Assembly: GCA_045599485.1 (NCBI GenBank) | Contig: JAZRWA010000022.1 | Span: 1 to 14,092 of the forward strand | Direction of reading: 5' to 3' | Length of the DNA stretch: 14,092 bases | Source of the DNA: Clostridia bacterium | GTDB lineage: Bacteria > Bacillota > Clostridia > Christensenellales > Aristaeellaceae | Shown here: piece by piece, positions 1 through 14,092 of the stretch | How the letters are laid out: each line of letters begins with the position of its first letter | How positions within the stretch are numbered: the first letter of the stretch is position 1 | Notes under the pieces: generated by a model | Databases searched by the model: none | What the model saw: the letters and a program-made list of their open reading frames with translations, nothing else | Told to the model about the DNA's origin: nothing | Program-made: the position numbers and the translations under genes

Positions 1-1
1 G

Positions 2-352
2 CGTCTGCTCAGGCGTGTGGTGCGTGACTATCTGACCCGCGGCGCCAGCCCCGAAAGGACGCTTTCCATGTGGAAGAGCGTACGCGCCGGCGAGGAGAAA
101 TGGATCTTCCCCTATCAGGAGCAGGCGGATGTGATCTTCAATACCGCTCTGCACTATGAACTGCCCGTGATGCGGCTGTACGCCTATGAGCTGCTGGAGA
201 AGATCACGCCCGATTTCAGTGAGTATTATCTGGCACGGGAGCTGGTGCGCATGCTCAATTATTTCCTGCCCATGCCCAGGGAAGCGCTGGAGGAGATCCC
301 GCCGCTTTCCATCCTGCGTGAGTTCATCGGCGGGAATACGTTTTACGAGTGA
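2..352 (+). CDS. Uridine/nucleoside kinase family protein, C-terminal fragment (5' end outside window)
   Basis: The frame is open from the window edge (RLLRRVVRDYLTRGASPERTLSMWKSVRAGEEKWIFPYQEQADVIFNTAL...ILREFIGGNTFYE). From memory this resembles the conserved C-terminal part of long uridine-kinase-like proteins of Clostridia. TGA stop at 350-352, followed by a hairpin terminator. Confidence 0.75.
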   Translation, partial: RLLRRVVRDYLTRGASPERTLSMWKSVRAGEEKWIFPYQEQADVIFNTALHYELPVMRLYAYELLEKITPDFSEYYLARELVRMLNYFLPMPREALEEIPPLSILREFIGGNTFYE

Positions 353-398
353 GAGGATGCACCTGAGAAAAGGAAGATTTTAACAGGACAAAACAAAA

Positions 399-447
399 CC
401 CTTGTCTGGAGGAAGTTCAACTTCCATCAGCACAAGGGTGTTTTATG
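399..447 (+). terminator. Rho-independent terminator candidate of the kinase-like gene
   Basis: Imperfect hairpin CCCTTGT (399-405) / ACAAGGG (432-438) with inner GGAAGT/ACTTCC pairing, followed by TGTTTTAT. It starts about 47 nt after the TGA. Confidence 0.6.
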
Positions 448-479
448 ATATAGATTGCCCTTTCTCGGAAGGGGTCAAA

Positions 480-524
480 GGGGGAACCATGCTTTCCGGC
501 TTGGGAAAGCGTGGTTCCCCCTTT
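480..524. terminator. Long perfect-ish hairpin between convergent genes (likely terminator of the minus-strand methyltransferase gene, possibly bidirectional)
   Basis: 18-bp stem GGGGGAACCATGCTTTCC (480-497) / GGAAAGCGTGGTTCCCCC (504-521) with one G-U pair and a 6-nt loop. A TTT run follows it on both strands. It lies about 15 nt downstream of the minus-strand TAA at 536-538. Confidence 0.6.
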
Positions 525-535
525 ATATACTCTCC

Positions 536-1339
536 TTACCGCCGTCCCAGCTGCCAGAAGGCCACAGCGCCGGCGGCAGCCACGTTCAGCGAATCCACCC
601 CGTGCGCCATGGGAATCAGCACGGTGTAATCACAGCCGCGGATGGTTTCCTCGCGCAGTCCGTTGCCTTCCGCCCCCAGCACCAGCGCCAGACGCTCCTA
701 TGCCATCAGCCGCGCGTCGTCCACGGCAATGGAACGCTTCGTCAGTGCCAATGCCGCCGAGGCAAAACCCAATGTCTTCAGCTCTCCCGCCACATCGTTG
801 GAGGGCAGGTACGCCCAAGGTACCTGAAAGACCGTGCCCATGCTGACACGTACGGCACGCCGGTGCAGCGGGTCACAGCAGGAGGGGCTCAGCAGCACCG
901 CCTCCATGCCCAGCGCGGCGGCGGAGCGGATCAGGGCGCCGATGTTGGTAGCGTCCGTCACGGCTTCCAGCACGGCGACGCGGCGCGCGCCCCGGCATGC
1001 CTCTCCGGCGGTGCGTTCGGGCGGCCGCTTCATCAGACAGCGGATGCAGCGGTCCGGCATGCAGCCGAGGATGTCGCCCAGCAGCGCATCGGGTCCGGTA
1101 TATACCGGTACGCTGTCATCACAGCGGGCCAAAGCCTCTGCCGCCTGCCCCGTGATGTGCTTTTTTTCCATCATAAAGGCCACGGGGGTGAGCCCCGCGT
1201 CCAGCGCGTGCAGCACCACTTTGCCGCTTTCCGCCATGAAAAGCGCTTCCCGGGGGCGCTGCAGGCTGCGCAGCTGCGCGTCGGTGCGCCGGAAGGGCTC
1301 CAGCTCCGGGGCGTTCGCATCCTTTACTTCAATGATCAT
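536..1339 (-). CDS. TrmH/SpoU family RNA 2'-O-methyltransferase, 267 codons if the in-frame TAG at complement(698..700) is decoded
   Basis: The track ORF 698..1339(-) ends ...SIAVDDARLMA at a TAG. The same frame continues ERLALVLGAEGNGLREETIRGCDYTVLIPMAHGVDSLNVAAAGAVAFWQLGRR to a TAA at 536-538. SpoU motif 1 (LEAVTDATNIGALIRSAAALG) is upstream of the TAG; motifs 2 and 3 (LVLGAEGNGL, IPM..GVDSLNVAAAGAVAFW) are downstream. GGAGG RBS at complement(1345..1349), 5 nt before the ATG. Confidence 0.85.
698..700 (-). other. In-frame TAG codon inside the TrmH-family gene (candidate sense/recoded UAG)
   Basis: Minus-strand reading ...CTG ATG GCA TAG GAG CGT CTG GCG CTG GTG CTG GGG GCG GAA GGC AAC... 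= L M A * E R L A L V L G A E G N. There is no frame change. Confidence 0.8.
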
Positions 1340-1368
1340 GGTGTCCTCCGCGGTGTTGTTCTGCGCCG

Positions 1369-1397
1369 ATTGTAATGCCGTGCCGCTCCGCTGTCAA
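1369..1397 (-). promoter_or_regulatory. Sigma-70/SigA-type promoter for the TrmH-family gene
   Basis: Minus strand: TTGACA (complement 1392-1397), 17-nt spacer, TACAAT (complement 1369-1374). It lies about 30 nt upstream of the ATG at 1339. Confidence 0.6.
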
Positions 1398-1415
1398 GTG
1401 CGATGCAGTTTTTGC

Positions 1416-1444
1416 TTTTATTCCGTGGGGTTTTATAGTATAAT
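1416..1444 (+). promoter_or_regulatory. Possible promoter for the PucR-type regulator gene (good -10, weak -35)
   Basis: TATAAT at 1439-1444. Only a weak -35 (TTTTAT, 1416-1421) sits at 17-nt spacing; TTGCTT at 1412-1417 would need a 21-nt spacer. Located in the divergent intergenic region. Confidence 0.35.
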
Positions 1445-1487
1445 GGATAAAATGATGTTTTTATGCCCGTGAAAGGAGAAGCAAAGC

Positions 1488-2537
1488 ATGGAGCAATCCG
1501 TTCTGGATGAGATCGGCGGCATTCTTTCCTCTTTGGACAGCCGCGTGCTGCTGCTGGATGCGTCGGGCACTTGTCTGGCCCCGTCCGCGGGGGAAAAAAT
1601 AACGCTGCCCAGGCATTTATCCTTCGGCGGCGTGGCGGAAAAAGACGGCAGGCTGTTTTTTGCTTCCGCCCGGGAGCCGCTGATCATTGCCTCCGATAAA
1701 CAGAACGGCGGCGATGTGCCGCTGATGGCGCTGCGGCTGTGCGAAAGCCTGCTGACGCGCCGGCGTACGGAGGGCGAAGGAAGCTTTTGGTACCGCCTGC
1801 TGACGGGCACACTTTCCGCCGGATAGACCGAAGCGTTGATCCGTGAGAACGGCATTGAGGACGCGCTGCGGGCGGTCATGATCCTGCAATTGCCTGCTTT
1901 GAAACATGGCACGGCGCAGGAAATGCTGGAGGCCAACCTGCCGCTGACCCCGGGACACGATGTGCTGGTGCCGCTCGACAGCCGCACGGCGGCGCTCATC
2001 AAGCCCGTTTCGGCGGGAGACAGCCCGCAGGACCTGATGGAATACGCCGAGGCGGTGCGTGAAACGCTGCTCAGCGAGGAAGGCGAAGACGCTGTGATCG
2101 CCGTAAGCGACATCATCGGCGAAGCCGCCGCGCTGCATGCCGCCTTTCAGCACGCGGGCGAAGCCATGGAAACAGGCCGTACCTTCCGCCCGGAAATGCG
2201 GGTCTACGGCTATGACGCGCTGCTGCTGGAGCGCTTTCTCAGCGATATTCCGCCCGAGACAGCGGCACGCTACCACCAACTGCTGTTCAACCGCCGCACC
2301 GCACGTGTGCTGACGGAGGAGATCCTGGACACAGTCAGCATGTTTTTTGAAAAGGACCTGAACCTGTCGGACACGGCCCGGCAGCTGTACATCCATCGCA
2401 ACACGCTGGTATACCGTCTGGATAAGATCCAGCGGCTGACCGGTCTGGATCTGAGAAAGTTTGATGATGCCGTGACCTTCCGCATGCTGCTTGAAATGAA
2501 AAAATGCGCAGAGAAGGGAAAGCACCCTACTGCCTGA
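1488..2537 (+). CDS. PucR/CdaR-family transcriptional regulator (C-terminal PucR HTH), 349 codons if the in-frame TAG at 1824..1826 is decoded
   Basis: Track ORFs 1488..1826 and 1836..2537 are in the same frame (348 nt apart). They read ...YRLLTGTLSAG * TEALIRENGIEDALRAV... The C-terminus carries the PucR-type HTH (LNLSDTARQLYIHRNTLVYRLDKIQRLTGLDLR). RBS AAAGGAGAA at 1472-1480, ATG at 1488, TGA stop at 2535-2537. Confidence 0.8.
1824..1826 (+). other. In-frame TAG codon inside the PucR-family gene (candidate sense/recoded UAG)
   Basis: GCC GGA TAG ACC GAA GCG TTG ATC CGT GAG AAC GGC = A G * T E A L I R E N G. The frame is unchanged, and the DNA-binding domain is encoded about 600 nt downstream. 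Confidence 0.75.
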
Positions 2538-2552
2538 CGGAGGAAAACAAAC

Positions 2553-3767
2553 ATGAAAAAACGGTTTTTTGCCCTGCTTTTATGCCTGGTGCTGTGCTGC
2601 TCCGCGGCTTTGGCGGACAGCGTTTTCGGCAACAACGGCGTGTTTGGCGTGGGCGGCACGGTCACCATTACCCGGGCGGAATACGAGCGCCTCAAGCAGT
2701 ATGAAAAGCTGGACGAGGTGCTGCAGTATATTGAAGCCTACTATTACAAAGAGCCCGACACCGGCGACATGATGGACATGGCCATTCAGGGCCTGCTGGC
2801 CGGCTTGAATGACCCCTATACCTTCTATTATGACGCCGAAGCCTGGGCGGACATGTGGGAGGAGGAAGAGGGCGAGTACACGGGTATCGGTCTGCAGCTG
2901 CTGGGCAGCTATCTGGACTACACCGTGACCATCACCCGTGTCTTCCGTGATACCCCCGCCGAAAAGGTGGGGCTGAGAAAGAATGACCTGCTGGTGCGTG
3001 TGGAGGACATCACCGTGACCACCGAGACCATGCAGAACGCCGTCAATGTGATGCGCGGCAAGGTGGGCGAAAGCGTGGAGGTGGAGGTGTACCGCGACGG
3101 CGAATACCTGACCTTTACGGTCGAACGCGCCGCCATCCACACCAACAATGTGGATTGGTGCATGCTGGATAACAACGTGGGCTATCTGATCCTGTACCAG
3201 TTCTCCACGGAATCGCTGCTGCAGGATTTCAAGACCGCATTGAAGGACCTGGAGGCGCAGGGCGCCAGGAGCCTGGTGCTGGATCTGCGTGACAACCCCG
3301 GCGGCTGGGTCAATGACGCCGTCGGTGTGGCGGATGTTTTCCTGGATAAAAAACTGGTGGTCTATTCCCGTACCCGTGACCAGGAACGCACCGATGAGCA
3401 GTATACCAAAGCCGGGGCGGATGATATTCCGCTGGTGGTGCTGATCAACGGCTCCTCCGCTTCGTCCAGCGAGATCTTGTCCGGCTGTCTGCAGGATTAC
3501 GGCCGCGCCGTCATCATGGGCAGCCAGAGCTTCGGCAAGGGCGTCATGCAGTATGTGATCGGCCTGTCCGATAACAAGACGGGCATGCAGTTTACCTTCT
3601 GCGAGTACTTTACCCCCAACGGCAACAGCGTGCACGGCATCGGCATTACCCCGGATATCGCGGTGGAAATGCCCGCCGATCTGAAAAACAAGCTGTTTGA
3701 GGTAGGCGACATGGCCGACCCGCAGCTGGCGGCGGCATGGGAAGAGGCCGTGCGCCTGCAGCAGTGA
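2553..3767 (+). CDS. S41 family C-terminal processing (tail-specific) protease, exported
   Basis: 404 aa. Signal peptide MKKRFFALLLCLVLCCSAALA/DS, a PDZ-like region, the S41 serine motif (LINGSSASSSEILSGCLQD) and the FGKG lysine motif. GGAGG at 2539-2543, TGA stop. Confidence 0.9.
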   Translation: MKKRFFALLLCLVLCCSAALADSVFGNNGVFGVGGTVTITRAEYERLKQYEKLDEVLQYIEAYYYKEPDTGDMMDMAIQGLLAGLNDPYTFYYDAEAWADMWEEEEGEYTGIGLQLLGSYLDYTVTITRVFRDTPAEKVGLRKNDLLVRVEDITVTTETMQNAVNVMRGKVGESVEVEVYRDGEYLTFTVERAAIHTNNVDWCMLDNNVGYLILYQFSTESLLQDFKTALKDLEAQGARSLVLDLRDNPGGWVNDAVGVADVFLDKKLVVYSRTRDQERTDEQYTKAGADDIPLVVLINGSSASSSEILSGCLQDYGRAVIMGSQSFGKGVMQYVIGLSDNKTGMQFTFCEYFTPNGNSVHGIGITPDIAVEMPADLKNKLFEVGDMADPQLAAAWEEAVRLQQ

Positions 3768-3779
3768 CGGGAGGTTCAA

Positions 3780-4742
3780 GTGAAAAAACGGATATCGACC
3801 TTTTTGCTGCTGATGCTGCTTGTGTCGCTGCTGTGCCCGGCGGTGCTGGCGGATGAGGTGATTCCCGCCCATGATAAGCACGAACGCCCCGAGATCGAGG
3901 GCATGGGGGAGGACGGTTTTCTGACACAGGCGGAGGCGGAATTTGTGCTGGCCGATGCAGAAGAAGGCCTGTGGATGTATGTCAGCGATGCCCTGCGCAT
4001 TGAAATTGACCGCTACACCGCCTCCAACCGCAAGCTGATCTGGTACACCGCGCACATATGGCAAAAGGAAGGGGACGGCATGCACACCTTCCTGGCCGAC
4101 CCGGCGCATCCCTTCGGTCTAGCGCTGCTGGTGGAGGAAATTGCCCGGCAGTATCAATTGGTGTTTGCCATCAATGGTGACTTTTTTGAGGATCGTTACC
4201 GTGAGGGCGAAAAGATCGGCTGCGTCATCAAAAACAAAGTGGTCATCAACCGCTATGCGCAGGAACTGGATAACCTGCCCACGCTGGATGTGCTGGCGCT
4301 GTTTGAGGACGGCACCATGAAATGCTTTAGGGCGCGCAGCAACAGCGCGGACAAATATCTGGCCATGGGCGTGCGCGACACCATCTGCTTCGGTCCCATT
4401 CTGGTGTCCGAGGGCAGCATCAATATGAAGCAGCTGGAGGAATACGGCCGCTCCCGCGAGCCGCGCACCGCGCTTGGCATGGTGGAAAACGGACATTATG
4501 TTGCCATCGTCTGCGAGGGACGCTCGGAGGAGAGCGACGGCCTGCGCCTGAGTGAGCTGGCCCCCCTGATGCAGGCGGAGGGCTGTGTGGAAGCGCTCAA
4601 CCTTGACGGCGGTCAGACCTCGGTCATCAGCTTTATGGGCGAAAAGCTCAATGCCACCGGTACCTTCCATAACAGCTCCAGACCGCGCCGCGTGACGGAT
4701 ATCGTGGGCATTGGCGTAAGCGATCTGGTTTCCGCCGAGTAA
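3780..4742 (+). CDS. Phosphodiester glycosidase family protein (NAGPA / DUF2233-like), exported, paralog 1
   Basis: 320 aa, GTG start 5 nt after GGGAGG (3769-3774). Signal peptide MKKRISTFLLLMLLVSLLCPAVLA/DE. Family-typical motifs: REPRTALG...GHYVAIVCEGR and EALNLDGGQTSV. TAA stop. Confidence 0.8.
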   Translation: MKKRISTFLLLMLLVSLLCPAVLADEVIPAHDKHERPEIEGMGEDGFLTQAEAEFVLADAEEGLWMYVSDALRIEIDRYTASNRKLIWYTAHIWQKEGDGMHTFLADPAHPFGLALLVEEIARQYQLVFAINGDFFEDRYREGEKIGCVIKNKVVINRYAQELDNLPTLDVLALFEDGTMKCFRARSNSADKYLAMGVRDTICFGPILVSEGSINMKQLEEYGRSREPRTALGMVENGHYVAIVCEGRSEESDGLRLSELAPLMQAEGCVEALNLDGGQTSVISFMGEKLNATGTFHNSSRPRRVTDIVGIGVSDLVSAE

Positions 4743-4766
4743 ACAACAGAGGAGAAAAACAACCAT

Positions 4767-5711
4767 ATGAAAAAAGCGCTGATGGCGCTGCTGCTTTTGC
4801 TTTCGGTGTGCGGCGGCGCGCTGGCGGATGTGCCGGTGAGAGCCAATGAGCCGTGTGCCCGCCCCGAGGTGGAAAACCTGGGGGAGGATGGCTATCTGAC
4901 CGAAACGGATGAGCTTGTGTTCATCGATGAAACGGCGGGACTGTGGTACTATGTCAGTGATGAGCTGCGCGTGGAGATCGACCGCTATACGGCCTCCGAC
5001 CGCAAGCTGATCTGGTATGTGGCGCATCTGTATCAGAAAACGCCCACTGGTCTGCGTACCGCGCTGGCAAATGAAAAAAAGCCCTACGATGACCGCATGT
5101 GGGTGTATGATCTGGCTGAGAGGGAAAAGATGGTCTTTGCCACCAACGGCGATTATTTTGCCACCCGTCTGGATGAATCCGCCGGTGTGGGCATCGTCAT
5201 CCGTCATGGACGGGTCATCAGCTCCAAGGGCAAAGCGAGCAGCAAGATCCCCACGCGGGAGATCATCGCCATGTATGAGGACGGCAGCATGAAGTGCTAT
5301 GGCGCCAACGAATACAAGGCGTCCTCTCTGGCGGAAGCCGGCGTGCGTGATACGCTGTGCTTTGGCCCCATTCTGGTACGGGATGGGCAGGTGGAGACCA
5401 AACGCCTGGACGAGATGGGCTCCTCCCGTGAGCCGCGGTGCGCTATCGGCATGGTGGAGCCCGGCCATTATGTGGCCATCCTGACGGAAGGCCGTACGGA
5501 TGACTCGATCGGCGCACGTCTTTTGACGCTGGGCGATATGATGGCGGCGGAGGGCTGTGTGGAGGCGCTGAACCTGGACGGCGGACAATCGGCTGTCATG
5601 TGCTTCATGGGCAAAAAGATCAGCTCCACCGGGCATACTTCCACCAGCACCCAGAGCCGCAAGATGACCGACATTGTCGGCATCGGCTACAGTGAACTTG
5701 TAGGACAGTGA
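4767..5711 (+). CDS. Phosphodiester glycosidase family protein (NAGPA / DUF2233-like), exported, paralog 2
   Basis: 314 aa. Signal peptide MKKALMALLLLLSVCGGALA/DV. Collinear with the upstream paralog (EIDRYTASDRKLIWYVAHLY, REPRCAIGMVEPGHYVAILTEGR, AEGCVEALNLDGGQSAV). TGA stop. Confidence 0.8.
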   Translation: MKKALMALLLLLSVCGGALADVPVRANEPCARPEVENLGEDGYLTETDELVFIDETAGLWYYVSDELRVEIDRYTASDRKLIWYVAHLYQKTPTGLRTALANEKKPYDDRMWVYDLAEREKMVFATNGDYFATRLDESAGVGIVIRHGRVISSKGKASSKIPTREIIAMYEDGSMKCYGANEYKASSLAEAGVRDTLCFGPILVRDGQVETKRLDEMGSSREPRCAIGMVEPGHYVAILTEGRTDDSIGARLLTLGDMMAAEGCVEALNLDGGQSAVMCFMGKKISSTGHTSTSTQSRKMTDIVGIGYSELVGQ

Positions 5712-5713
5712 AT

Positions 5714-6892
5714 ATGAAAAAAATGCTGATGTATGCCGTGCTGCTGCTGACGCTGCTGATGACGGCGGCGTGTGCAGAGACGGCGGCGGAGCGTACCGCC
5801 TCCTGCACATTCAAGCTGGGAAAAACGGCTTTGACACAGAAGGAACGCGGCAAGCTGCTGGACAGGGATTATTCCACCCATTATGATATCGCGAGCCGCA
5901 AAACACTGACCATCGAAAGCGAAAAGCAGCTGGGCGGCATGTACCTGCAGATCTTTGATGTGGTGCGCGCGCTGACCATGGAAGTGAAAACCAACGGCGA
6001 ATGGCAGGAGTACTGCGTCAATCCCCAGCATCTGAGCGACTGGTACGCTTTCCCGGATAAGACCACGGCAGTGCGCATTTACAACGCCGATAAGGAAAAC
6101 AAGCTCAAGCTGGCGGAAGTGACCCTGTACGGCCCCGGGGACAAGCCCGAAAAGGTACCGCAGTGGATCGATCTGGAGAAGTGCGACCTGATGCTTCTGG
6201 CGACGCATCCCGATGACGATCTGCTGTGGTTCGGCGGCCTGATGCCCACCTACGCGGGGGAAAGGGGCTACAAGGTGCAGGTGGTGTACATGGTGCCCAC
6301 CGGCGGACTGCGCAAGCTGGAAATGCTGGACGCCCTGTGGACCTGCGGCGTCACGGCTTATCCCGGCCTGCTCAATCTGCGCGACCAGCGCGGCAAAAAC
6401 CTCAGTGAGCAGTACTCCCTGTGGGGACAGAAGACCGTCACCACCAAGGTGGTGGAGGCCATCCGCCGCTATAAGCCGTAGGTGCTGGTCACGCATGGTC
6501 TGGGCGGTGAATACGGACACCCCGGTCATAAGGCCGCGGCGGATACCGTGACGCGCGCCGTCGGTTATGCCGCGGATAAAAGCAACCGCCCCGCCTCAGT
6601 GGAAAAGTACGGTGTGTGGCAGGTCAAAAAGGTCTATCTGCATGAGTACAGCAAAAATCAGATCGAGATGGACTGGCATGTGCCGTTGGAAGCCTTTGGC
6701 GGCAAGGACAGCCTGACCGTCGCGCAGGAGGCCATGCTCTGCCACGCCAGCCAGGTCAAGGGCGGCTGGATGGTGGAGGACCACGGCAAGCATGATAATA
6801 CGCTTTTCGGTCTTTACAGCACCACGGTGGGTGAGGACATCGAGAAGAATGATTTTATGGAAAATATCGTCCTGGAGAACAATACACCGTAA
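5714..6892 (+). CDS. PIG-L/LmbE family deacetylase with lipoprotein-type signal and extra N-terminal domain, 392 codons if the in-frame TAG at 6479..6481 is decoded
   Basis: Track ORFs 5708..6481 and 6482..6892 are contiguous in the same frame: ...VVEAIRRYKP * VLVTHGLGGEYGHPGHKAAA... The PIG-L motif LLATHPDDDLLWFGG is upstream of the TAG and the HP(G/D)H motif is downstream. The likely start is ATG 5714 (MKKMLMYAVLLLTLLMTAAC, lipobox-like); GTG 5708 is an alternative. TAA stop at 6890-6892. Confidence 0.8.
6479..6481 (+). other. In-frame TAG codon inside the PIG-L deacetylase gene (candidate sense/recoded UAG)
   Basis: TAT AAG CCG TAG GTG CTG GTC ACG CAT GGT = Y K P * V L V T H G. It sits inside the conserved 'R.xKP-x-VvvTH' stretch of the family. 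Confidence 0.8.
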
Positions 6893-6898
6893 CGCATG

Positions 6899-6928
6899 GA
6901 AAGGGAGTCCGGATGAGGGCTCCCTTTC
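6899..6928 (+). terminator. Stem-loop after the PIG-L gene (possible terminator or mRNA-end structure; lacks a clear U-tract)
   Basis: GAAAGGGAG (6899-6907) pairs with CTCCCTTTC (6920-6928), extendable by TCC/GGG. It starts 7 nt after the TAA. It is followed by TGACAAAC, which is not T-rich. Confidence 0.4.
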
Positions 6929-6967
6929 TGACAAACAGGATTTGAACATTTCTTGCTCGGTTGTTAT

Positions 6968-6996
6968 TTGAAATTTTTTTCGGGAGAGTATATAAT
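6968..6996 (+). promoter_or_regulatory. Sigma-70/SigA-type promoter for the glycosyltransferase gene
   Basis: TTGAAA (6968-6973), 17-nt spacer, TATAAT (6991-6996), in an AT-rich intergenic region about 30 nt upstream of the ATG at 7027. Confidence 0.55.
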
Positions 6997-7026
6997 AGAA
7001 AAAAGACCGAAAAAAGGAGGTGCACG

Positions 7027-8298
7027 ATGGAACCAAGGATCAGAACAGCTTTGCTGAACGACTCTTTTCCGCCGCAGATCGACGGCGTGGCCAACGCGGT
7101 GATCAATTATGCCTCGCTGCTGCATGGCCGCGGGGATGATGTCATGGTGATCACGCCGGCCTATCCCGGTGTGGAGGATCATTATGATTATGAGGTGCTG
7201 CGCTATTCCAGTGTGGACACCACCAAGATCATCGGTTATCGTGCCGGTTACCCTTTTTCGGCTTCCGCTGTGCAGCGGGTGGTGGATTTTGCCCCTGATA
7301 TTCTGCACACGCATTGCCCCGTCTCTTCGCTGCTGATGGCCCGCGTGGTGCGGTAGAGGACCGGTGCGCCCATTGTGTTTACCTATCATACCAAGTTTGA
7401 TATCGATATCCGCACCGCCATCAAAAGCAAGGCACTGCAGGACAGCCTGATCCGCGCCATTCTGTGGAACATTGAGGGCGCCGATGAGGTATGGACGGTC
7501 AGCCGCGGCGCGGGAGAGAATCTGGAATCCATCGGCTATCAGGGCAAGTGGCGCGTGATGGACAACGGTGTTGATTTTGCCCGCGGTCACGCCTCGATGG
7601 AAAAACAGAACGAGATCAGCCGCCTGCATAACCTGACCGATCACGCACCGGTGTTTTTGTTTACCGGCCGTCTGCGCTGGTACAAGGGCATCCGCATCAT
7701 TCTTTAGGGTCTGGCCAAGGCCAAAGCCCGCGGCGCCAAGTTTCATATGCTGTTTGTGGGCGATGGCAGCGACCGCGGTGAGATCGAGGAGCTGGCGCAA
7801 AAGCTGGGGCTGACCGATCAATGCGTCTTTGTGGGCGCGGTGCAGGATCGTGAGCTGCTGCGGGCGTATTACAGCCGTGCCGATCTGTTCCTGTTCCCGT
7901 CTACCTTTGATACCAACGGCATCGTGGTGCGCGAGGCGGCCGCCTGCGGTCTGGGTGCCGTGCTGGTCAAGGGCAGCTGTGCCGCCGAGGGCATTACCGA
8001 TGGACAGAATGGCATCCTCATCGGTGAAAATGCCGACAGTCTGTGCGCGGCGGTGCTGTTTGCCTGCTCCCACCGCAATGAAGTGCGGCAGGTCGGCCTG
8101 CATGCGGAGAATGAGATCTATCTTTCCTGGGAGGATTCGGTGGCGCGGGCTCGTACCCGTTATGCCGAGCTGCTGGAGGAGCGCAAAGCAAACCCGCCGG
8201 AAAAGCGGCATGATGCCTTTCCTTTCCTGTCCGACATTGTGGAGGGCGCCGGCCGCCTGCAGCGGTGGCATCGCCTGCTGAACGCCAAGCTGAAGTGA
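7027..8298 (+). CDS. Family 4 (GT-B) glycosyltransferase, 423 codons if the two in-frame TAGs (7354..7356, 7705..7707) are decoded
   Basis: Track ORFs 6961..7356, 7375..7707 and 7747..8298 all share one frame. They read ...CPVSSLLMARVVR * RTGAPIVFTYHTKFDIDI... and ...GRLRWYKGIRIIL * GLAKAKARGAKFHMLFVGDGSD... The N-terminus is GT4-like (LNDSFPPQIDGVANAV). The C-terminal Glycos_transf_1-like domain has FPSTFDTNGIVVREAAACG. AAGGAGG at 7013-7019, ATG at 7027, TGA stop at 8296-8298. Confidence 0.85.
7354..7356 (+). other. In-frame TAG codon #1 inside the GT4 gene (candidate sense/recoded UAG)
   Basis: GTG GTG CGG TAG AGG ACC GGT GCG CCC ATT GTG TTT ACC TAT CAT = V V R * R T G A P I V F T Y H. No frame change. 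Confidence 0.8.
7705..7707 (+). other. In-frame TAG codon #2 inside the GT4 gene (candidate sense/recoded UAG)
   Basis: ATC ATT CTT TAG GGT CTG GCC AAG GCC AAA = I I L * G L A K A K. It lies in the 'KG(l/i)xxLlxAl' helix that opens the C-terminal Rossmann domain. Confidence 0.8.
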
Positions 8299-8328
8299 TT
8301 CCGCTTCAATAAACAATCATCAAAACAG

Positions 8329-8361
8329 GCACCTTTTGCGATCGGGCAAAGGTGCTTTTTG
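8329..8361 (+). terminator. Rho-independent terminator of the glycosyltransferase gene
   Basis: GCACCTTTTGC (8329-8339) pairs with GCAAAGGTGC (8346-8355) with one bulged T, followed by TTTTTG. Confidence 0.8.
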
Positions 8362-8381
8362 CTTGCGGCGGCATTTTTGCG

Positions 8382-8414
8382 CAAAACAAAAATCCTTGAG
8401 GAAATCTCAAGGAT
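8382..8414 (-). terminator. Rho-independent terminator of the tRNA-Ser pair
   Basis: Minus strand: ATCCTTGAG-ATTTC-CTCAAGGAT (9-bp stem, 8392-8414) followed by TTTTGTTTTG. It begins 4 nt after the tRNA 3' CCA. Confidence 0.8.
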
Positions 8415-8418
8415 CTTG

Positions 8419-8510
8419 TGGCGGAGAAGGAGAGATTTGAACTCTCGCTGCCGTTATCCAGCACTACTCCCTTAGCAGGGGAGCCCCTTCGGCCTCTTGG
8501 GTACTTCTCC
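8419..8510 (-). tRNA. tRNA-Ser (anticodon GCU), class II with long variable arm, CCA encoded
   Basis: Minus strand folded by hand: GGAGAAG-TA-CCC..GGG-G-CTCCC-CTGCTAA-GGGAG-(20-nt variable arm)-GAGAG-TTCAAAT-CTCTC-CTTCTCC-G-CCA. The anticodon loop CU-GCU-AA reads AGY. Confidence 0.9.
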
Positions 8511-8532
8511 ATCGGTCGGTAATCGGCAAAAC

Positions 8533-8621
8533 TGGCGGAGAGAGAGGGATTCGAACCCCCGGTGCCTTTCGACATCACCAGTTTTCAAGACTGGCGCCTT
8601 AAACCGCTCGGCCATCTCTCC
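8533..8621 (-). tRNA. tRNA-Ser (anticodon UGA), class II with long variable arm, CCA encoded
   Basis: Minus strand folded by hand: GGAGAGA-TG-GCC..GGC-G-CCAGT-CTTGAAA-ACTGG-(variable arm)-GGGGG-TTCGAAT-CCCTC-TCTCTCC-G-CCA. The anticodon loop CU-UGA-AA reads UCN. Confidence 0.9.
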
Positions 8622-8659
8622 GTACCGGCTCGATAGCCTGTCTGCCAATGTACTGATAA

Positions 8660-8688
8660 AGTATAGCAGTTTTTTTCCCTGTTGTCAA
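8660..8688 (-). promoter_or_regulatory. Sigma-70/SigA-type promoter for the tRNA-Ser pair
   Basis: Minus strand: TTGACA (complement 8683-8688), 17-nt spacer, TATACT (complement 8660-8665). It lies about 40 nt upstream of the tRNA 5' end at 8621. Confidence 0.6.
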
Positions 8689-8764
8689 TGCCCGTTCGCT
8701 AATTTCTTTTGAGGCGCGGGGGAAGGGAAAACGCGGCTTTTTTTTCGCAAAATGCCCATAATTA

Positions 8765-8794
8765 TTGACATAATACGGTGTTTTATCCTATAAT
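8765..8794 (+). promoter_or_regulatory. Sigma-70/SigA-type promoter for prfC-typA
   Basis: TTGACA (8765-8770), 18-nt spacer, TATAAT (8789-8794). A small hairpin TGTGGC-AAC-GCCACA (8802-8816) sits just before the RBS GGAAGGAGGG. Confidence 0.65.
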
Positions 8795-8831
8795 AACTGA
8801 TTGTGGCAACGCCACAGGAAGGAGGGCACTT

Positions 8832-10421
8832 ATGCTCGCAGAGGAAGTAGCCCGCAGAAGAACATTTGCTATTATCTCCCATCCCGACGCCGGCAAAACC
8901 ACATTGACCGAAAAACTGCTGCTGTACGGCGGCGCCATCCGCCAGGCCGGTTCCGTCAAGGCCCGCAAGGCAGAACGCCACGCGACCAGCGACTGGATGG
9001 AGATCGAAAAGCAGCGCGGCATCTCCGTTACCTCCAGTGCCATGCAGTTCTCCTTCAACGGTTTTGATATCAACATTCTCGATACCCCCGGCCATCAGGA
9101 CTTTTCCGAGGATACCTACCGCGTGCTGGTGGCAGCGGACAGCGCTGTGATGCTCATCGACGCCGCCAAGGGCGTGGAGGAGCAGACCATCAAGCTGTTC
9201 AAGGTGTGCCGTATGCGCGGCATTCCGATTTTTACCTTTGTCAACAAGATGGACCGTGCCGCCAAGGATCCCTTCGCCCTGATGGACGAACTGGAAAACG
9301 TGCTTGGCATCCACGCCTGCCCCATCAACTGGCCCATTGGCACCGACGGCGATTTTCAGGGCGTGTATCACCGTGATACCCGCATGATCGAATTGTATTC
9401 CGGCGGCGATCACGGCAAGAACAAGGCGCAGAAGACCGATGTTTCTCTGGACGATCCCGACCTGGGAACGCTGCTGGAAAAGCACTACATCAACCGCCTG
9501 AATGACGAGATCGAGCTGCTGGACGAGGCCGGCGACGATTTTGATCTGGAGGCCGTGCGCGAAGGCAGGCTGACCCCCATGTTCTTTGGCAGCGCCGTCA
9601 CCAACTTCGGTGTGGAGCCTTTCCTGGAGCGGTTCCTGTCCTACACCACGCCGCCCCTGCCCCGCGAGAGCAATGAGGGCTGGGTGCAGCCCGATGATGA
9701 ACGCTTCAGCGGCTTCATCTTCAAAATTCAGGCCAACATGAACCCCGCCCACCGTGACCGTCTGGCCTTCCTGCGCATCGTCAGCGGCCAGTTCACCAAA
9801 GGCATGACGGTGTGGCATTCCGGCACCGGCAAGGAGATCCAGGTCAAGCAGCCGCAGCAGTTTATGGCAGATGAGCGTGAAGGCATCGAAACGGCCTGGC
9901 CCGGCGATATCATCGGTCTGTTCGATCCCGGTATTTATCATCTGGGCGACACGCTGTGCGTGGGCCGCAAGATCCGCTTCCAGAAGATCCCCGTGTTTGC
10001 GCCCGAGCATTTTGCCCGTGTGCGTCCGCTGGATTCGATGAAGCGCAAGCAGTTTGTCAAGGGCATCATGCAGCTGAGCGAGGAAGGCGCCATCCAGACC
10101 TTCCGCCGCACCGAGACCGGCATTGAGGATTTCCTTGTCGGCGTGGTCGGTGTGCTGCAGTTTGATGTGCTGACCTACCGCCTCAAGAGTGAGTACGGTG
10201 TCGATCTGGTACTGGAGCAGTTGCCCTTCCGCTATGTGCGTTGGGTGACCGCCACCGAGATCCCCGTGCCCGACCTGAAGCTGACCAGCACCTCCGGCCG
10301 TGCTTTTGACGCCGAGGAGCGGGATGTACTGCTGTTTGAAAACGAGTGGAGCATCCGTCTGGCACAGGAAAACAACAAGGGCCTGGAGCTGGCCGAACTG
10401 GCTCCCCGCGAGATCTACTGA
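8832..10421 (+). CDS. prfC: Peptide chain release factor 3 (RF3), translational GTPase
   Basis: 529 aa starting MLAEEVARRRTFAIISHPDAGKTTLTEKLLLYGGAIRQAGSVKARK...DWMEIEKQRGISVTSS...DTPGHQDF..NKMDR. This is the characteristic RF3 N-terminus with G motifs, and the length is RF3-like. ATG 8832 lies 5 nt after GGAAGGAGGG. TGA stop at 10419-10421. Confidence 0.9.
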   Translation: MLAEEVARRRTFAIISHPDAGKTTLTEKLLLYGGAIRQAGSVKARKAERHATSDWMEIEKQRGISVTSSAMQFSFNGFDINILDTPGHQDFSEDTYRVLVAADSAVMLIDAAKGVEEQTIKLFKVCRMRGIPIFTFVNKMDRAAKDPFALMDELENVLGIHACPINWPIGTDGDFQGVYHRDTRMIELYSGGDHGKNKAQKTDVSLDDPDLGTLLEKHYINRLNDEIELLDEAGDDFDLEAVREGRLTPMFFGSAVTNFGVEPFLERFLSYTTPPLPRESNEGWVQPDDERFSGFIFKIQANMNPAHRDRLAFLRIVSGQFTKGMTVWHSGTGKEIQVKQPQQFMADEREGIETAWPGDIIGLFDPGIYHLGDTLCVGRKIRFQKIPVFAPEHFARVRPLDSMKRKQFVKGIMQLSEEGAIQTFRRTETGIEDFLVGVVGVLQFDVLTYRLKSEYGVDLVLEQLPFRYVRWVTATEIPVPDLKLTSTSGRAFDAEERDVLLFENEWSIRLAQENNKGLELAELAPREIY

Positions 10422-10439
10422 TAGAAAGTGTGAAACTGC

Positions 10440-12266
10440 ATGATTCGTTCTGATATCCGCAACATTGCGATTATCGCCCACGTTGACCACGGCAAGACCT
10501 CCCTGGTCAACGAAATGCTCAAGCAGGGCGGCGTTTTCCGTGCCAATCAGGAGGTGGCTGACCGCGTCATGGACTCCAACGATCTGGAGCGCGAGCGCGG
10601 CATCACCATTCTGTCCAAAAACACGGCGGTGCACTACGGCGATGTCAAGATCAACATCGTCGACACCCCCGGCCACGCCGACTTTGGCGGCGAGGTGGAG
10701 CGCGTGCTCAAAATGGTGGACGGCGTGCTGCTGCTGGTGGACAGCTTTGAAGGTCCCATGCCGCAGACCCGCTTCGTGCTGTCCAAGGCGCTGGCGCTGA
10801 ACCTGCCCGTGCTGATCTGCATCAACAAGATCGACCGTCCCGACGCCCGCTGCGGCGAGGTGGTGGACGAGATCCTCGATCTGCTGATCGACCTGAACGC
10901 CGATCCCGAAACGCTGGAGCGCCCCATCCTGTATGCTTCTGCCCGCAAGGGTACCTGTACGCTGGATCTGGAGCAGCCCGGCACCGACCTGCGTCCGCTG
11001 TTTGAAGCCATCCTCAAGTACATTCCCGCCCCCGAGGGCGAGATGGATGGCCCTGCGCAGGTGCTGATCTCCACCATTGACTACAGCGAATACGTGGGCC
11101 GTATCGGCATCGGCCGCATCAGCCGCGGCAGCCTGAGATCCGGTCAGATGGTGGTGCGCTGCAACTATCTGGATGACAAGGTGACGCCCCCGTGGCGCTT
11201 GACCGAGCTGAGCACCTTTGACGGCCTCAAGCGTATCCCGACCGATCAGATGGCCATGGGCGATATCGTGGCGCTGACGGGTCTGCAGGATATCAGCATC
11301 GGTGATACGGTGTGTCAGCCCGATACGGTGGAGCCCCTGCCCTTTGTGACCATCAGCGAGCCCACGGTGACCATGACCTTCTCGGTCAACGATTCGCCCT
11401 TTGCCGGCCGCGAAGGCCAGTTTGTGACGAGCCGTCACCTGCGTGCCCGTCTCTATCGTGAACTGCAGACCGATATGTCCCTGCGCGTCAAGGACGGCGA
11501 AACGCCCGATTGCTTTGAGGTGTGCGGACGCGGTGAGCTGCATCTGTCCATTCTGATCGAGACCATGCGCCGTCAGGGCTATGAGTTCCAGGTGTCCAAA
11601 CCCGAGGTCATCTACAAGGAGATCGACGGCGTATCCTGCGAGCCCATTGAGCGCATGGTGGCGGATGTGCCCTCCGCTTATGCCGGCGCCGTCATCGAAA
11701 AGATCGGCCGCCGCCGCGGCACGCTGGAAAGCATGGACGGCACCGACCGTGTGCGCCTGGAGTTCCTGGTGCCCAGCCGCGGACTGTTTGGCTACCGCAG
11801 TGAGTTTTTGACCGATACCCGCGGCGAAGGCGTGATGAGCTCGGTATTTGAAAAGTACGAGCCCTTCCGCGGCGACATTCCGCACCGCGCTGTGGGCGCC
11901 CTGATCGTGCACGAAACGGGCGAGACCACGACCTATGGTCTGTTCTACGCGCAGGAGCGCGGCACGCTGTTCATGGGCAATCAGGTGCCTGTGTACGCCG
12001 GTCAGATCTGCGGCGCAAGCAGCCGCCCCGGCGATATCCCCGTCAATGTTTGCCGCAAAAAGCATGTCAACAACATCCGCAACAGCTCTGCCGCCGAAGA
12101 CAGCATGCGCCTGGTCAGCGTGCATCCGCTGACGCTGGAGGAGTGCCTGGAGTTTATCGACAGCGATGAGCTGCTTGAGATCACGCCCAAGACCCTGCGC
12201 ATGCGCAAGCGTGTGCTGAGCCATGAGCAGCGCATGAAGAACGCTGCCCGCGGCATCAAGTGCTGA
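10440..12266 (+). CDS. typA: Translational GTPase TypA/BipA
   Basis: 608 aa. [24 protein letters not shown]..., [37 protein letters not shown], and a C-terminal BipA-type domain. TGA stop. Confidence 0.92.
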
Positions 12267-12868
12267 CGCCGCTGCTTTCCGCCATAGGCATAGCAGTTTG
12301 CCTGCCGCTGTTTATGCGGCTGAAAAGAAAGGCAAACGTGCCGATGGCTGCGGTGCTGGCAGCCAAATGCGGCGGCACGGCGATGGCGGCGCTGATGGCC
12401 CTTCAGGGTGCGCTGCGGCTGAACACCGCGGGAGCATGGCTGATGTTTGCCGCCGCAGTGGTGTGCGTCGTTGCCGATGGGGTGCTGCATGTGCGCTTTT
12501 TTGCCGGCGGCATCCTGTTTGCCCTGGGGCATGTGCTGTACATGATCTCCTTCTGTTTGCGGGGATTGCCGGGCTGGCAGAGCGCTGTGATGTTTGCGCT
12601 GCTTGCCGCGTCCGCGATGGCGTTTATCCGCATACAGAACGAAAAGCCGCAGCCCTTCATTGTGCCCTACGCGCTGGTGCTGTGCCTGATGACCGCCATG
12701 TCCTTTTCAAGAGGTCCCCTGTGCTTTGCCGGGGCGCTGCTGTTTGCCTTTTCGGATGGCATGCTGCTGTGGCGCATGGAAGGGCATCACAGTGAAGCCT
12801 CCGACTGGGTCGCCATGGGCAGCTATTACGCCGCGCAGTATTTGCTGGCATTGTCGCTGCTACGGTGA
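12260..12868 (+). CDS. YhhN-family (lysoplasmalogenase-like, TMEM86-type) integral membrane protein
   Basis: About 202 aa, multi-pass hydrophobic, with YhhN-like motifs (ILFALGHVLYM, GALLFAFSDGMLLW). The GTG start at 12260 overlaps the typA TGA (GTGCTGA). An internal ATG start at about 12314 cannot be excluded. TGA stop. Confidence 0.65.
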   Translation: MLTPLLSAIGIAVCLPLFMRLKRKANVPMAAVLAAKCGGTAMAALMALQGALRLNTAGAWLMFAAAVVCVVADGVLHVRFFAGGILFALGHVLYMISFCLRGLPGWQSAVMFALLAASAMAFIRIQNEKPQPFIVPYALVLCLMTAMSFSRGPLCFAGALLFAFSDGMLLWRMEGHHSEASDWVAMGSYYAAQYLLALSLLR

Positions 12869-12886
12869 AAAAGGGGCAAAAAAGAC

Positions 12887-12916
12887 TTGTCAAGGAACCA
12901 CTTTGTGTGGTATAAT
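12887..12916 (+). promoter_or_regulatory. Sigma-70/SigA-type promoter (extended -10) for rplS
   Basis: TTGTCA (12887-12892), 18-nt spacer ending in TGG, TATAAT (12911-12916). It leaves a leader of about 95 nt before the rplS ATG. Confidence 0.55.
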
Positions 12917-13014
12917 TACCCTTGCGTAAACGGATGGTCCGCTTTCGGACAGCAACGGTCTGTACCTGACCGGTCCGGAATGAACATCTATGAGGGAAGG
13001 AGGAACTATTCAAA

Positions 13015-13365
13015 ATGAGCGAAATTATCAAGAGCATTGAAAATGCGCAGCTTCGTACCGATCGTCCCGCATTCAACGTTGGCGACACCGTGCGTGTGCA
13101 GGTCAAGGTTGTTGAAGGTACCCGCGAGCGTCTGCAGGCGTTCGAAGGTGTTGTGATTGCCAAGCGCAATGGCTCCTGCCGTGAGACCTTTACGGTCCGC
13201 CGCGTGAGCTACGGCATCGGCGTGGAACGTACGTTCCCGCTGCATAGCCCCCGTGTGGACAGCATTACTGTTGTCCGTAAGGGCAAGGTGCGCCGCGCCA
13301 AGCTGTATTATCTGCGTGGTCTGCAGGGCAAGGCTGCCAAGATCAAGGACATCACCCGCGAATAA
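13015..13365 (+). CDS. rplS: 50S ribosomal protein L19
   Basis: 116 aa: [111 protein letters not shown]. This is a canonical L19. GAAGGAGG RBS, TAA stop. Confidence 0.95.
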
Positions 13366-13382
13366 TCAAAGGTCGTCCTTTC

Positions 13383-13417
13383 AGAGGAAGAGGAGCAATC
13401 CTTTTCCTCTTTTTTTC
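13383..13417 (+). terminator. Rho-independent terminator of rplS
   Basis: AGAGGAAGAGGA (13383-13394), GCAA loop, TCCTTTTCCTCT (13399-13410). 12-bp stem with one G-U pair, followed by TTTTTTC. Confidence 0.85.
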
Positions 13418-13447
13418 TCAGTGGAGTATCTTGAGGAGGTTCAGTTG

Positions 13448-14092
13448 ATGTATAAAAGAATGATGGTTTTGCTGTTGGCACTGCTGCTGTTTGGCACAGC
13501 GGCTTTGGCGGACAGTGATGCTTCCATTGAGTTTCGCTCTGTTCCGTGGGGAACATCGGTAATGGAAACCTGTGCGCGGATCTTGCAGGCGGCAAAAGAC
13601 GGCAATACGCTCACTGCGGAAGCGATGGCAGCGAATAGCGTGGAAGGCGCCACGTTCCTTTCTGTGCTGACCGACTGGAAGGGGGATATGGTGCCTGTGC
13701 CAATGATCGCACAGGGACCGTGTTTCAAGCTGGTTGCCACAGACCGTGTGAGCCTGAAGATGGCCGGGCATGATGTTGACACCCTGTGGCTGGGTTTTGT
13801 CAGGGAGCAGGGCGAATGGAGCCTGGCGACGGTACTGATCGGCCTGAAAGCCGGCAGCGGTACCGATGCACAGTTTGAGGATCTGTCCGCAAAGCTGACC
13901 CAAGTGTATGGCGACAGCCATGAGAAGAACGGTTATGCCTGGTGGGAAGGAAAGGACAGCACCATGGTGGGGCTGGTGGCGCAAAACAGGGACGCCTGGT
14001 ATATGAACGCATTGAGCGCGGATGCCTCCCTGTGCTATGTGAATGTGCTGATGTACGCGAAAGTGTACAGCATGGAGGCGGTGGAAAACATG
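13448..14092 (+). CDS. Exported hypothetical protein, N-terminal 215 codons (3' end outside window)
   Basis: Translated by hand: ATG 13448 lies 8 nt after GGAGG (13435-13439). MYKRMMVLLLALLLFGTAALA/DSDASIEFRSVPWG... is open with no stop to the window end, which is why it is missing from the ORF track. Typical Sec signal peptide. No family recognised. Confidence 0.7.
   Translation, partial: MYKRMMVLLLALLLFGTAALADSDASIEFRSVPWGTSVMETCARILQAAKDGNTLTAEAMAANSVEGATFLSVLTDWKGDMVPVPMIAQGPCFKLVATDRVSLKMAGHDVDTLWLGFVREQGEWSLATVLIGLKAGSGTDAQFEDLSAKLTQVYGDSHEKNGYAWWEGKDSTMVGLVAQNRDAWYMNALSADASLCYVNVLMYAKVYSMEAVENM

Follow-up and report, generated by a model that had tools for sequence, protein, structure and literature searches.

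Whether UAG still terminates translation in this uncultured Clostridia bacterium of the gut or rumen is the question raised by the window (the whole stretch of DNA that was analysed, 14,092 nucleotides), as its 12 genes with a visible 3' end stop at TGA (8) or TAA (4) and never at TAG. Among the class I release factors, RF1 is the sole factor reading UAG, while RF2 reads UAA and UGA. The genome under study (G000) was compared with its one sister species (G001), both being incomplete MAGs (82% and 74%), and with two congeners that carry RF1, namely G007 and G005, the latter a genome of the sister clade. The features of the window are the following.

2 to 352, plus strand: kinase-like gene of which the 3' part is present, matching PRK/uridine kinase weakly; TGA at 350-352, with the C-terminus at most 1 residue from that of the G007 ortholog, which stops at TAA.
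536 to 1339, minus strand: TrmH/SpoU-type RNA methyltransferase; TAA at 536-538, in-frame TAG at 698-700 (minus strand) within the span matched by Pfam SpoU_methylase (residues 121-261).
1488 to 2537, plus strand: PucR-type regulator; in-frame TAG at 1824-1826, flanked by Pfam HTH_30 and GGDEF_2, one on each side, and aligned with Glu in G007; TGA at 2535-2537.
2553 to 3767, plus strand: S41 C-terminal processing peptidase; TGA (Pfam match, ortholog end).
3780 to 4742, plus strand: phosphodiester glycosidase (NAGPA) 1; TAA (Pfam match).
4767 to 5711, plus strand: phosphodiester glycosidase (NAGPA) 2; TGA (Pfam match).
5708 to 6892, plus strand: PIG-L family deacetylase; in-frame TAG at 6479-6481 (residue 258), enclosed by the Pfam PIG-L match (residues 162-284); TAA at 6890-6892.
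6961 to 8298, plus strand: GT4 glycosyltransferase, probably starting at ATG 7027; Pfam domain spans cover both of its in-frame TAGs (7354-7356, 7705-7707); TGA at 8296-8298.
8419 to 8621, minus strand: two tRNA-Ser genes, GCU (8419-8510) and UGA (8533-8621), called by ARAGORN.
8778 to 10421, plus strand: prfC, release factor 3; TGA; Pfam RF3_C and GTP_EFTU, end matching that of the ortholog.
10440 to 12266, plus strand: typA/bipA; TGA; 87.5% identical to its G007 ortholog, whose end lies at most 1 residue away.
12260 to 12868, plus strand: YhhN family membrane protein; TGA.
13015 to 13365, plus strand: rplS, ribosomal protein L19; TAA, end equal to the ortholog end.

All 12 ends and their stop codons agree with those of the initial annotation, and seven of them (typA, prfC, S41, GT4, PucR, rplS and the kinase-like gene) match the C-terminus of the G007 ortholog within 3 residues. 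Four genes (TrmH, PucR, PIG-L and GT4) reach their TGA or TAA only by read-through of an internal TAG, so that the gene ends, initially described as independent of the in-frame TAGs, are independent of them only in part. The ends of PucR and GT4 past the internal TAGs are confirmed by the ortholog C-terminus, and Pfam domain matches cross the TAGs of TrmH and PIG-L. In particular, the TGA of GT4 occupies the exact position of the TAG stop of its G007 ortholog; in an alignment of 14 sequences, all 12 relatives with RF1 have Glu at its first internal TAG, where G001 has TAG, and the second corresponds to Glu in G001 and to Glu or Asp in the other sequences. The count of zero in 12 had been considered weak on its own and is weaker than was assumed: TAG represents only 2.9% (G007) or 4.8% (G005) of stops in the RF1-bearing congeners, rates at which no TAG among 12 ends has a probability of 0.70 or 0.55, and the count thus carries almost no weight alone. 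Within the window, the absence of TAG ends is no more than chance explains.

The picture is different at the level of the genome, where the homolog-anchored tabulation of terminal codons suggested by the initial annotation was carried out. An end was taken as anchored when the C-termini of the G000 gene and of its ortholog agreed within 5 residues, which resulted in 519 genes for G007. At these ends G000 uses TGA 265 times, TAA 254 times and TAG never, as compared to 325 TAA, 179 TGA and 15 TAG (2.9%) in G007, whose 15 TAG ends correspond to TGA (12) or TAA (3) in G000 (P ~2.5e-7). Similarly, the set anchored on G005 (n=124) comprises six TAG ends in G005 (4.8%) and none in G000. Altogether, the 21 TAG ends of the relatives are TGA or TAA in G000 at the same place, and a TAG share like that of relatives using code 11 was not what the homolog C-termini displayed. 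In the codon-model gene call with TAG as sense, TGA is the commonest terminator (791 of 1494 gene ends), the remaining 703 (47%) being TAA. The lack of TAG ends can thus be regarded as the complementary signal of UAG non-termination that it had been proposed to be, and further support comes from the release factors and from a tRNA, as described below.

RF2 was the one class I release factor found in G000, and prfA, the gene for RF1, is absent from both incomplete MAGs, G000 and G001. The gene order in G007, and likewise in G012, is lepA, prfA and topB, with about 945 bp between prfA and topB in G007; in G000, lepA is followed by 18 nt and then by topB, prfA having been cleanly excised, and the same lepA-topB junction is found in G001 with 94% identity. 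By comparison, the prfA cut-off was passed by 35 of 41 genomes searched. The genus has 16 other species, of which 12 passed it, two have partial RF1 matches broken by contig ends, G001 has no match, and G012 falls just under the count despite a 481-bit match. The RF2 of G000 conserves the SPF and GGQ motifs, with four lineage-specific substitutions, and is intact and ordinary with an unchanged codon-reading motif. The class II factor, release factor 3 (prfC), is also kept.

As to the body of genes, the codon-model gene call contains 381 in-frame TAGs in 283 of 1548 genes, evenly distributed along the genes; read as Glu, TAG would account for about 0.95% of the codons for this amino acid. An in-frame TAG is followed by the next TAA or TGA at a median of 199 codons, as compared to 30 after real TAA and 16 after real TGA stops, and the downstream codon score per codon is +0.22 after TAG, -0.28 after TAA and -0.38 after TGA. 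Of the in-frame TAGs, 130 fall within aligned ortholog regions, and NCBIfam equivalog matches cross the TAGs of mnmG, serS, queA, murA, hslU and scpB.

A candidate decoder of UAG is present on another contig.

C50, 8748 to 8823: tRNA(CUA), called by ARAGORN.

The tRNA(CUA) is 100% identical between G000 and G001, the flank being 88.7% identical, and is evidently under strong constraint. It folds into a canonical cloverleaf, has the D-arm of tRNA-Glu(CUC) and a 4-nt variable loop devoid of nucleotide 47, and its anticodon loop differs from that of tRNA-Glu(CUC) solely by the change of C36 to A. The D-helix elements U11-A24 and U13-G22 are present together with G73, and the best full-length matches in the relatives are tRNA-Glu(CUC) genes. 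The tRNA(CUA) was found neither in 400 sampled genomes of the order nor in JGI metagenome contigs. Some phage CUA tRNAs have the same 17-nt anticodon arm and differ in the rest of the molecule. On the basis of the D-arm, the variable loop and the anticodon loop, the single GluRS of G000 would charge the tRNA(CUA) with Glu.

The amino acids found at TAG sites in related genomes point in the same direction. At the 141 TAG sites aligned to G007 the partner is Glu in 72, Asp in 23, Ala in 9 and Gln in 8, and the log-likelihood is -272 for Glu, -383 for Asp and -433 for Gln, so that Glu is ahead of Asp by 110 and of Gln by 160 units. The 41 sites aligned to G005 include 23 Glu and 6 Asp. Between the sister species, the TAG codons of G000 face TAG (6), GAA (4), GAG (4) or another codon (2) in G001, and those of G001 face TAG (6), GAG (5), GAA (3) or another codon (3) in G000. 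Asp partners are enriched, their share being 16% at TAG sites and 9% at ordinary Glu sites; this enrichment and the presence of GlnRS are counted against the Glu reading.

The alternative that deserves most attention is that UAG is a sense codon read as Gln, or as a mixture of Glu and Gln, with GlnRS charging the tRNA(CUA). Reading as Gln is seen for many amber suppressors and also in TAG-recoded phages, and amber suppressors engineered from tRNA-Glu are largely mischarged with Gln in E. coli. GlnRS is encoded in G000 alongside GluRS, no gatB was found in G000, and the tRNA(CUA) bears G73, a weak G1-U72 pair, G2-C71 and G10, features that resemble GlnRS identity elements. Moreover, GluRS keeps the equivalent of Arg358 of Thermus thermophilus GluRS, the arginine reading C36; its retention despite A36 in the tRNA(CUA) is likewise counted against the Glu reading. 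However, the share of Gln partners at TAG sites (5.7%) equals the rate at ordinary Glu codons, with the log-likelihood deficit given above, exchanges of TAG between the sister species involve GAA or GAG 16 times and CAA or CAG three times, and the D-arm and variable loop of the tRNA are of the tRNA-Glu type, unlike those of the tRNA-Gln genes of G000. Gln decoding, in full or in part, thus appears quite improbable.

Even less credence can be given to a dual meaning of UAG, by which the codon would mostly be read through and some genes would still end there by means of context or of a broadened RF2, as stops of dual meaning are known from some ciliate and trypanosomatid codes. What speaks for it are 20 genes whose tail after the last TAG has no coding signal and one anchored gene (C8:979-1504) in which TAG is the penultimate codon, followed by TAA. 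Yet homology runs on past the TAG in all three of the 20 genes with orthologs at hand, as confirmed by a second method for murA, and TAG is not piled up near gene ends, being found among the last six codons of 2 of 1494 genes, versus 6.1 expected under even placement. In addition, no factor for UAG was found in G000, the SPF motif of RF2 and its surroundings are unchanged, and every TAG end of the relatives was replaced. Counted against UAG as a sense codon are 16 or 17 genes with a TAG and then a short tail with no detectable coding signal and with no ortholog at hand, as is the ambiguous end of C8:979-1504.

An ordinary standard-code genome, in which TAG is a rare stop and is missing from 12 ends by chance, agrees with the window count, which cannot reject it at the TAG rates of the congeners. 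It is nonetheless scarcely conceivable, having been refuted by the genome-wide terminal-codon table (no TAG among 519 anchored ends, of which 15 are TAG in the orthologs), by the excision of prfA with clean synteny in two species and by the coding signal and homology that run across the in-frame TAGs; gene calling under code 11 would also leave 213 apparent genes (12.6%) stopping at TAG and reduce the mean gene length from 363 to 323 residues. Just as remote, and effectively refuted, is an artefact (contamination by a recoded phage or a eukaryote, assembly errors, pseudogenes) or a UAG read as pyrrolysine, for which a MAG contamination estimated at 1.7% in G000 and the ARAGORN label 'Pyl', given to any CUA tRNA, could be invoked, since in-frame TAGs occur on 65 of the 71 contigs that reach 10 kb and in bacterial housekeeping genes, the independently assembled sister genome has 6 of 16 TAG positions and the tRNA in common, the phage CUA tRNAs with the same anticodon arm differ elsewhere, no PylS was found in G000 (best match 23.9 bits, cut-off 178) and the tRNA has a canonical cloverleaf fold with Glu-type features.

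Collectively, with the RF1 gene excised, RF2 intact, all checkable ends at TAA or TGA, a constrained tRNA(CUA) and in-frame TAGs at Glu positions of housekeeping genes, UAG very probably no longer terminates translation in the lineage of G000 and G001 and would be a rare sense codon, most likely for Glu. With good confidence, these sequence data further suggest a natural bacterial code in which RF1 was deleted, all TAG terminators were replaced and UAG was captured for Glu by a derivative of tRNA-Glu. The starting state may have been the one of the genus, where TAG is already a 3-5% stop. The few TAG ends would have been replaced by TGA or TAA and RF1 lost, neither event being placed first; a copy of tRNA-Glu would have gained a CUA anticodon, and TAG would now come and go as a synonym of GAG and GAA.

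Among the codes already described, tables 4 (UGA as Trp) and 25 (UGA as Gly) have in common with G000 the loss of the cognate class I release factor (RF2 there, RF1 here), the gain of a cognate tRNA with an altered anticodon and the fragmentation of genes by table 11 calling. They differ in that here the codon is UAG, the lost factor RF1 and the amino acid Glu, in a genome of moderately high GC (56%) that is not reduced and AT-rich; UGA is still a terminator, and indeed the commonest, and RF2 is kept, which sets G000 apart from both tables. Peritrich ciliates (table 30) and Blastocrithidia nonstop (table 31) also read UAG as Glu, yet they are eukaryotes with a single eRF1 and reassign UAA as well, whereas in G000 a dedicated factor was deleted and UAA remains a stop, so that UAR as Glu does not apply. 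TAG-recoded gut bacteriophages (code 15, TAG as Gln) likewise translate amber codons by means of a CUA tRNA, and do so in gut ecosystems, and some tRNAs of this type are those that have the anticodon arm in common with the tRNA(CUA) of G000. Unlike in the phages, whose CUA tRNAs look Gln-like and differ beyond this arm, the change in G000 is chromosomal, affects all housekeeping genes and concerns Glu; code 15 does not fit a genome with a Glu-type tRNA and Gln at a background rate. To our knowledge, tables 11, 4 and 25 are the three codes recognised in bacteria, and all known bacterial stop reassignments are of UGA. A bacterial UAG reassignment is listed neither in a 2026 screen of ~2.7 million assemblies (10.64898/2026.04.02.715157) nor in the gTranslate paper (PMC13695967). 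The prokaryotic Pyl-based UAG code (2025, as cited in PMC13695967) resembles the present one in the genome-wide sense decoding of UAG and differs from it in needing PylS and tRNA-Pyl, neither of which was found here, where TAG sites align with Glu. In E. coli engineered to lack RF1 (C321.deltaA and recoded strains that came later; PMC11903333) all TAG terminators were replaced, prfA deleted and UAG freed, as in G000; here, in contrast, the process would be natural, with about 3-5% of ancestral stops changed and the codon captured by a canonical amino acid.

We found no report of a UAG to Glu code in bacteria, and the proposed code is so far limited to this genome and its sister species, within a single Clostridia genus of the gut or rumen. 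If true, it would be the first chromosomal reassignment of UAG to a canonical amino acid in bacteria and a natural counterpart to the engineered RF1-free recoded strains, and its Glu-type tRNA(CUA), naturally paired with GluRS, may be of interest for genetic-code engineering. In practical terms, annotation with table 11 would cut short or break up 283 of the 1548 genes with 80 or more residues (about 18%). The finding would also indicate that amber codon capture is possible in a bacterium of free-living type with a normal genome size and GC content, whose living relatives display the starting condition of TAG as a 3-5% stop; as close RF1-bearing species are at hand, the order of the codon-capture events is testable. 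Finally, the loss of RF1 should alter the interplay of these bacteria with phages that use TAG as a stop or recode it.

The gene ends of the window were set with a codon-usage gene call combined with Pfam results, and the 12 ends listed in the initial annotation (8 TGA, 4 TAA, no TAG) were reproduced exactly. The ends, and the in-frame TAGs found in four of these genes, are as follows.

Gene ends and in-frame TAGs in the window
TGA ends (n=8): kinase-like fragment, PucR, S41, second NAGPA glycosidase, GT4, prfC, typA, YhhN
TAA ends (n=4): TrmH (minus strand), first NAGPA glycosidase, PIG-L, rplS
698-700 (minus strand): in-frame TAG of TrmH, spanned by a Pfam domain match
1824: in-frame TAG of PucR, flanked by two Pfam domains, one on either side
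6479: in-frame TAG of PIG-L, spanned by a Pfam domain match
7354 and 7705: two in-frame TAGs of GT4, spanned by a Pfam domain match

Orthologs in G007, a congener that bears release factor 1 (RF1, the prfA product, which reads UAG), confirm seven of the 12 ends by their C-termini. In particular, GT4 ends at TAG in G007 and at TGA in G000, the genome under study, with the stop at exactly the same residue, while five window orthologs end at TAA in G007 and at TGA in G000. The lack of TAG ends had been regarded as weak evidence when taken alone, and this proved correct: the probability of 0/12 is 0.70 at the G007 rate of TAG ends (2.9%) and 0.55 at the rate of G005, an RF1-bearing genome of the sister clade (4.8%), and the count is right yet uninformative by itself. 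It had also been described as independent of the in-frame TAGs, which is not fully the case, since in TrmH, PucR, PIG-L and GT4 the TGA or TAA end lies beyond in-frame TAG codons that have to be read through.

The GC content at third codon positions is high (GC3 ~0.75-0.8), so that long antisense ORFs are frequent and genes are not recognisable by ORF length alone. An unbroken 1179-residue ORF lies opposite prfC and typA (8685-12224, minus strand), and a 450-residue ORF without a Pfam match lies opposite GT4 (6964-8316, minus strand); both look like by-products of a GC3 of ~0.8 rather than genes. Past rplS, long ORFs are also present on either strand (13253-14092, plus; 13418-14092, minus); in the 0.7 kb 3' of rplS (13366-14092) the ORFs have no Pfam match and the codon model calls no gene. 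The best matches to the TypA of the window come from gut and rumen Clostridia MAGs, at 76-77% identity.

The terminators were then tabulated over the whole MAG (2.13 Mb in 117 contigs, 55.8% GC, 82% complete), of which the window is one entire contig (C22, 14,092 bp), against 1.66 Mb of G007 and 0.39 Mb of G005, counting an ortholog pair only if the two C-termini lie no more than 5 residues apart. TAG ends 15/519 genes (2.9%) in G007 and 6/124 (4.8%) in G005. The G000 partners of the 519 G007 genes end at TGA in 265 cases, at TAA in 254 and at TAG in none (P ~2.5e-7 at a 2.9% rate), and the comparison with G005 gives 0/124 against 6/124 (P ~2e-3). Each of the 15 G007 genes with a TAG end, GT4 of the window among them, has a TGA (12) or TAA (3) end in G000. 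A standard code in which TAG ends are missing by chance is contradicted by these anchored ends and is excluded; the proposal that the missing TAG ends reflect a UAG that has ceased to terminate is thus supported at the level of the genome.

Stop usage also differs in the other two codons. G007 uses TAA, TGA and TAG at 63%, 34% and 3%, whereas TAA and TGA stand at about 1:1 in both G000 and G005. Between G007 and G000, 136 stops changed from TAA to TGA and 62 in the reverse direction, while between G005 and G000 the TAA/TGA changes are nearly balanced (30 one way, 24 the other). The loss of RF1 as the driver of this shift was rejected, as the RF1-bearing G005 is already at ~1:1 (60:58); because G005 shows the same ratio, the shift is not specific to the RF1-less lineage, and it precedes the loss of RF1 or is independent of it.

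Within genes, 381 in-frame TAGs are evenly distributed along the coding sequences (0.62 per 1000 codons, ~0.95% of Glu codons). The median distance to the next TAA or TGA is 199 codons after a TAG, as compared to 30 after a true TAA and 16 after a true TGA, and the codon score per downstream codon is +0.22 for TAG, -0.28 for TAA and -0.38 for TGA. A post-TAG tail devoid of coding signal was found in only 20 genes. Three of these could be compared with orthologs and homology extends beyond the TAG in each, including murA, whose NCBIfam match extends beyond it as well; 16 or 17 genes with such a tail are left. A gene call under table 11 gives 213 ORFs (12.6%) that "end" at TAG and shortens the mean length from 363 to 323 residues. 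Where a gene has an ortholog, the alignment covers 130 of the TAGs; a further 9 precede it, probably ahead of the real start codon, and 2 follow it, one within a long diverged tail and the other at the penultimate codon with TAA directly next, the only ambiguous gene end found. Contamination or assembly error as the source of the in-frame TAGs is excluded by their spread over contigs (65/71 of those of at least 10 kb), by the housekeeping genes affected (among them mnmG, serS, queA, murA, hslU and scpB) and by the independent assembly of the sister species, G001.

RF2, which reads UAA and UGA, is present in G000, and prfC, coding for RF3, is kept inside the window, while RF1 was not found. The gene order in G007 is lepA, prfA, topB (topoisomerase III), with a spacer of ~945 bp without a convincing ORF (C40:2807-3751, L151) after prfA, and the gene order is identical in G012, a further RF1-bearing congener. 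In G000 both prfA and the spacer are absent: the lepA TGA is followed by 18 nt, including GGAG, and then by the topB start codon. The absence of RF1 is not an assembly gap, because this junction is intact and is matched in G001, with 94% identity over 1 kb. Among 16 other species of the genus, G001 alone lacks any RF1 match, two having partial matches cut by contig ends. A genome of another genus of the family (G018, 79% complete) also gave no match to the prfA model, with even the RF2 cross-hit missing, which is probably due to incompleteness. In the RF2 tree, G000 and G001 form a pair (100/100) whose sister group is seven RF1-bearing species (97/97), and the pair is nested in the genus; the loss of RF1 is thus derived. 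A modified RF2 and a programmed frameshift were both rejected: the gene is a single open frame in 18/18 genomes, SPF and GGQ are conserved, and the lineage-specific substitutions (R16K, I81V, E304L, D352E) all fall outside these motifs. A tmRNA is present (C47:82-430); ARAGORN did not identify its tag, which by eye is most plausibly ...GAC AAT AAC AGT TAC GCT TTC GCG GCC TAA (DNNSYAFAA), ending ...YAFAA followed by TAA. For a dual meaning of UAG, stop as well as sense, a supporting factor is lacking, and gene ends show no excess of TAG, which falls within the last six codons in 2/1494 genes against 6.1 expected for even placement. All in all, that UAG is no longer a stop in this genome can be stated with high confidence.

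As for the residue inserted, the positions aligned to TAG sites in G007 (n=141) are mostly Glu (72), followed by Asp (23), Ala (9) and Gln (8), and those in G005 (n=41) are Glu (23), Asp (6), Lys (3) and Gln (3). Scored with the G000 substitution profiles of the individual amino acids, Glu reaches a log-likelihood of -272, Asp one of -383 and Gln one of -433. In G001, whose proteins share 94% identity with those of G000, the codons opposite G000 TAGs are TAG (6), GAA (4), GAG (4) and others (2); opposite G001 TAGs, G000 has TAG (6), GAG (5), GAA (3), CAG (2) and GAC (1), so that TAG and GAR replace each other as synonyms. Glu is the aligned partner at 51% of TAG sites and 60% of Glu codons, and Asp at 16% of TAG sites versus G007 (24% in the first third of the data) and 9% of ordinary Glu codons; TAG may be preferentially placed at tolerant acidic positions. 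The assignment of UAG to Glu is strongly supported by these alignments, and nothing points to a Glu/Gln mixture in the protein, which is unlikely though beyond the reach of alignments. Pyrrolysine is excluded: PylS was not found in G000, Glu stands opposite TAG sites and the tRNA(CUA) is canonical.

A single tRNA with anticodon CUA was found in G000 (C50:8748-8823, L088:1501-1576), folded by ARAGORN into a canonical cloverleaf. Its D-arm is that of the tRNA-Glu(CUC) of G000 (D-stem G10-C25, U11-A24, C12-G23, U13-G22; 9-nt D-loop), both have G73 and a variable loop of 4 nt that lacks nucleotide 47, and the anticodon loops are the same apart from C36 to A. The best full-length matches in relatives are likewise tRNA-Glu(CUC) genes. 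The copy in G001 (L087) is 100% identical and the common upstream flank is 88.7% identical, while the sequences 3' of the tRNA do not align at all, so that it borders on a variable region of accessory appearance. The neighbourhood includes a response regulator and transporters, with no clear orthologs in G007 for the surrounding 18 kb. The tRNA was found in no relative other than G001; a degenerate Glu-type CUA pattern matched none of 400 sampled genomes of the order, and neither the exact nor the degenerate pattern matched JGI metagenome contigs. The 17-nt anticodon arm (GCGGTCTCTAAAATCGC) is identical in five viral contigs, in three of which it belongs to CUA tRNAs.

Viral CUA suppressor tRNAs (IMG/VR contigs)
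L180:8238-8312
L181:2362-2436
L182:5292-5380

These three are large phage contigs (one of 402 kb) with arrays of 15-28 tRNA genes, and two of the three CUA tRNAs look Gln-like. A phage origin finds no support, as the acceptor, D and T arms of the viral counterparts are unrelated.

Charging of the tRNA(CUA) with glutamate would fall to the single GluRS (gltX, C71:20815-22275), which is single in relatives too and adjoins GlnRS (glnS, C71:22285-23994). A second, dedicated GluRS and a route through GatCAB were both rejected: G000 has one gltX and a glnS, and gatB was not found. In Thermus thermophilus GluRS, C36 is read by Arg358. An adaptive change here was rejected, as the equivalent residue is conserved in G000 and six relatives, which leaves the acceptance of A36 unexplained. 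A lineage-specific A453L, seen in G000 (GluRS is missing from the G001 assembly), falls in the otherwise invariant C-terminal motif LRIAISGLxSTPGG (LRIAISGLASTPGG) and is no more than a lead.

In the literature searched, no report of a bacterial reassignment of UAG to a canonical amino acid was found; none was found in a 2026 screen of ~2.7 million assemblies (10.64898/2026.04.02.715157) or in the gTranslate paper of October 2026 (PMC13695967). UAG is likewise a sense codon in TAG-recoded phages and in the archaeal all-TAG-as-Pyl code, from which G000 differs in residue and machinery. Eukaryotic UAR=Glu codes agree with G000 in the amino acid but not in the fate of UAA. The case works as the UGA reassignments of bacteria (tables 4 and 25) do, with RF1 and UAG in the roles of RF2 and UGA, and G000 is the natural counterpart of the engineered RF1-free E. 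coli.

Follow-up and report, generated by a model that had tools for sequence, protein, structure and literature searches.

Does UAG stand for an amino acid, and not for a stop, in the ordinary chromosomal genes of a gut bacterium? The question is raised by a stretch of DNA of 14,092 nucleotides, analyzed here over its full length and referred to as the window, in which single-frame translation finds four otherwise intact genes interrupted by five in-frame TAG codons. We take the window to be a piece of chromosome from an uncultured lineage of gut Clostridia with affinities to Christensenellales/Aristaeellaceae, in which UAG probably does not end translation but is read as an amino acid, glutamate being the likeliest. 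The genes and the interrupting codons are arranged as follows.

536 to 1339, reverse strand: TrmH/SpoU-family RNA methyltransferase, 267 codons, one TAG read through, TAA end (translation)
698 to 700, reverse strand: TAG at TrmH codon 214, seen only in the window assembly
1488 to 2537, forward strand: PucR-type transcriptional regulator, 349 codons, one TAG read through, TGA end (translation)
1824 to 1826, forward strand: TAG at PucR codon 113, seen only in the window assembly
2553 to 5711, forward strand: S41 protease and two NAGPA paralogues, uninterrupted, with ends TGA, TAA, and TGA
5714 to 6892, forward strand: PIG-L family deacetylase with a signal peptide, 392 codons, one TAG read through, TAA end (translation)
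6479 to 6481, forward strand: TAG at PIG-L codon 256, seen only in the window assembly
7027 to 8298, forward strand: GT4 glycosyltransferase, 423 codons, two TAGs read through, TGA end (translation)
7354 to 7356, forward strand: TAG at GT4 codon 110, common to the whole lineage
7705 to 7707, forward strand: TAG at GT4 codon 227, seen only in the window assembly
8778 to 13365, forward strand: prfC (RF3), typA, a YhhN-family gene, and rplS, uninterrupted, none with a TAG end (Pfam)

The first-pass annotation had described these five interruptions, the four reconstructed gene lengths, and an absence of in-frame TGA, TAA, and frameshifts. On translation all five triplets are indeed TAG, the lengths come out the same in a single frame, and the absence holds over the 11 complete genes of the window (3942 codons with 5 TAG, 0 TGA, 0 TAA, and 0 frameshifts), where genes end only in TGA or TAA and never in TAG. 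Its estimate of (1/3)^5 for the chance that all five would be the same stop was too small: with the codon usage of the window (~59% GC), TAG accounts for 57.5% of single-base nonsense paths and five of five has a probability of ~6%, and the case therefore rests on comparative evidence and not on that number. Pfam domains span each TAG in the window. The SpoU_methylase match (E=5e-32; TrmH residues 121 to 261) has TAG-214 inside it, as does the PIG-L match (residues 160 to 282) TAG-256, and the two GT4 domains, Glyco_transf_4 (residues 18 to 186) and Glycos_transf_1 (residues 195 to 351), hold one TAG each; the HTH_30 domain of the PucR regulator (residues 280 to 336) lies downstream of TAG-113. 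Genes neighboring the interrupted ones are intact and compactly spaced. We take the segment to be chromosomal because it carries prfC, typA, the YhhN-family gene, and rplS, whose proteins are 98.5 to 100% identical to those of sister genomes; tRNA-Ser genes are also present on the contig. A TAG-recoded phage or prophage was considered and rejected, given rplS, typA, prfC, tRNA-Ser, and envelope genes on the contig and no phage genes.

The interruption at GT4 codon 110 recurs in a further 12 contigs, which come from 10 or more independent assemblies (one NCBI MAG, one ENA assembly, and eight Logan runs) and whose DNA identity to the window is 84 to 90%, the same codon being TAG in loci L026 and L036 to L044. 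Members of the lineage also carry TAGs elsewhere: NAGPA1 codon 162 is TAG in L026 and L036 (two assemblies) and Glu in the window, and in TrmH codon 68 is TAG in three contigs (L038, L046, and another one), while codon 230 is TAG in L038 and Gln in most members. The lineage total is eight distinct in-frame sites in five gene families (SpoU, PucR, PIG-L, GT4, and NAGPA), every one of them TAG, at a density of 1.3 per 1000 codons in the window and 0.7 to 1.25 in the sister contigs. All of this evidence comes from one syntenic region of ~14 kb with ~16 gene families, so that any claim of a genome-wide change is an extrapolation.

Among 98 open reading frame ends on lineage contigs, 47 are TAA, 36 TGA, and 15 TAG, and all 15 of the latter are internal sites or belong to antisense frames. 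No true gene end in TAG was found in the ~16 gene families (83 redundant ends), though this absence carries little weight, since TAG makes up only ~6% of the stops in relatives and about one would have been expected. In these relatives, at ~70% protein identity, TAG is a true gene stop and no homology-supported in-frame TAG was found, and the trait is therefore restricted to a narrow lineage. The relative L048 has an isolated in-frame TAG of the ordinary kind, which aligns with Leu.

At seven of the eight TAG sites, Glu is the residue of close relatives or of the family consensus; the eighth position is variable. TrmH-214 is GAA (Glu) in the L001 and L038 orthologues and Glu in 106 of 119 homologues (89%), and an orthologue from a horse-feces MAG, 91% identical, runs through its 267 aa without interruption; at TrmH-68, Glu is found in 74 of 119. 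PucR-113 is GAG (Glu) in L001 and L038 and Glu in 24 of the 25 syntenic orthologues, at identities down to 35%, the most distant of them having Asp. GT4-110 is GAG (Glu) in the outgroup L047 and Glu in 102 of 120 homologues (85%), and at GT4-227 L047 and every other lineage member have a Glu codon, GAA or GAG, the 120 homologues including 64 with Glu and 43 with Asp. PIG-L-256 is Asp (GAT or GAC) in other lineage members and Glu in L047, its nearest outgroup, and 148 homologues have Glu in 67 cases and Asp in 36. TAG codons have arisen repeatedly at positions where relatives have Glu, the exceptions being the one site that is Asp inside the lineage and the one that is variable. Summed over columns, the log10 odds were +5.8 for Glu, +0.2 for Asp, -2.4 for Gln, and -4.9 for Lys, and the column-likelihood test preferred Glu over Asp by ~10^5 and over Gln by ~10^8. 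Under a mutational null, a nonsense codon that is TAG and derives from GAG has a chance of 0.575 x 0.27 per site, which comes to ~3e-7 for eight sites. Judged from these alignments, the residue at UAG is most likely glutamate. A G-to-T-biased mutation spectrum would also put nonsense TAGs at GAG codons, and because it yields the same placement the assignment depends on evidence for selection and not on alignment columns alone.

Such evidence comes from GT4, where the 313 codons after TAG-110 have a dN/dS of 0.04 to 0.05 at a dS of ~0.5 between the window and sister members (~90 synonymous versus ~17 nonsynonymous differences). The six codons directly after this TAG, up to the first possible restart codon, differ among members only synonymously, examples after the TAG being AGG/CGC, GGT/GGC, GCG/GCA, CCC/CCT, ATT/ATA, and GTG/GTT. 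Downstream of the shared TrmH TAG-68, dN/dS is 0.16. These results show that ribosomes must pass the TAGs of this lineage, because, in members with a TAG in common, strong selection at the protein level persists in the sequence beyond it. The proposal made from the window alone, that UAG had moved from stop to sense, is supported by the conservation of TAG-110 across ~10% DNA divergence, by purifying selection downstream of it, by additional TAGs in other members, and by the mapping to Glu.

Several explanations without a reassigned codon have to be weighed against these results. Ordinary nonsense mutations that have made pseudogenes of the four genes in a decaying region would account for TAG as the likeliest nonsense outcome (57.5%) and for GAG as its commonest single-step precursor in GC-rich codon usage, and L048 demonstrates that a relative can have such an isolated codon; this reading is nevertheless very improbable, being contradicted by the selection test on a GT4 TAG that was kept across members at dS ~0.5 with a dN/dS of 0.04 to 0.05 behind it, and it must also face the lack of TGA, TAA, or frameshifts in ~4000 codons here and in the sister contigs, eight sites that are all TAG with Glu-type placement (~3e-7 under the mutational null), and intact, compactly spaced neighbors. 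We give a similarly small chance to true split genes, in which translation would stop at TAG and restart downstream to yield two polypeptides. Gene callers using table 11 do return separate products, such as GT4 pieces of 109 aa and 307 aa, and a GTG lies six codons past TAG-110, but the six codons in between are themselves conserved at the protein level, the breaks fall inside single Pfam domains, the TrmH piece after codon 214 is only 53 aa long yet holds the C-terminal part of the SpoU domain, and nothing in such a scheme accounts for why each break is a TAG at a Glu position. Least credible of all are sequencing or assembly errors such as G-to-T artifacts in GAG codons. Although four of the five window sites (698, 1824, 6479, and 7705) are private to this assembly, TAG-110 is present in at least 10 independently assembled samples, two assemblies share NAGPA1 TAG-162, three contigs share TrmH TAG-68, TAG densities are alike in window and sister contigs, and random G-to-T errors would also have turned GAA (119 codons) into TAA and GGA (28 codons) into TGA, neither of which is seen.

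Readthrough without a dedicated Glu codon is harder to set aside, and while we think it unlikely, it retains some plausibility. Here, for example, RF1 would have been lost and UAG would be read by near-cognate tRNAs for Gln, Tyr, or Lys; alternatively, Gln or pyrrolysine would be inserted by a suppressor tRNA. The TAGs would then be at positions that merely tolerate the change. Readthrough as such is well supported, the inserted residue has not been shown since no tRNA was found, TrmH-230 is Gln in most lineage members, and prokaryotic UAG decoding of the pyrrolysine type exists. Against it, seven of eight sites are Glu positions, several of them nearly invariant (PucR-113, TrmH-214, and GT4-110), and for Gln in particular the column likelihood runs the other way by ~10^8, while neutral CAG-to-TAG transitions should have put most TAGs at Gln codons (CAG 108 codons versus GAG 166). 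Nor do the interrupted genes include a methylamine methyltransferase, as pyrrolysine would lead one to expect. Pyrrolysine decoding was examined as a candidate of its own and rejected on the identity of the interrupted genes (SpoU, PucR, PIG-L, GT4, and NAGPA), the conserved Glu sites, and the log10 odds for Lys (-4.9); pyl genes lay outside the data.

Returning to UAG as a glutamate codon, we propose a mechanism whose components remain inferred. UAG would be decoded by a tRNA with the anticodon CUA charged with Glu, and its toleration may stem from the already low use of TAG stops in the clade (~6% in relatives). RF1 may have been lost or weakened, which would leave UAA and UGA to RF2, and a change from GAG to TAG would then be a near-neutral synonymous one, with TAG now at perhaps ~1 to 2% of Glu codons. 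Bacterial GluRS reads the anticodon, and a tRNA-Glu(CUA) would therefore need a compensating change. Scans of the window and of 35 loci, which did not extend to the remainder of the genome, turned up no tRNA carrying the anticodon CUA, and two pattern scans of the collection for a tRNA-Glu-like anticodon arm with CUA returned one chance match that is not a tRNA. Likewise, no gene for a release factor with the GGQ motif was found in any retrieved locus, window included, in a search of local loci and not of whole genomes. The whole looks like a reassignment at an early stage, and possible residual termination at UAG is not excluded.

According to published work, all known bacterial stop reassignments involve UGA, and we found no bacterial code with UAG as an amino acid in the literature searched up to August 2026. 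We judge it probable, on present evidence, that the lineage has a natural bacterial code of UAG = Glu with UAA and UGA as stops, recently arisen in a GC-rich gut Clostridia without genome reduction and still at an early stage. This would be the first time that a bacterium is found to have given UAG to a standard amino acid, and the first natural example of RF1, and not RF2, being dispensable. The bacterial UGA codes (table 4, UGA = Trp; table 25, UGA = Gly) resemble it in that a stop codon was captured across ordinary chromosomal genes, through a tRNA with the matching anticodon and loss of the codon-specific release factor, a scheme that we propose here as well, with tRNA(CUA) and RF1 in these roles. 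The lineage differs from them in codon (UAG, not UGA), in residue (Glu, not Trp or Gly), in the factor expected to be dispensable (RF1, not RF2), and in its GC-rich host (~59%), with no sign of genome reduction in the region.

Peritrich ciliates have a nuclear code with UAR = Glu. UAG as glutamate is described only for eukaryotic nuclear codes, in a few protists such as Blastocrithidia nonstop (PMC12153298). Such UAR = Glu codes share UAG = Glu with the lineage but operate with eRF1 and reassigned UAA alongside UAG, whereas the lineage is bacterial and UAA is still a normal stop. The archaeal all-TAG pyrrolysine code, and Pyl decoding generally, likewise combine prokaryotic UAG sense with TAG that is rare as a stop; that system, however, depends on pylTSBCD and incorporates a derivative of lysine, in the classic cases into methylamine methyltransferases, whereas the TAGs here fall in unrelated genes with housekeeping and envelope functions, at positions where Glu is conserved. 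Gut phages are reported, in accounts attributed to Ivanova 2014 and Borges 2022, to carry in-frame TAG decoded through suppressor tRNAs. These phages (amber as Gln or other residues, with phage suppressor tRNAs) have in common with the lineage the occurrence of in-frame TAG in gut-microbiome sequences, but the contig studied here is chromosomal, its TAGs interrupt core genes of the host, and the residue is Glu. Laboratory strains with amber suppressors, and recoded E. coli without RF1, show that bacteria tolerate UAG as sense when few or no TAG stops are left and the cell has a tRNA(CUA); those strains are engineered or laboratory-selected, whereas the trait here is natural, inherited, and common to several diverged gut populations.

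If true, the reassignment would mean that amber codon capture is possible in bacteria outside the pyrrolysine system and in a GC-rich, unreduced genome, at an early stage that can be observed (~1 codon in 800 is TAG) and that would be useful for testing codon-capture against ambiguous-intermediate models. A natural pair of tRNA(CUA) and Glu-charging enzyme in an RF1-independent host would also be of interest to genetic-code engineers. Code prediction from coding density would probably miss such a change; the gTranslate authors note that these methods face the same problem with UAG-to-Pyl, a type of recoding that readily escapes notice, since it hardly lowers the coding density obtained with table 11. 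Annotation with table 11 already deposits gene fragments as separate proteins, one example being the 307-aa "glycosyltransferase" MCQ2453906.1.

Translating each gene of the window in a single frame reproduced exactly the five in-frame TAG codons that the first-pass annotation had reported, and placed them in four otherwise intact genes:

536-1339, minus strand: TrmH/SpoU methyltransferase, 267 codons, TAG at codon 214 (698-700)
1488-2537: PucR regulator, 349 codons, TAG at codon 113 (1824-1826)
5714-6892: PIG-L deacetylase, 392 codons, TAG at codon 256 (6479-6481)
7027-8298: GT4 glycosyltransferase, 423 codons, TAG at codons 110 (7354-7356) and 227 (7705-7707)

Each of the five TAGs is spanned by Pfam domains. 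Across the 3942 codons of the 11 complete window genes we counted five TAG, no TGA and no TAA in frame; the reported absence of other in-frame stops and of frameshifts holds over this set, and every gene in the window terminates in TGA or TAA. The window is ordinary chromosomal DNA with a G+C content of ~59%; it also carries an S41 protease, two NAGPA paralogues, two tRNA-Ser genes, prfC (RF3), typA, a YhhN-family gene and rplS, and ends on both sides in truncated genes. An Rfam scan of the window returned nothing beyond the two tRNA-Ser genes. An open reading frame of 1179 aa on the minus strand (8685-12224) was rejected as a shadow ORF rather than a gene, being antisense to prfC/typA and without a Pfam match; shadow ORFs are typical of GC-rich DNA. 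Fragments of the window's proteins, as called under table 11, have been deposited (P0121, P0249 and P0251). Exact look-ups with P0121 and with the S41 protease as query gave no match.

Taken by itself, the window would leave the case unconvincing; it is the comparison with relatives that decides it. The initial estimate of (1/3)^5 for five identical stops arising by chance was too optimistic: given the codon usage of the window, 57.5% of the single-base changes that create a stop give TAG, and five out of five would be expected with p ~6%. Similarly, the absence of TAG from the ~13 gene ends in the window says little, since TAG makes up only ~6% of stops in relatives. To find relatives, we used the S41 protease of the window as query against the species representatives of GTDB. 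The scan found a metagenome-assembled genome (MAG) from horse faeces, GCA_024404275.1 (loci L001 and L026), at ~90.5% DNA identity to the window, together with relatives at 73% protein identity or below that bear the labels Clostridia, Oscillospiraceae or Christensenella. More lineage members were recovered from ENA ERZ27247129 (L036) and from more than 10 Logan runs (L027-L044, L046), at 84-95% DNA identity to the window. In the horse-faeces MAG, a 307-aa C-terminal fragment of GT4 (MCQ2453906.1; L026:2871-4142) is publicly annotated as a normal 'glycosyltransferase', indicating that table-11 annotation silently splits genes in this lineage.

Together, the lineage contigs hold eight distinct in-frame stop sites in five gene families, all of them TAG; in those compared, neither TGA nor TAA occurs in frame and frameshifts are absent. 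The density of in-frame TAG is alike across members (0.7-1.3 per 1000 codons), and four of the five sites in the window are private to one assembly. The entire evidence base is one syntenic region.

In-frame TAG sites (gene and codon number), residues in the aligned column, and distribution of TAG
GT4-110: Glu 102/120; TAG throughout the lineage (12 contigs besides the window, from at least 10 independent assemblies), GAG in L047, the nearest outgroup
GT4-227: Glu 64/120, Asp 43/120; TAG in the window only, GAA or GAG in sister members
PucR-113: Glu in 24/25 syntenic orthologues, down to 35% identity; TAG in the window only, GAG in L001 and L038
TrmH-68: Glu 74/119; TAG in L038, L046 and one more contig, GAG in the window
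TrmH-214: Glu 106/119; TAG in the window only, GAA in L001 and L038
TrmH-230: variable, with Gln, Ser or Glu within the lineage; TAG in L038, variable elsewhere
PIG-L-256: Glu 67/148, Asp 36/148, Glu in the nearest outgroup; TAG in the window only, GAT or GAC in sister members
NAGPA1-162: TAG in L026 and L036, Glu in the window and L038

Were these genes decaying, or split into halves with translation stopping at TAG and restarting beyond it, the sequence downstream should not look as it does. Over the 313 GT4 codons that follow the shared TAG-110, the window and its sister members differ by ~90 synonymous and ~17 nonsynonymous changes, with dN/dS of 0.04-0.05 at dS ~0.5, and dN/dS after the shared TAG-68 of TrmH is 0.16. 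The six codons between TAG-110 and the first possible restart codon read RTGAPI in all members, and variation just after the TAG is synonymous only (AGG/CGC, GGT/GGC, GCG/GCA, CCC/CCT, ATT/ATA, GTG/GTT). Selection downstream and the purely synonymous changes after TAG exclude both pseudogenes and stop-and-restart split genes, and an artefact is ruled out for the shared sites by their presence in many independent assemblies. Context-specific readthrough signals and methylation-motif miscalls were likewise considered and dropped, because the surroundings of the TAGs have no sequence motif in common, the following base being G, A or C. Insofar as comparison of sequences can show it, the ribosome passes UAG in frame at these sites, which are Glu positions.

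Column log10 odds summed over sites favored Glu (+5.8) over Asp (+0.2), Gln (-2.4) and Lys (-4.9). A purely mutational origin would also enrich Glu somewhat, since more single-step routes to TAG start from GAG than from any other codon (27%); the chance under this null that each of eight sites is TAG and of Glu type is ~3e-7. The comparative data thus support the stop-to-sense interpretation proposed in the first-pass annotation and refine it, and we consider it likely that UAG is a sense codon for Glu in this lineage. In one member, TrmH codon 214 is AAA (Lys; L046:2410-3213), as opposed to TAG in the window and GAA in other members, so this 89%-Glu position is not strictly invariant within the lineage.

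Lineage ORFs that appeared to end in TAG were all internal sites or antisense ORFs, the true gene ends being TAA or TGA. Among the more distant relatives L002-L025 (~70% identity; S41 protease 48-73% identical to that of the window, only 29% in L025), real genes end in TAG, as in L002, where murI follows in the same frame. No homology-supported in-frame TAG was found in these loci; candidates from a crude ORF screen were either antisense shadow ORFs or same-frame neighbours split by a true TAG stop. The nearer outgroup L047 also lacked in-frame TAG, but only ~1500 codons were spanned. TAG is rare as a stop throughout the clade (roughly 6% of gene ends in L002-L025), which is the precondition expected for amber codon capture.

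A leftward walk from the window, based on the truncated nucleoside-kinase fragment, reached unrelated organisms only. In one of these, a human gut contig (ENA ERZ28617938; L048:2607-4259), the nucleoside-kinase gene is interrupted once, by TAG at codon 400, where 36 of 56 homologues have Leu; another gene on the contig ends in TAG, and other assemblies show runs of N at the spot. A routine nonsense mutation or faulty assembly seems to lie behind this TAG, which can be set against the lineage sites as a negative control for their Glu pattern. Another locus (L056; GCA_050953025.1, 2.39-Mb contig, ~6600-12500) has many genes (HI0933-like, nucleoside kinase, RimK, Smr) in pieces of 50-150 aa, which looks like indel errors of a long-read assembly; selA and selB are also present there.

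According to the literature, UGA is the codon in all known bacterial stop reassignments, with Trp or Gly as its new meaning, and code-prediction tools for prokaryotes cover tables 4, 11 and 25 only. UAG-to-Pyl in archaea is the only genome-wide UAG recoding described in prokaryotes, and UAG or UAR as Glu is described for protists (PMC12153298). Our literature searches found no bacterial code assigning UAG to an amino acid, and a search on the MAG accession gave no paper. As a probable bacterial stop-to-sense change, the lineage resembles table 4 and table 25 systems, but differs from them in codon, amino acid and, on the mechanism proposed here, release factor. We propose that a tRNA(CUA) charged with Glu would decode UAG, with RF1 lost or weakened and UAA and UGA left to RF2; the prior scarcity of TAG stops in the clade may have made such a change tolerable, after which GAG-to-TAG could drift in as a near-synonymous change, a process that would account for TAG now being 5 of 290 Glu-type codons in the window. 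Neither a tRNA(CUA) in the window or fetched loci nor a GGQ-motif release-factor gene in the fetched loci was found, the remaining MAG contigs being outside the scope of both searches. When JGI metagenomes and IMG/VR were scanned for an anticodon arm of tRNA-Glu type carrying CUA, one and the same chance match came up, which was not a tRNA; this negative is weak, given that the pattern was only modelled on bacterial tRNA-Glu in general.

Within the window, 3780-8298 holds two tandem NAGPA (phosphodiester glycosidase) paralogues followed by the secreted PIG-L deacetylase and the GT4 glycosyltransferase; the arrangement, which is kept in the outgroup L047, suggests a cluster for cell-envelope glycans. 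To the right of rplS, two strains ~95% identical to the window over that gene carry an HTH_19 regulator and small ORFs (L027:900-2350 and L033:850-1628), in place of which the window and L028-L031 encode a 234-aa secreted protein; a small insert, either mobile or variable, may lie here.

Follow-up and report, generated by a model that had tools for sequence, protein, structure and literature searches.

Conserved genes carrying in-frame TAG codons suggest that an uncultured gut Clostridia lineage translates UAG, most probably as glutamate

A TrmH/SpoU-family RNA 2'-O-methyltransferase gene from an uncultured gut Clostridia lineage contains a TAG codon within an otherwise open reading frame, raising the question of whether UAG terminates translation there or is read as an amino acid. 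UAG as a sense codon is known only for pyrrolysine, for glutamine in phages, and in some eukaryotes. We analysed a 14,092-nucleotide stretch of DNA (the window) containing this gene together with five sister contigs (L001, L002, L003, L041 and L042), which are independent assemblies drawn from NCBI, ENA and Logan; the lineage so defined comprises the metagenome-assembled genome (MAG) of the window, the horse-faeces MAG GCA_024404275.1 and four further metagenome assemblies. Judged from comparative sequence data, this lineage probably translates UAG as an amino acid, with glutamate the most probable identity. All of the evidence comes from a single chromosomal neighbourhood of 12 genes, so that any extension to the whole genome is an extrapolation.

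The TrmH/SpoU gene and its internal TAG

With TAG taken as a sense codon, the TrmH frame spans 267 codons from an ATG (1339..1337) to a TAA (538..536), and a match to the Pfam SpoU_methylase family (residues 121-261, E = 5.4e-32) runs across codon 214; its score of 111.3 bits, above the threshold of 29.7, identifies the domain. The solved SPOUT methyltransferases RlmB 1GZ0 and 7QIU likewise align without a break over residues 114/122-264 (aa 122-264 for 1GZ0). A preliminary description of this DNA had placed the TAG between SPOUT motif 1 and motifs 2 and 3, and the sequence, the Pfam match and the homolog alignment all agree: among 30 sequences the invariant columns are N132, G134 and R138 in motif 1, L221, G222, E224 and G225 in motif 2, and I242, P243, M244, S250, L251 and N252 in motif 3. 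All three motifs are present in the predicted protein, the latter two only if TAG214 is translated. Residues beyond the TAG that are invariant or nearly so in 29 full-length homologs include L217, A218, L221, G222, E224, G225, G227 and L228 and, further on, I242, P243, M244, V248, D249, S250, L251 and N252; because these are conserved, a 213-aa product stopped at the TAG would be without motifs 2 and 3, as anticipated when the loss of LVLGAEGNGL and the later segments was first pointed out. No specific enzyme could be assigned, every match to the NCBIfam equivalogs (RlmB, TrmH, TrmJ, NshR) falling below its cut-off; the best was RlmB TIGR00186, at 99.7 bits against 160.

Orthologs of 59-92% identity are all full length. 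The alignment recommended in the preliminary description returned Glu at column 214 in 25 of 29 distant homologs, and the five sister strains have GAA (four) or AAA (one) at this codon. The companion check, on conservation of positions 536-697, found that these 53 codons differ from those of the sisters almost only by synonymous changes (dN/dS 0.02-0.04); neither decay of the downstream segment nor orthologs ending at the TAG position, the outcomes named as grounds for abandoning the idea, was seen. The 53 codons are open, as described, up to a TAA. Beyond it, in the interval that separates the convergent nucleoside-kinase and TrmH genes, lies a strong hairpin (-43.4 kcal/mol, z = -8.1, none of 200 shuffles equally stable), probably a bidirectional terminator, at which the TrmH transcript truly ends. 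One statement requires amendment, namely that no usable restart codon follows the TAG: there is indeed no ATG ahead of the MAHG methionine, but a GTG at codon 220, which could restart translation to give a separate 48-aa peptide, had been overlooked, so that the statement is not strictly true. The conclusion is unchanged, reinitiation at codon 220 being disfavoured because of evidence from the other TAG sites, and the view that the gene can be functional only with UAG read through gains support from the full-length orthologs, the Glu column and the downstream selection.

Table 1. Features of the window and of its TAG sites, by position and strand
Feature	Position	Strand	Basis or state
Hairpin between convergent nucleoside-kinase and TrmH genes	476..525	.	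Folding energy versus shuffles
TrmH/SpoU-family RNA 2'-O-methyltransferase gene	536..1339	-	Pfam PF00588; PDB RlmB 1GZ0 alignment
TrmH codon 230	650..652	-	GAG in window; TAG in L003; CAG in three strains; TCG in one
TrmH codon 220	680..682	-	GTG, possible restart
TrmH codon 214	698..700	-	In-frame TAG; loop just before motif-2 strand LALVLGAEGNGL
TrmH codon 68	1136..1138	-	GAG in window; TAG in L001, L002, L003
PucR-like regulator gene, stop TGA	1488..2537	+	HTH_30 (Pfam); TAG at codon 113 (1824..1826)
NAGPA-family gene (NAGPA1)	3780..4742	+	Codon 162 at 4263..4265
PIG-L deacetylase gene, stop TAA	5714..6892	+	Pfam PF02585 aa 160-282; TAG at codon 256
GT4 glycosyltransferase (GT) gene, stop TGA	7027..8298	+	Pfam domains span both TAGs
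GT codon 110	7354..7356	+	TAG in all four strains covering the site
GT codon 227	7705..7707	+	TAG in window; GAA in three sisters
Two tRNA-Ser genes, anticodons GCU and UGA	8419..8621	-	ARAGORN, Rfam; neither can read UAG
prfC (RF3) and typA, no TAG, both stop TGA	8832..12266	+	Pfam

In-frame TAGs across neighbouring genes and strains

The window holds five in-frame TAGs in four of its 12 genes (TrmH, the PucR-like regulator, the PIG-L deacetylase and, twice, the GT4 glycosyltransferase), with Pfam domains extending across them. Several unrelated conserved genes thereby show the in-frame TAGs expected of a putative reassignment: inclusion of the five sister strains brings the count to eight sites in five genes and six strains, TrmH 68, TrmH 230 and NAGPA1 162 being the positions at which sisters carry a TAG and the window does not. 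Every sister frame is otherwise intact and terminates in TAA or TGA. We found neither an in-frame TAA or TGA nor a frameshift in any TAG-bearing gene, and the chance that seven independent nonsense events would all be TAG is 0.003-0.03. The predicted read-through is a property of the lineage and not of TrmH, with in-frame TAGs in at least five genes and at positions that differ by strain.

Some of these codons, by the same comparison, have evidently been inherited across substantially diverged strains. The TAGs common to independent assemblies are GT 110 (in four), TrmH 68 (in three) and NAGPA1 162 (in L041 and L042, with GAA in the window and L003). At the window's other sites the sisters have GAG or GAA (PucR 113) or the Asp codons GAC or GAT (PIG-L 256), in addition to the states given for the TrmH and GT codons; four of the window's five TAGs, TAG214 included, are private to one assembly and could be very recent.

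For comparison with relatives, coding frames were chosen by a GC3-based filter, an all-ORF homology screen having been contaminated by conserved antisense frames. Internal TAGs make up 9 of 6,159 testable codons in the lineage, as against a single doubtful case among 35,973 in 23 related loci (Fisher P = 2.6e-7), and none was found in the close human-gut relative. Synteny at the locus is common to the lineage and its standard-code relatives. Because the window carries the core chromosomal genes prfC and typA, which are 97-99% identical in the sister strains, we regard it as bacterial chromosome and not phage; GC content in this genome region is 58.6%, and the region is not obviously reduced. 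A set of nucleoside-kinase contigs (L031-L040) was considered as a second recoded lineage and rejected, its TAGs lying at scaffold N-gaps or contig ends. A search with the gene at the right end of the window yielded a single short contig. Databases hold fragments of 213, 109, 112, 136 and 67 aa from the TAG-bearing genes.

TAG terminates 6 of the 134 genes counted in relatives; the human-gut relative has 0 of ~18 and the lineage 0 of 22, the last figure not being significant because a family base rate of 4.5% predicts about one. UAA stays a terminator, with TAA accounting for 13 of the lineage's 22 stops, and TAG represents ~1.6% of its putative Glu codons. Among release-factor genes the window contains prfC (RF3), and prfA lies outside the sequence covered. 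We found no tRNA(CUA) in the ~50 kb available for the lineage, which represents only ~20 kb of unique genome, the two tRNA-Ser genes being the only tRNA genes present; a scan of JGI metagenomes and IMG/VR for a Glu-type amber-suppressor anticodon arm gave 55 matches, all attributable to chance and none a tRNA.

The amino acid at UAG and rival readings

At six of the seven polymorphic TAG sites GAG or GAA is an alternate, and at the seventh the alternates are GAC and GAT; this bias towards Glu exceeds mutational opportunity (P = 0.002-0.02). Log-odds summed over six homolog columns give Glu +8.4 bits, Asp -3.3, Lys -5.7 and Gln -6.0, with every residue other than Glu at -3.3 bits or lower. At PucR column 113, in a stretch where identity is only 34-46%, 26 of 27 homologs have Glu and the remaining one, the most distant, has Asp; at GT codon 227, 42 of 59 homologs have Asp or Glu. 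At the sole lineage-fixed TAG, GT 110, distant homologs mostly have Arg or Lys, and Glu occurs in just two of the closest sequences; comparison of the PIG-L column with solved structures was uninformative (His in MshB). From these alignments the consistent amino acid at the TAG columns is probably Glu, albeit in a small sample, the TAGs appearing preferentially at Glu positions.

Could the residue instead be glutamine, inserted by a supE-like tRNA-Gln(CUA) as in the code-15 phages and perhaps supplied by a resident prophage? We think this unlikely. The homolog columns score against Gln where they favour Glu; GAR codons are the usual alternates, with CAG as a further alternate at a single site (in three sisters, at TrmH 230), though CAG, a C/T transition away from TAG, would offer the easier synonymous route; the PucR column is invariant for Glu apart from one Asp; and the locus is core chromosome in synteny with relatives, not phage. 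What keeps Gln in view is that no amber reassignment is commoner than TAG to Gln, for which a single anticodon change suffices, and that clostridial tRNA-Gln initially receives Glu, making the two outcomes mechanistically close.

The chances are slimmer that the lineage encodes pyrrolysine (Pyl), with amber read ambiguously as stop or Pyl and in-frame TAGs tolerated at permissive sites. PMC12626013 presents low TAG usage as the first step to Pyl tolerance and notes that Methanosarcina reads amber both ways; TAG terminators are rare in this family, and the fixed GT 110 TAG stands in a mostly Lys/Arg column. Against this, the overall score for Lys is negative and the TAG positions are not lysine-like: the sites alternate with Glu and Asp codons and with a Lys codon only once, and a bulky Pyl at the invariant Glu of PucR is improbable as a neutral change. 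Neither pyl nor methylamine methyltransferase genes occur in any of the loci analysed, albeit a weak test.

Translation of UAG as a sense codon is further favoured by selection downstream of the TAGs. Over GT codons 111-423 (313 codons), dN/dS is 0.02-0.05 at dS 0.12-0.58 among strains, the window differing from the others by 89-94 synonymous and 16-19 non-synonymous changes (dS 0.54-0.58, dN/dS 0.043-0.050). In NAGPA1, L041 and L042 differ beyond TAG162 by 15 synonymous changes and 1 non-synonymous change (dN/dS 0.02), and dN/dS is 0.14-0.16 downstream of TAG68 among the three TrmH genes that carry it and 0.094 downstream of the PIG-L TAG. By this measure the codons right after the TAGs and the rest of each gene are under strong purifying selection, the pattern of translated sequence expected under a reassignment.

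Split proteins, with the TAGs as true stops followed by reinitiation at nearby GTG or TTG codons, are an arrangement that we consider very improbable even though alternative starts lie 1-7 codons past several TAGs (TTG after TrmH 68; GTG at TrmH 220, right after PIG-L 256 and at GT 117) and gene callers yielded such split calls. The six codons from TAG110 to the nearest possible restart in GT (111-116) are conserved at the protein level and vary by synonymous changes only (AGG/CGC, both Arg; GGT/GGC; ATT/ATA), and GT 227 is followed by 14 codons without a start. Splitting would also require, unparsimoniously, that the SPOUT knot or Rossmann domain be broken in five genes of one lineage when 0 of 139 testable genes in relatives are so affected, and it leaves unexplained why the preference for Glu exceeds what mutational proximity predicts.

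Nonsense mutations in decaying pseudogenes, or assembly and sequencing errors such as G-to-T damage, would account most easily for the TAGs private to the window's assembly, GAG to TAG being a single G-to-T change, and the TAGs at scaffold gaps in the unrelated lineage did look artefactual. Yet TAGs shared by assemblies of different projects (GT 110, TrmH 68, NAGPA1 162), the strong purifying selection downstream and frames broken by no other stop or frameshift are unlike pseudogenes, and at three sites the only alternates are GAA, GAC or GAT, two steps from TAG; for the shared sites this reading is largely refuted, and taken as a whole it is very improbable. A pseudogene confined to TrmH, suggested by the intact 267-aa orthologs with Glu, was rejected on account of the other in-frame TAGs in sister contigs. 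Programmed read-through of TrmH alone, directed by local mRNA context under an otherwise standard code, is the simplest view of a single gene and fits the purine found directly 3' of every TAG, but scarcely deserves credence when TAG214 is missing from all five sisters, whose copies of the gene have TAGs elsewhere, when four other genes carry TAGs, and when no sequence motif or structure common to the regions around the TAGs was found.

Proposed decoding and comparison with known codes

If UAG is glutamate, the TrmH gene, whose TAG214 is one of at least eight such codons in five neighbouring chromosomal genes, would yield the complete 267-aa SPOUT methyltransferase, including the C-terminus that forms the knot. 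Decoding would fall to a Glu-charged tRNA with anticodon CUA, which could derive from tRNA-Glu(CUC) through a single C36-to-A change and might be charged by a non-discriminating GluRS, the type typical of Clostridia; because bacterial GluRS normally reads the anticodon, Glu charging of such a tRNA would not be trivial. RF1 would have been lost or outcompeted. In the manner of codon capture, the change would have been cheap because TAG hardly serves as a terminator anywhere in the family, and the rarity of TAG among putative Glu codons suggests a young or weakly used assignment. We found no report in the literature searched of a natural bacterial UAG reassignment other than pyrrolysine. The fuller proposal, to which we give roughly an even chance, is that this is the first natural bacterial code in which UAG specifies a standard amino acid, Glu, a recent codon capture in a family that had all but ceased to use TAG, seen early on while TAG remains a rare synonym of GAG and GAA that varies between strains, with RF1 lost or set aside and the non-discriminating GluRS charging a newly arisen tRNA-Glu(CUA).

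If this is correct, a free-living bacterium of the gut with a GC-rich genome would extend the table of genetic codes by UAG = Glu, and RF1-dependent termination would prove dispensable in nature, as it is in engineered E. coli. The lineage would capture a code change unusually early in its course, with TAG sites still polymorphic between strains, and such sites bear directly on the debate between codon capture and an ambiguous intermediate. Gene callers that assume the standard code break up or shorten these genes, and MAG quality, pseudogene counts and functional profiles for the lineage would therefore be wrong. A natural Glu-accepting amber suppressor pair, should one exist, could serve as an orthogonal part for synthetic biology.

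The nearest bacterial precedents are UGA to Trp (code 4) and UGA to Gly (code 25), found in Mycoplasmatales, insect endosymbionts, Gracilibacteria/Absconditabacteria and Eggerthellaceae MAGs; according to PMC13462651 and PMC8629427, the known bacterial stop reassignments involve UGA only. As in those lineages, a stop codon would here have become sense across a bacterial lineage, recognised by in-frame stops in conserved MAG genes, and a new tRNA anticodon with matching loss of a release factor would be expected (same sources). Codes 4 and 25 concern UGA and RF2, whereas the present case concerns UAG and RF1, in a GC-rich region not obviously reduced and with Glu as the probable residue.

Code 15, in which crAss-like phages, Lak megaphages and others read TAG as Gln through a suppressor tRNA(CUA) (10.1101/2021.08.26.457843 and PMC7886860), resembles the present case in placing in-frame TAGs in gut-associated prokaryotic sequence. 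Those phages infect standard-code hosts, whereas here the locus includes the core chromosomal prfC, typA, tRNA-Ser and ctpB, and Glu outscores Gln by ~14 bits in the homolog columns. The same pairing of UAG with Glu occurs in the UAR-to-Glu nuclear codes of Blastocrithidia nonstop and some ciliates (PMC12153298, PMC11687900); these, in contrast, are eukaryotic nuclear systems with eRF1 in which both UAA and UAG are reassigned, and here UAA remains a terminator. Pyrrolysine, the one natural case known so far of bacteria using UAG as sense, which goes with low TAG usage and ambiguous decoding (PMC12626013), is tied to methylamine methyltransferases and pyl genes, unlike the Glu/Asp positions of housekeeping and cell-envelope genes seen here. 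A further parallel is E. coli engineered to lack RF1, with UAG freed or reassigned, which is viable with UAG as a non-stop codon once few of its essential genes end in TAG (PMC4434889, PMC11903333): the near absence of TAG terminators in the Clostridia family recalls that condition, and where the E. coli strains are laboratory constructs, this lineage would be their natural counterpart.

An internal TAG in a TrmH-family gene

The TrmH/SpoU gene occupies a frame of 267 codons with a single in-frame TAG, at codon 214. A Pfam SpoU_methylase match (residues 121–261, E = 5.4e-32) spans this codon, the solved SPOUT enzymes RlmB 1GZ0 and 7QIU align without a break to residues 114/122–264, and, with 29 full-length homologs (59–68% identity) aligned, most of the columns that are invariant in motifs 2 and 3 lie 3′ of the TAG, where the preliminary description had placed them; the strong hairpin that it noted after the TAA is also real (−43.4 kcal/mol, z = −8.1). 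Its statement that no usable restart codon follows the TAG considered ATG only and does not strictly hold, for a GTG lies six codons downstream, giving rise to a 48-aa ORF in ORF lists. As the protein falls under the cut-off of every NCBIfam equivalog, the product is named only as a generic putative TrmH/SpoU-family RNA 2′-O-methyltransferase.

The 90%-identity cluster of the 213-aa truncated TrmH entry includes intact 267-aa orthologs with Glu at site 214, the residue found in that column in 25 of the 29 more distant homologs. Further cluster members are fragments of 67, 160 and 198 aa; the DNA behind them (three contigs, three sequencing runs) carries an in-frame TAG at codon 68, joined in one contig by another at codon 230, in frames otherwise intact and ending at the same TAA. 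A simple GAG-to-TAG nonsense mutation at codon 214, our first reading, was dropped in view of these sister contigs with TAGs elsewhere in the gene. TAG214 itself is private to the window's assembly, and the 53 codons 3′ of it evolve at dN/dS 0.02–0.04 against the sisters. From these conserved codons, the Glu column and the behaviour of the lineage, rather than from a shared, long-retained TAG at this site, we infer that TAG214 is translated. The preliminary description, which proposed ortholog alignment and downstream selection as checks, had argued that UAG must be read through; both lines, together with the in-frame TAGs elsewhere in the lineage, support it.

In-frame TAGs in the window and its sister strains

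GC3 periodicity and Pfam assigned the window's coding strand and genes: the 3′ end of a nucleoside kinase, TrmH, a PucR-like regulator, a CtpB-type S41 peptidase, two NAGPA-family proteins, a PIG-L deacetylase, a GT4 glycosyltransferase (GT), prfC (RF3), typA and a YhhN protein; there are also two tRNA-Ser genes and, last listed, a gene of unassigned function. Five in-frame TAGs interrupt four of these genes, with Pfam domains extending over them, and every one of the 11 gene ends is a TAA or a TGA. The core-chromosome content, and a PucR–CtpB arrangement common to many relatives, rule out phage origin.

For codon-level comparison we used seven sister contigs of the same lineage (81–99% protein identity), drawn from five further sources: NCBI MAG GCA_024404275.1 ('Clostridia bacterium Horse_feces223') and ENA ERZ27247129 each supplied two, and the rest come from Logan assemblies of three SRA runs. 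This revealed eight TAG sites in five genes.

Features, coordinates and TAG sites in the lineage and in other loci
Feature	Location	TAG in	Other codons
TrmH frame, ATG to TAA	window, minus strand, 1339..1337 to 538..536
TrmH 68		3 strains	GAG in 3
TrmH 214	700..698	window	GAA in 4, AAA in 1
TrmH 220 (GTG)	680..682, minus strand
48-aa ORF	536..682
TrmH 230		1 strain	GAG; CAG in 3; TCG
PucR 113		window	GAG in 3, GAA in 1
NAGPA1 (first NAGPA-family gene) 162		2 strains	GAA in 2
PIG-L 256		window	GAC; GAT in 2
GT 110		all 4 strains, window included	none
GT 227		window	GAA in 3
Stops compared among sisters	window:2553-5711; L003, L041, L042
Region 3′ of YhhN	window:12869-14092; L041:8697-9241 (horse-faeces MAG)
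Secreted-protein/lipoprotein gene	13448..14092
Broken kinase gene, different gut lineage	L031:3780-3960; same spot in L032-L040
194-aa gene, human-gut relative	L043:6030-6627; also L044, L048, L051
Tandem repeat, water-buffalo colon MAG	L009:12448-12787, minus-strand ORF -|8414|8753

Downstream of YhhN in the window, 580 nt without a gene precede a secreted-protein/lipoprotein gene of unassigned function, cut by the contig end, whose only database homolog (74% identical) lies on a 1-kb contig; in the horse-faeces MAG rplS (L19) directly follows YhhN, a difference that is a strain-specific insertion or rearrangement.

Selection past the TAGs and the encoded residue

With dS of 0.3–0.7, the window and the other strains are well separated, and TAG110 of GT must be older than their split. 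Over the 313 codons past it, comparing the window with the others gives 89–94 synonymous and 16–19 non-synonymous differences (dN/dS 0.043–0.050; 0.02–0.05 among the other three strains). Past the shared TAG68 of TrmH dN/dS is 0.14–0.16, and past the shared TAG162 of NAGPA1 there are 15 synonymous differences and one non-synonymous. Between TAG110 of GT and GTG 117, the nearest possible restart, the six codons show synonymous changes only among strains (AGG versus CGC, both Arg, is one of them), so that codons directly 3′ of the TAG are read in frame, which rules out termination followed by reinitiation. The same in-frame reading and the low dN/dS past shared TAGs exclude pseudogenes, and the use of different projects and assemblers excludes sequencing errors at shared sites.

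The same homology-based screen, applied as a control to 23 loci of related genomes (48–73% CtpB identity), turned up a single internal TAG among 35,973 testable codons, in a gappy, badly aligned stretch, against nine in 6,159 in the lineage (Fisher P = 2.6e-7), and none in a close human-gut relative (RF3 91% identical). TAG is the sole in-frame stop type: lineage genes contain no in-frame TAA, TGA or frameshift, and a nonsense-mutation model gives seven TAGs out of seven a chance of 0.003–0.03.

At six of the seven polymorphic sites the strains lacking TAG include some with a Glu codon, and at the seventh they have Asp, although GAG makes up only 27.5% of one-step precursors of TAG (Glu bias P = 0.002–0.02). 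At three sites the only alternatives to TAG are GAA, GAC or GAT, all two steps away from it, which fits a route via GAG with a synonymous final step. Homolog columns hold Glu in 26 of 27 sequences at PucR 113 (Asp in the most distant; region 34–46% identity) and 18 of 29 at TrmH 68, and Asp or Glu in 42 of 59 diverse sequences at GT 227; GT 110 is the exception, where distant homologs mostly have Arg/Lys and two of the closest have Glu. Codetta-like column log-odds sum to +8.4 bits for Glu, against −3.3 for Asp, −5.6 for His, −5.7 for Lys, −5.9 for Arg and −6.0 for Gln. On six informative columns, Glu is the probable, not certain, reading.

Interruptions also occur in other loci. In a different gut lineage the nucleoside-kinase gene (70% identical to the window's fragment) is interrupted in a stretch of about 10 codons: TAG stands at a different codon in each of three contigs, where others have TTG, AAG and GAG, and six scaffolds have N runs at exactly the same position. 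An assembly breakpoint or heterogeneity among strains seems to lie behind this, and we did not count it as recoding; that all three changes produce TAG is an oddity. A 194-aa gene of unassigned function in the human-gut relative is split by gene calling into 113 + 38 aa in four strains but left whole in six; the screen found no in-frame TAG there, so another cause (TAA/TGA or frameshift) must be at work. A TAG-rich frame (ALQWVXPX...) in a short-period tandem repeat is almost certainly the repeat read in the wrong frame.

A possible route to UAG reassignment, and known code changes

Judged on a single stretch of ~14 kb in six strains, the TrmH TAG is rather likely to be explained by UAG being read as sense throughout the lineage, with Glu the probable residue. 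Within the lineage sequence covered we found no tRNA(CUA), no RF1 gene and no pyl genes. A C36-to-A change in a duplicated tRNA-Glu(CUC), letting it read UAG, would be the most economical route, with charging by a non-discriminating GluRS, an enzyme typical of Clostridia; RF1 would be either gone, for full reassignment, or still present, for suppression that is efficient but ambiguous. TAG makes up ~1.6% of putative Glu codons (5 versus 302 GAA+GAG) and its positions differ between strains, so the assignment looks young or weakly used.

TAG terminates 6 of 134 genes in relatives, none of ~18 in the human-gut relative and none of 22 in the lineage. TAA is the dominant stop in relatives and at the window's gene ends (about 60–75%) despite 55–60% GC. 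Stops swap between TGA and TAA among sisters, none to TAG: for CtpB three sisters have TAA where the window has TGA, and NAGPA2 ends in TGA in the window and horse-faeces contig but in TAA in the other two. The family's unusual stop profile, with TAG rare and TAA dominant, may have predisposed it to TAG reassignment. With TAG terminators so rare, few genes would be harmed if UAG no longer terminated, as the codon-capture model requires; the Pyl literature likewise makes lower TAG usage the first step to tolerating an ambiguous amber codon (PMC12626013).

Among known systems, gut phages read TAG as Gln, and some bacteria and archaea read UAG as Pyl. According to Shulgina and Eddy, UGA is the reassigned codon in all known bacterial changes (PMC8629427), the bacterial list in a 2026 Eggerthellaceae paper comprises UGA-to-Trp and UGA-to-Gly only (PMC13462651), and UAR-to-Glu is described for some eukaryotes (PMC12153298). 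As the literature searched yielded no report of a bacterium that reassigns UAG to one of the standard amino acids, the lineage would represent a new variant: its reading of UAG would be a stop-codon reassignment, yet one outside code 4, code 25, code 15 and the Pyl system.

Follow-up and report, generated by a model that had tools for sequence, protein, structure and literature searches.

UAG probably encodes glutamate in a gut Clostridia bacterium that lacks release factor 1

The stretch of 14,092 nucleotides analysed here as a whole and referred to as the window (positions 1 to 14,092 of contig JAZRWA010000022.1, Clostridia bacterium assembly GCA_045599485.1) contains four genes whose reading frames are crossed by TAG triplets. 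Are these genes defective, or is the triplet read as an amino acid, and as which one? A first-pass annotation had judged that the window could not decide on the residue, and the answer indeed needed data from beyond it. From the comparison of genome sequences, we conclude that UAG is very probably a rare glutamate sense codon, and no longer a stop, in the source MAG (G000), which represents an uncultured gut bacterium, and in a sister species (G001).

Translation confirmed the five in-frame TAGs at the places noted by that annotation, one each in TrmH, PucR and PIG-L and two in GT4. The gene of the SpoU/TrmH-family RNA methyltransferase (536–1339, minus strand; 267 codons with one TAG read through, stop TAA) carries its TAG at codon 214 (698–700, minus strand), between A and E; the sister species has GAA at this position, and G007, a standard-code congener containing release factor 1 (RF1), has GAG. 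The Pfam domain SpoU_methylase extends across it, from residue 121 to 261. The PucR-type transcriptional regulator gene (1488–2537, plus strand; 349 codons, stop TGA) has its TAG at codon 113 (1824–1826, plus strand), between G and T, where both G001 and G007 have GAG, and the HTH_30 and GGDEF_2 domains are both located 3' of it. In the PIG-L/LmbE-family deacetylase gene (5708–6892, plus strand; 394 codons, stop TAA), the TAG at codon 258 (6479–6481, plus strand; GAT in G001) stands between P and V inside the conserved motif RRYxP[E/D]VxVTH, and the PIG-L domain spans residues 162–284. The GT4 glycosyltransferase gene (7027–8298, plus strand, stop TGA) lies in a frame open from 6961 and probably starts with the ATG at 7027; orthologue alignments start at query residues 22–27 of the 6961 frame. 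Its Pfam domains are Glyco_transf_4 (40–208) and Glycos_transf_1 (217–373). Counted in the 6961 frame, its two TAGs are residue 132 (7354–7356, plus strand, between R and R), which is also TAG in the sister species, and residue 249 (7705–7707, plus strand, between L and G), where the sister species has GAA. In each of the four proteins, the TAG is bridged either by a single Pfam domain or by two parts of the same architecture. The 12 complete genes of the window end with TGA (8) or TAA (4) and none with TAG. A long antisense open reading frame (8685–12224, minus strand) was discarded as a gene; it has no Pfam match.

The first-pass annotation had described the five sites as hydrophilic rather than hydrophobic, Trp or Cys positions, and the aligned columns are indeed hydrophilic and acidic. 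Its view that they are poorly constrained fails at four of them: Glu occupies the PucR column in 15 of 15 orthologues and the GT4 residue 132 column in 12 of 12, all from RF1-containing congeners; the PIG-L column, compiled from 35 sequences of the genus (homologues and paralogues), holds E 25, D 8, A 1 and R 1, and the GT4 residue 249 column E 10 and D 3 among 13 relatives. The TrmH column is the only variable one of the five (E 5, A 3 and five singletons in 13 relatives). Pooled over the relatives, the five columns contain Glu as 67 of 88 residues.

Beyond the window, the genome was annotated with a home-made codon model, using iterative training and dynamic programming. The MAG consists of 117 contigs (at least 2.1 Mb, 56% GC), is 82% complete and has 1.7% contamination. 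In-frame TAGs number 472 and occur in 350 of 1929 genes, long housekeeping genes included, on 96 of the 117 contigs; they are evenly placed along the genes, with no C-terminal excess. TAG represents about 1.1% of Glu codons, and its frequency is 13-fold lower in the most codon-biased quartile of genes than in the least biased one. Of the open reading frames ending at TAG, 56% continue beyond it in the same frame over 50 codons or more that have coding potential, as opposed to 11–13% for TAA and TGA, a pattern well outside what chance would give. Treating TAG as sense raised the coding density and lengthened the average gene from 282 to 324 amino acids, while the same treatment of G007 yielded no gain. 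UAA is still a stop, ending 886 genes, and coding density in G000 was not improved when TAA was taken as sense. Purifying selection persists 3' of the TAGs: the ratio of nonsynonymous to synonymous differences is 0.25 3' of the first TAG, 0.31 5' of it and 0.27 in TAG-free genes, with a wrong-frame control of 12.

The identity of the residue was approached by aligning G000 with its recoded sister species (74% complete; 108,180 codon pairs) and with G007. TAG faces TAG in G001 at 24 sites, and at the 68 others it faces GAG 33 times, GAA 17, CAG 8, CAA once and other codons 9 times. Glu is therefore the partner at 50 of the 68 differing sites (74%), in line with a synonymous share of 71.5% for ordinary Glu codons. 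In log-likelihood, Glu is ahead of Gln by 79, of Asp by 113 and of Lys by 160. The 53 TAG sites aligned with G007 face mainly E (27), then D (9), A (6) and Q (3), with Glu ahead of Asp by 40 and of Gln by 63, so that its margin over any other residue is at least 40 log-likelihood units across the two comparisons. Such genome-wide column statistics, which the first-pass annotation had proposed, decisively give Glu, a residue that stood on its shortlist, and go against its prior for Gln; the lack of any consistent residue, which it had associated with random nonsense mutations or errors, is not what the columns display. On this reading, each of the five TAGs in the window is an ordinary Glu codon, and the four genes are intact rather than defective.

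RF1, encoded by prfA, is the sole release factor that reads UAG. A profile search of G000 and G001 returned no prfA match above the cut-off and found prfB alone, whereas all 14 other congeners have prfA-level scores (12 above the curated cut-off, two broken at contig ends). The syntenic locus elsewhere is lepA-prfA-topB, with prfA kept in G005, G007, G008, G011 and G012. On contig C35 of G000, lepA and topB are 17 bp apart without prfA, and G001 is collinear over this junction: prfA is cleanly deleted between the two genes in both species. TAG stops are already rare in the genus, at 3.9% in the standard-code G007.

A single-copy tRNA gene with the anticodon CUA was detected by ARAGORN in G000 (contig C50, 8748–8823); it scores 55.5 bits against the Rfam tRNA model and is 100% identical in G001. 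Its D-arm is of the Glu(CUC) type (G10 U11 C12 U13 against G22 G23 A24 C25, with U11-A24 and U13·G22), its variable loop GAAC has 4 nt with A46 and a missing position 47, and its discriminator is G73. The tRNA-Glu identity set for bacterial GluRS comes from work on E. coli, and the augmented D-helix of this set is present. With two departures from Glu identity, A36 for C36 and G1·U72 for G1-C72, charging by GluRS is suggested by the column statistics rather than by a full set of identity elements. In other genomes, the genes most similar to it are all tRNA-Glu(CUC). Its identity to tRNA-Glu(CUC) is 66–72% and that to tRNA-Gln 53–55%; the affiliation that the first-pass annotation had wished to see traced is thus with tRNA-Glu(CUC) and not with Gln- or Pyl-type tRNAs. 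An origin from a syntenic tRNA-Glu found no support: in G007, the orthologue of the gene flanking the tRNA(CUA) stands without a neighbouring tRNA, and the resident tRNA-Glu(CUC) is only 66% identical. An exact search with 20 nt of the anticodon arm matched G001 and one chance non-tRNA site among the genome contigs, and nothing among the viral contigs. Separately, an Anaerolineae MAG carries a Glu-type tRNA(CUA), and its nearby fliS apparently ends at TAG before an in-frame fliD; a tRNA(CUA) alone is therefore no proof of recoding.

As for the synthetase, G000 has one GluRS copy, as do its congeners, adjoined by a GlnRS gene. Arg358 of the T. thermophilus enzyme reportedly reads C36 (Sekine et al. 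2001 are credited with this), and the corresponding R364 is retained. No duplication and no striking lineage-specific change of GluRS was seen; like the retained arginine, set against A36 in the tRNA(CUA), this counts against our reading. The changes common to G000 and G192, a member of another genus of the same family, are all conservative (I266V, D296E, V408I). A second, dedicated GluRS was rejected on the copy number, and no altered C36-reading residue was seen. A non-discriminating GluRS working with GatCAB was also dropped: the genome has a genuine GlnRS, and gatB was not found.

These elements suggest a simple mechanism. Deletion of the RF1 gene would free UAG from termination, leaving RF2 to terminate at UAA and UGA. 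The tRNA(CUA), which resembles tRNA-Glu(CUC), has a single gene and is presumably expressed, would be dedicated to decoding UAG after charging by the single GluRS, probably through the Glu identity set in its augmented D-helix, and the aligned columns point to Glu as the residue entering the protein. Most TAGs would be former GAG codons in which one G has mutated to T, a change tolerated as synonymous.

Other readings of the TAGs have to be weighed. UAG might be sense but mean Gln, or a mixture of Glu and Gln, if GlnRS charged the tRNA(CUA) as with supE or the TAG=Gln phages; we consider this unlikely. CUA-anticodon tRNAs are prone to mischarging by GlnRS in E. coli, a genuine GlnRS gene lies beside GluRS, and the tRNA has G73, G2-C71, G10 and a weak G1·U72 pair, which we take to be partly like GlnRS identity elements, so some Gln may be inserted at UAG. 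Gln is also the second commonest partner in G001 (9 of 68 sites), somewhat over-represented at 13% when 5% is expected for Glu codons. This excess is absent against G007 (6% versus 7%), and can be accounted for by the single transition that separates CAG from TAG. Were UAG a Gln codon, that same synonymous transition should make CAG the dominant partner, whereas GAG outnumbers it by 33 to 8; Gln is, moreover, the worse fit in both log-likelihood comparisons, Glu fills three of the window's five columns with few or no exceptions, and the tRNA is as distant from the genome's own tRNA-Gln genes as stated above. An ambiguous UAG, read partly as Glu and otherwise causing stalling or termination, with tmRNA rescue or weak RF2 activity making the TAGs expression dampers, appears slightly less likely again. 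TAG rarity, the drop toward codon-biased genes, the single tRNA(CUA) gene and the presence of a tmRNA would fit such a role, but any rare codon is avoided in highly biased genes, RF1 is deleted, selection 3' of the TAGs is as strong as elsewhere, and TAGs sit in long housekeeping genes at any position. The tmRNA itself, reported by ARAGORN with 'Tag not identified', is no anomaly: by eye, its tag is (A)DNNSYAFAA followed by TAA.

Pseudogene nonsense mutations, sequencing or assembly errors, or recoded phage or contaminant DNA in the bin could be suspected in a fragmented and incomplete MAG with measurable contamination. This explanation is highly improbable and effectively refuted by the 24 TAG sites common to an independently assembled species, by the purifying selection 3' of TAGs that consistently align with Glu, and by their distribution over most contigs, including those with prfB, GluRS, the prfA deletion site and the tRNA(CUA); the window itself holds prfC, typA, rplS and a tRNA-Ser. 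The least probable reading, likewise effectively refuted, is pyrrolysine or another non-canonical residue. It is favoured only by the ARAGORN label 'tRNA-Pyl', derived from the anticodon alone, while PylS was not found (best match 23.9 bits for a 178-bit cut-off), the tRNA folds as a canonical cloverleaf of Glu type without Pyl architecture, and the proteins in which TAG faces Glu are ordinary ones, not methylamine methyltransferases.

To our knowledge, UAG reassignment is known only from phages, organelles, eukaryotic nuclei and engineered RF1-free E. coli; among bacterial codes, NCBI table 25 reads UGA as Gly. Our literature search found no published case of bacterial UAG reassignment or of UAG=Glu in any bacterium. 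All known bacterial code changes reassign UGA (Shulgina and Eddy 2021, PMC8629427). Table 4 (UGA=Trp) is used by Mycoplasmatota and some endosymbionts, to which Eggerthellaceae were added in 2026 (PMC13462651). Like tables 4 and 25, the code of G000 combines a chromosome-wide change from stop to sense with loss of the cognate release factor and a tRNA matching the former stop, but there UGA and RF2 are concerned, here UAG=Glu and RF1; in addition, its genome is not of the small, AT-rich kind. In eukaryotes, Oligohymenophorea sp. PL0344 uses UAG=Glu with UAA=Lys (PMC10553269), and peritrich ciliates (table 30) and Blastocrithidia nonstop use UAR=Glu (PMC12153298). They share with G000 the meaning of UAG and Glu-type suppressor tRNAs with anticodon CUA; their codes are, however, nuclear, with a single eRF1 and a reassigned or ambiguous UAA, whereas G000 has deleted a discrete factor gene and keeps UAA as stop, unlike a table 30/31-type code with both UAA and UAG as Glu. 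Engineered RF1-free E. coli comprise C321.deltaA, the RFzero strains and 'Ochre' (PMC11903333). There too, prfA was removed and UAG handed to a suppressor tRNA, but these strains are synthetic and their TAG stops were recoded by design, while G000 is natural and belongs to a genus where such stops were already rare. Borges et al. are said to have described gut phages (crAss-like, Lak and others) that read TAG=Gln, 'code 15', often only in late genes. They resemble G000 in the codon concerned, in their animal-gut habitat and in the involvement of suppressor tRNA(CUA) genes; in G000, however, TAG is Glu and stands in housekeeping genes of a cellular chromosome. Pyrrolysine decoding of UAG by some Clostridia, Deltaproteobacteria and methanogens relies on PylS, PylBCD and a distinctive tRNA, usually with RF1 kept; it resembles G000 in making UAG sense via a tRNA(CUA) and differs by these features, none of them found in G000.

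The same three signs of recoding as in G000 and G001 were found in G192. Its TAG density is about 1 per 18 kb, compared with about 1 per 4.5 kb in G000 and G001, which have about a quarter of their TAG sites in common. UAG=Glu could be a natural bacterial code that arose at least twice, or that spread when an amber-suppressor tRNA of Glu type, perhaps of phage origin, was transferred, all within a single family of gut Clostridia in which members with the standard code nearly avoid TAG stops; we propose this tentatively, giving it somewhat less than an even chance.

In practice, about 18% of the genes of G000 come out truncated or split under standard table 11 annotation, and the completeness and pseudogene estimates of such MAGs are therefore biased. 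The code compatibility of gut phages and their hosts also needs a second look. If confirmed, our reading would add a new bacterial code table, from a GC-rich gut bacterium of free-living size, and would mean that the RF1-deletion route of synthetic biologists also occurs in nature. On the tentative scenario of repeated origin or transfer, the clade would represent a living early-stage series of codon capture, from G007 with its few TAG stops through G192 to G000 and G001. If UAG=Glu is confirmed, these graded close relatives could serve to test codon-capture against ambiguous-intermediate models.

All five in-frame TAG codons that the first-pass annotation had placed in the window were confirmed by translation, both in position and in neighbouring residues. 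A Pfam search combined with gene calling recognizes 13 genes in this stretch (contig C22, 59% GC), one of them extending past the right end: a uridine-kinase-like C-terminus, a SpoU/TrmH methyltransferase on the minus strand (TAG at X214, context A-*-E), a PucR-type regulator (X113, G-*-T), an S41 protease, two tandem paralogous NAGPA phosphodiester glycosidases followed by a PIG-L deacetylase (window 3804-6892 for the three; X258 of PIG-L, P-*-V), a GT4 glycosyltransferase (X132, R-*-R; X249, L-*-G), prfC encoding RF3 (8832-10421, plus strand) directly upstream of typA, a YhhN protein, rplS and a hypothetical protein. Two tRNA-Ser are also found. Pfam domains span the TAG codons, and the 12 complete genes terminate with TGA (8) or TAA (4) and never with TAG.

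On other aspects of the window, prfC is kept, free of TAG, in an organism lacking RF1, and the PIG-L family is expanded in the genus, with up to 6 copies per genome, often in tandem. An intergenic repeat with a strong hairpin (GGGGGAACCATGCTTTCC...GGAAAGCGTGGTTCCCCC) lies between two convergent genes (360-547) and recurs many times, at 75-96% identity, on other contigs of the source MAG and of its sister species; it resembles a dispersed element of the REP or terminator type. Two long antisense open frames on the minus strand, at 8685-12224 (1179 aa, opposite prfC-typA) and 2580-5810 (1076 aa, opposite the S41 and NAGPA genes), have no Pfam match and are GC-driven artefacts that would mislead a naive gene caller.

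TAG recoding is genome-wide in the source MAG (2.13 Mb, 117 contigs, 82% complete) and not local to the window. When TAG is read as sense, a home-made codon-usage gene caller retrieves 1929 genes, of which 350 contain in-frame TAGs; these total 472 and occur on 96 of the 117 contigs. Genes then average 324 aa instead of 282, and coding density is 0.882 instead of 0.864; the same treatment of the RF1-containing congener G007 brings no gain. The TAGs are evenly distributed over gene length, without a C-terminal excess, and are weakly skewed between strands (270 versus 202). An in-frame continuation of 50 or more codons showing coding potential follows 56% of TAG-ended ORFs versus 11-13% of those ended by TAA or TGA. 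Codon differences of the source MAG from its sister species give a nonsynonymous/synonymous ratio of 0.25 beyond the first TAG, 0.31 before it and 0.27 in TAG-free genes, against 12 in a wrong-frame control; in-frame translation and selection therefore extend to the parts downstream of TAG. TAG contributes 1.1% of Glu codons, and its frequency drops 13-fold between the quartile of genes with the weakest codon bias and that with the strongest, as expected of a rare codon served by a single tRNA gene.

The meaning of TAG was approached by two independent comparisons. All the MAGs compared are incomplete, and about one third of the sister species G001 (JAKSQG01), one quarter of G007 (~700 kb) and one tenth of G192, a MAG from another genus of the family, were sampled. 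Over 108,180 codons aligned with G001, which is also recoded and shares about 91% DNA identity, TAG faces TAG at 24 sites, GAG at 33, GAA at 17, CAG at 8, CAA at 1 and other codons at 9. Glu is thus the partner at 50 of the 68 differing sites (74%), close to the 71.5% of synonymous partners among differing ordinary Glu codons, so TAG acts like a Glu codon. Reading TAG as Gln would predict the dominance of CAG, the synonymous partner one transition away, which is not observed (8 CAG versus 33 GAG). In a scoring based on the partner distributions observed for the individual amino acids, Glu leads by 79 log-likelihood units over Gln, 113 over Asp and 160 over Lys. In G007, at about 64% amino-acid identity, the residues facing 53 TAG sites (E 27, D 9, A 6, Q 3, others 8) agree with the composition of Glu columns (E 0.58, D 0.085, Q 0.07, A 0.066), with a lead of 40 over Asp and 63 over Gln. 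The window sites can be read in the same way. Relatives carry E in 15 of 15 cases at PucR X113 and in 12 of 12 at GT4 X132, where G001 retains TAG; E 10 and D 3 are found at GT4 X249, E 25, D 8, A 1 and R 1 at PIG-L X258 (motif RRYxP[E/D]VxVTH), and E 5, A 3 and five singletons at TrmH X214. Most of these positions do not deserve the description "poorly constrained" that they had received. From a shortlist of Gln, Glu, Lys and Asp, only Glu is retained, the three others scoring lower in the G001 comparison, and the alignments point clearly to glutamate as the meaning of TAG.

A candidate decoder is present in the source MAG, where ARAGORN detects one tRNA with a CUA anticodon (contig C50, 8748-8823), isolated within an AT-rich spacer, with a terminator-like hairpin after it. 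The copy of G001 is 100% identical, and the gene was not found in 39 other relatives searched. This tRNA(CUA) of 76 nt (55.5 bits against the Rfam tRNA model) combines the discriminator G73, a 4-nt variable loop with A46 and a D-arm GUCU/AGGAC giving U11-A24 and U13·G22; its anticodon loop is CUCUAAA, where the resident tRNA-Glu(CUC) has CUCUCAA. Its top matches elsewhere are tRNA-Glu(CUC) in every case, with 66-72% identity to such genes and 53-55% to tRNA-Gln genes, and its predicted structure is of the tRNA-Glu(CUC) type. A profile search found no PylS in this genome, and gatB was not found either. A single GluRS gene (contig C71, 20815-22275) adjoins that of a true GlnRS (C71, 22285-23994), which may mischarge tRNA(CUA) to some extent. 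The GluRS keeps R364, the equivalent of T. thermophilus Arg358, although tRNA(CUA) carries A36, and the changes it shares with the enzyme of G192 are conservative ones only.

The release factor search finds only prfB in the source MAG. Among 16 other species of the genus, G001 alone lacks a prfA-level match. The order lepA-prfA-topB is found in five congeners (G005, G007, G008, G011 and G012), and only 17 bp separate lepA from topB on the 77-kb contig C35 of the source MAG. The alignment of G001 is collinear across this junction. The absence of prfA is not an assembly gap. The tmRNA (contig C47, 82-430, minus strand) encodes by eye the tag (A)DNNSYAFAA followed by TAA, compatible with RF2-only termination; the ARAGORN tag call (AARCPKALTALASSVIDVRNWPA) was flagged 'Tag not identified'. 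In G018, a 79% complete genome from genus g3 of the same family, the prfA model has no match, even at RF2 level, probably through incompleteness, and the pattern search found no Glu-type tRNA(CUA).

Among 401 sampled genomes of the family, the Glu-type tRNA(CUA) pattern occurs only in the source MAG, G001 and G192, an uncultured Clostridia MAG (CALCTW01). The G192 copy (contig C59, 7799-7874; locus L112, 1494-1569) is 72% identical to that of the source MAG and scores 53.5 bits against Rfam. The congeners of G192 (G021, G106 and G154) carry prfA immediately after prmC; it is absent from this place in G192 (83.5-kb contig C132, locus 74561-78584), and the rest of this genome gives no prfA-level match either. 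A 257-kb sample (L113-L132) holds 14 in-frame TAGs, several within long conserved genes, and 5-6 of 8 informative cases align to Glu. By these signs, G192 is a second recoded lineage. In this sample, 13 of 13 TAG-containing ORFs lie on the minus strand, against 128 versus 101 for all genes, probably reflecting operon clustering and chance. Both tRNA(CUA) share A26, the U31-A39 pair, A38 and G44, states absent from the resident tRNA-Glu(CUC); they could stem from common descent with transfer, or from convergence for efficient amber decoding.

Going further, the pattern was otherwise found in 185,579 species genomes only in an Anaerolineae MAG, from a different phylum (DAOTVV010000020.1; L232, 4380-4455), and at a non-CUA archaeal site. 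In the Anaerolineae locus, fliS beside the tRNA seems to end at TAG, right ahead of an in-frame fliD, so this MAG is perhaps not recoded; tRNA(CUA) by itself is therefore no proof of recoding. Additionally, two IMG/VR phage contigs of low GC (36%), IMGVR_UViG_3300024486_001176 (L228, 5532-5605) and the 172-kb IMGVR_UViG_3300031994_000011 (L229, 2625-2698), share an identical Glu-type tRNA(CUA), 74% identical to that of the source MAG and with the same anticodon arm (CGGTCTCTAAAA). They could represent a donor or a code-matched phage.

A full-text literature search found no natural bacterial reassignment of UAG. According to Shulgina and Eddy 2021 (PMC8629427), every known bacterial code change reassigns UGA, and the bacterial cases covered in a 2026 article about UGA=Trp in Eggerthellaceae all concern UGA (PMC13462651). 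Among eukaryotes, the ciliate Oligohymenophorea sp. PL0344 reads UAG as Glu (PMC10553269), and UAR=Glu is known for Blastocrithidia (PMC12153298). Other ciliates use UAG=Leu or UAG=Gln.

In G007, TAG accounts for 24 of 622 stops (3.9%) in the ~700 kb sampled, which argues for an ancestor with few TAG stops needing to be fixed; this rarity probably acted as a preadaptation to the freeing of TAG. A Glu-type tRNA would have gained a CUA anticodon, or arrived with it, and prfA was deleted. After both changes, TAG would have become a neutral synonym, one G-to-T change away from GAG. About one quarter of TAG sites are common to the two species (24 shared versus 35 and 33 private), and GAG outnumbers GAA about 2:1 among TAG partners although GAA is the commoner codon. 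This low sharing and the GAG excess fit a recent and ongoing gain of TAG in these genomes.

Follow-up and report, generated by a model that had tools for sequence, protein, structure and literature searches.

In-frame TAG codons probably read as glutamate in an uncultured lineage of gut Clostridia

The contig JAZRWA010000022.1 of a Clostridia bacterium assembly (GCA_045599485.1), analysed here over its full 14,092 nucleotides and called the window below, carries a gene for a PucR/CdaR-family transcriptional regulator that is interrupted by a TAG codon. The question raised by this locus is whether the gene ends at this codon or whether the codon is translated, and if so, into which residue. The regulator occupies positions 1488..2537 of the plus strand. 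Its frame runs from the ATG at 1488 to the TGA at 2535-2537, and the TAG (1824..1826, plus strand) is codon 113, lying in the context LLTGTLSAG-TAG-TEALIRENGIED; the residues before it read FWYRLLTGTLSAG and those after it TEALIRENGIED. The initial annotation had described this TAG as in frame with the ATG and the frame as ending in a PucR-type helix-turn-helix (HTH), and both translation and the Pfam search bore this out. The number of codons behind the TAG, previously given as 233, was corrected to 236, as the figure of 233 counts only the mechanical open reading frame that starts at the TTG at 1836. Thus, the gene comprises 112 + 1 + 236 = 349 codons.

Downstream of the TAG, the frame contains the HTH LSDTARQLYIHRNTLVYRLDKIQRLTGL, which was matched to HTH_30 (PF13556) at residues 280-336 (E=1.1e-19, 70.3 bits vs a cutoff of 27). 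A GGDEF-like middle domain was found at residues 128-228, where GGDEF_2 (PF17853) scored 23.5 bits, slightly below its cutoff of 24.5 bits; precomputed PF17853 matches are present in all the regulator orthologs listed. The TAG had been said to separate the sensor part from the DNA-binding HTH. It does lie upstream of the HTH, but it is placed N-terminal of the GGDEF-like domain and therefore does not directly adjoin the HTH.

The initial annotation treated the two halves as one gene with a translated TAG, and proposed ortholog alignment across the codon as a check. The best 120 homologs of the regulator were all single proteins of 345-384 aa (about 350) with GGDEF_2 and HTH_30, so that the orthologs are not split into two genes at this point. 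In this set the TAG column held Glu in 118 of 120 sequences and Asp in the remaining two, and an ortholog with 95% identity has SAG-E-TES across the position. The ratio of nonsynonymous to synonymous substitutions (omega) over the 236 codons after the TAG was approximately 0.06. No Shine-Dalgarno-like sequence that could serve as a re-initiation signal was found, by eye, before the TTG at 1836 or the next in-frame ATG. From these comparisons we conclude with high confidence that the codon at 1824-1826 is read as sense, and the apparent stop is almost certainly a glutamate codon. The best reading of the gene is an ordinary 349-aa PucR/CdaR-type protein with Glu113, in which nothing but the TAG-encoded residue would be unusual. 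If the TAG is read as Glu, the regulator would yield the peptide LLTGTLSAGETEALIR.

The gene directly downstream encodes an S41 (CtpB-like) peptidase with a PDZ domain (2553..3767, plus strand; Peptidase_S41, E=3.4e-47). The gap of 15 nt between the regulator and the ATG at 2553 and the frame common to both genes are as the initial annotation had given them, and no terminator-like site was found between the two genes. The regulator-then-S41 order is also kept in L003, a relative whose regulator shows 40% identity. The S41 gene is probably a co-transcribed or regulated partner of the regulator. It opens a block of exported-enzyme genes comprising S41, two NAGPA paralogues, PIG-L and GT4, and the kept adjacency is in line with control of this block by the regulator, which it does not prove.

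The regulator is not the only gene of the window with an in-frame TAG. Five such codons were found (698-700 on the minus strand, 1824, 6479, 7354 and 7705) in the SpoU/TrmH, PucR, PIG-L and GT4 genes, and several other frames of the window become longer when open reading frames are listed with TAG as sense. The SpoU/TrmH-family RNA methyltransferase (536..1339, minus strand, 267 aa) is a divergent gene; its TAG at 698..700 (minus strand, CTA on the plus strand) is codon 214, the SpoU_methylase domain (residues 121-261) crosses it, and the conserved, catalytic motifs LVLGAEGNGL...IPM...SLNVAAA are located after it. In the gene for an exported PIG-L/LmbE-type deacetylase (5714..6892, plus strand, 392 aa), the TAG is codon 256 (6479..6481, plus strand) and lies within the PIG-L domain (residues 160-282). 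The gene for a GT4-family glycosyltransferase (7027..8298, plus strand, 423 aa) has two, codon 110 (7354..7356, plus strand), fixed in the lineage, and codon 227 (7705..7707, plus strand), each crossed by one of its two domains, Glyco_transf_4 (residues 18-186) and Glycos_transf_1 (residues 195-351); with TAG translated as Glu, the context of codon 110 reads ...VVRER.... Public annotations of the lineage would be wrong under a UAG-to-Glu reading: in the deposited record, the TAGs break up the gene calls, the regulator into 112 + 233 aa and GT4 into 109 + 307 aa, the 109-aa piece being named 'glycosyltransferase', and identical TAG-truncated fragments recur in NCBI, ENA and Logan assemblies.

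The annotated genes of the window comprise 4255 codons, among which there are 5 TAGs and neither TAA nor TGA in frame. TAG makes up 5 of the 315 Glu codons so counted (about 1.6%). Of the 11 complete genes, seven end in TGA, four in TAA and none in TAG. The codon does not occur in the most conserved genes, namely S41, prfC (release factor 3; 8832..10421, plus strand; intact), typA (10440-12266) and rplS (13015-13365), the last three identified by RF3_C, BipA_C and Ribosomal_L19 Pfam matches on orthologous calls. Since prfC, typA, rplS and two tRNA-Ser genes are on the contig, it belongs to a bacterial chromosome and is neither phage nor eukaryotic contamination. The GC content of the window is 58.6%. 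An amber-recoded phage genome (code 15) was considered and rejected because of the rplS, typA, prfC, trmH and tRNA-Ser content, the synteny with Clostridia MAGs and the negative score of Gln at the TAG columns.

In order to see which codons other strains use at these positions, related contigs were collected by exact-protein look-ups and one genome scan, the scan giving one short lineage contig and one distant relative. The resulting set of 14 genomes consists of the window MAG contig and 13 related contigs from independent samples, which cover one chromosomal region of approximately 14 kb and show 87-95% nucleotide identity where measured; the sources were a horse-faeces MAG (GCA_024404275.1), two ENA assemblies and many Logan runs. 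Codon-by-codon alignment revealed eight in-frame TAG sites in six unrelated genes, and in no lineage locus aligned was an in-frame TAA or TGA detected. An outward walk with the exact rplS protein gave contigs of 1.4-2.6 kb only, with no further TAG sites.

At seven of the eight sites the TAG is polymorphic. The regulator TAG is present in one assembly only, the window contig, and codon 113 is GAG in L001 and L002 and GAA in L030. At SpoU codon 214 the TAG of the window is matched by GAA in L001 and L002 and by AAA in L030. Two further SpoU sites have TAG in sister genomes: codon 68 in L001 and L030, with GAG in the two others, and codon 230 in L001, with GAG in one genome and CAG in two. In the first NAGPA paralogue, codon 162 is TAG in L004 and L005 and GAA in two others. 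PIG-L codon 256 is TAG in the window and an Asp codon (GAT or GAC) in eight genomes, and GT4 codon 227, TAG in the window, is GAA in six genomes and GAG in one. By contrast with these seven, GT4 codon 110 is covered by 11 loci from independent samples and is TAG in every one of them, with no other codon seen. Hence, the codons that alternate with TAG encode Glu (GAA or GAG) at six of the polymorphic sites and Asp at one. With a background Glu frequency of 7.3%, the binomial probability of Glu at six of seven sites is approximately 1e-6 by our own arithmetic. At three of the polymorphic sites the partner is GAA, which is two substitutions away from TAG. Such partners are unexpected under random nonsense mutation and expected under a synonymous GAA-GAG-TAG path.

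The identity of the residue was also evaluated in distant orthologs. Besides the regulator column, Glu was dominant at SpoU codon 214 (106 of 119), at GT4 codon 110 (102 of 119) and at SpoU codon 68 (74 of 119). The columns of GT4 codon 227 (Glu 64, Asp 43) and PIG-L codon 256 (Glu 67 and Asp 36 among 148) were shared with Asp, and that of SpoU codon 230 was variable. When log-odds were summed over seven TAG columns in the manner of Codetta, Glu obtained +20.0 bits, followed by Asp (-0.9), Gln (-11.2), Ala (-13.1) and Lys (-17.6).

The protein sequences behind the TAGs are under strong purifying selection. Nei-Gojobori comparisons of the window with sister genomes gave omega values of 0.04-0.09 after every TAG, no higher than before it: 0.04-0.05 in SpoU, 0.07-0.09 in PIG-L and 0.04-0.05 after both TAGs of GT4. 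After the fixed TAG at GT4 codon 110, omega was 0.045 over 314 codons at a dS of 0.4-0.6.

Taken together, these observations point to an uncultured lineage of gut Clostridia for which UAG quite probably means glutamate across the whole genome, as a lineage-wide change of the code; 'genome-wide' is here an extrapolation from a single chromosomal region of approximately 14 kb, seen in several genomes, which supplied all the evidence. The regulator TAG would then be a rare synonymous Glu codon, because GAG or GAA takes its place in the sister genomes, the same codon stands at Glu positions elsewhere and no RNA structure accompanies it. The decoder would be a tRNA with the anticodon CUA that is charged with Glu. 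It could have arisen from a tRNA-Glu duplicate by a C36-to-A change. Another possible origin is a tRNA-Gln-like molecule that receives Glu from a non-discriminating GluRS, an enzyme common in Clostridia, and escapes amidation by GatCAB. Release factor RF1 would be lost or no longer compete at UAG, with RF2 terminating at UAA and UGA.

Relatives outside the recoded lineage were compared as well. The nearest uninterrupted GT4 ortholog is found on a JGI contig (L013) at 72% identity; it has Glu at both TAG sites, and no in-frame TAG was found in the genes neighbouring GT4 on that contig. An organism with a PrfC identity of at least 90% (L014-L019) uses the standard code, and its 29 gene ends are TAA in 21 cases, TGA in seven and TAG in one. 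A split gene in this outgroup was considered as a possible TAG case and rejected, as it is due to an indel of 1-2 nt. No gene ends in TAG in the window or the sister loci, which is weak evidence alone, since standard-code relatives seldom use TAG stops either (1/29). This scarcity suggests that TAG stops were already few before codon capture, and it may have made the capture possible.

The predicted decoder was searched for. In the window and all 30 loci, which include approximately 60 kb of lineage DNA, ARAGORN found the two tRNA-Ser genes only and no tRNA with a CUA anticodon; Rfam reported the same two tRNAs. JGI metagenomes were scanned with the pattern CACCGCCYTCTAACGGCGGTA, a tRNA-Glu anticodon arm with CUA modelled on the conserved bacterial arm. 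The scan gave one chance match inside an open reading frame of 1777 aa and no tRNA, a negative result that says little, since the lineage proteins come from NCBI, ENA and Logan and not from JGI.

The alternative that survives best, although we consider it unlikely, is ambiguous decoding, in which a natural amber-suppressor tRNA-Glu works beside a functional RF1, so that UAG partly terminates translation and is partly read as Glu. Such a state would lower the expression of the TAG genes, the regulator included, possibly in a condition-dependent way, and is the nearest surviving form of the idea that UAG decoding serves as a regulatory input. It is consistent with the rarity of TAG in the window and with its absence from prfC, typA, rplS and S41, which are probably also the most highly expressed genes; given how seldom the relatives use TAG stops, a suppressor would be tolerable without the loss of RF1. 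These points have to be weighed against the fixation of the TAG at GT4 codon 110 throughout the lineage and against the second TAG in the same gene, as two such codons would compound the loss by termination. Moreover, TAG and GAG/GAA swap freely among near-identical strains, as synonymous codons do, and GT4 codon 110 is the only site at which the TAG is conserved in the way that a regulated codon might be.

Full reassignment to a residue other than glutamate, such as pyrrolysine, glutamine or an acidic non-canonical residue, appears very unlikely. UAG-to-Pyl and UAG-to-Gln are the documented precedents in prokaryotes and phages, and the variable SpoU codon 230 has CAG in two sister genomes. 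The clearly negative scores of Gln and Lys, set against the positive score of Glu, argue against both. In addition, a bulky cationic residue such as pyrrolysine would not be tolerable at the near-invariant Glu columns of the regulator, SpoU codon 214 and GT4 codon 110; the window contains no pyl genes and no methyltransferase genes of the methylamine pathway, and no TAG gene is a methylamine methyltransferase gene. Comparative data of this kind cannot separate Glu from a Glu-like residue.

The initial annotation had further speculated that the efficiency of UAG decoding might be a regulatory input at this gene. The corresponding explanation holds that the TAG is a real stop which leaves a 112-aa sensor fragment, the HTH part being made by occasional gene-specific programmed readthrough or by re-initiation. 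It draws on the position of the TAG, with the N-terminal region on one side and the GGDEF-like and HTH domains on the other, and on the conserved partner gene that follows the regulator at such a short distance. Several observations speak against it. The stop is not conserved, being GAG or GAA in the sister genomes; the homologs are single proteins with a near-invariant Glu in the TAG column; and the same codon interrupts SpoU, NAGPA, PIG-L and, twice, GT4 at Glu positions. In the 100 nt after each TAG, the predicted RNA folding was no better than that of shuffled sequences (z between -1.7 and +1.1). The lowest value belongs to the regulator TAG (z = -1.7), for which 11 of 200 shuffles folded equally well, so no stable downstream structure is seen there. 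A shared motif was not found in the nucleotides flanking the TAGs of the window, and a SECIS- or PYLIS-like element was rejected on the grounds that no structure rose above the shuffled controls and no Rfam element was reported. A role of the regulator TAG as a regulatory device of this kind is thus highly improbable, and the idea of a regulatory input is not supported.

Pseudogenes, or sequencing, assembly and G-to-T damage errors in a low-quality MAG, are the least credible explanation: MAG contigs are error-prone, GAG becomes TAG by one G-to-T change and four of the five window TAGs occur only in the window assembly, but the in-frame stops are all TAG and never TAA or TGA, the TAG of GT4 codon 110 recurs in 11 independent assemblies and those of SpoU codon 68 and NAGPA1 codon 162 in two each, downstream omega is low, and neither the Glu partners at six of seven sites nor the GAA partners two steps from TAG are accounted for. 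Oxidative G-to-T damage and a mutY-type mutator artefact were rejected separately, as the substitutions between the window and L001 form an ordinary spectrum, mostly of transitions and without an excess of G-to-T.

If the preferred reading of UAG as glutamate holds, it would extend the list of natural genetic codes. All the bacterial stop-codon reassignments known are of UGA, according to a survey of bacterial codes (Shulgina and Eddy 2021, PMC8629427) and to a review-type paper of August 2026 (PMC13462651). The KACI survey of April 2026, which covered approximately 2.7 million assemblies (10.64898/2026.04.02.715157), lists CGG, CGA and AGG, besides TGA read as Gly or Trp, as the known or suspected bacterial reassignments; TAG does not appear in this list. 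The only genome-wide prokaryotic change of UAG cited in the literature consulted is the archaeal UAG-to-Pyl code (Kivenson et al. 2025, cited in 10.64898/2026.05.24.727570). Full-text literature searches found no prior report of a bacterial UAG-to-Glu code, nor any published reassignment of UAG in bacteria. The lineage is thus likely, a claim made with somewhat more reserve than that of the code change itself, to provide the first natural case of a bacterial chromosome with UAG alone reassigned to a canonical amino acid, glutamate, with UAA and UGA kept as stops, in a GC-rich lineage of ordinary gene content.

Such a code would mean that amber capture can occur with no AT pressure, in a gut anaerobe of high GC content. 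It would imply a natural tRNA-Glu(CUA) together with RF1-free or RF1-independent translation, a counterpart of the engineered RF1-deleted, amber-free E. coli, and would offer synthetic biology a naturally evolved amber-decoding tRNA/synthetase pair, probably in an RF1-independent host. As sister lineages with rare TAG stops are at hand, codon-capture and ambiguous-intermediate models would become directly testable. Tools that choose a code by coding density will miss a UAG change of this kind because the codon is so rare.

Among the known systems, the bacterial UGA codes are similar in that a stop codon was captured lineage-wide. This applies to UGA-to-Trp (code 4; Mycoplasmatales, several endosymbionts and some Eggerthellaceae) and to UGA-to-Gly (code 25; Absconditabacteria/Gracilibacteria), where in-frame stops likewise fall on conserved positions of numerous genes and code 11 leaves the public annotation fragmented. 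These codes differ in affecting UGA, with loss of RF2, a tRNA(UCA) and usually AT-rich or reduced genomes (PMC13462651, PMC8629427). In the Clostridia lineage the codon is UAG, the residue Glu and RF1 the factor expected to be lost, at a GC content far from AT-rich (that of the window, given above) and with ordinary gene content.

The same codon is assigned to the same residue in Blastocrithidia nonstop (NCBI table 31), where the cognate tRNA-Glu that reads UAG carries a mutated anticodon (PMC12153298). That is a eukaryotic nuclear code, in which UAA is reassigned together with UAG, UGA is read as Trp and eRF1 is changed. In the Clostridia lineage only UAG is affected, and UAA is still a stop, as at four of the 11 gene ends of the window. 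A UAR-to-Glu code is also used by peritrich ciliates.

Two other systems share the recoding of UAG. Amber-recoded phages (code 15, TAG-to-Gln), among them Lak megaphages and several crAss-like groups, have UAG alone recoded and TAGs scattered in many genes; they need a suppressor tRNA(CUA), and a role in the timing of lytic gene expression has been proposed for their recoding. The lineage described here differs from them in that the DNA is chromosomal (rplS, typA, prfC, trmH) and the residue is Glu, not Gln. In some archaea with genome-wide UAG-to-Pyl and in Pyl-using bacteria, UAG has likewise ceased to be reserved for termination in a prokaryotic chromosome, and its rarity leaves the coding density under code 11 little changed. 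The Pyl system requires pylTSBCD and inserts a lysine derivative, whereas the TAG columns of the Clostridia lineage are dominated by Glu and Lys is strongly disfavoured in them.

The deposited gene calls of this lineage were found to be broken at the TAG codons, both in the window (1488-2537, 5714-6892 and 7027-8298) and in the sister contig L004 (2871-4142). In the public annotation the PucR/CdaR-type regulator (1488-2537) is represented as two products of 112 and 233 aa, and the GT4 glycosyltransferase as a 109-aa 'glycosyltransferase' (MCQ2453905.1) plus a product of 307 aa, while the PIG-L protein appears as a 255-aa fragment. Upstream of the SpoU gene, which diverges from the regulator, a near-consensus sigma-70-type promoter was predicted on the minus strand at 1369-1397 (TTGACA and TACAAT separated by a 17 nt spacer, 11 of 12 matches). 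It lies within the 148-nt intergenic region common to both genes.

Exported envelope enzymes, all encoded on the same strand, form one block at 2553-8298. It comprises a CtpB-like S41 peptidase with a PDZ domain, two NAGPA phosphodiester glycosidases that are tandem paralogues with signal peptides, a PIG-L deacetylase whose N terminus carries an additional stretch of about 155 aa, and the GT4 glycosyltransferase. The synteny of the NAGPA-PIG-L-GT4 portion is kept in L013, the contig with the nearest uninterrupted GT4 ortholog. Between GT4 and prfC, two adjoining tRNA-Ser genes with anticodons GCT and TGA are located on the minus strand (8419-8621); the pair is also present in the sister contigs L004 and L005. 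Neither of these two genes is a suppressor tRNA.

Antisense to prfC and typA, an ORF of 1179 aa extends along the minus strand (8685-12224). It is Ala/Gly/His-rich, lacks plausible protein features and was taken as a GC-rich shadow ORF, not a real gene. The genes typA and yhhN share 7 nt (12260-12266), with the GTG start codon of yhhN preceding the typA end. YhhN was called as 202, 184 or 174 aa across the sister contigs, differences that are due to start-codon choice and not to TAGs. Beyond rplS, the right flank differs in two contigs of the lineage (L021 911-2313 and L027 858-1626), in which an opposite-strand HTH_19/XRE-type gene replaces that of a 234-aa secreted protein, indicating strain-level variation in gene content at this site.

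In the outgroup, the gene for a 194-aa Cys-rich secreted protein was split in three of six assemblies (L014, 6030-6613; L015; L019). Comparison with the L016 copy (6043-6627) revealed a frameshift caused by an indel of 1-2 nt at codon 37, which may reflect a homopolymer error or phase variation. This relative (L014-L019) uses the standard code, has a PrfC at least 90% identical and a GC content of 58-60%. TAA ends 21 of its 29 called genes and TAG only one (e.g. L014 1-21590), a TAA preference that is unusual given such GC-rich DNA. Scarcity of TAG stops may have made it easier for UAG to be captured in this clade.

Follow-up and report, generated by a model that had tools for sequence, protein, structure and literature searches.

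The DNA analysed here, called the window, is a 14,092-nucleotide contig of an uncultured Clostridia bacterium with a G+C content of ~59%. Its gene content is chromosomal (prfC, typA, tRNA-Ser and envelope genes), and it carries a PIG-L/LmbE deacetylase gene whose reading frame contains a TAG codon. The features of this gene are as follows.

5714-6892, plus strand: PIG-L/LmbE deacetylase gene of 392 codons, from the ATG at 5714 to the TAA at 6890-6892
6206-6220, plus strand: HPDDD motif, first metal-binding/catalytic motif (H165-D169; THPDDD is 164-169), 5' of the TAG
6479-6481, plus strand: in-frame TAG at codon 256, the single internal stop of the gene
6518-6529, plus strand: HPGH motif, second metal-binding motif (H269-H272), 13 codons 3' of the TAG

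The original prediction placed this TAG inside the PIG-L domain, between the HPDD and HPGH motifs, and this location was confirmed. Read directly, the context is AIRRYKP*VLVTHGLGGEYGHPGHKAA, as had been quoted, and one Pfam PIG-L match (PF02585; residues 160-282; 46.5 bits, cut-off 28.2) bridges codon 256. In the alignment with M. tuberculosis MshB (1Q74/4EWL), the HPDDD motif corresponds to MshB H13-E17, with H165 and D168 aligned to H13 and D16, and H269 and H272 aligned to H144 and H147. The established zinc ligands of MshB, H13, D16 and H147, thus have their counterparts on both sides of the TAG. Because the HPGH motif lies 3' of the TAG, a protein terminated after codon 255 would be left without the third zinc ligand, and the motif positions support the earlier claim that such a truncated product would be inactive. 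H165, P166, D167, D168, H269 and H272 are invariant among 47 homologues. The deposited PIG-L protein of the window is a 255-residue fragment.

The complete protein consists of a signal peptide, a CBM32/F5-8-type-C-like beta-sandwich and the PIG-L/LmbE deacetylase domain, and is a secreted protein. Its structure was considered through the AlphaFold model of an orthologue, P0001, which is 81% identical to the window PIG-L (pLDDT 95.9). In this model, the LmbE-fold domain is one continuous unit, and the site of codon 256 lies between helix 239-253 and strand 257-260. Foldseek searches matched the C-terminal domain of P0001 to MshB, BC1534, BshB and TT1542 (E-values from 1e-11 to 1e-8) and the N-terminal domain to CBM32. 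Assignment to the PIG-L/LmbE family is supported by the Pfam score, the AHPDD-type motif and the HxxH motif and, through the orthologue model, by an LmbE-type alpha/beta fold; the protein falls far under the equivalog cut-offs of MshB, Mca and BshB1. It shares the fold and the HPDD and HxxH motifs with the MshB/BshB/LmbE (PIG-L) zinc deacetylases, but differs from them in being secreted and in its additional N-terminal CBM32-like domain. The putative substrate is likely to be a cell-envelope or glycan GlcNAc.

Four further in-frame TAG codons were found in three other genes of the window.

698-700, minus strand: TAG at codon 214 of a SpoU/TrmH-type methyltransferase gene (536-1339, minus strand), in the Pfam SpoU_methylase match (residues 121-261)
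1824-1826, plus strand: TAG at codon 113 of a PucR/CdaR-type regulator gene (1488-2537)
7354-7356, plus strand: TAG at codon 110 of a GT4 glycosyltransferase gene (7027-8298)
7705-7707, plus strand: TAG at codon 227 of the same GT4 glycosyltransferase gene (7027-8298)

All five in-frame stops in these four conserved genes, which are unrelated to one another and supported by homology, are therefore TAG, with neither TAA nor TGA among them. Single Pfam matches bridge the TAGs in PIG-L, in SpoU and in the N-terminal domain of GT4, and the TAG at GT4 codon 227 falls within the Glycos_transf_1 match. The codon is rare, accounting for 5 of ~3,900 codons in the window (~1.7% of Glu codons), and is absent in frame from prfC and typA, the most conserved genes of the window. 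No sequence context common to the TAGs was found, nor any stable RNA structure 3' of them (z-scores from -0.7 to +1.2).

As a terminator, TAG was not seen in any of the clade genes available, and the 11 gene ends in the window consist of eight TGA and three TAA. This sample is small, and TAG terminators are likewise missing (0 of 39) from relatives with 50-65% PIG-L identity (such as CALCUD01) that have no in-frame TAG, so that the missing TAG terminators are weak evidence for the lineage of the window. The background TAG-stop usage of ~11%, obtained with our own GC3-based gene caller, can serve only as a rough guide, this caller having picked antisense ORFs in the window.

One way to accommodate an internal TAG would be to suppose that the genes are split, translation stopping at the TAG and restarting to give two polypeptides that assemble. 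The PIG-L gene is the one place that invites this view, since its TAG is directly followed by GTG (6482), a possible restart codon. The codons following the other four TAGs (ACC, AGG, GGT and GAG), however, are not start codons, and no Shine-Dalgarno-like sequence was found 5' of position 6482. Judged from the orthologue model, the break would separate a helix from a core beta-strand within a single domain, and the same proteins are uninterrupted in relatives. Separately expressed halves, which had been named beforehand as a finding that would speak against decoding, are thus disfavoured, and we regard split genes as highly improbable.

The window was compared with related assemblies. A sister species, which includes the MAG Horse_feces223, is represented by L001 (ENA ERZ27247129), L002 (NCBI JAKSQG01, horse faeces), L015 (Logan SRR27361835) and L017 (Logan ERR6929691); these are 86-90% identical to the window at the nucleotide level and 95-100% identical among themselves. 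L012 served as the outgroup, and the clade is sampled by contigs no longer than 14 kb. Five assemblies (the window, L001, L002, L015 and L017) share the TAG at GT4 codon 110, where L012 has GAG. At the other sites, the codons of the sister species are GAT or GAC (PIG-L codon 256), GAA (GT4 codon 227, in L001, L002 and L015; SpoU codon 214, in L015) or GAG (PucR codon 113, in L015). The outgroup has GAG at each of the three TAG sites that it covers, PIG-L codon 256 and GT4 codon 227 included. The exchange also occurs in the opposite direction, at sites where the window carries a Glu codon and a relative carries TAG.

4263-4265, plus strand: GAA (Glu162) of the first NAGPA gene; TAG in L001 and L002, GAA in L015
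1136-1138, minus strand: GAG (Glu68) of the SpoU gene; TAG in L015
650-652, minus strand: GAG at SpoU codon 230; the second SpoU TAG of L015

The genes concerned are maintained. The genes of the relatives have full orthologue length, with no frameshifts and no internal TAA or TGA, and the PIG-L orthologues are intact (392-393 codons) in L001, L002, L015 and L012, so that the independent disruptions in close relatives that would have indicated a decaying locus were not observed. The overall dN/dS 3' of the TAGs is 0.04-0.09, with values of 0.08 for PIG-L (137 codons, dS 0.85), 0.05 for GT4 and 0.04 for NAGPA1, and the conserved TAG has been retained across ~0.5 synonymous substitutions per site. 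With five TAGs in four conserved genes and purifying selection downstream of the PIG-L TAG, the earlier proposal that this codon is decoded rather than terminating is well supported.

These data bear directly on whether the TAGs could reflect gene decay through nonsense mutation, or systematic errors made in sequencing or assembly. GAG becomes TAG by one G-to-T change, the window comes from a low-coverage MAG contig, and both the NCBI and the Prodigal gene calls split the TAG-bearing genes, all of which could be expected of pseudogenes or artefacts. Against this, the TAG at GT4 codon 110 recurs in assemblies from different samples made with different assemblers, the full gene lengths and low dN/dS values just described are not those of decaying genes, and the TAGs have no sequence motif in common while every one of them stands at a Glu position. 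Pseudogenes or artefacts are therefore strongly disfavoured as an explanation.

The residue represented by TAG was examined in alignments of homologues. In the PIG-L column, 100 of 119 close homologues (84%) have Glu, followed by Asp (13), Ser (2), Ala (2), Leu (1) and Gln (1); the MshB residue at this position is His. The original prediction described this column as usually Asp and sometimes Glu or Gln; all three residues do occur, but it is Glu, not Asp, that dominates. The site is indeed usable for inferring the inserted residue, as had been suggested, although it is not the best anchored of the five, being surpassed by PucR codon 113, where Glu occurs in 118 of 120 sequences (98%) and Asp in the other two. 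Glu is also found in 102 of 119 sequences (86%) at GT4 codon 110, in 64 of 120 (53%, with 43 Asp) at GT4 codon 227 and in 48 of 144 at SpoU codon 214, where it is the most frequent residue. Among the variable SpoU sites, Glu is the most frequent residue at two of three and level with Asp at the third, so that it is top or joint top in all seven TAG columns tabulated. The log-likelihoods summed over these columns are -5.6 for Glu, -17.8 for Asp and -28.9 for Gln.

The mutational origin of the TAGs must be considered when these columns are read. Under a uniform nonsense-mutation spectrum, GAG-to-TAG changes represent 16% of the paths in these genes, and the probability that ~8 independent sites would all fall at Glu positions by chance is, taken alone, 0.163^8, or ~5e-7. 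As alignments, the column data are compatible with insertion of Glu or of another tolerated residue at former GAG codons, and they do not formally separate the two. The meanings of UAG known in association with prokaryotes are, moreover, Gln (in phages) and pyrrolysine (in archaeal code 34 and in bacterial methyltransferases), the changes from Glu to Gln or Asp are conservative, and Asp is the residue at the PIG-L site in the sister species. A sense codon for Gln (in the manner of code 15 or through a tRNA-Gln(CUA) suppressor), for pyrrolysine or for Asp is nevertheless very unlikely. Gln and Asp lie 23 and 12 log-likelihood units below Glu, and Gln makes up 0-8% of the seven columns. A Gln meaning also predicts that new TAGs would arise from CAG, of which there are 106 codons in the window, and would appear at Gln columns, and no such case was found. 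A bulky lysine derivative is improbable at the PucR column, and methylamine methyltransferase and pyl genes are absent nearby.

Two established meanings of TAG were rejected as candidates on gene content as well. Pyrrolysine decoding does not suit the set of TAG-bearing genes (SpoU, PucR, PIG-L, GT4 and NAGPA), and neither pyl nor mtt (methylamine methyltransferase) genes were detected in the window. The phage code 15 (TAG = Gln) does not suit a segment with chromosomal gene content and the low share of Gln in its columns.

The decoding machinery was sought in the sequences at hand. ARAGORN and Rfam identified only tRNA-Ser(GCU) and tRNA-Ser(UGA) in the window, and the clade loci likewise have just two tRNA-Ser genes. 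Neither the window nor the 30 loci screened, L001-L028 included, yielded a tRNA(CUA). A scan of JGI metagenomes with a tRNA-Glu-type CUA anticodon arm (ACRCCGCCYTCTAAMGGCGGTARC) gave one match, located within a coding region and not in a tRNA, and a looser tRNA-Glu-like CUA pattern gave 11 matches in IMG/VR, with no tRNA among them. Such pattern scans presuppose a conserved tRNA-Glu stem, and their negative outcome therefore says little. The window does contain a conserved prfC gene, which encodes RF3 and says nothing on RF1.

The termination machinery matters for the most credible of the alternatives, in which decoding is ambiguous: RF1 would still stop at TAG, and a fixed Glu-inserting amber-suppressor tRNA would read through it, giving a mixture of truncated and full-length products. 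The scarcity of TAG and its absence from prfC and typA would suit such a state, the loss of RF1 is something that we infer, and an ambiguous intermediate stage has been suggested for other code changes (10.1101/2024.09.30.615893). Yet the GT4 gene carries two TAGs, so that the loss of product would be compounded, the TAG at its codon 110 has been held through the synonymous divergence noted above, and TAG ends no gene seen in the clade. Ambiguous decoding is thus unlikely, if less so than the other alternatives.

The TAGs are real, they are conserved or interchangeable with GAR codons, and they occupy Glu-dominated columns in genes under purifying selection. On this comparative basis, UAG is probably a rare Glu sense codon, and not a terminator, in this uncultured Clostridia lineage, comprising the species of the window and its sister species. 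If UAG is Glu, the PIG-L gene would yield a single secreted deacetylase of 392 residues with Glu at position 256, for which the predicted tryptic peptide over this codon is YKPEVLVTHGLGGEYGHPGHK, and the four other TAGs of the window would be decoded likewise. The decoder would be a dedicated tRNA with the anticodon CUA, whose C34 would leave TAA as a stop. This tRNA would be charged with Glu by GluRS and would be left unconverted to Gln by GatCAB, and release factor 1 would be lost, weakened or no longer competing. New TAGs would be born from GAG by a G-to-T change, which is synonymous in the proposed code. The anticodon is an identity element of bacterial GluRS, so that Glu charging of a CUA tRNA would need some adaptation.

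With more reserve, we are inclined to regard this as the first natural bacterial code to give UAG over completely to a canonical amino acid (Glu), and as one reached via codon capture. In this scenario, a wider group of gut Clostridia, such as the relatives with no TAG among 39 terminators, would first have ceased to end genes with TAG. RF1 would then have become dispensable and been lost, and a tRNA(CUA), derived from tRNA-Glu and escaping GatCAB, would finally have come to decode TAG, with TAG/GAR turnover still ongoing between strains. The TAG/GAR polymorphism between 95%-identical strains, together with a possibly TAG-free sister group, would make codon capture and the ambiguous intermediate testable against each other.

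Published counts of bacterial codes give only three (tables 11, 4 and 25), to which this one would, if confirmed, be added as a fourth, and a literature search that was not exhaustive found no report of a bacterial code with UAG assigned to an amino acid. It would also be the first case of a cellular bacterium using the amber codon for a standard amino acid, with an ordinary G+C content in place of a reduced, AT-rich genome. In practical terms, gene callers that assume code 11 split or truncate the genes of such MAGs. The lineage bears as well on the conflict between phage and host codes in the gut, an environment in which phages with a recoded TAG abound. Biotechnology may gain from it a natural Glu-inserting amber-suppressor tRNA/GluRS pair, as well as an example of a bacterium that naturally does without RF1.

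Among known systems, the closest in meaning are the nuclear codes with UAR read as Glu, which are used by peritrich ciliates (NCBI table 30) and Blastocrithidia (table 31). Release factors differ between the two settings, bacteria having RF1 and RF2 and eukaryotes a single eRF1. The likeness lies in the reading of UAG as glutamate and in the position of the TAGs at Glu sites; the eukaryotic codes, however, are nuclear and change UAA and UAG together, whereas here a bacterium is concerned and TAG alone is affected, TAA terminating 3 of 11 genes. UAR-to-Glu eukaryotes are described as decoding these codons with cognate tRNA-Glu species that have mutated anticodons (PMC12153298).

Bacteria are also known to reassign UGA, to Trp in table 4 (Mycoplasmatales and others) and to Gly in table 25 (Gracilibacteria and Absconditabacteria). 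These, too, are genome-wide changes from stop to sense; a suppressor-type tRNA is expected in them, together with loss of the matching release factor, and standard gene callers split genes. The proposed code differs in involving UAG, RF1 and Glu instead of UGA, RF2 and Trp or Gly, and in a genome of ~59% G+C that appears neither AT-driven nor reduced. Code 15 (TAG = Gln) is used by crAss-like, Lak and other gut phages, for which suppressor tRNAs are expected (PMC9523058, PMC7886860); it resembles the proposed code in its recoding of TAG alone and in its gut setting, but the window is a segment of a bacterial chromosome and its columns are Glu, not Gln. Finally, archaeal code 34, in which all TAG codons are pyrrolysine and which, according to its authors, was not observed in bacteria (10.1101/2024.09.30.615893), and bacterial pyrrolysine decoding share with the proposed code the in-frame TAGs in ordinary prokaryotic genes and the two stop codons that are left. 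Code 34 depends on pylTSBCD and is linked with the metabolism of methylamines, whereas the TAGs described here take the place of conserved Glu residues.

The PIG-L gene runs on the plus strand from an ATG at 5714 to a TAA terminator at 6890-6892, and its single in-frame stop is a TAG at 6479-6481, codon 256 (context AIRRYKP*VLVTHGLGGEYGHPGHKAA). The original prediction, which placed a decoded TAG inside this gene and before the second metal-binding His motif, was confirmed as to position by the reading frame itself, by the profile alignment proposed with it and by alignment with M. tuberculosis MshB. The Pfam PIG-L profile (PF02585) gave one unbroken match across the TAG (residues 160-282; score 46.5 bits, cut-off 28.2); H165/D168 of THPDDD aligned with MshB H13/D16, and H269/H272 of HPGH with MshB H144/H147. 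Since H147 is a zinc ligand of MshB, together with H13 and D16, a product ending at codon 255 would be without a metal ligand. In its AlphaFold model (pLDDT 95.9), the orthologue P0001, 81% identical to the window protein, consists of a signal peptide, a CBM32-like beta-sandwich and one continuous LmbE-fold domain; in that domain position 256 follows helix 239-253 and precedes core strand 257-260. Against the NCBIfam models for MshB, Mca and BshB1 the PIG-L protein scores far under the cut-offs, and the NCBI-derived protein set contains it only as a 255-residue N-terminal fragment, P0002.

The window (14,092 bp, G+C about 59%), an unannotated complete MAG contig in NCBI, is bacterial chromosome and not phage by its content:

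2-352, plus, uridine-kinase-like 3' end
536-1339, minus, SpoU/TrmH methyltransferase
1488-2537, plus, PucR/CdaR-type regulator
2553-3767, plus, S41 peptidase
3780-4742, plus, NAGPA phosphodiester glycosidase 1 (NAGPA1)
4767-5711, plus, NAGPA phosphodiester glycosidase 2
5714-6892, plus, PIG-L
7027-8298, plus, GT4 glycosyltransferase
8419-8621, minus, two tRNA-Ser
8829-10421, plus, prfC (RF3)
10440-12266, plus, typA
12338-12868, plus, YhhN protein

The conserved cluster at 2553-8298 (the S41 C-terminal processing peptidase, a tandem pair of NAGPA paralogues of about 50% mutual identity, the secreted deacetylase with its CBM32-like and PIG-L domains, and GT4) resembles a locus for remodelling cell-envelope glycopolymers. 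The stretch 12869-14092 holds about 580 bp without a recognisable gene and then, from 13448, a partial ORF whose product has a signal peptide and matches no Pfam family. Five in-frame stops were found in four genes, every one TAG; besides that of PIG-L, these are:

698-700, minus, SpoU codon 214
1824-1826, plus, PucR codon 113
7354-7356, plus, GT4 codon 110
7705-7707, plus, GT4 codon 227

No in-frame TAA or TGA occurs within the window genes, and the 11 genes terminate with TGA (8) or TAA (3), never TAG. Neither a common flanking motif around the five TAGs nor stable RNA structure 3' of them (z-scores -0.7 to +1.2) was found.

Four further assemblies share synteny with the window: L001 (ENA ERZ27247129), L002 (NCBI JAKSQG010000062, 'Clostridia bacterium isolate Horse_feces223'), L015 (Logan SRR27361835) and L017 (Logan ERR6929691). 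With 95-100% identity among themselves but 86-90% to the window, these assemblies are taken together as a sister species, of which they include three strains or more; the JGI contig L012 is a syntenic outgroup (protein identity 65-72%). The L017 codons were taken from its 100% identity to L001 3723-5738, which spans PIG-L codon 256 and both GT4 sites, not from its own codon reads; its gene calls split GT4 as in L001.

TAG sites (gene and codon number): residues of the nearest aligned homologues at the TAG column, then codons in window, L001, L002, L015, L017, L012 (dash, locus without coverage of the site)
PIG-L-256: Glu 100, Asp 13, Ser 2, Ala 2, Leu 1, Gln 1; TAG, GAT, GAT, GAC, GAT, GAG
GT4-110: Glu 102, Lys 8, Asp 5, Gln 2; TAG, TAG, TAG, TAG, TAG, GAG
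GT4-227: Glu 64, Asp 43, Arg 8; TAG, GAA, GAA, GAA, GAA, GAG
PucR-113: Glu 118, Asp 2; TAG, -, -, GAG, -, -
SpoU-214: Glu 48/144, Ala 32/144; TAG, -, -, GAA, -, -
NAGPA1-162: GAA, TAG, TAG, GAA, -, -
SpoU-68: Glu 36, Asp 24 (L015 site); GAG, -, -, TAG, -, -
SpoU-230: Glu 25, Asp 25 (L015 site); GAG, -, -, TAG, -, -

The tabulation proposed with the original prediction made Glu, rather than Asp, by far the commonest residue at PIG-L-256, and the summed log-likelihoods (with pseudocount) were -5.6 for Glu, -17.8 for Asp, -25.2 for Ala and -28.9 for Gln. The TAGs sit at GAG positions, the outgroup having GAG in 3/3 sites covered. Had TAG stood for Gln or Tyr, new TAGs would be expected at columns of those residues, as synonymous descendants of CAG or TAY codons. 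Readings as Gln, Pyl or Asp are disfavoured by the homologue columns and the gene set. With GAA 116, GAG 175 and TAG 5 in the window genes, TAG would make up about 1.7% of Glu codons.

TAG swaps with Glu codons among species and also among strains, and TAG/GAR (GAA/GAG) polymorphism is present among strains only 95-97% identical. The NAGPA1 TAG lies at 1571-1573 in L001 and 106-108 in L002, with GAA in L015, whose SpoU (38-841, minus) carries two TAGs of its own. TAG therefore seems to act like a synonymous variant, with turnover ongoing.

Decay of the genes into pseudogenes, or sequencing artefacts, could also put stops into reading frames. This explanation is excluded: identical TAGs recur across independent assemblies, all in-frame stops of the clade are TAG, and all eight sites are Glu positions, which is not expected from random decay; GAG-to-TAG makes up only 16% of paths to a stop under a uniform nonsense spectrum in the window genes. 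The relatives show no frameshift or other disruption of PIG-L (392-393 codons everywhere), which upholds the predicted decoding. Moreover, Nei-Gojobori estimates of the window against L001 and L002 gave dN/dS of 0.08 past the PIG-L TAG (137 codons; dS 0.78-0.85), 0.04-0.05 past the shared GT4 TAG (314 codons) and 0.04-0.05 past the NAGPA1 TAG. Strong purifying selection thus acts 3' of each TAG tested, at substantial synonymous divergence, and the sequence past the TAGs is, judging from these estimates, translated. On formal grounds, termination followed by restart is conceivable at PIG-L only: a GTG (6482-6484) comes directly after its TAG, for which reason ORF finders give a separate 136-residue ORF (6482-6892); the codons after the other four TAGs are ACC, AGG, GGT and GAG.

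In these genes TAG behaves like a sense codon equivalent to those for Glu, and we hold its assignment to Glu with good confidence. Most probably the TAG at 6479 encodes glutamate and is one among several markers of lineage-wide recoding. Ambiguous suppression with RF1 retained is the main alternative, and an improbable one.

The machinery, namely a tRNA(CUA), its Glu charging and RF1 loss, is proposed with less confidence than the codon's meaning. UAG would be read by a tRNA with anticodon CUA, whose C34 would confine decoding to UAG, with UAA still terminating; this tRNA would be charged with Glu, and RF1 would be lost or outcompeted. Many Clostridia make Gln-tRNA indirectly, through a non-discriminating GluRS and then GatCAB, and a tRNA(CUA) taken by GluRS but ignored by GatCAB would give Glu. 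A tRNA(CUA) is absent from the window and from the 30 loci compared, among which the clade is covered by contigs of 14 kb or less, and two pattern scans, both aimed at a CUA anticodon arm resembling that of tRNA-Glu, gave only non-tRNA matches. The sole JGI-metagenome match (L016 7276-7299) falls within coding sequence on a 44-kb contig and does not represent a tRNA; the 44-kb IMG/VR contig L022 was among 11 viral-scan matches. The tandem tRNA-Ser(GCU) and tRNA-Ser(UGA) between GT4 and prfC, kept in L001 and L002, are both unable to read UAG. The intact prfC (99% protein identity with the sister species, dN/dS 0.02), whose TGA is followed at once by TAG (TGATAG), is uninformative on RF1 presence.

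Amber reassignment was reportedly restricted to phages in the work of Ivanova et al. 2014. Full-text literature searches turned up no description of UAG=Glu as a bacterial code, and papers from 2024-2026 count three bacterial codes (11, 4, 25) with no mention of bacterial UAG assigned to a standard amino acid. In more distant relatives (L012, L029, L030 and L013, the last of these from the same region as L003; PIG-L identity 50-65%), TAG terminates 0/39 pre-called genes and no split genes occur, against roughly 11% TAG stops, by a rough estimate, in other Clostridia loci; TAG may have fallen out of use in a wider group before its capture as Glu. In the literature covered, UAG->Glu is known only jointly with UAA, in the eukaryotic nuclear codes of peritrich ciliates and Blastocrithidia, whereas in prokaryotes and their viruses UAG stands for Gln in some phages (code 15), for Pyl within specific methyltransferases and, in some archaea, for Pyl genome-wide (code 34).

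Follow-up and report, generated by a model that had tools for sequence, protein, structure and literature searches.

A gene for a GT4 glycosyltransferase from an uncultured horse-gut lineage of Clostridia, known only from metagenomes, is interrupted by two in-frame TAG codons. Is this a gene that has ceased to function, or is UAG read as an amino acid in this organism, and if so, as which one? We have examined these questions in the whole stretch of DNA on which the gene lies (the window), a contig of 14,092 nt with ten complete genes and 3826 codons, and in the sequences of its relatives. The interpretation that we prefer, at a probability of about three in four, is that UAG has been reassigned to glutamate throughout the lineage and that, as part of this, the GT4 gene is a working one. 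The tRNA and the fate of RF1 in such a reassignment are inferred.

The GT4 Gene Contains Two In-Frame TAG Codons

The GT4 gene extends from position 7027 to 8298 on the forward strand (423 codons, ATG to TGA), and is intact if TAG is a sense codon. Translation of this frame gave exactly two internal stops, both TAG and 351 nt apart, as an earlier note on this DNA had stated. They fall at codon 110 (7354–7356, +) and codon 227 (7705–7707, +). With X placed at these sites, the protein matches Pfam Glyco_transf_4 (PF13439) over residues 18–186, scoring 85.3 bits (cutoff, 28.5), and Glycos_transf_1 (PF00534) over residues 195–351, scoring 94.8 bits (cutoff, 26.4); each domain spans one TAG. The GT4 sequence motifs quoted in the earlier note are all present. 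The C-terminal domain contains a D-x7-E motif, FPSTFDTNGIVVREAAACG, located 3′ of both TAG codons and unchanged in the closest outgroup, L088, which is JGI contig Ga0207380_12799764. A motif of the EX7E type is a hallmark of the GT4 family, and FPSTFDTNGIVVREAAACG is a conservative variant of it. The surrounding region is catalytic and essential-looking.

The signals for expression that had been described for this gene were also found. A scan identified a sigma-70-like promoter, TTGAAA-17-TATAAT, at 6968–6996 (+), matching the consensus at 11 of 12 positions, and an intrinsic-terminator-like hairpin followed by a run of T at 8333–8352 (+), past the TGA. A Shine-Dalgarno sequence, AAGGAGGTG, can be read off at 7014–7022 (+), 4 nt 5′ of the ATG. 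Comparison with the NCBIfam equivalogs provided no named enzyme, all the best matches being far under cutoff (83 bits against 400 for alpha-monoglucosyldiacylglycerol synthase and 75 against 274 for BshA), and the substrate is unassigned.

In-Frame TAG Codons Occur in Four Genes of the Window

The TAG codons had been presented as a property of one gene. That view proved too narrow, since three further genes in the window carry an in-frame TAG. The ten complete genes contain five in-frame TAG codons, with no TAA and no TGA, distributed over the genes for GT4, a SpoU/TrmH RNA methyltransferase, a PucR-type regulator and a PIG-L deacetylase. We attribute them to the code of the organism as a whole, and not to GT4 alone.

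The PIG-L/LmbE-type deacetylase gene (5714–6892, +; 392 codons, including a signal peptide) has its TAG at codon 256 (6479–6481, +), in the sequence KP*VLVTHG and within the Pfam PIG-L match at residues 160–282. The TAG of the SpoU/TrmH gene (536–1339, −; 267 codons) is at codon 214 (698–700, −); it is spanned by the Pfam SpoU_methylase match (residues 121–261), and the motifs LVLGAEGNGL and VDSLNVAAA come after it. In the PucR-type regulator (1488–2537, +; 349 codons) the TAG at codon 113 (1824–1826, +) is upstream of both Pfam domains, HTH_30 and GGDEF_2. The highly expressed genes of the window, namely typA, prfC, rplS and that for an S41 peptidase, are free of TAG.

The TAG-bearing genes adjoin prfC, typA, rplS and a tRNA-Ser gene, a chromosomal housekeeping setting. 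The GC content of the organism is about 58%, and the gene neighborhood is normal in appearance.

TAG and Glutamate Codons Alternate within the Lineage

The lineage was sampled through at least six independent assemblies sharing 88%–97% DNA identity, the sample having been enlarged through PIG-L, SpoU and rplS proteins clustered at 90% identity. The contigs were taken from NCBI MAGs (L001 and L090), from ENA (L087 and L173) and from Logan (L089 and L172). The assemblies include GCA_024404275.1 (Horse_feces223) and GCA_024500545.1 from NCBI, ERZ27247129 and ERZ27247123 from ENA, and SRR27361835 and SRR21150819 from Logan. In all, some 30 kb of lineage DNA was reached. Exact matching with typA and a SpoU fragment from the window yielded nothing further, and a scan of metagenome contigs with GT4 gave a closest match of no more than 65%.

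The earlier note had raised the question of whether orthologs in the same clade also carry TAG. At GT4 codon 110 they do. This codon is TAG in all five lineage assemblies that cover the site (the window, L001, L087, L089 and L173, drawn from the window's NCBI contig, GCA_024404275.1, ERZ27247129 and ERZ27247123 in ENA, and SRR27361835 in Logan), and is GAG in the outgroup L088. The value of dS is 0.3–0.8 among members of the lineage, and about 0.5 between the window and the contigs that share this TAG; because the sharers have diverged to this extent, the TAG must be old.

The remaining TAG codons of the window correspond to sense codons in the relatives. GT4 codon 227 is GAA in L001, L087 and L089 and GAG in L088. 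PIG-L codon 256 is an aspartate codon (GAT or GAC) in L001, L087 and L089, and GAG in L088. PucR codon 113 is GAG in L090 and L089, and glutamate in L172 as judged from the translation. SpoU codon 214 is GAA in L090 and L089, and encodes lysine in L172. There are also three positions where the window has a glutamate codon and a relative has TAG. SpoU codon 68 (1136–1138, −), GAG in the window, is TAG in L089 and L172; SpoU codon 230 (650–652, −), again GAG, corresponds to TAG in L089 and to CAG in L090; and codon 162 (4263–4265, +) of an NAGPA-like gene at 3780–4742, GAA in the window, is TAG in the sisters L001 and L087. Eight TAG sites have thus been mapped over the lineage, and for each of them a glutamate codon, GAG or GAA, is found in one or more of the close relatives or in L088. 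Glutamine is found in a relative at just one of the eight (SpoU-230, in L090).

Might the TAG codons have been created by errors of sequencing, assembly or binning? The evidence consists entirely of short contigs assembled from metagenomes, for an organism of low abundance and without data at the level of reads. Such errors would have to have generated the same TAG at GT4 codon 110 in five assemblies, made with different pipelines from different samples, the flanking DNA of which varies by 3%–12%. Other TAG codons are common to subsets of contigs that match their relatedness. An artefactual origin is hardly credible.

The next relatives, L081–L086 (typA 86%–88%) and L091 (SpoU 67%), have whole genes without TAG recoding. 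A genuine TAG terminator is present in L085, and another in L091.

TAG-Bearing Genes Are under Purifying Selection

Comparison of GT4 with the sister species gave dN/dS = 0.037, with values of 0.011, 0.044 and 0.043 for its three segments, the last of these being downstream of the second TAG. This upholds the view of the earlier note that GT4 is not a fresh pseudogene. The outcome that would have refuted it, intact sister genes together with relaxed selection on the copy in the window, was not observed. The other genes are also constrained, both as a whole and downstream of their TAG: dN/dS is 0.155 and 0.083, respectively, for PIG-L, 0.12 and 0.043 for SpoU, and 0.07–0.09 and 0.056 for PucR. 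Over all TAG-bearing genes the range is 0.04–0.18, and 0.04–0.08 downstream of the TAG codons. No in-frame stop was found in any of 159 distant GT4 orthologs.

These values bear directly on the possibility of genome decay, in which the genes with TAG would be pseudogenes and a mutational preference for G to T might have produced TAG from GAG. Every TAG is a single G-to-T step from GAG, and public annotation lists the genes concerned as fragments (P0123, 255 aa; P0370, 136 aa; P0242, 213 aa). In L173, a contig of 1.6 kb, a conserved glycine of PIG-L is replaced by an in-frame TGA (GGx to TGA, again of the G-to-T type). This is the one exception to the absence of other in-frame stops, and it means that the material of this lineage is not free from real nonsense mutations or errors of assembly. 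The selection analysis nevertheless contradicts this explanation, low dN/dS being retained in every TAG-bearing gene, downstream parts included. Moreover, the TAG at GT4 codon 110 predates the divergence of the lineage members, yet none of the five assemblies has a frameshift, TAA or TGA in GT4. A G-to-T bias would also be expected to convert GAA to TAA, and the window contains 113 GAA codons compared with 164 GAG; yet there is no TAA in the approximately 13,000 codons surveyed. Under a model of random nonsense mutation the probability that all eight stops would be TAG is 1%–3%, and that all eight would derive from GAG is about 1e-7. Gene decay is very improbable as the origin of the TAG codons.

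Glutamate Is the Most Likely Amino Acid at UAG

Solved structures were too distant to serve as a guide to the TAG columns, giving His for PIG-L, Thr or Ser for SpoU, and Ala, Gln or Arg for GT4. Deep alignments of homologs were used in their place. The column at GT4-110 contains glutamate in 111 of 160 distant orthologs, and the earlier suggestion that this is a variable Lys/Arg/Glu position does not hold. The accompanying suggestion that the second site falls on a Glu/Asp position does, the column at GT4-227 having 127 Asp and 22 Glu among the 160. Glutamate predominates at PIG-L-256 (100 of 119 homologs, with Asp in 13), SpoU-214 (106/119) and SpoU-68 (74/119), and the column at SpoU-230 is variable. 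The TAG codons sit at glutamate positions, and are translated through.

Not every column is Glu. Counter-evidence to a uniform assignment comes from GT4-227, which is mostly Asp in the distant orthologs, from PIG-L-256, which is Asp in the sisters, from the variable SpoU-230, and from a TAG in an island on contig L175, which aligns to Q, S or N of distant paralogs. For the six deep columns taken together, the log10 likelihood is −2.6 for Glu, −6.4 for Asp, −9.0 for Ala and −12.1 for Gln. Glutamate is most likely the amino acid at UAG, an assignment that depends on alignments alone, with no peptide data.

We have also to consider that UAG is a sense codon for something other than Glu, whether Gln, pyrrolysine, known from certain archaea and bacteria, or Asp, its link with Glu arising only from GAG-to-TAG being the most easily tolerated mutation. 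Natural reassignments of UAG in prokaryotic systems do go to Gln in phages, according to PMC10879173, and to Pyl in archaea (bioRxiv 10.1101/2024.09.30.615893). Asp and Gln also have local support, from the Asp at GT4-227 and PIG-L-256 and the Gln at SpoU-230 in L090 noted above. If TAG encoded Gln, however, the dominant change should be the CAG-to-TAG transition, and with 104 CAG codons available in the window Gln would not be confined to a single site in eight. The likelihoods favor Glu by a factor of 10^3.8 over Asp and 10^9.4 over Gln. Four of the sites are on columns with 62%–89% Glu, where the bulky Pyl would be out of place, and the sequence reached contains no methylamine methyltransferase or pyl gene, although this is weak evidence from only some 30 kb. 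Another amino acid at UAG is improbable, and we retain glutamate.

tRNA Genes and Termination Codons

Searches with ARAGORN and Rfam, also at a permissive threshold, revealed no tRNA with the anticodon CUA in the window and the 17 lineage contigs (~30 kb); the tRNAs in this DNA are tRNA-Ser(GCU) and tRNA-Ser(UGA) only. Conservation of the prfC gene for RF3, which lies in the window (dN/dS 0.02), is uninformative on the fate of RF1.

Twelve genes of the window terminate with TGA (eight genes) or TAA (four genes), and none with TAG. The relatives use TAG as terminator in about 8% of genes (7/77, 1/17, 1/9 and 0/18), so that approximately one would be expected in the window, and its absence is not significant in itself. 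For this reason we rejected the lack of TAG terminators as evidence for recoding.

That lack, being statistically uninformative, allows for ambiguous decoding of UAG, in which an efficient natural amber suppressor inserts Glu while RF1 is kept and some genes end at TAG, generating a mixture of full-length and truncated proteins that is possibly regulatory. The TAG codons are rare and absent from highly expressed genes, as if read-through were costly or incomplete, and ambiguous use of amber codons is documented in Pyl-encoding archaea (PMC12626013). This has to be set against the location of the constrained DX7E region of GT4 (dN/dS 0.043) behind two successive TAG codons, where partial suppression would give a yield that is the product of two inefficiencies. 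New TAG codons have arisen on different branches, implying that they are close to neutral. The codons also lack the shared context that programmed read-through needs: no common context or read-through signal was found around them, the base that follows being A, G, G, A, G or C, with dissimilar flanks. We judge ambiguity to be unlikely, without dismissing it, and reassignment to glutamate remains the better interpretation.

A Possible Mechanism

Reassignment of UAG to Glu could come about as follows. A single G-to-T change would convert GAG to TAG, and once the code had altered such a change would be synonymous. This would account for the low frequency of TAG, which is thinly scattered through ordinary genes (five per 3826 codons, or about 2% of Glu codons) and is gained and lost between sister genomes in the manner of other synonymous variants. 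Decoding would require a Glu-charged tRNA with the anticodon CUA, inferred and not seen, which might have been derived from tRNA-Glu(CUC) or tRNA-Gln(CUG) by one change in the anticodon. Position 36 of the anticodon is an identity element for the GluRS of E. coli, so that attaching Glu to a tRNA with the anticodon CUA is no simple matter. The charging enzyme here might be a non-discriminating GluRS, as is typical of Firmicutes that lack GlnRS, an enzyme that already accepts varied bases at position 36. RF1 is inferred to have been lost, or to have ceased competing at this codon. With so few genes ending in TAG in the relatives (about 8%), its capture would have cost little.

Comparison with Known Genetic Codes

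To our knowledge, the natural stop reassignments accepted in bacteria are all of UGA, and UAG has otherwise been seen as a sense codon only in phages (Gln), archaea (Pyl) and some eukaryotes. The literature searched contained no earlier account of a bacterium in which UAG is a sense codon or specifies Glu. It is probable that the lineage has an undescribed bacterial code, carried by uncultured Clostridia of horse and other herbivore gut metagenomes, where UAG specifies Glu and only UAA and UGA terminate. It would be the first cellular prokaryote in which amber has been assigned to one of the canonical amino acids, and the change would be a recent one, bracketed by nearest relatives that still use TAG stops.

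The bacterial stop reassignments listed in the literature searched involve UGA only (PMC8629427; bioRxiv 10.64898/2026.05.24.727570; PMC13462651). UGA is read as Trp (table 4) in Mycoplasmatales, several endosymbionts and, as recently found, Eggerthellaceae, and as Gly (table 25) in Absconditabacteria and Gracilibacteria. These are likewise lineage-wide conversions of stop to sense in a bacterium, with one type of stop in frame in conserved genes and aligning to one amino acid. They concern UGA and RF2, however, whereas in the present lineage the codon is UAG, normally the province of RF1, and the amino acid Glu. With its GC content and its normal gene neighborhood, the lineage is also unlike the reduced, AT-rich symbionts.

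In gut phages with recoded TAG, UAG is again sense in the gut ecosystem, with scattered in-frame TAG codons. The accounts of them (PMC10879173; bioRxiv 10.1101/2021.08.26.457843) describe a viral code switch in standard-code hosts, with insertion of Gln by a phage suppressor tRNA. The TAG codons studied here are in chromosomal housekeeping genes and align to Glu rather than Gln. Recoding of the phage type, UAG to Gln, was considered and rejected, the TAG columns not aligning to Gln.

The all-TAG pyrrolysine code of archaea (Kivenson et al., bioRxiv 10.1101/2024.09.30.615893) is a genome-wide sense use of UAG in a prokaryote, but one found in Archaea, employing a non-canonical amino acid and requiring pyl genes, where the present lineage aligns to Glu. 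In eukaryotes there are codes with UAR as Glu, in peritrich ciliates (table 30) and Blastocrithidia nonstop (PMC12153298), and their existence indicates that a UAG-reading tRNA that accepts Glu is workable. These codes recode UAA too and depend on changes to eRF1, in contrast to the lineage, where only TAG is recoded and TAA ends 4 of the 12 window genes. Laboratory amber suppressors and RF1-deleted recoded E. coli also have UAG read by a suppressor tRNA, as sense without competition from RF1. Those strains are engineered or the result of a single mutation, whereas in the lineage TAG codons have accumulated in the wild and exchanged with GAG and GAA over a dS of about 0.5.

A genome-wide sense use of UAG is hard to detect, since coding density barely falls (gTranslate preprint). 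Splitting of genes at TAG in public MAG annotation, which we see for GT4, PIG-L and SpoU, lowers estimates of quality and corrupts protein databases. If our reading is true, the tables of bacterial codes would gain a further one, from a free-living, GC-rich gut bacterium, and RF1-dependent termination would be shown to be dispensable under natural conditions. The lineage would also be a recent instance from which to reconstruct codon capture, from an initially sparse use of TAG stops through the new tRNA to what became of RF1. The host should be protected from phages and mobile elements that follow the standard code and terminate genes at TAG. A natural system that inserts Glu at UAG would be of use in engineering the genetic code.

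Further support for the reassignment comes from a separate low-GC island, which follows rplS in some strains (L175 and L181). On the lineage contig L181 the island has two in-frame TAG codons within a PG_binding_1 domain. A scan of viral contigs with the TAG-bearing PG_binding open reading frame of the low-GC island gave distant matches only. The first TAG of the L181 island aligns to E, D, E, D and E in five solved structures.

Two In-Frame TAG Codons in a GT4 Glycosyltransferase Gene

The GT4 glycosyltransferase gene (7027-8298, forward strand) has an ATG start and a TGA end. Translation revealed exactly two internal stops, both TAG and, as the earlier note had reported, 351 nt apart, at codons 110 (7354-7356) and 227 (7705-7707), with no third. 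The GT-B domains proposed there were recovered by Pfam when the TAG sites were entered as X: PF13439, the N-terminal GT4 domain, covers residues 18-186, and PF00534, at the C-terminal end, covers residues 195-351. Their scores are far over cutoff, and each domain extends across one TAG. The gene's own signals, accurately described in the earlier note, were also located, comprising a promoter-like site (6968-6996), a Shine-Dalgarno sequence (7014-7022) and a terminator hairpin (8333-8352).

The encoded enzyme is a cytoplasmic glycosyltransferase of generic GT4 (GT-B) type. It reaches no NCBIfam equivalog and most closely resembles GT4 enzymes of glycolipid and thiol pathways. Its neighbors encode secreted envelope-related proteins (a PIG-L deacetylase, two NAGPA-like proteins and an S41 protease), from which one may reasonably guess, as yet without a test, that it helps to make cell-envelope glycoconjugates. 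The NAGPA-like (phosphodiester glycosidase) genes are tandem paralogues with signal peptides (3780-5711), placed between the S41 peptidase and the secreted PIG-L deacetylase in a cell-envelope cluster adjoining the GT4 gene.

TAG Codons in Other Genes of the Window

In-frame TAG is not confined to the GT4 gene. Reading TAG as sense fuses three further ORF pairs into full-length proteins: a SpoU/TrmH methyltransferase (536-1339, reverse strand; TAG at 698-700), a PucR-type regulator (1488-2537; TAG at 1824-1826) and the PIG-L deacetylase (5714-6892; TAG at 6479-6481, in the context KP*VLVTHG...GHPGH). The SpoU and PIG-L TAGs fall within Pfam domains, and the SpoU motifs LVLGAEGNGL and VDSLNVAAA both lie downstream of its TAG. 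Over ten complete genes (3826 codons) the in-frame stops are five TAG, with no TAA or TGA. Twelve genes are terminated by TGA (eight) or TAA (four), and none by TAG. This last absence is not significant, because TAG makes up only ~8% of stops in related Clostridia (0/18 in contig L081, 1/17 in L085, 1/9 in L091 and 7/77 at the GT4 orthologue loci L002-L080).

Public protein sets contain the PIG-L and SpoU proteins cut at the TAG (P0123, 255 aa, and P0370, 136 aa, for PIG-L; P0242, 213 aa, for SpoU), and the GT4 of relatives is annotated as two pieces of 109 and 307 aa. Since these entries are fragments ending at TAG, standard-code annotation of the lineage's MAGs is systematically wrong.

The remainder of the window is ordinary chromosome, carrying the S41 peptidase, the two NAGPA-like genes, tRNA-Ser(GCU), tRNA-Ser(UGA), prfC, typA, a YhhN-family gene and rplS. 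The GTG that is mechanically listed as the prfC start (8778) is overlapped by a promoter-like site, a perfect TTGACA-18-TATAAT (8765-8794, within 8765-8832); the 529-aa RF3 of relatives fits an ATG ~18 codons downstream (MLAEEV...). If begun at GTG 12260, the YhhN-family gene would share its first 7 nt with the end of typA (12260-12266). In some relatives gene callers settle on a shorter version, of 174-202 aa.

Distribution of the TAG Codons within the Lineage

The window belongs to a rare lineage: its typA shares a 90% cluster with one MAG only, Horse_feces223 (GCA_024404275.1). Further pieces were collected by way of protein clusters, namely contigs L001 and L090 from that MAG, L087 and L173 from ENA, and L089 and L172 from Logan. 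Their nucleotide identity with the window, or among themselves, is 88-97%. The rplS gene (ribosomal protein L19; 13015-13365) is intact with a TAA stop, and its protein is 100% identical between window and sister species. The gene is present on 14 short contigs, which derive from at least 10 sequencing runs (at least 9 beyond the other lineage pieces); the lineage is accordingly widespread, though its abundance is low.

The earlier note had asked whether orthologues in the same clade also carry TAG. At GT4 codon 110 they do, in 5/5 assemblies covering the codon. The other TAGs follow sub-clades. Among mapped lineage members GT4-227, PIG-L-256, PucR-113 and SpoU-214 are TAG in the window only, NAGPA1-162 in L001 and L087, SpoU-68 in L089 and L172, and SpoU-230 in L089 alone. 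This distribution, with one TAG common to 5/5 assemblies and the others confined to sub-clades, excludes a sequencing artefact, and artefact in general is scarcely credible. It shows that TAGs have been repeatedly gained, or lost, within the lineage. Separately, the L089, L172 and L090 contigs all stop ~30 nt beyond the SpoU stop, near 505, whereas window 1-535 carries on into a nucleoside-kinase-like gene, of which it has the 3′ end (2-352, TGA); this points to a repeat or variable junction there.

Selection on the TAG-Bearing Genes

The window and its sister species differ with dS of 0.3-0.8; dN/dS is nevertheless low. For GT4 it is 0.037 overall, and 0.011, 0.044 and 0.043 in the TAG-delimited segments. 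The values for PIG-L are 0.155 (0.083 after its TAG), for SpoU 0.12 (0.043 after), for PucR 0.07-0.09 (0.056 after) and for the NAGPA-like gene with a TAG in the sister 0.069. The DX7E catalytic-region motif of GT4 lies downstream of both TAGs and is unaltered even in the outgroup. It follows from these observations that full-length proteins are made.

The GT4-110 TAG is older than the divergence of window and sister. A gene dead for such a span would be expected to have dN/dS near 1 and mixed lesions. The view that the TAG-bearing genes are pseudogenes is thus very unlikely, with dN/dS low also downstream of the TAGs, and the contention that GT4 is no fresh pseudogene is upheld. The only non-TAG in-frame stop in the lineage, one event against ~13,000 surveyed codons, is a TGA at a conserved Gly of the PIG-L orthologue (SLW*QKT; 544-546 of L173, ENA ERZ27247123 k141_869763). 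This 1.6-kb contig retains the GT4-110 TAG, and TGA is the main terminator here; the TGA is either a real strain-level knockout or an assembly error.

The Amino Acid Inferred for UAG

GAG or GAA is found in at least one close relative at 8/8 mapped TAG sites. The closest intact outgroup, the JGI contig L088 (72% amino-acid identity in GT4, same gene order), has GAG at GT4-110, GT4-227 and PIG-L-256. In deep alignments Glu occupies 106/119 positions at SpoU-214, 100/119 at PIG-L-256, 111/160 at GT4-110 and 74/119 at SpoU-68; GT4-227 is mostly Asp (127/160, with Glu 22/160), and SpoU-230 is variable. In a simple column model the log10 likelihood was highest for Glu (−2.6), ahead of Asp (−6.4), Ala (−9.0) and Gln (−12.1). 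If TAG is Glu, GAG-to-TAG is the sole synonymous single-step route into TAG, matching the route seen; if nonsense mutations struck at random, given the codon usage here, 8/8 events at GAG would have a probability of ~1e-7.

UAG might be sense with a different amino acid, which we consider unlikely. Were it Gln, the CAG-to-TAG transition should dominate, and it does not despite 104 CAG codons. Two columns favor Asp, which stays possible at those sites taken by themselves. The comparisons show UAG as translated, at Glu positions, the residue being deduced from alignment without peptide data. We put the probability of a lineage-wide reading of UAG as Glu at roughly three in four.

A Possible Mechanism and Comparison with Known Codes

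Reading UAG as Glu would require a tRNA with anticodon CUA charged with Glu. The ~30 kb of lineage DNA covered here contains two tRNA-Ser genes only and no UAG-decoding tRNA. A single substitution of anticodon base 36, in either tRNA-Glu(CUC) or tRNA-Gln(CUG), would yield such a tRNA. Many Firmicutes lack GlnRS, and a non-discriminating GluRS charges both tRNA-Glu (C36) and tRNA-Gln (G36). This enzyme may accept A36 unchanged, and a tRNA without GatCAB determinants would retain its Glu. RF1 is only presumed to have been lost or out-competed; ambiguous UAG, with suppressor and RF1 coexisting, is the main rival, albeit an improbable one. Scarce TAG stops are a plausible precondition for codon capture and would lower its cost.

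A targeted literature search found no report of UAG as Glu in bacteria. Reviews and screens to mid-2026 describe bacterial code changes at UGA only (PMC8629427; bioRxiv 10.64898/2026.05.24.727570; PMC13462651; bioRxiv 10.1101/2024.09.30.615893), the last stating that "three are known in Bacteria". In its working the proposed change resembles tables 4 and 25, in which bacteria have reassigned UGA, but it would concern the other release-factor domain. The codon is shared with TAG-recoded phages, where the inferred amino acid is Gln, and with the archaeal all-TAG-as-Pyl code. The pairing of UAG with Glu is common only to some eukaryotic nuclear codes.

A Low-GC Island Downstream of rplS

In two strains, represented by the rplS-bearing contigs L175 and L181, synteny with the window stops just past rplS (window ~13413-13416), followed by a low-GC (34-38%) island (L175:870-2632; L181:815-1628) with an HTH_XRE gene, a lipoprotein paralogue and a PG_binding_1 protein. 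Its ORFs contain 2-3 in-frame TAGs each, and the island is possibly a mobile element, either adapted to the UAG-sense code or tied to it. Two TAGs fall in the PG_binding_1 domain of L181; five solved homologues have E, D, E, D and E at the first and A, E, A, E and Q at the second, which provides one independent check, again by alignment, on the putative residue.
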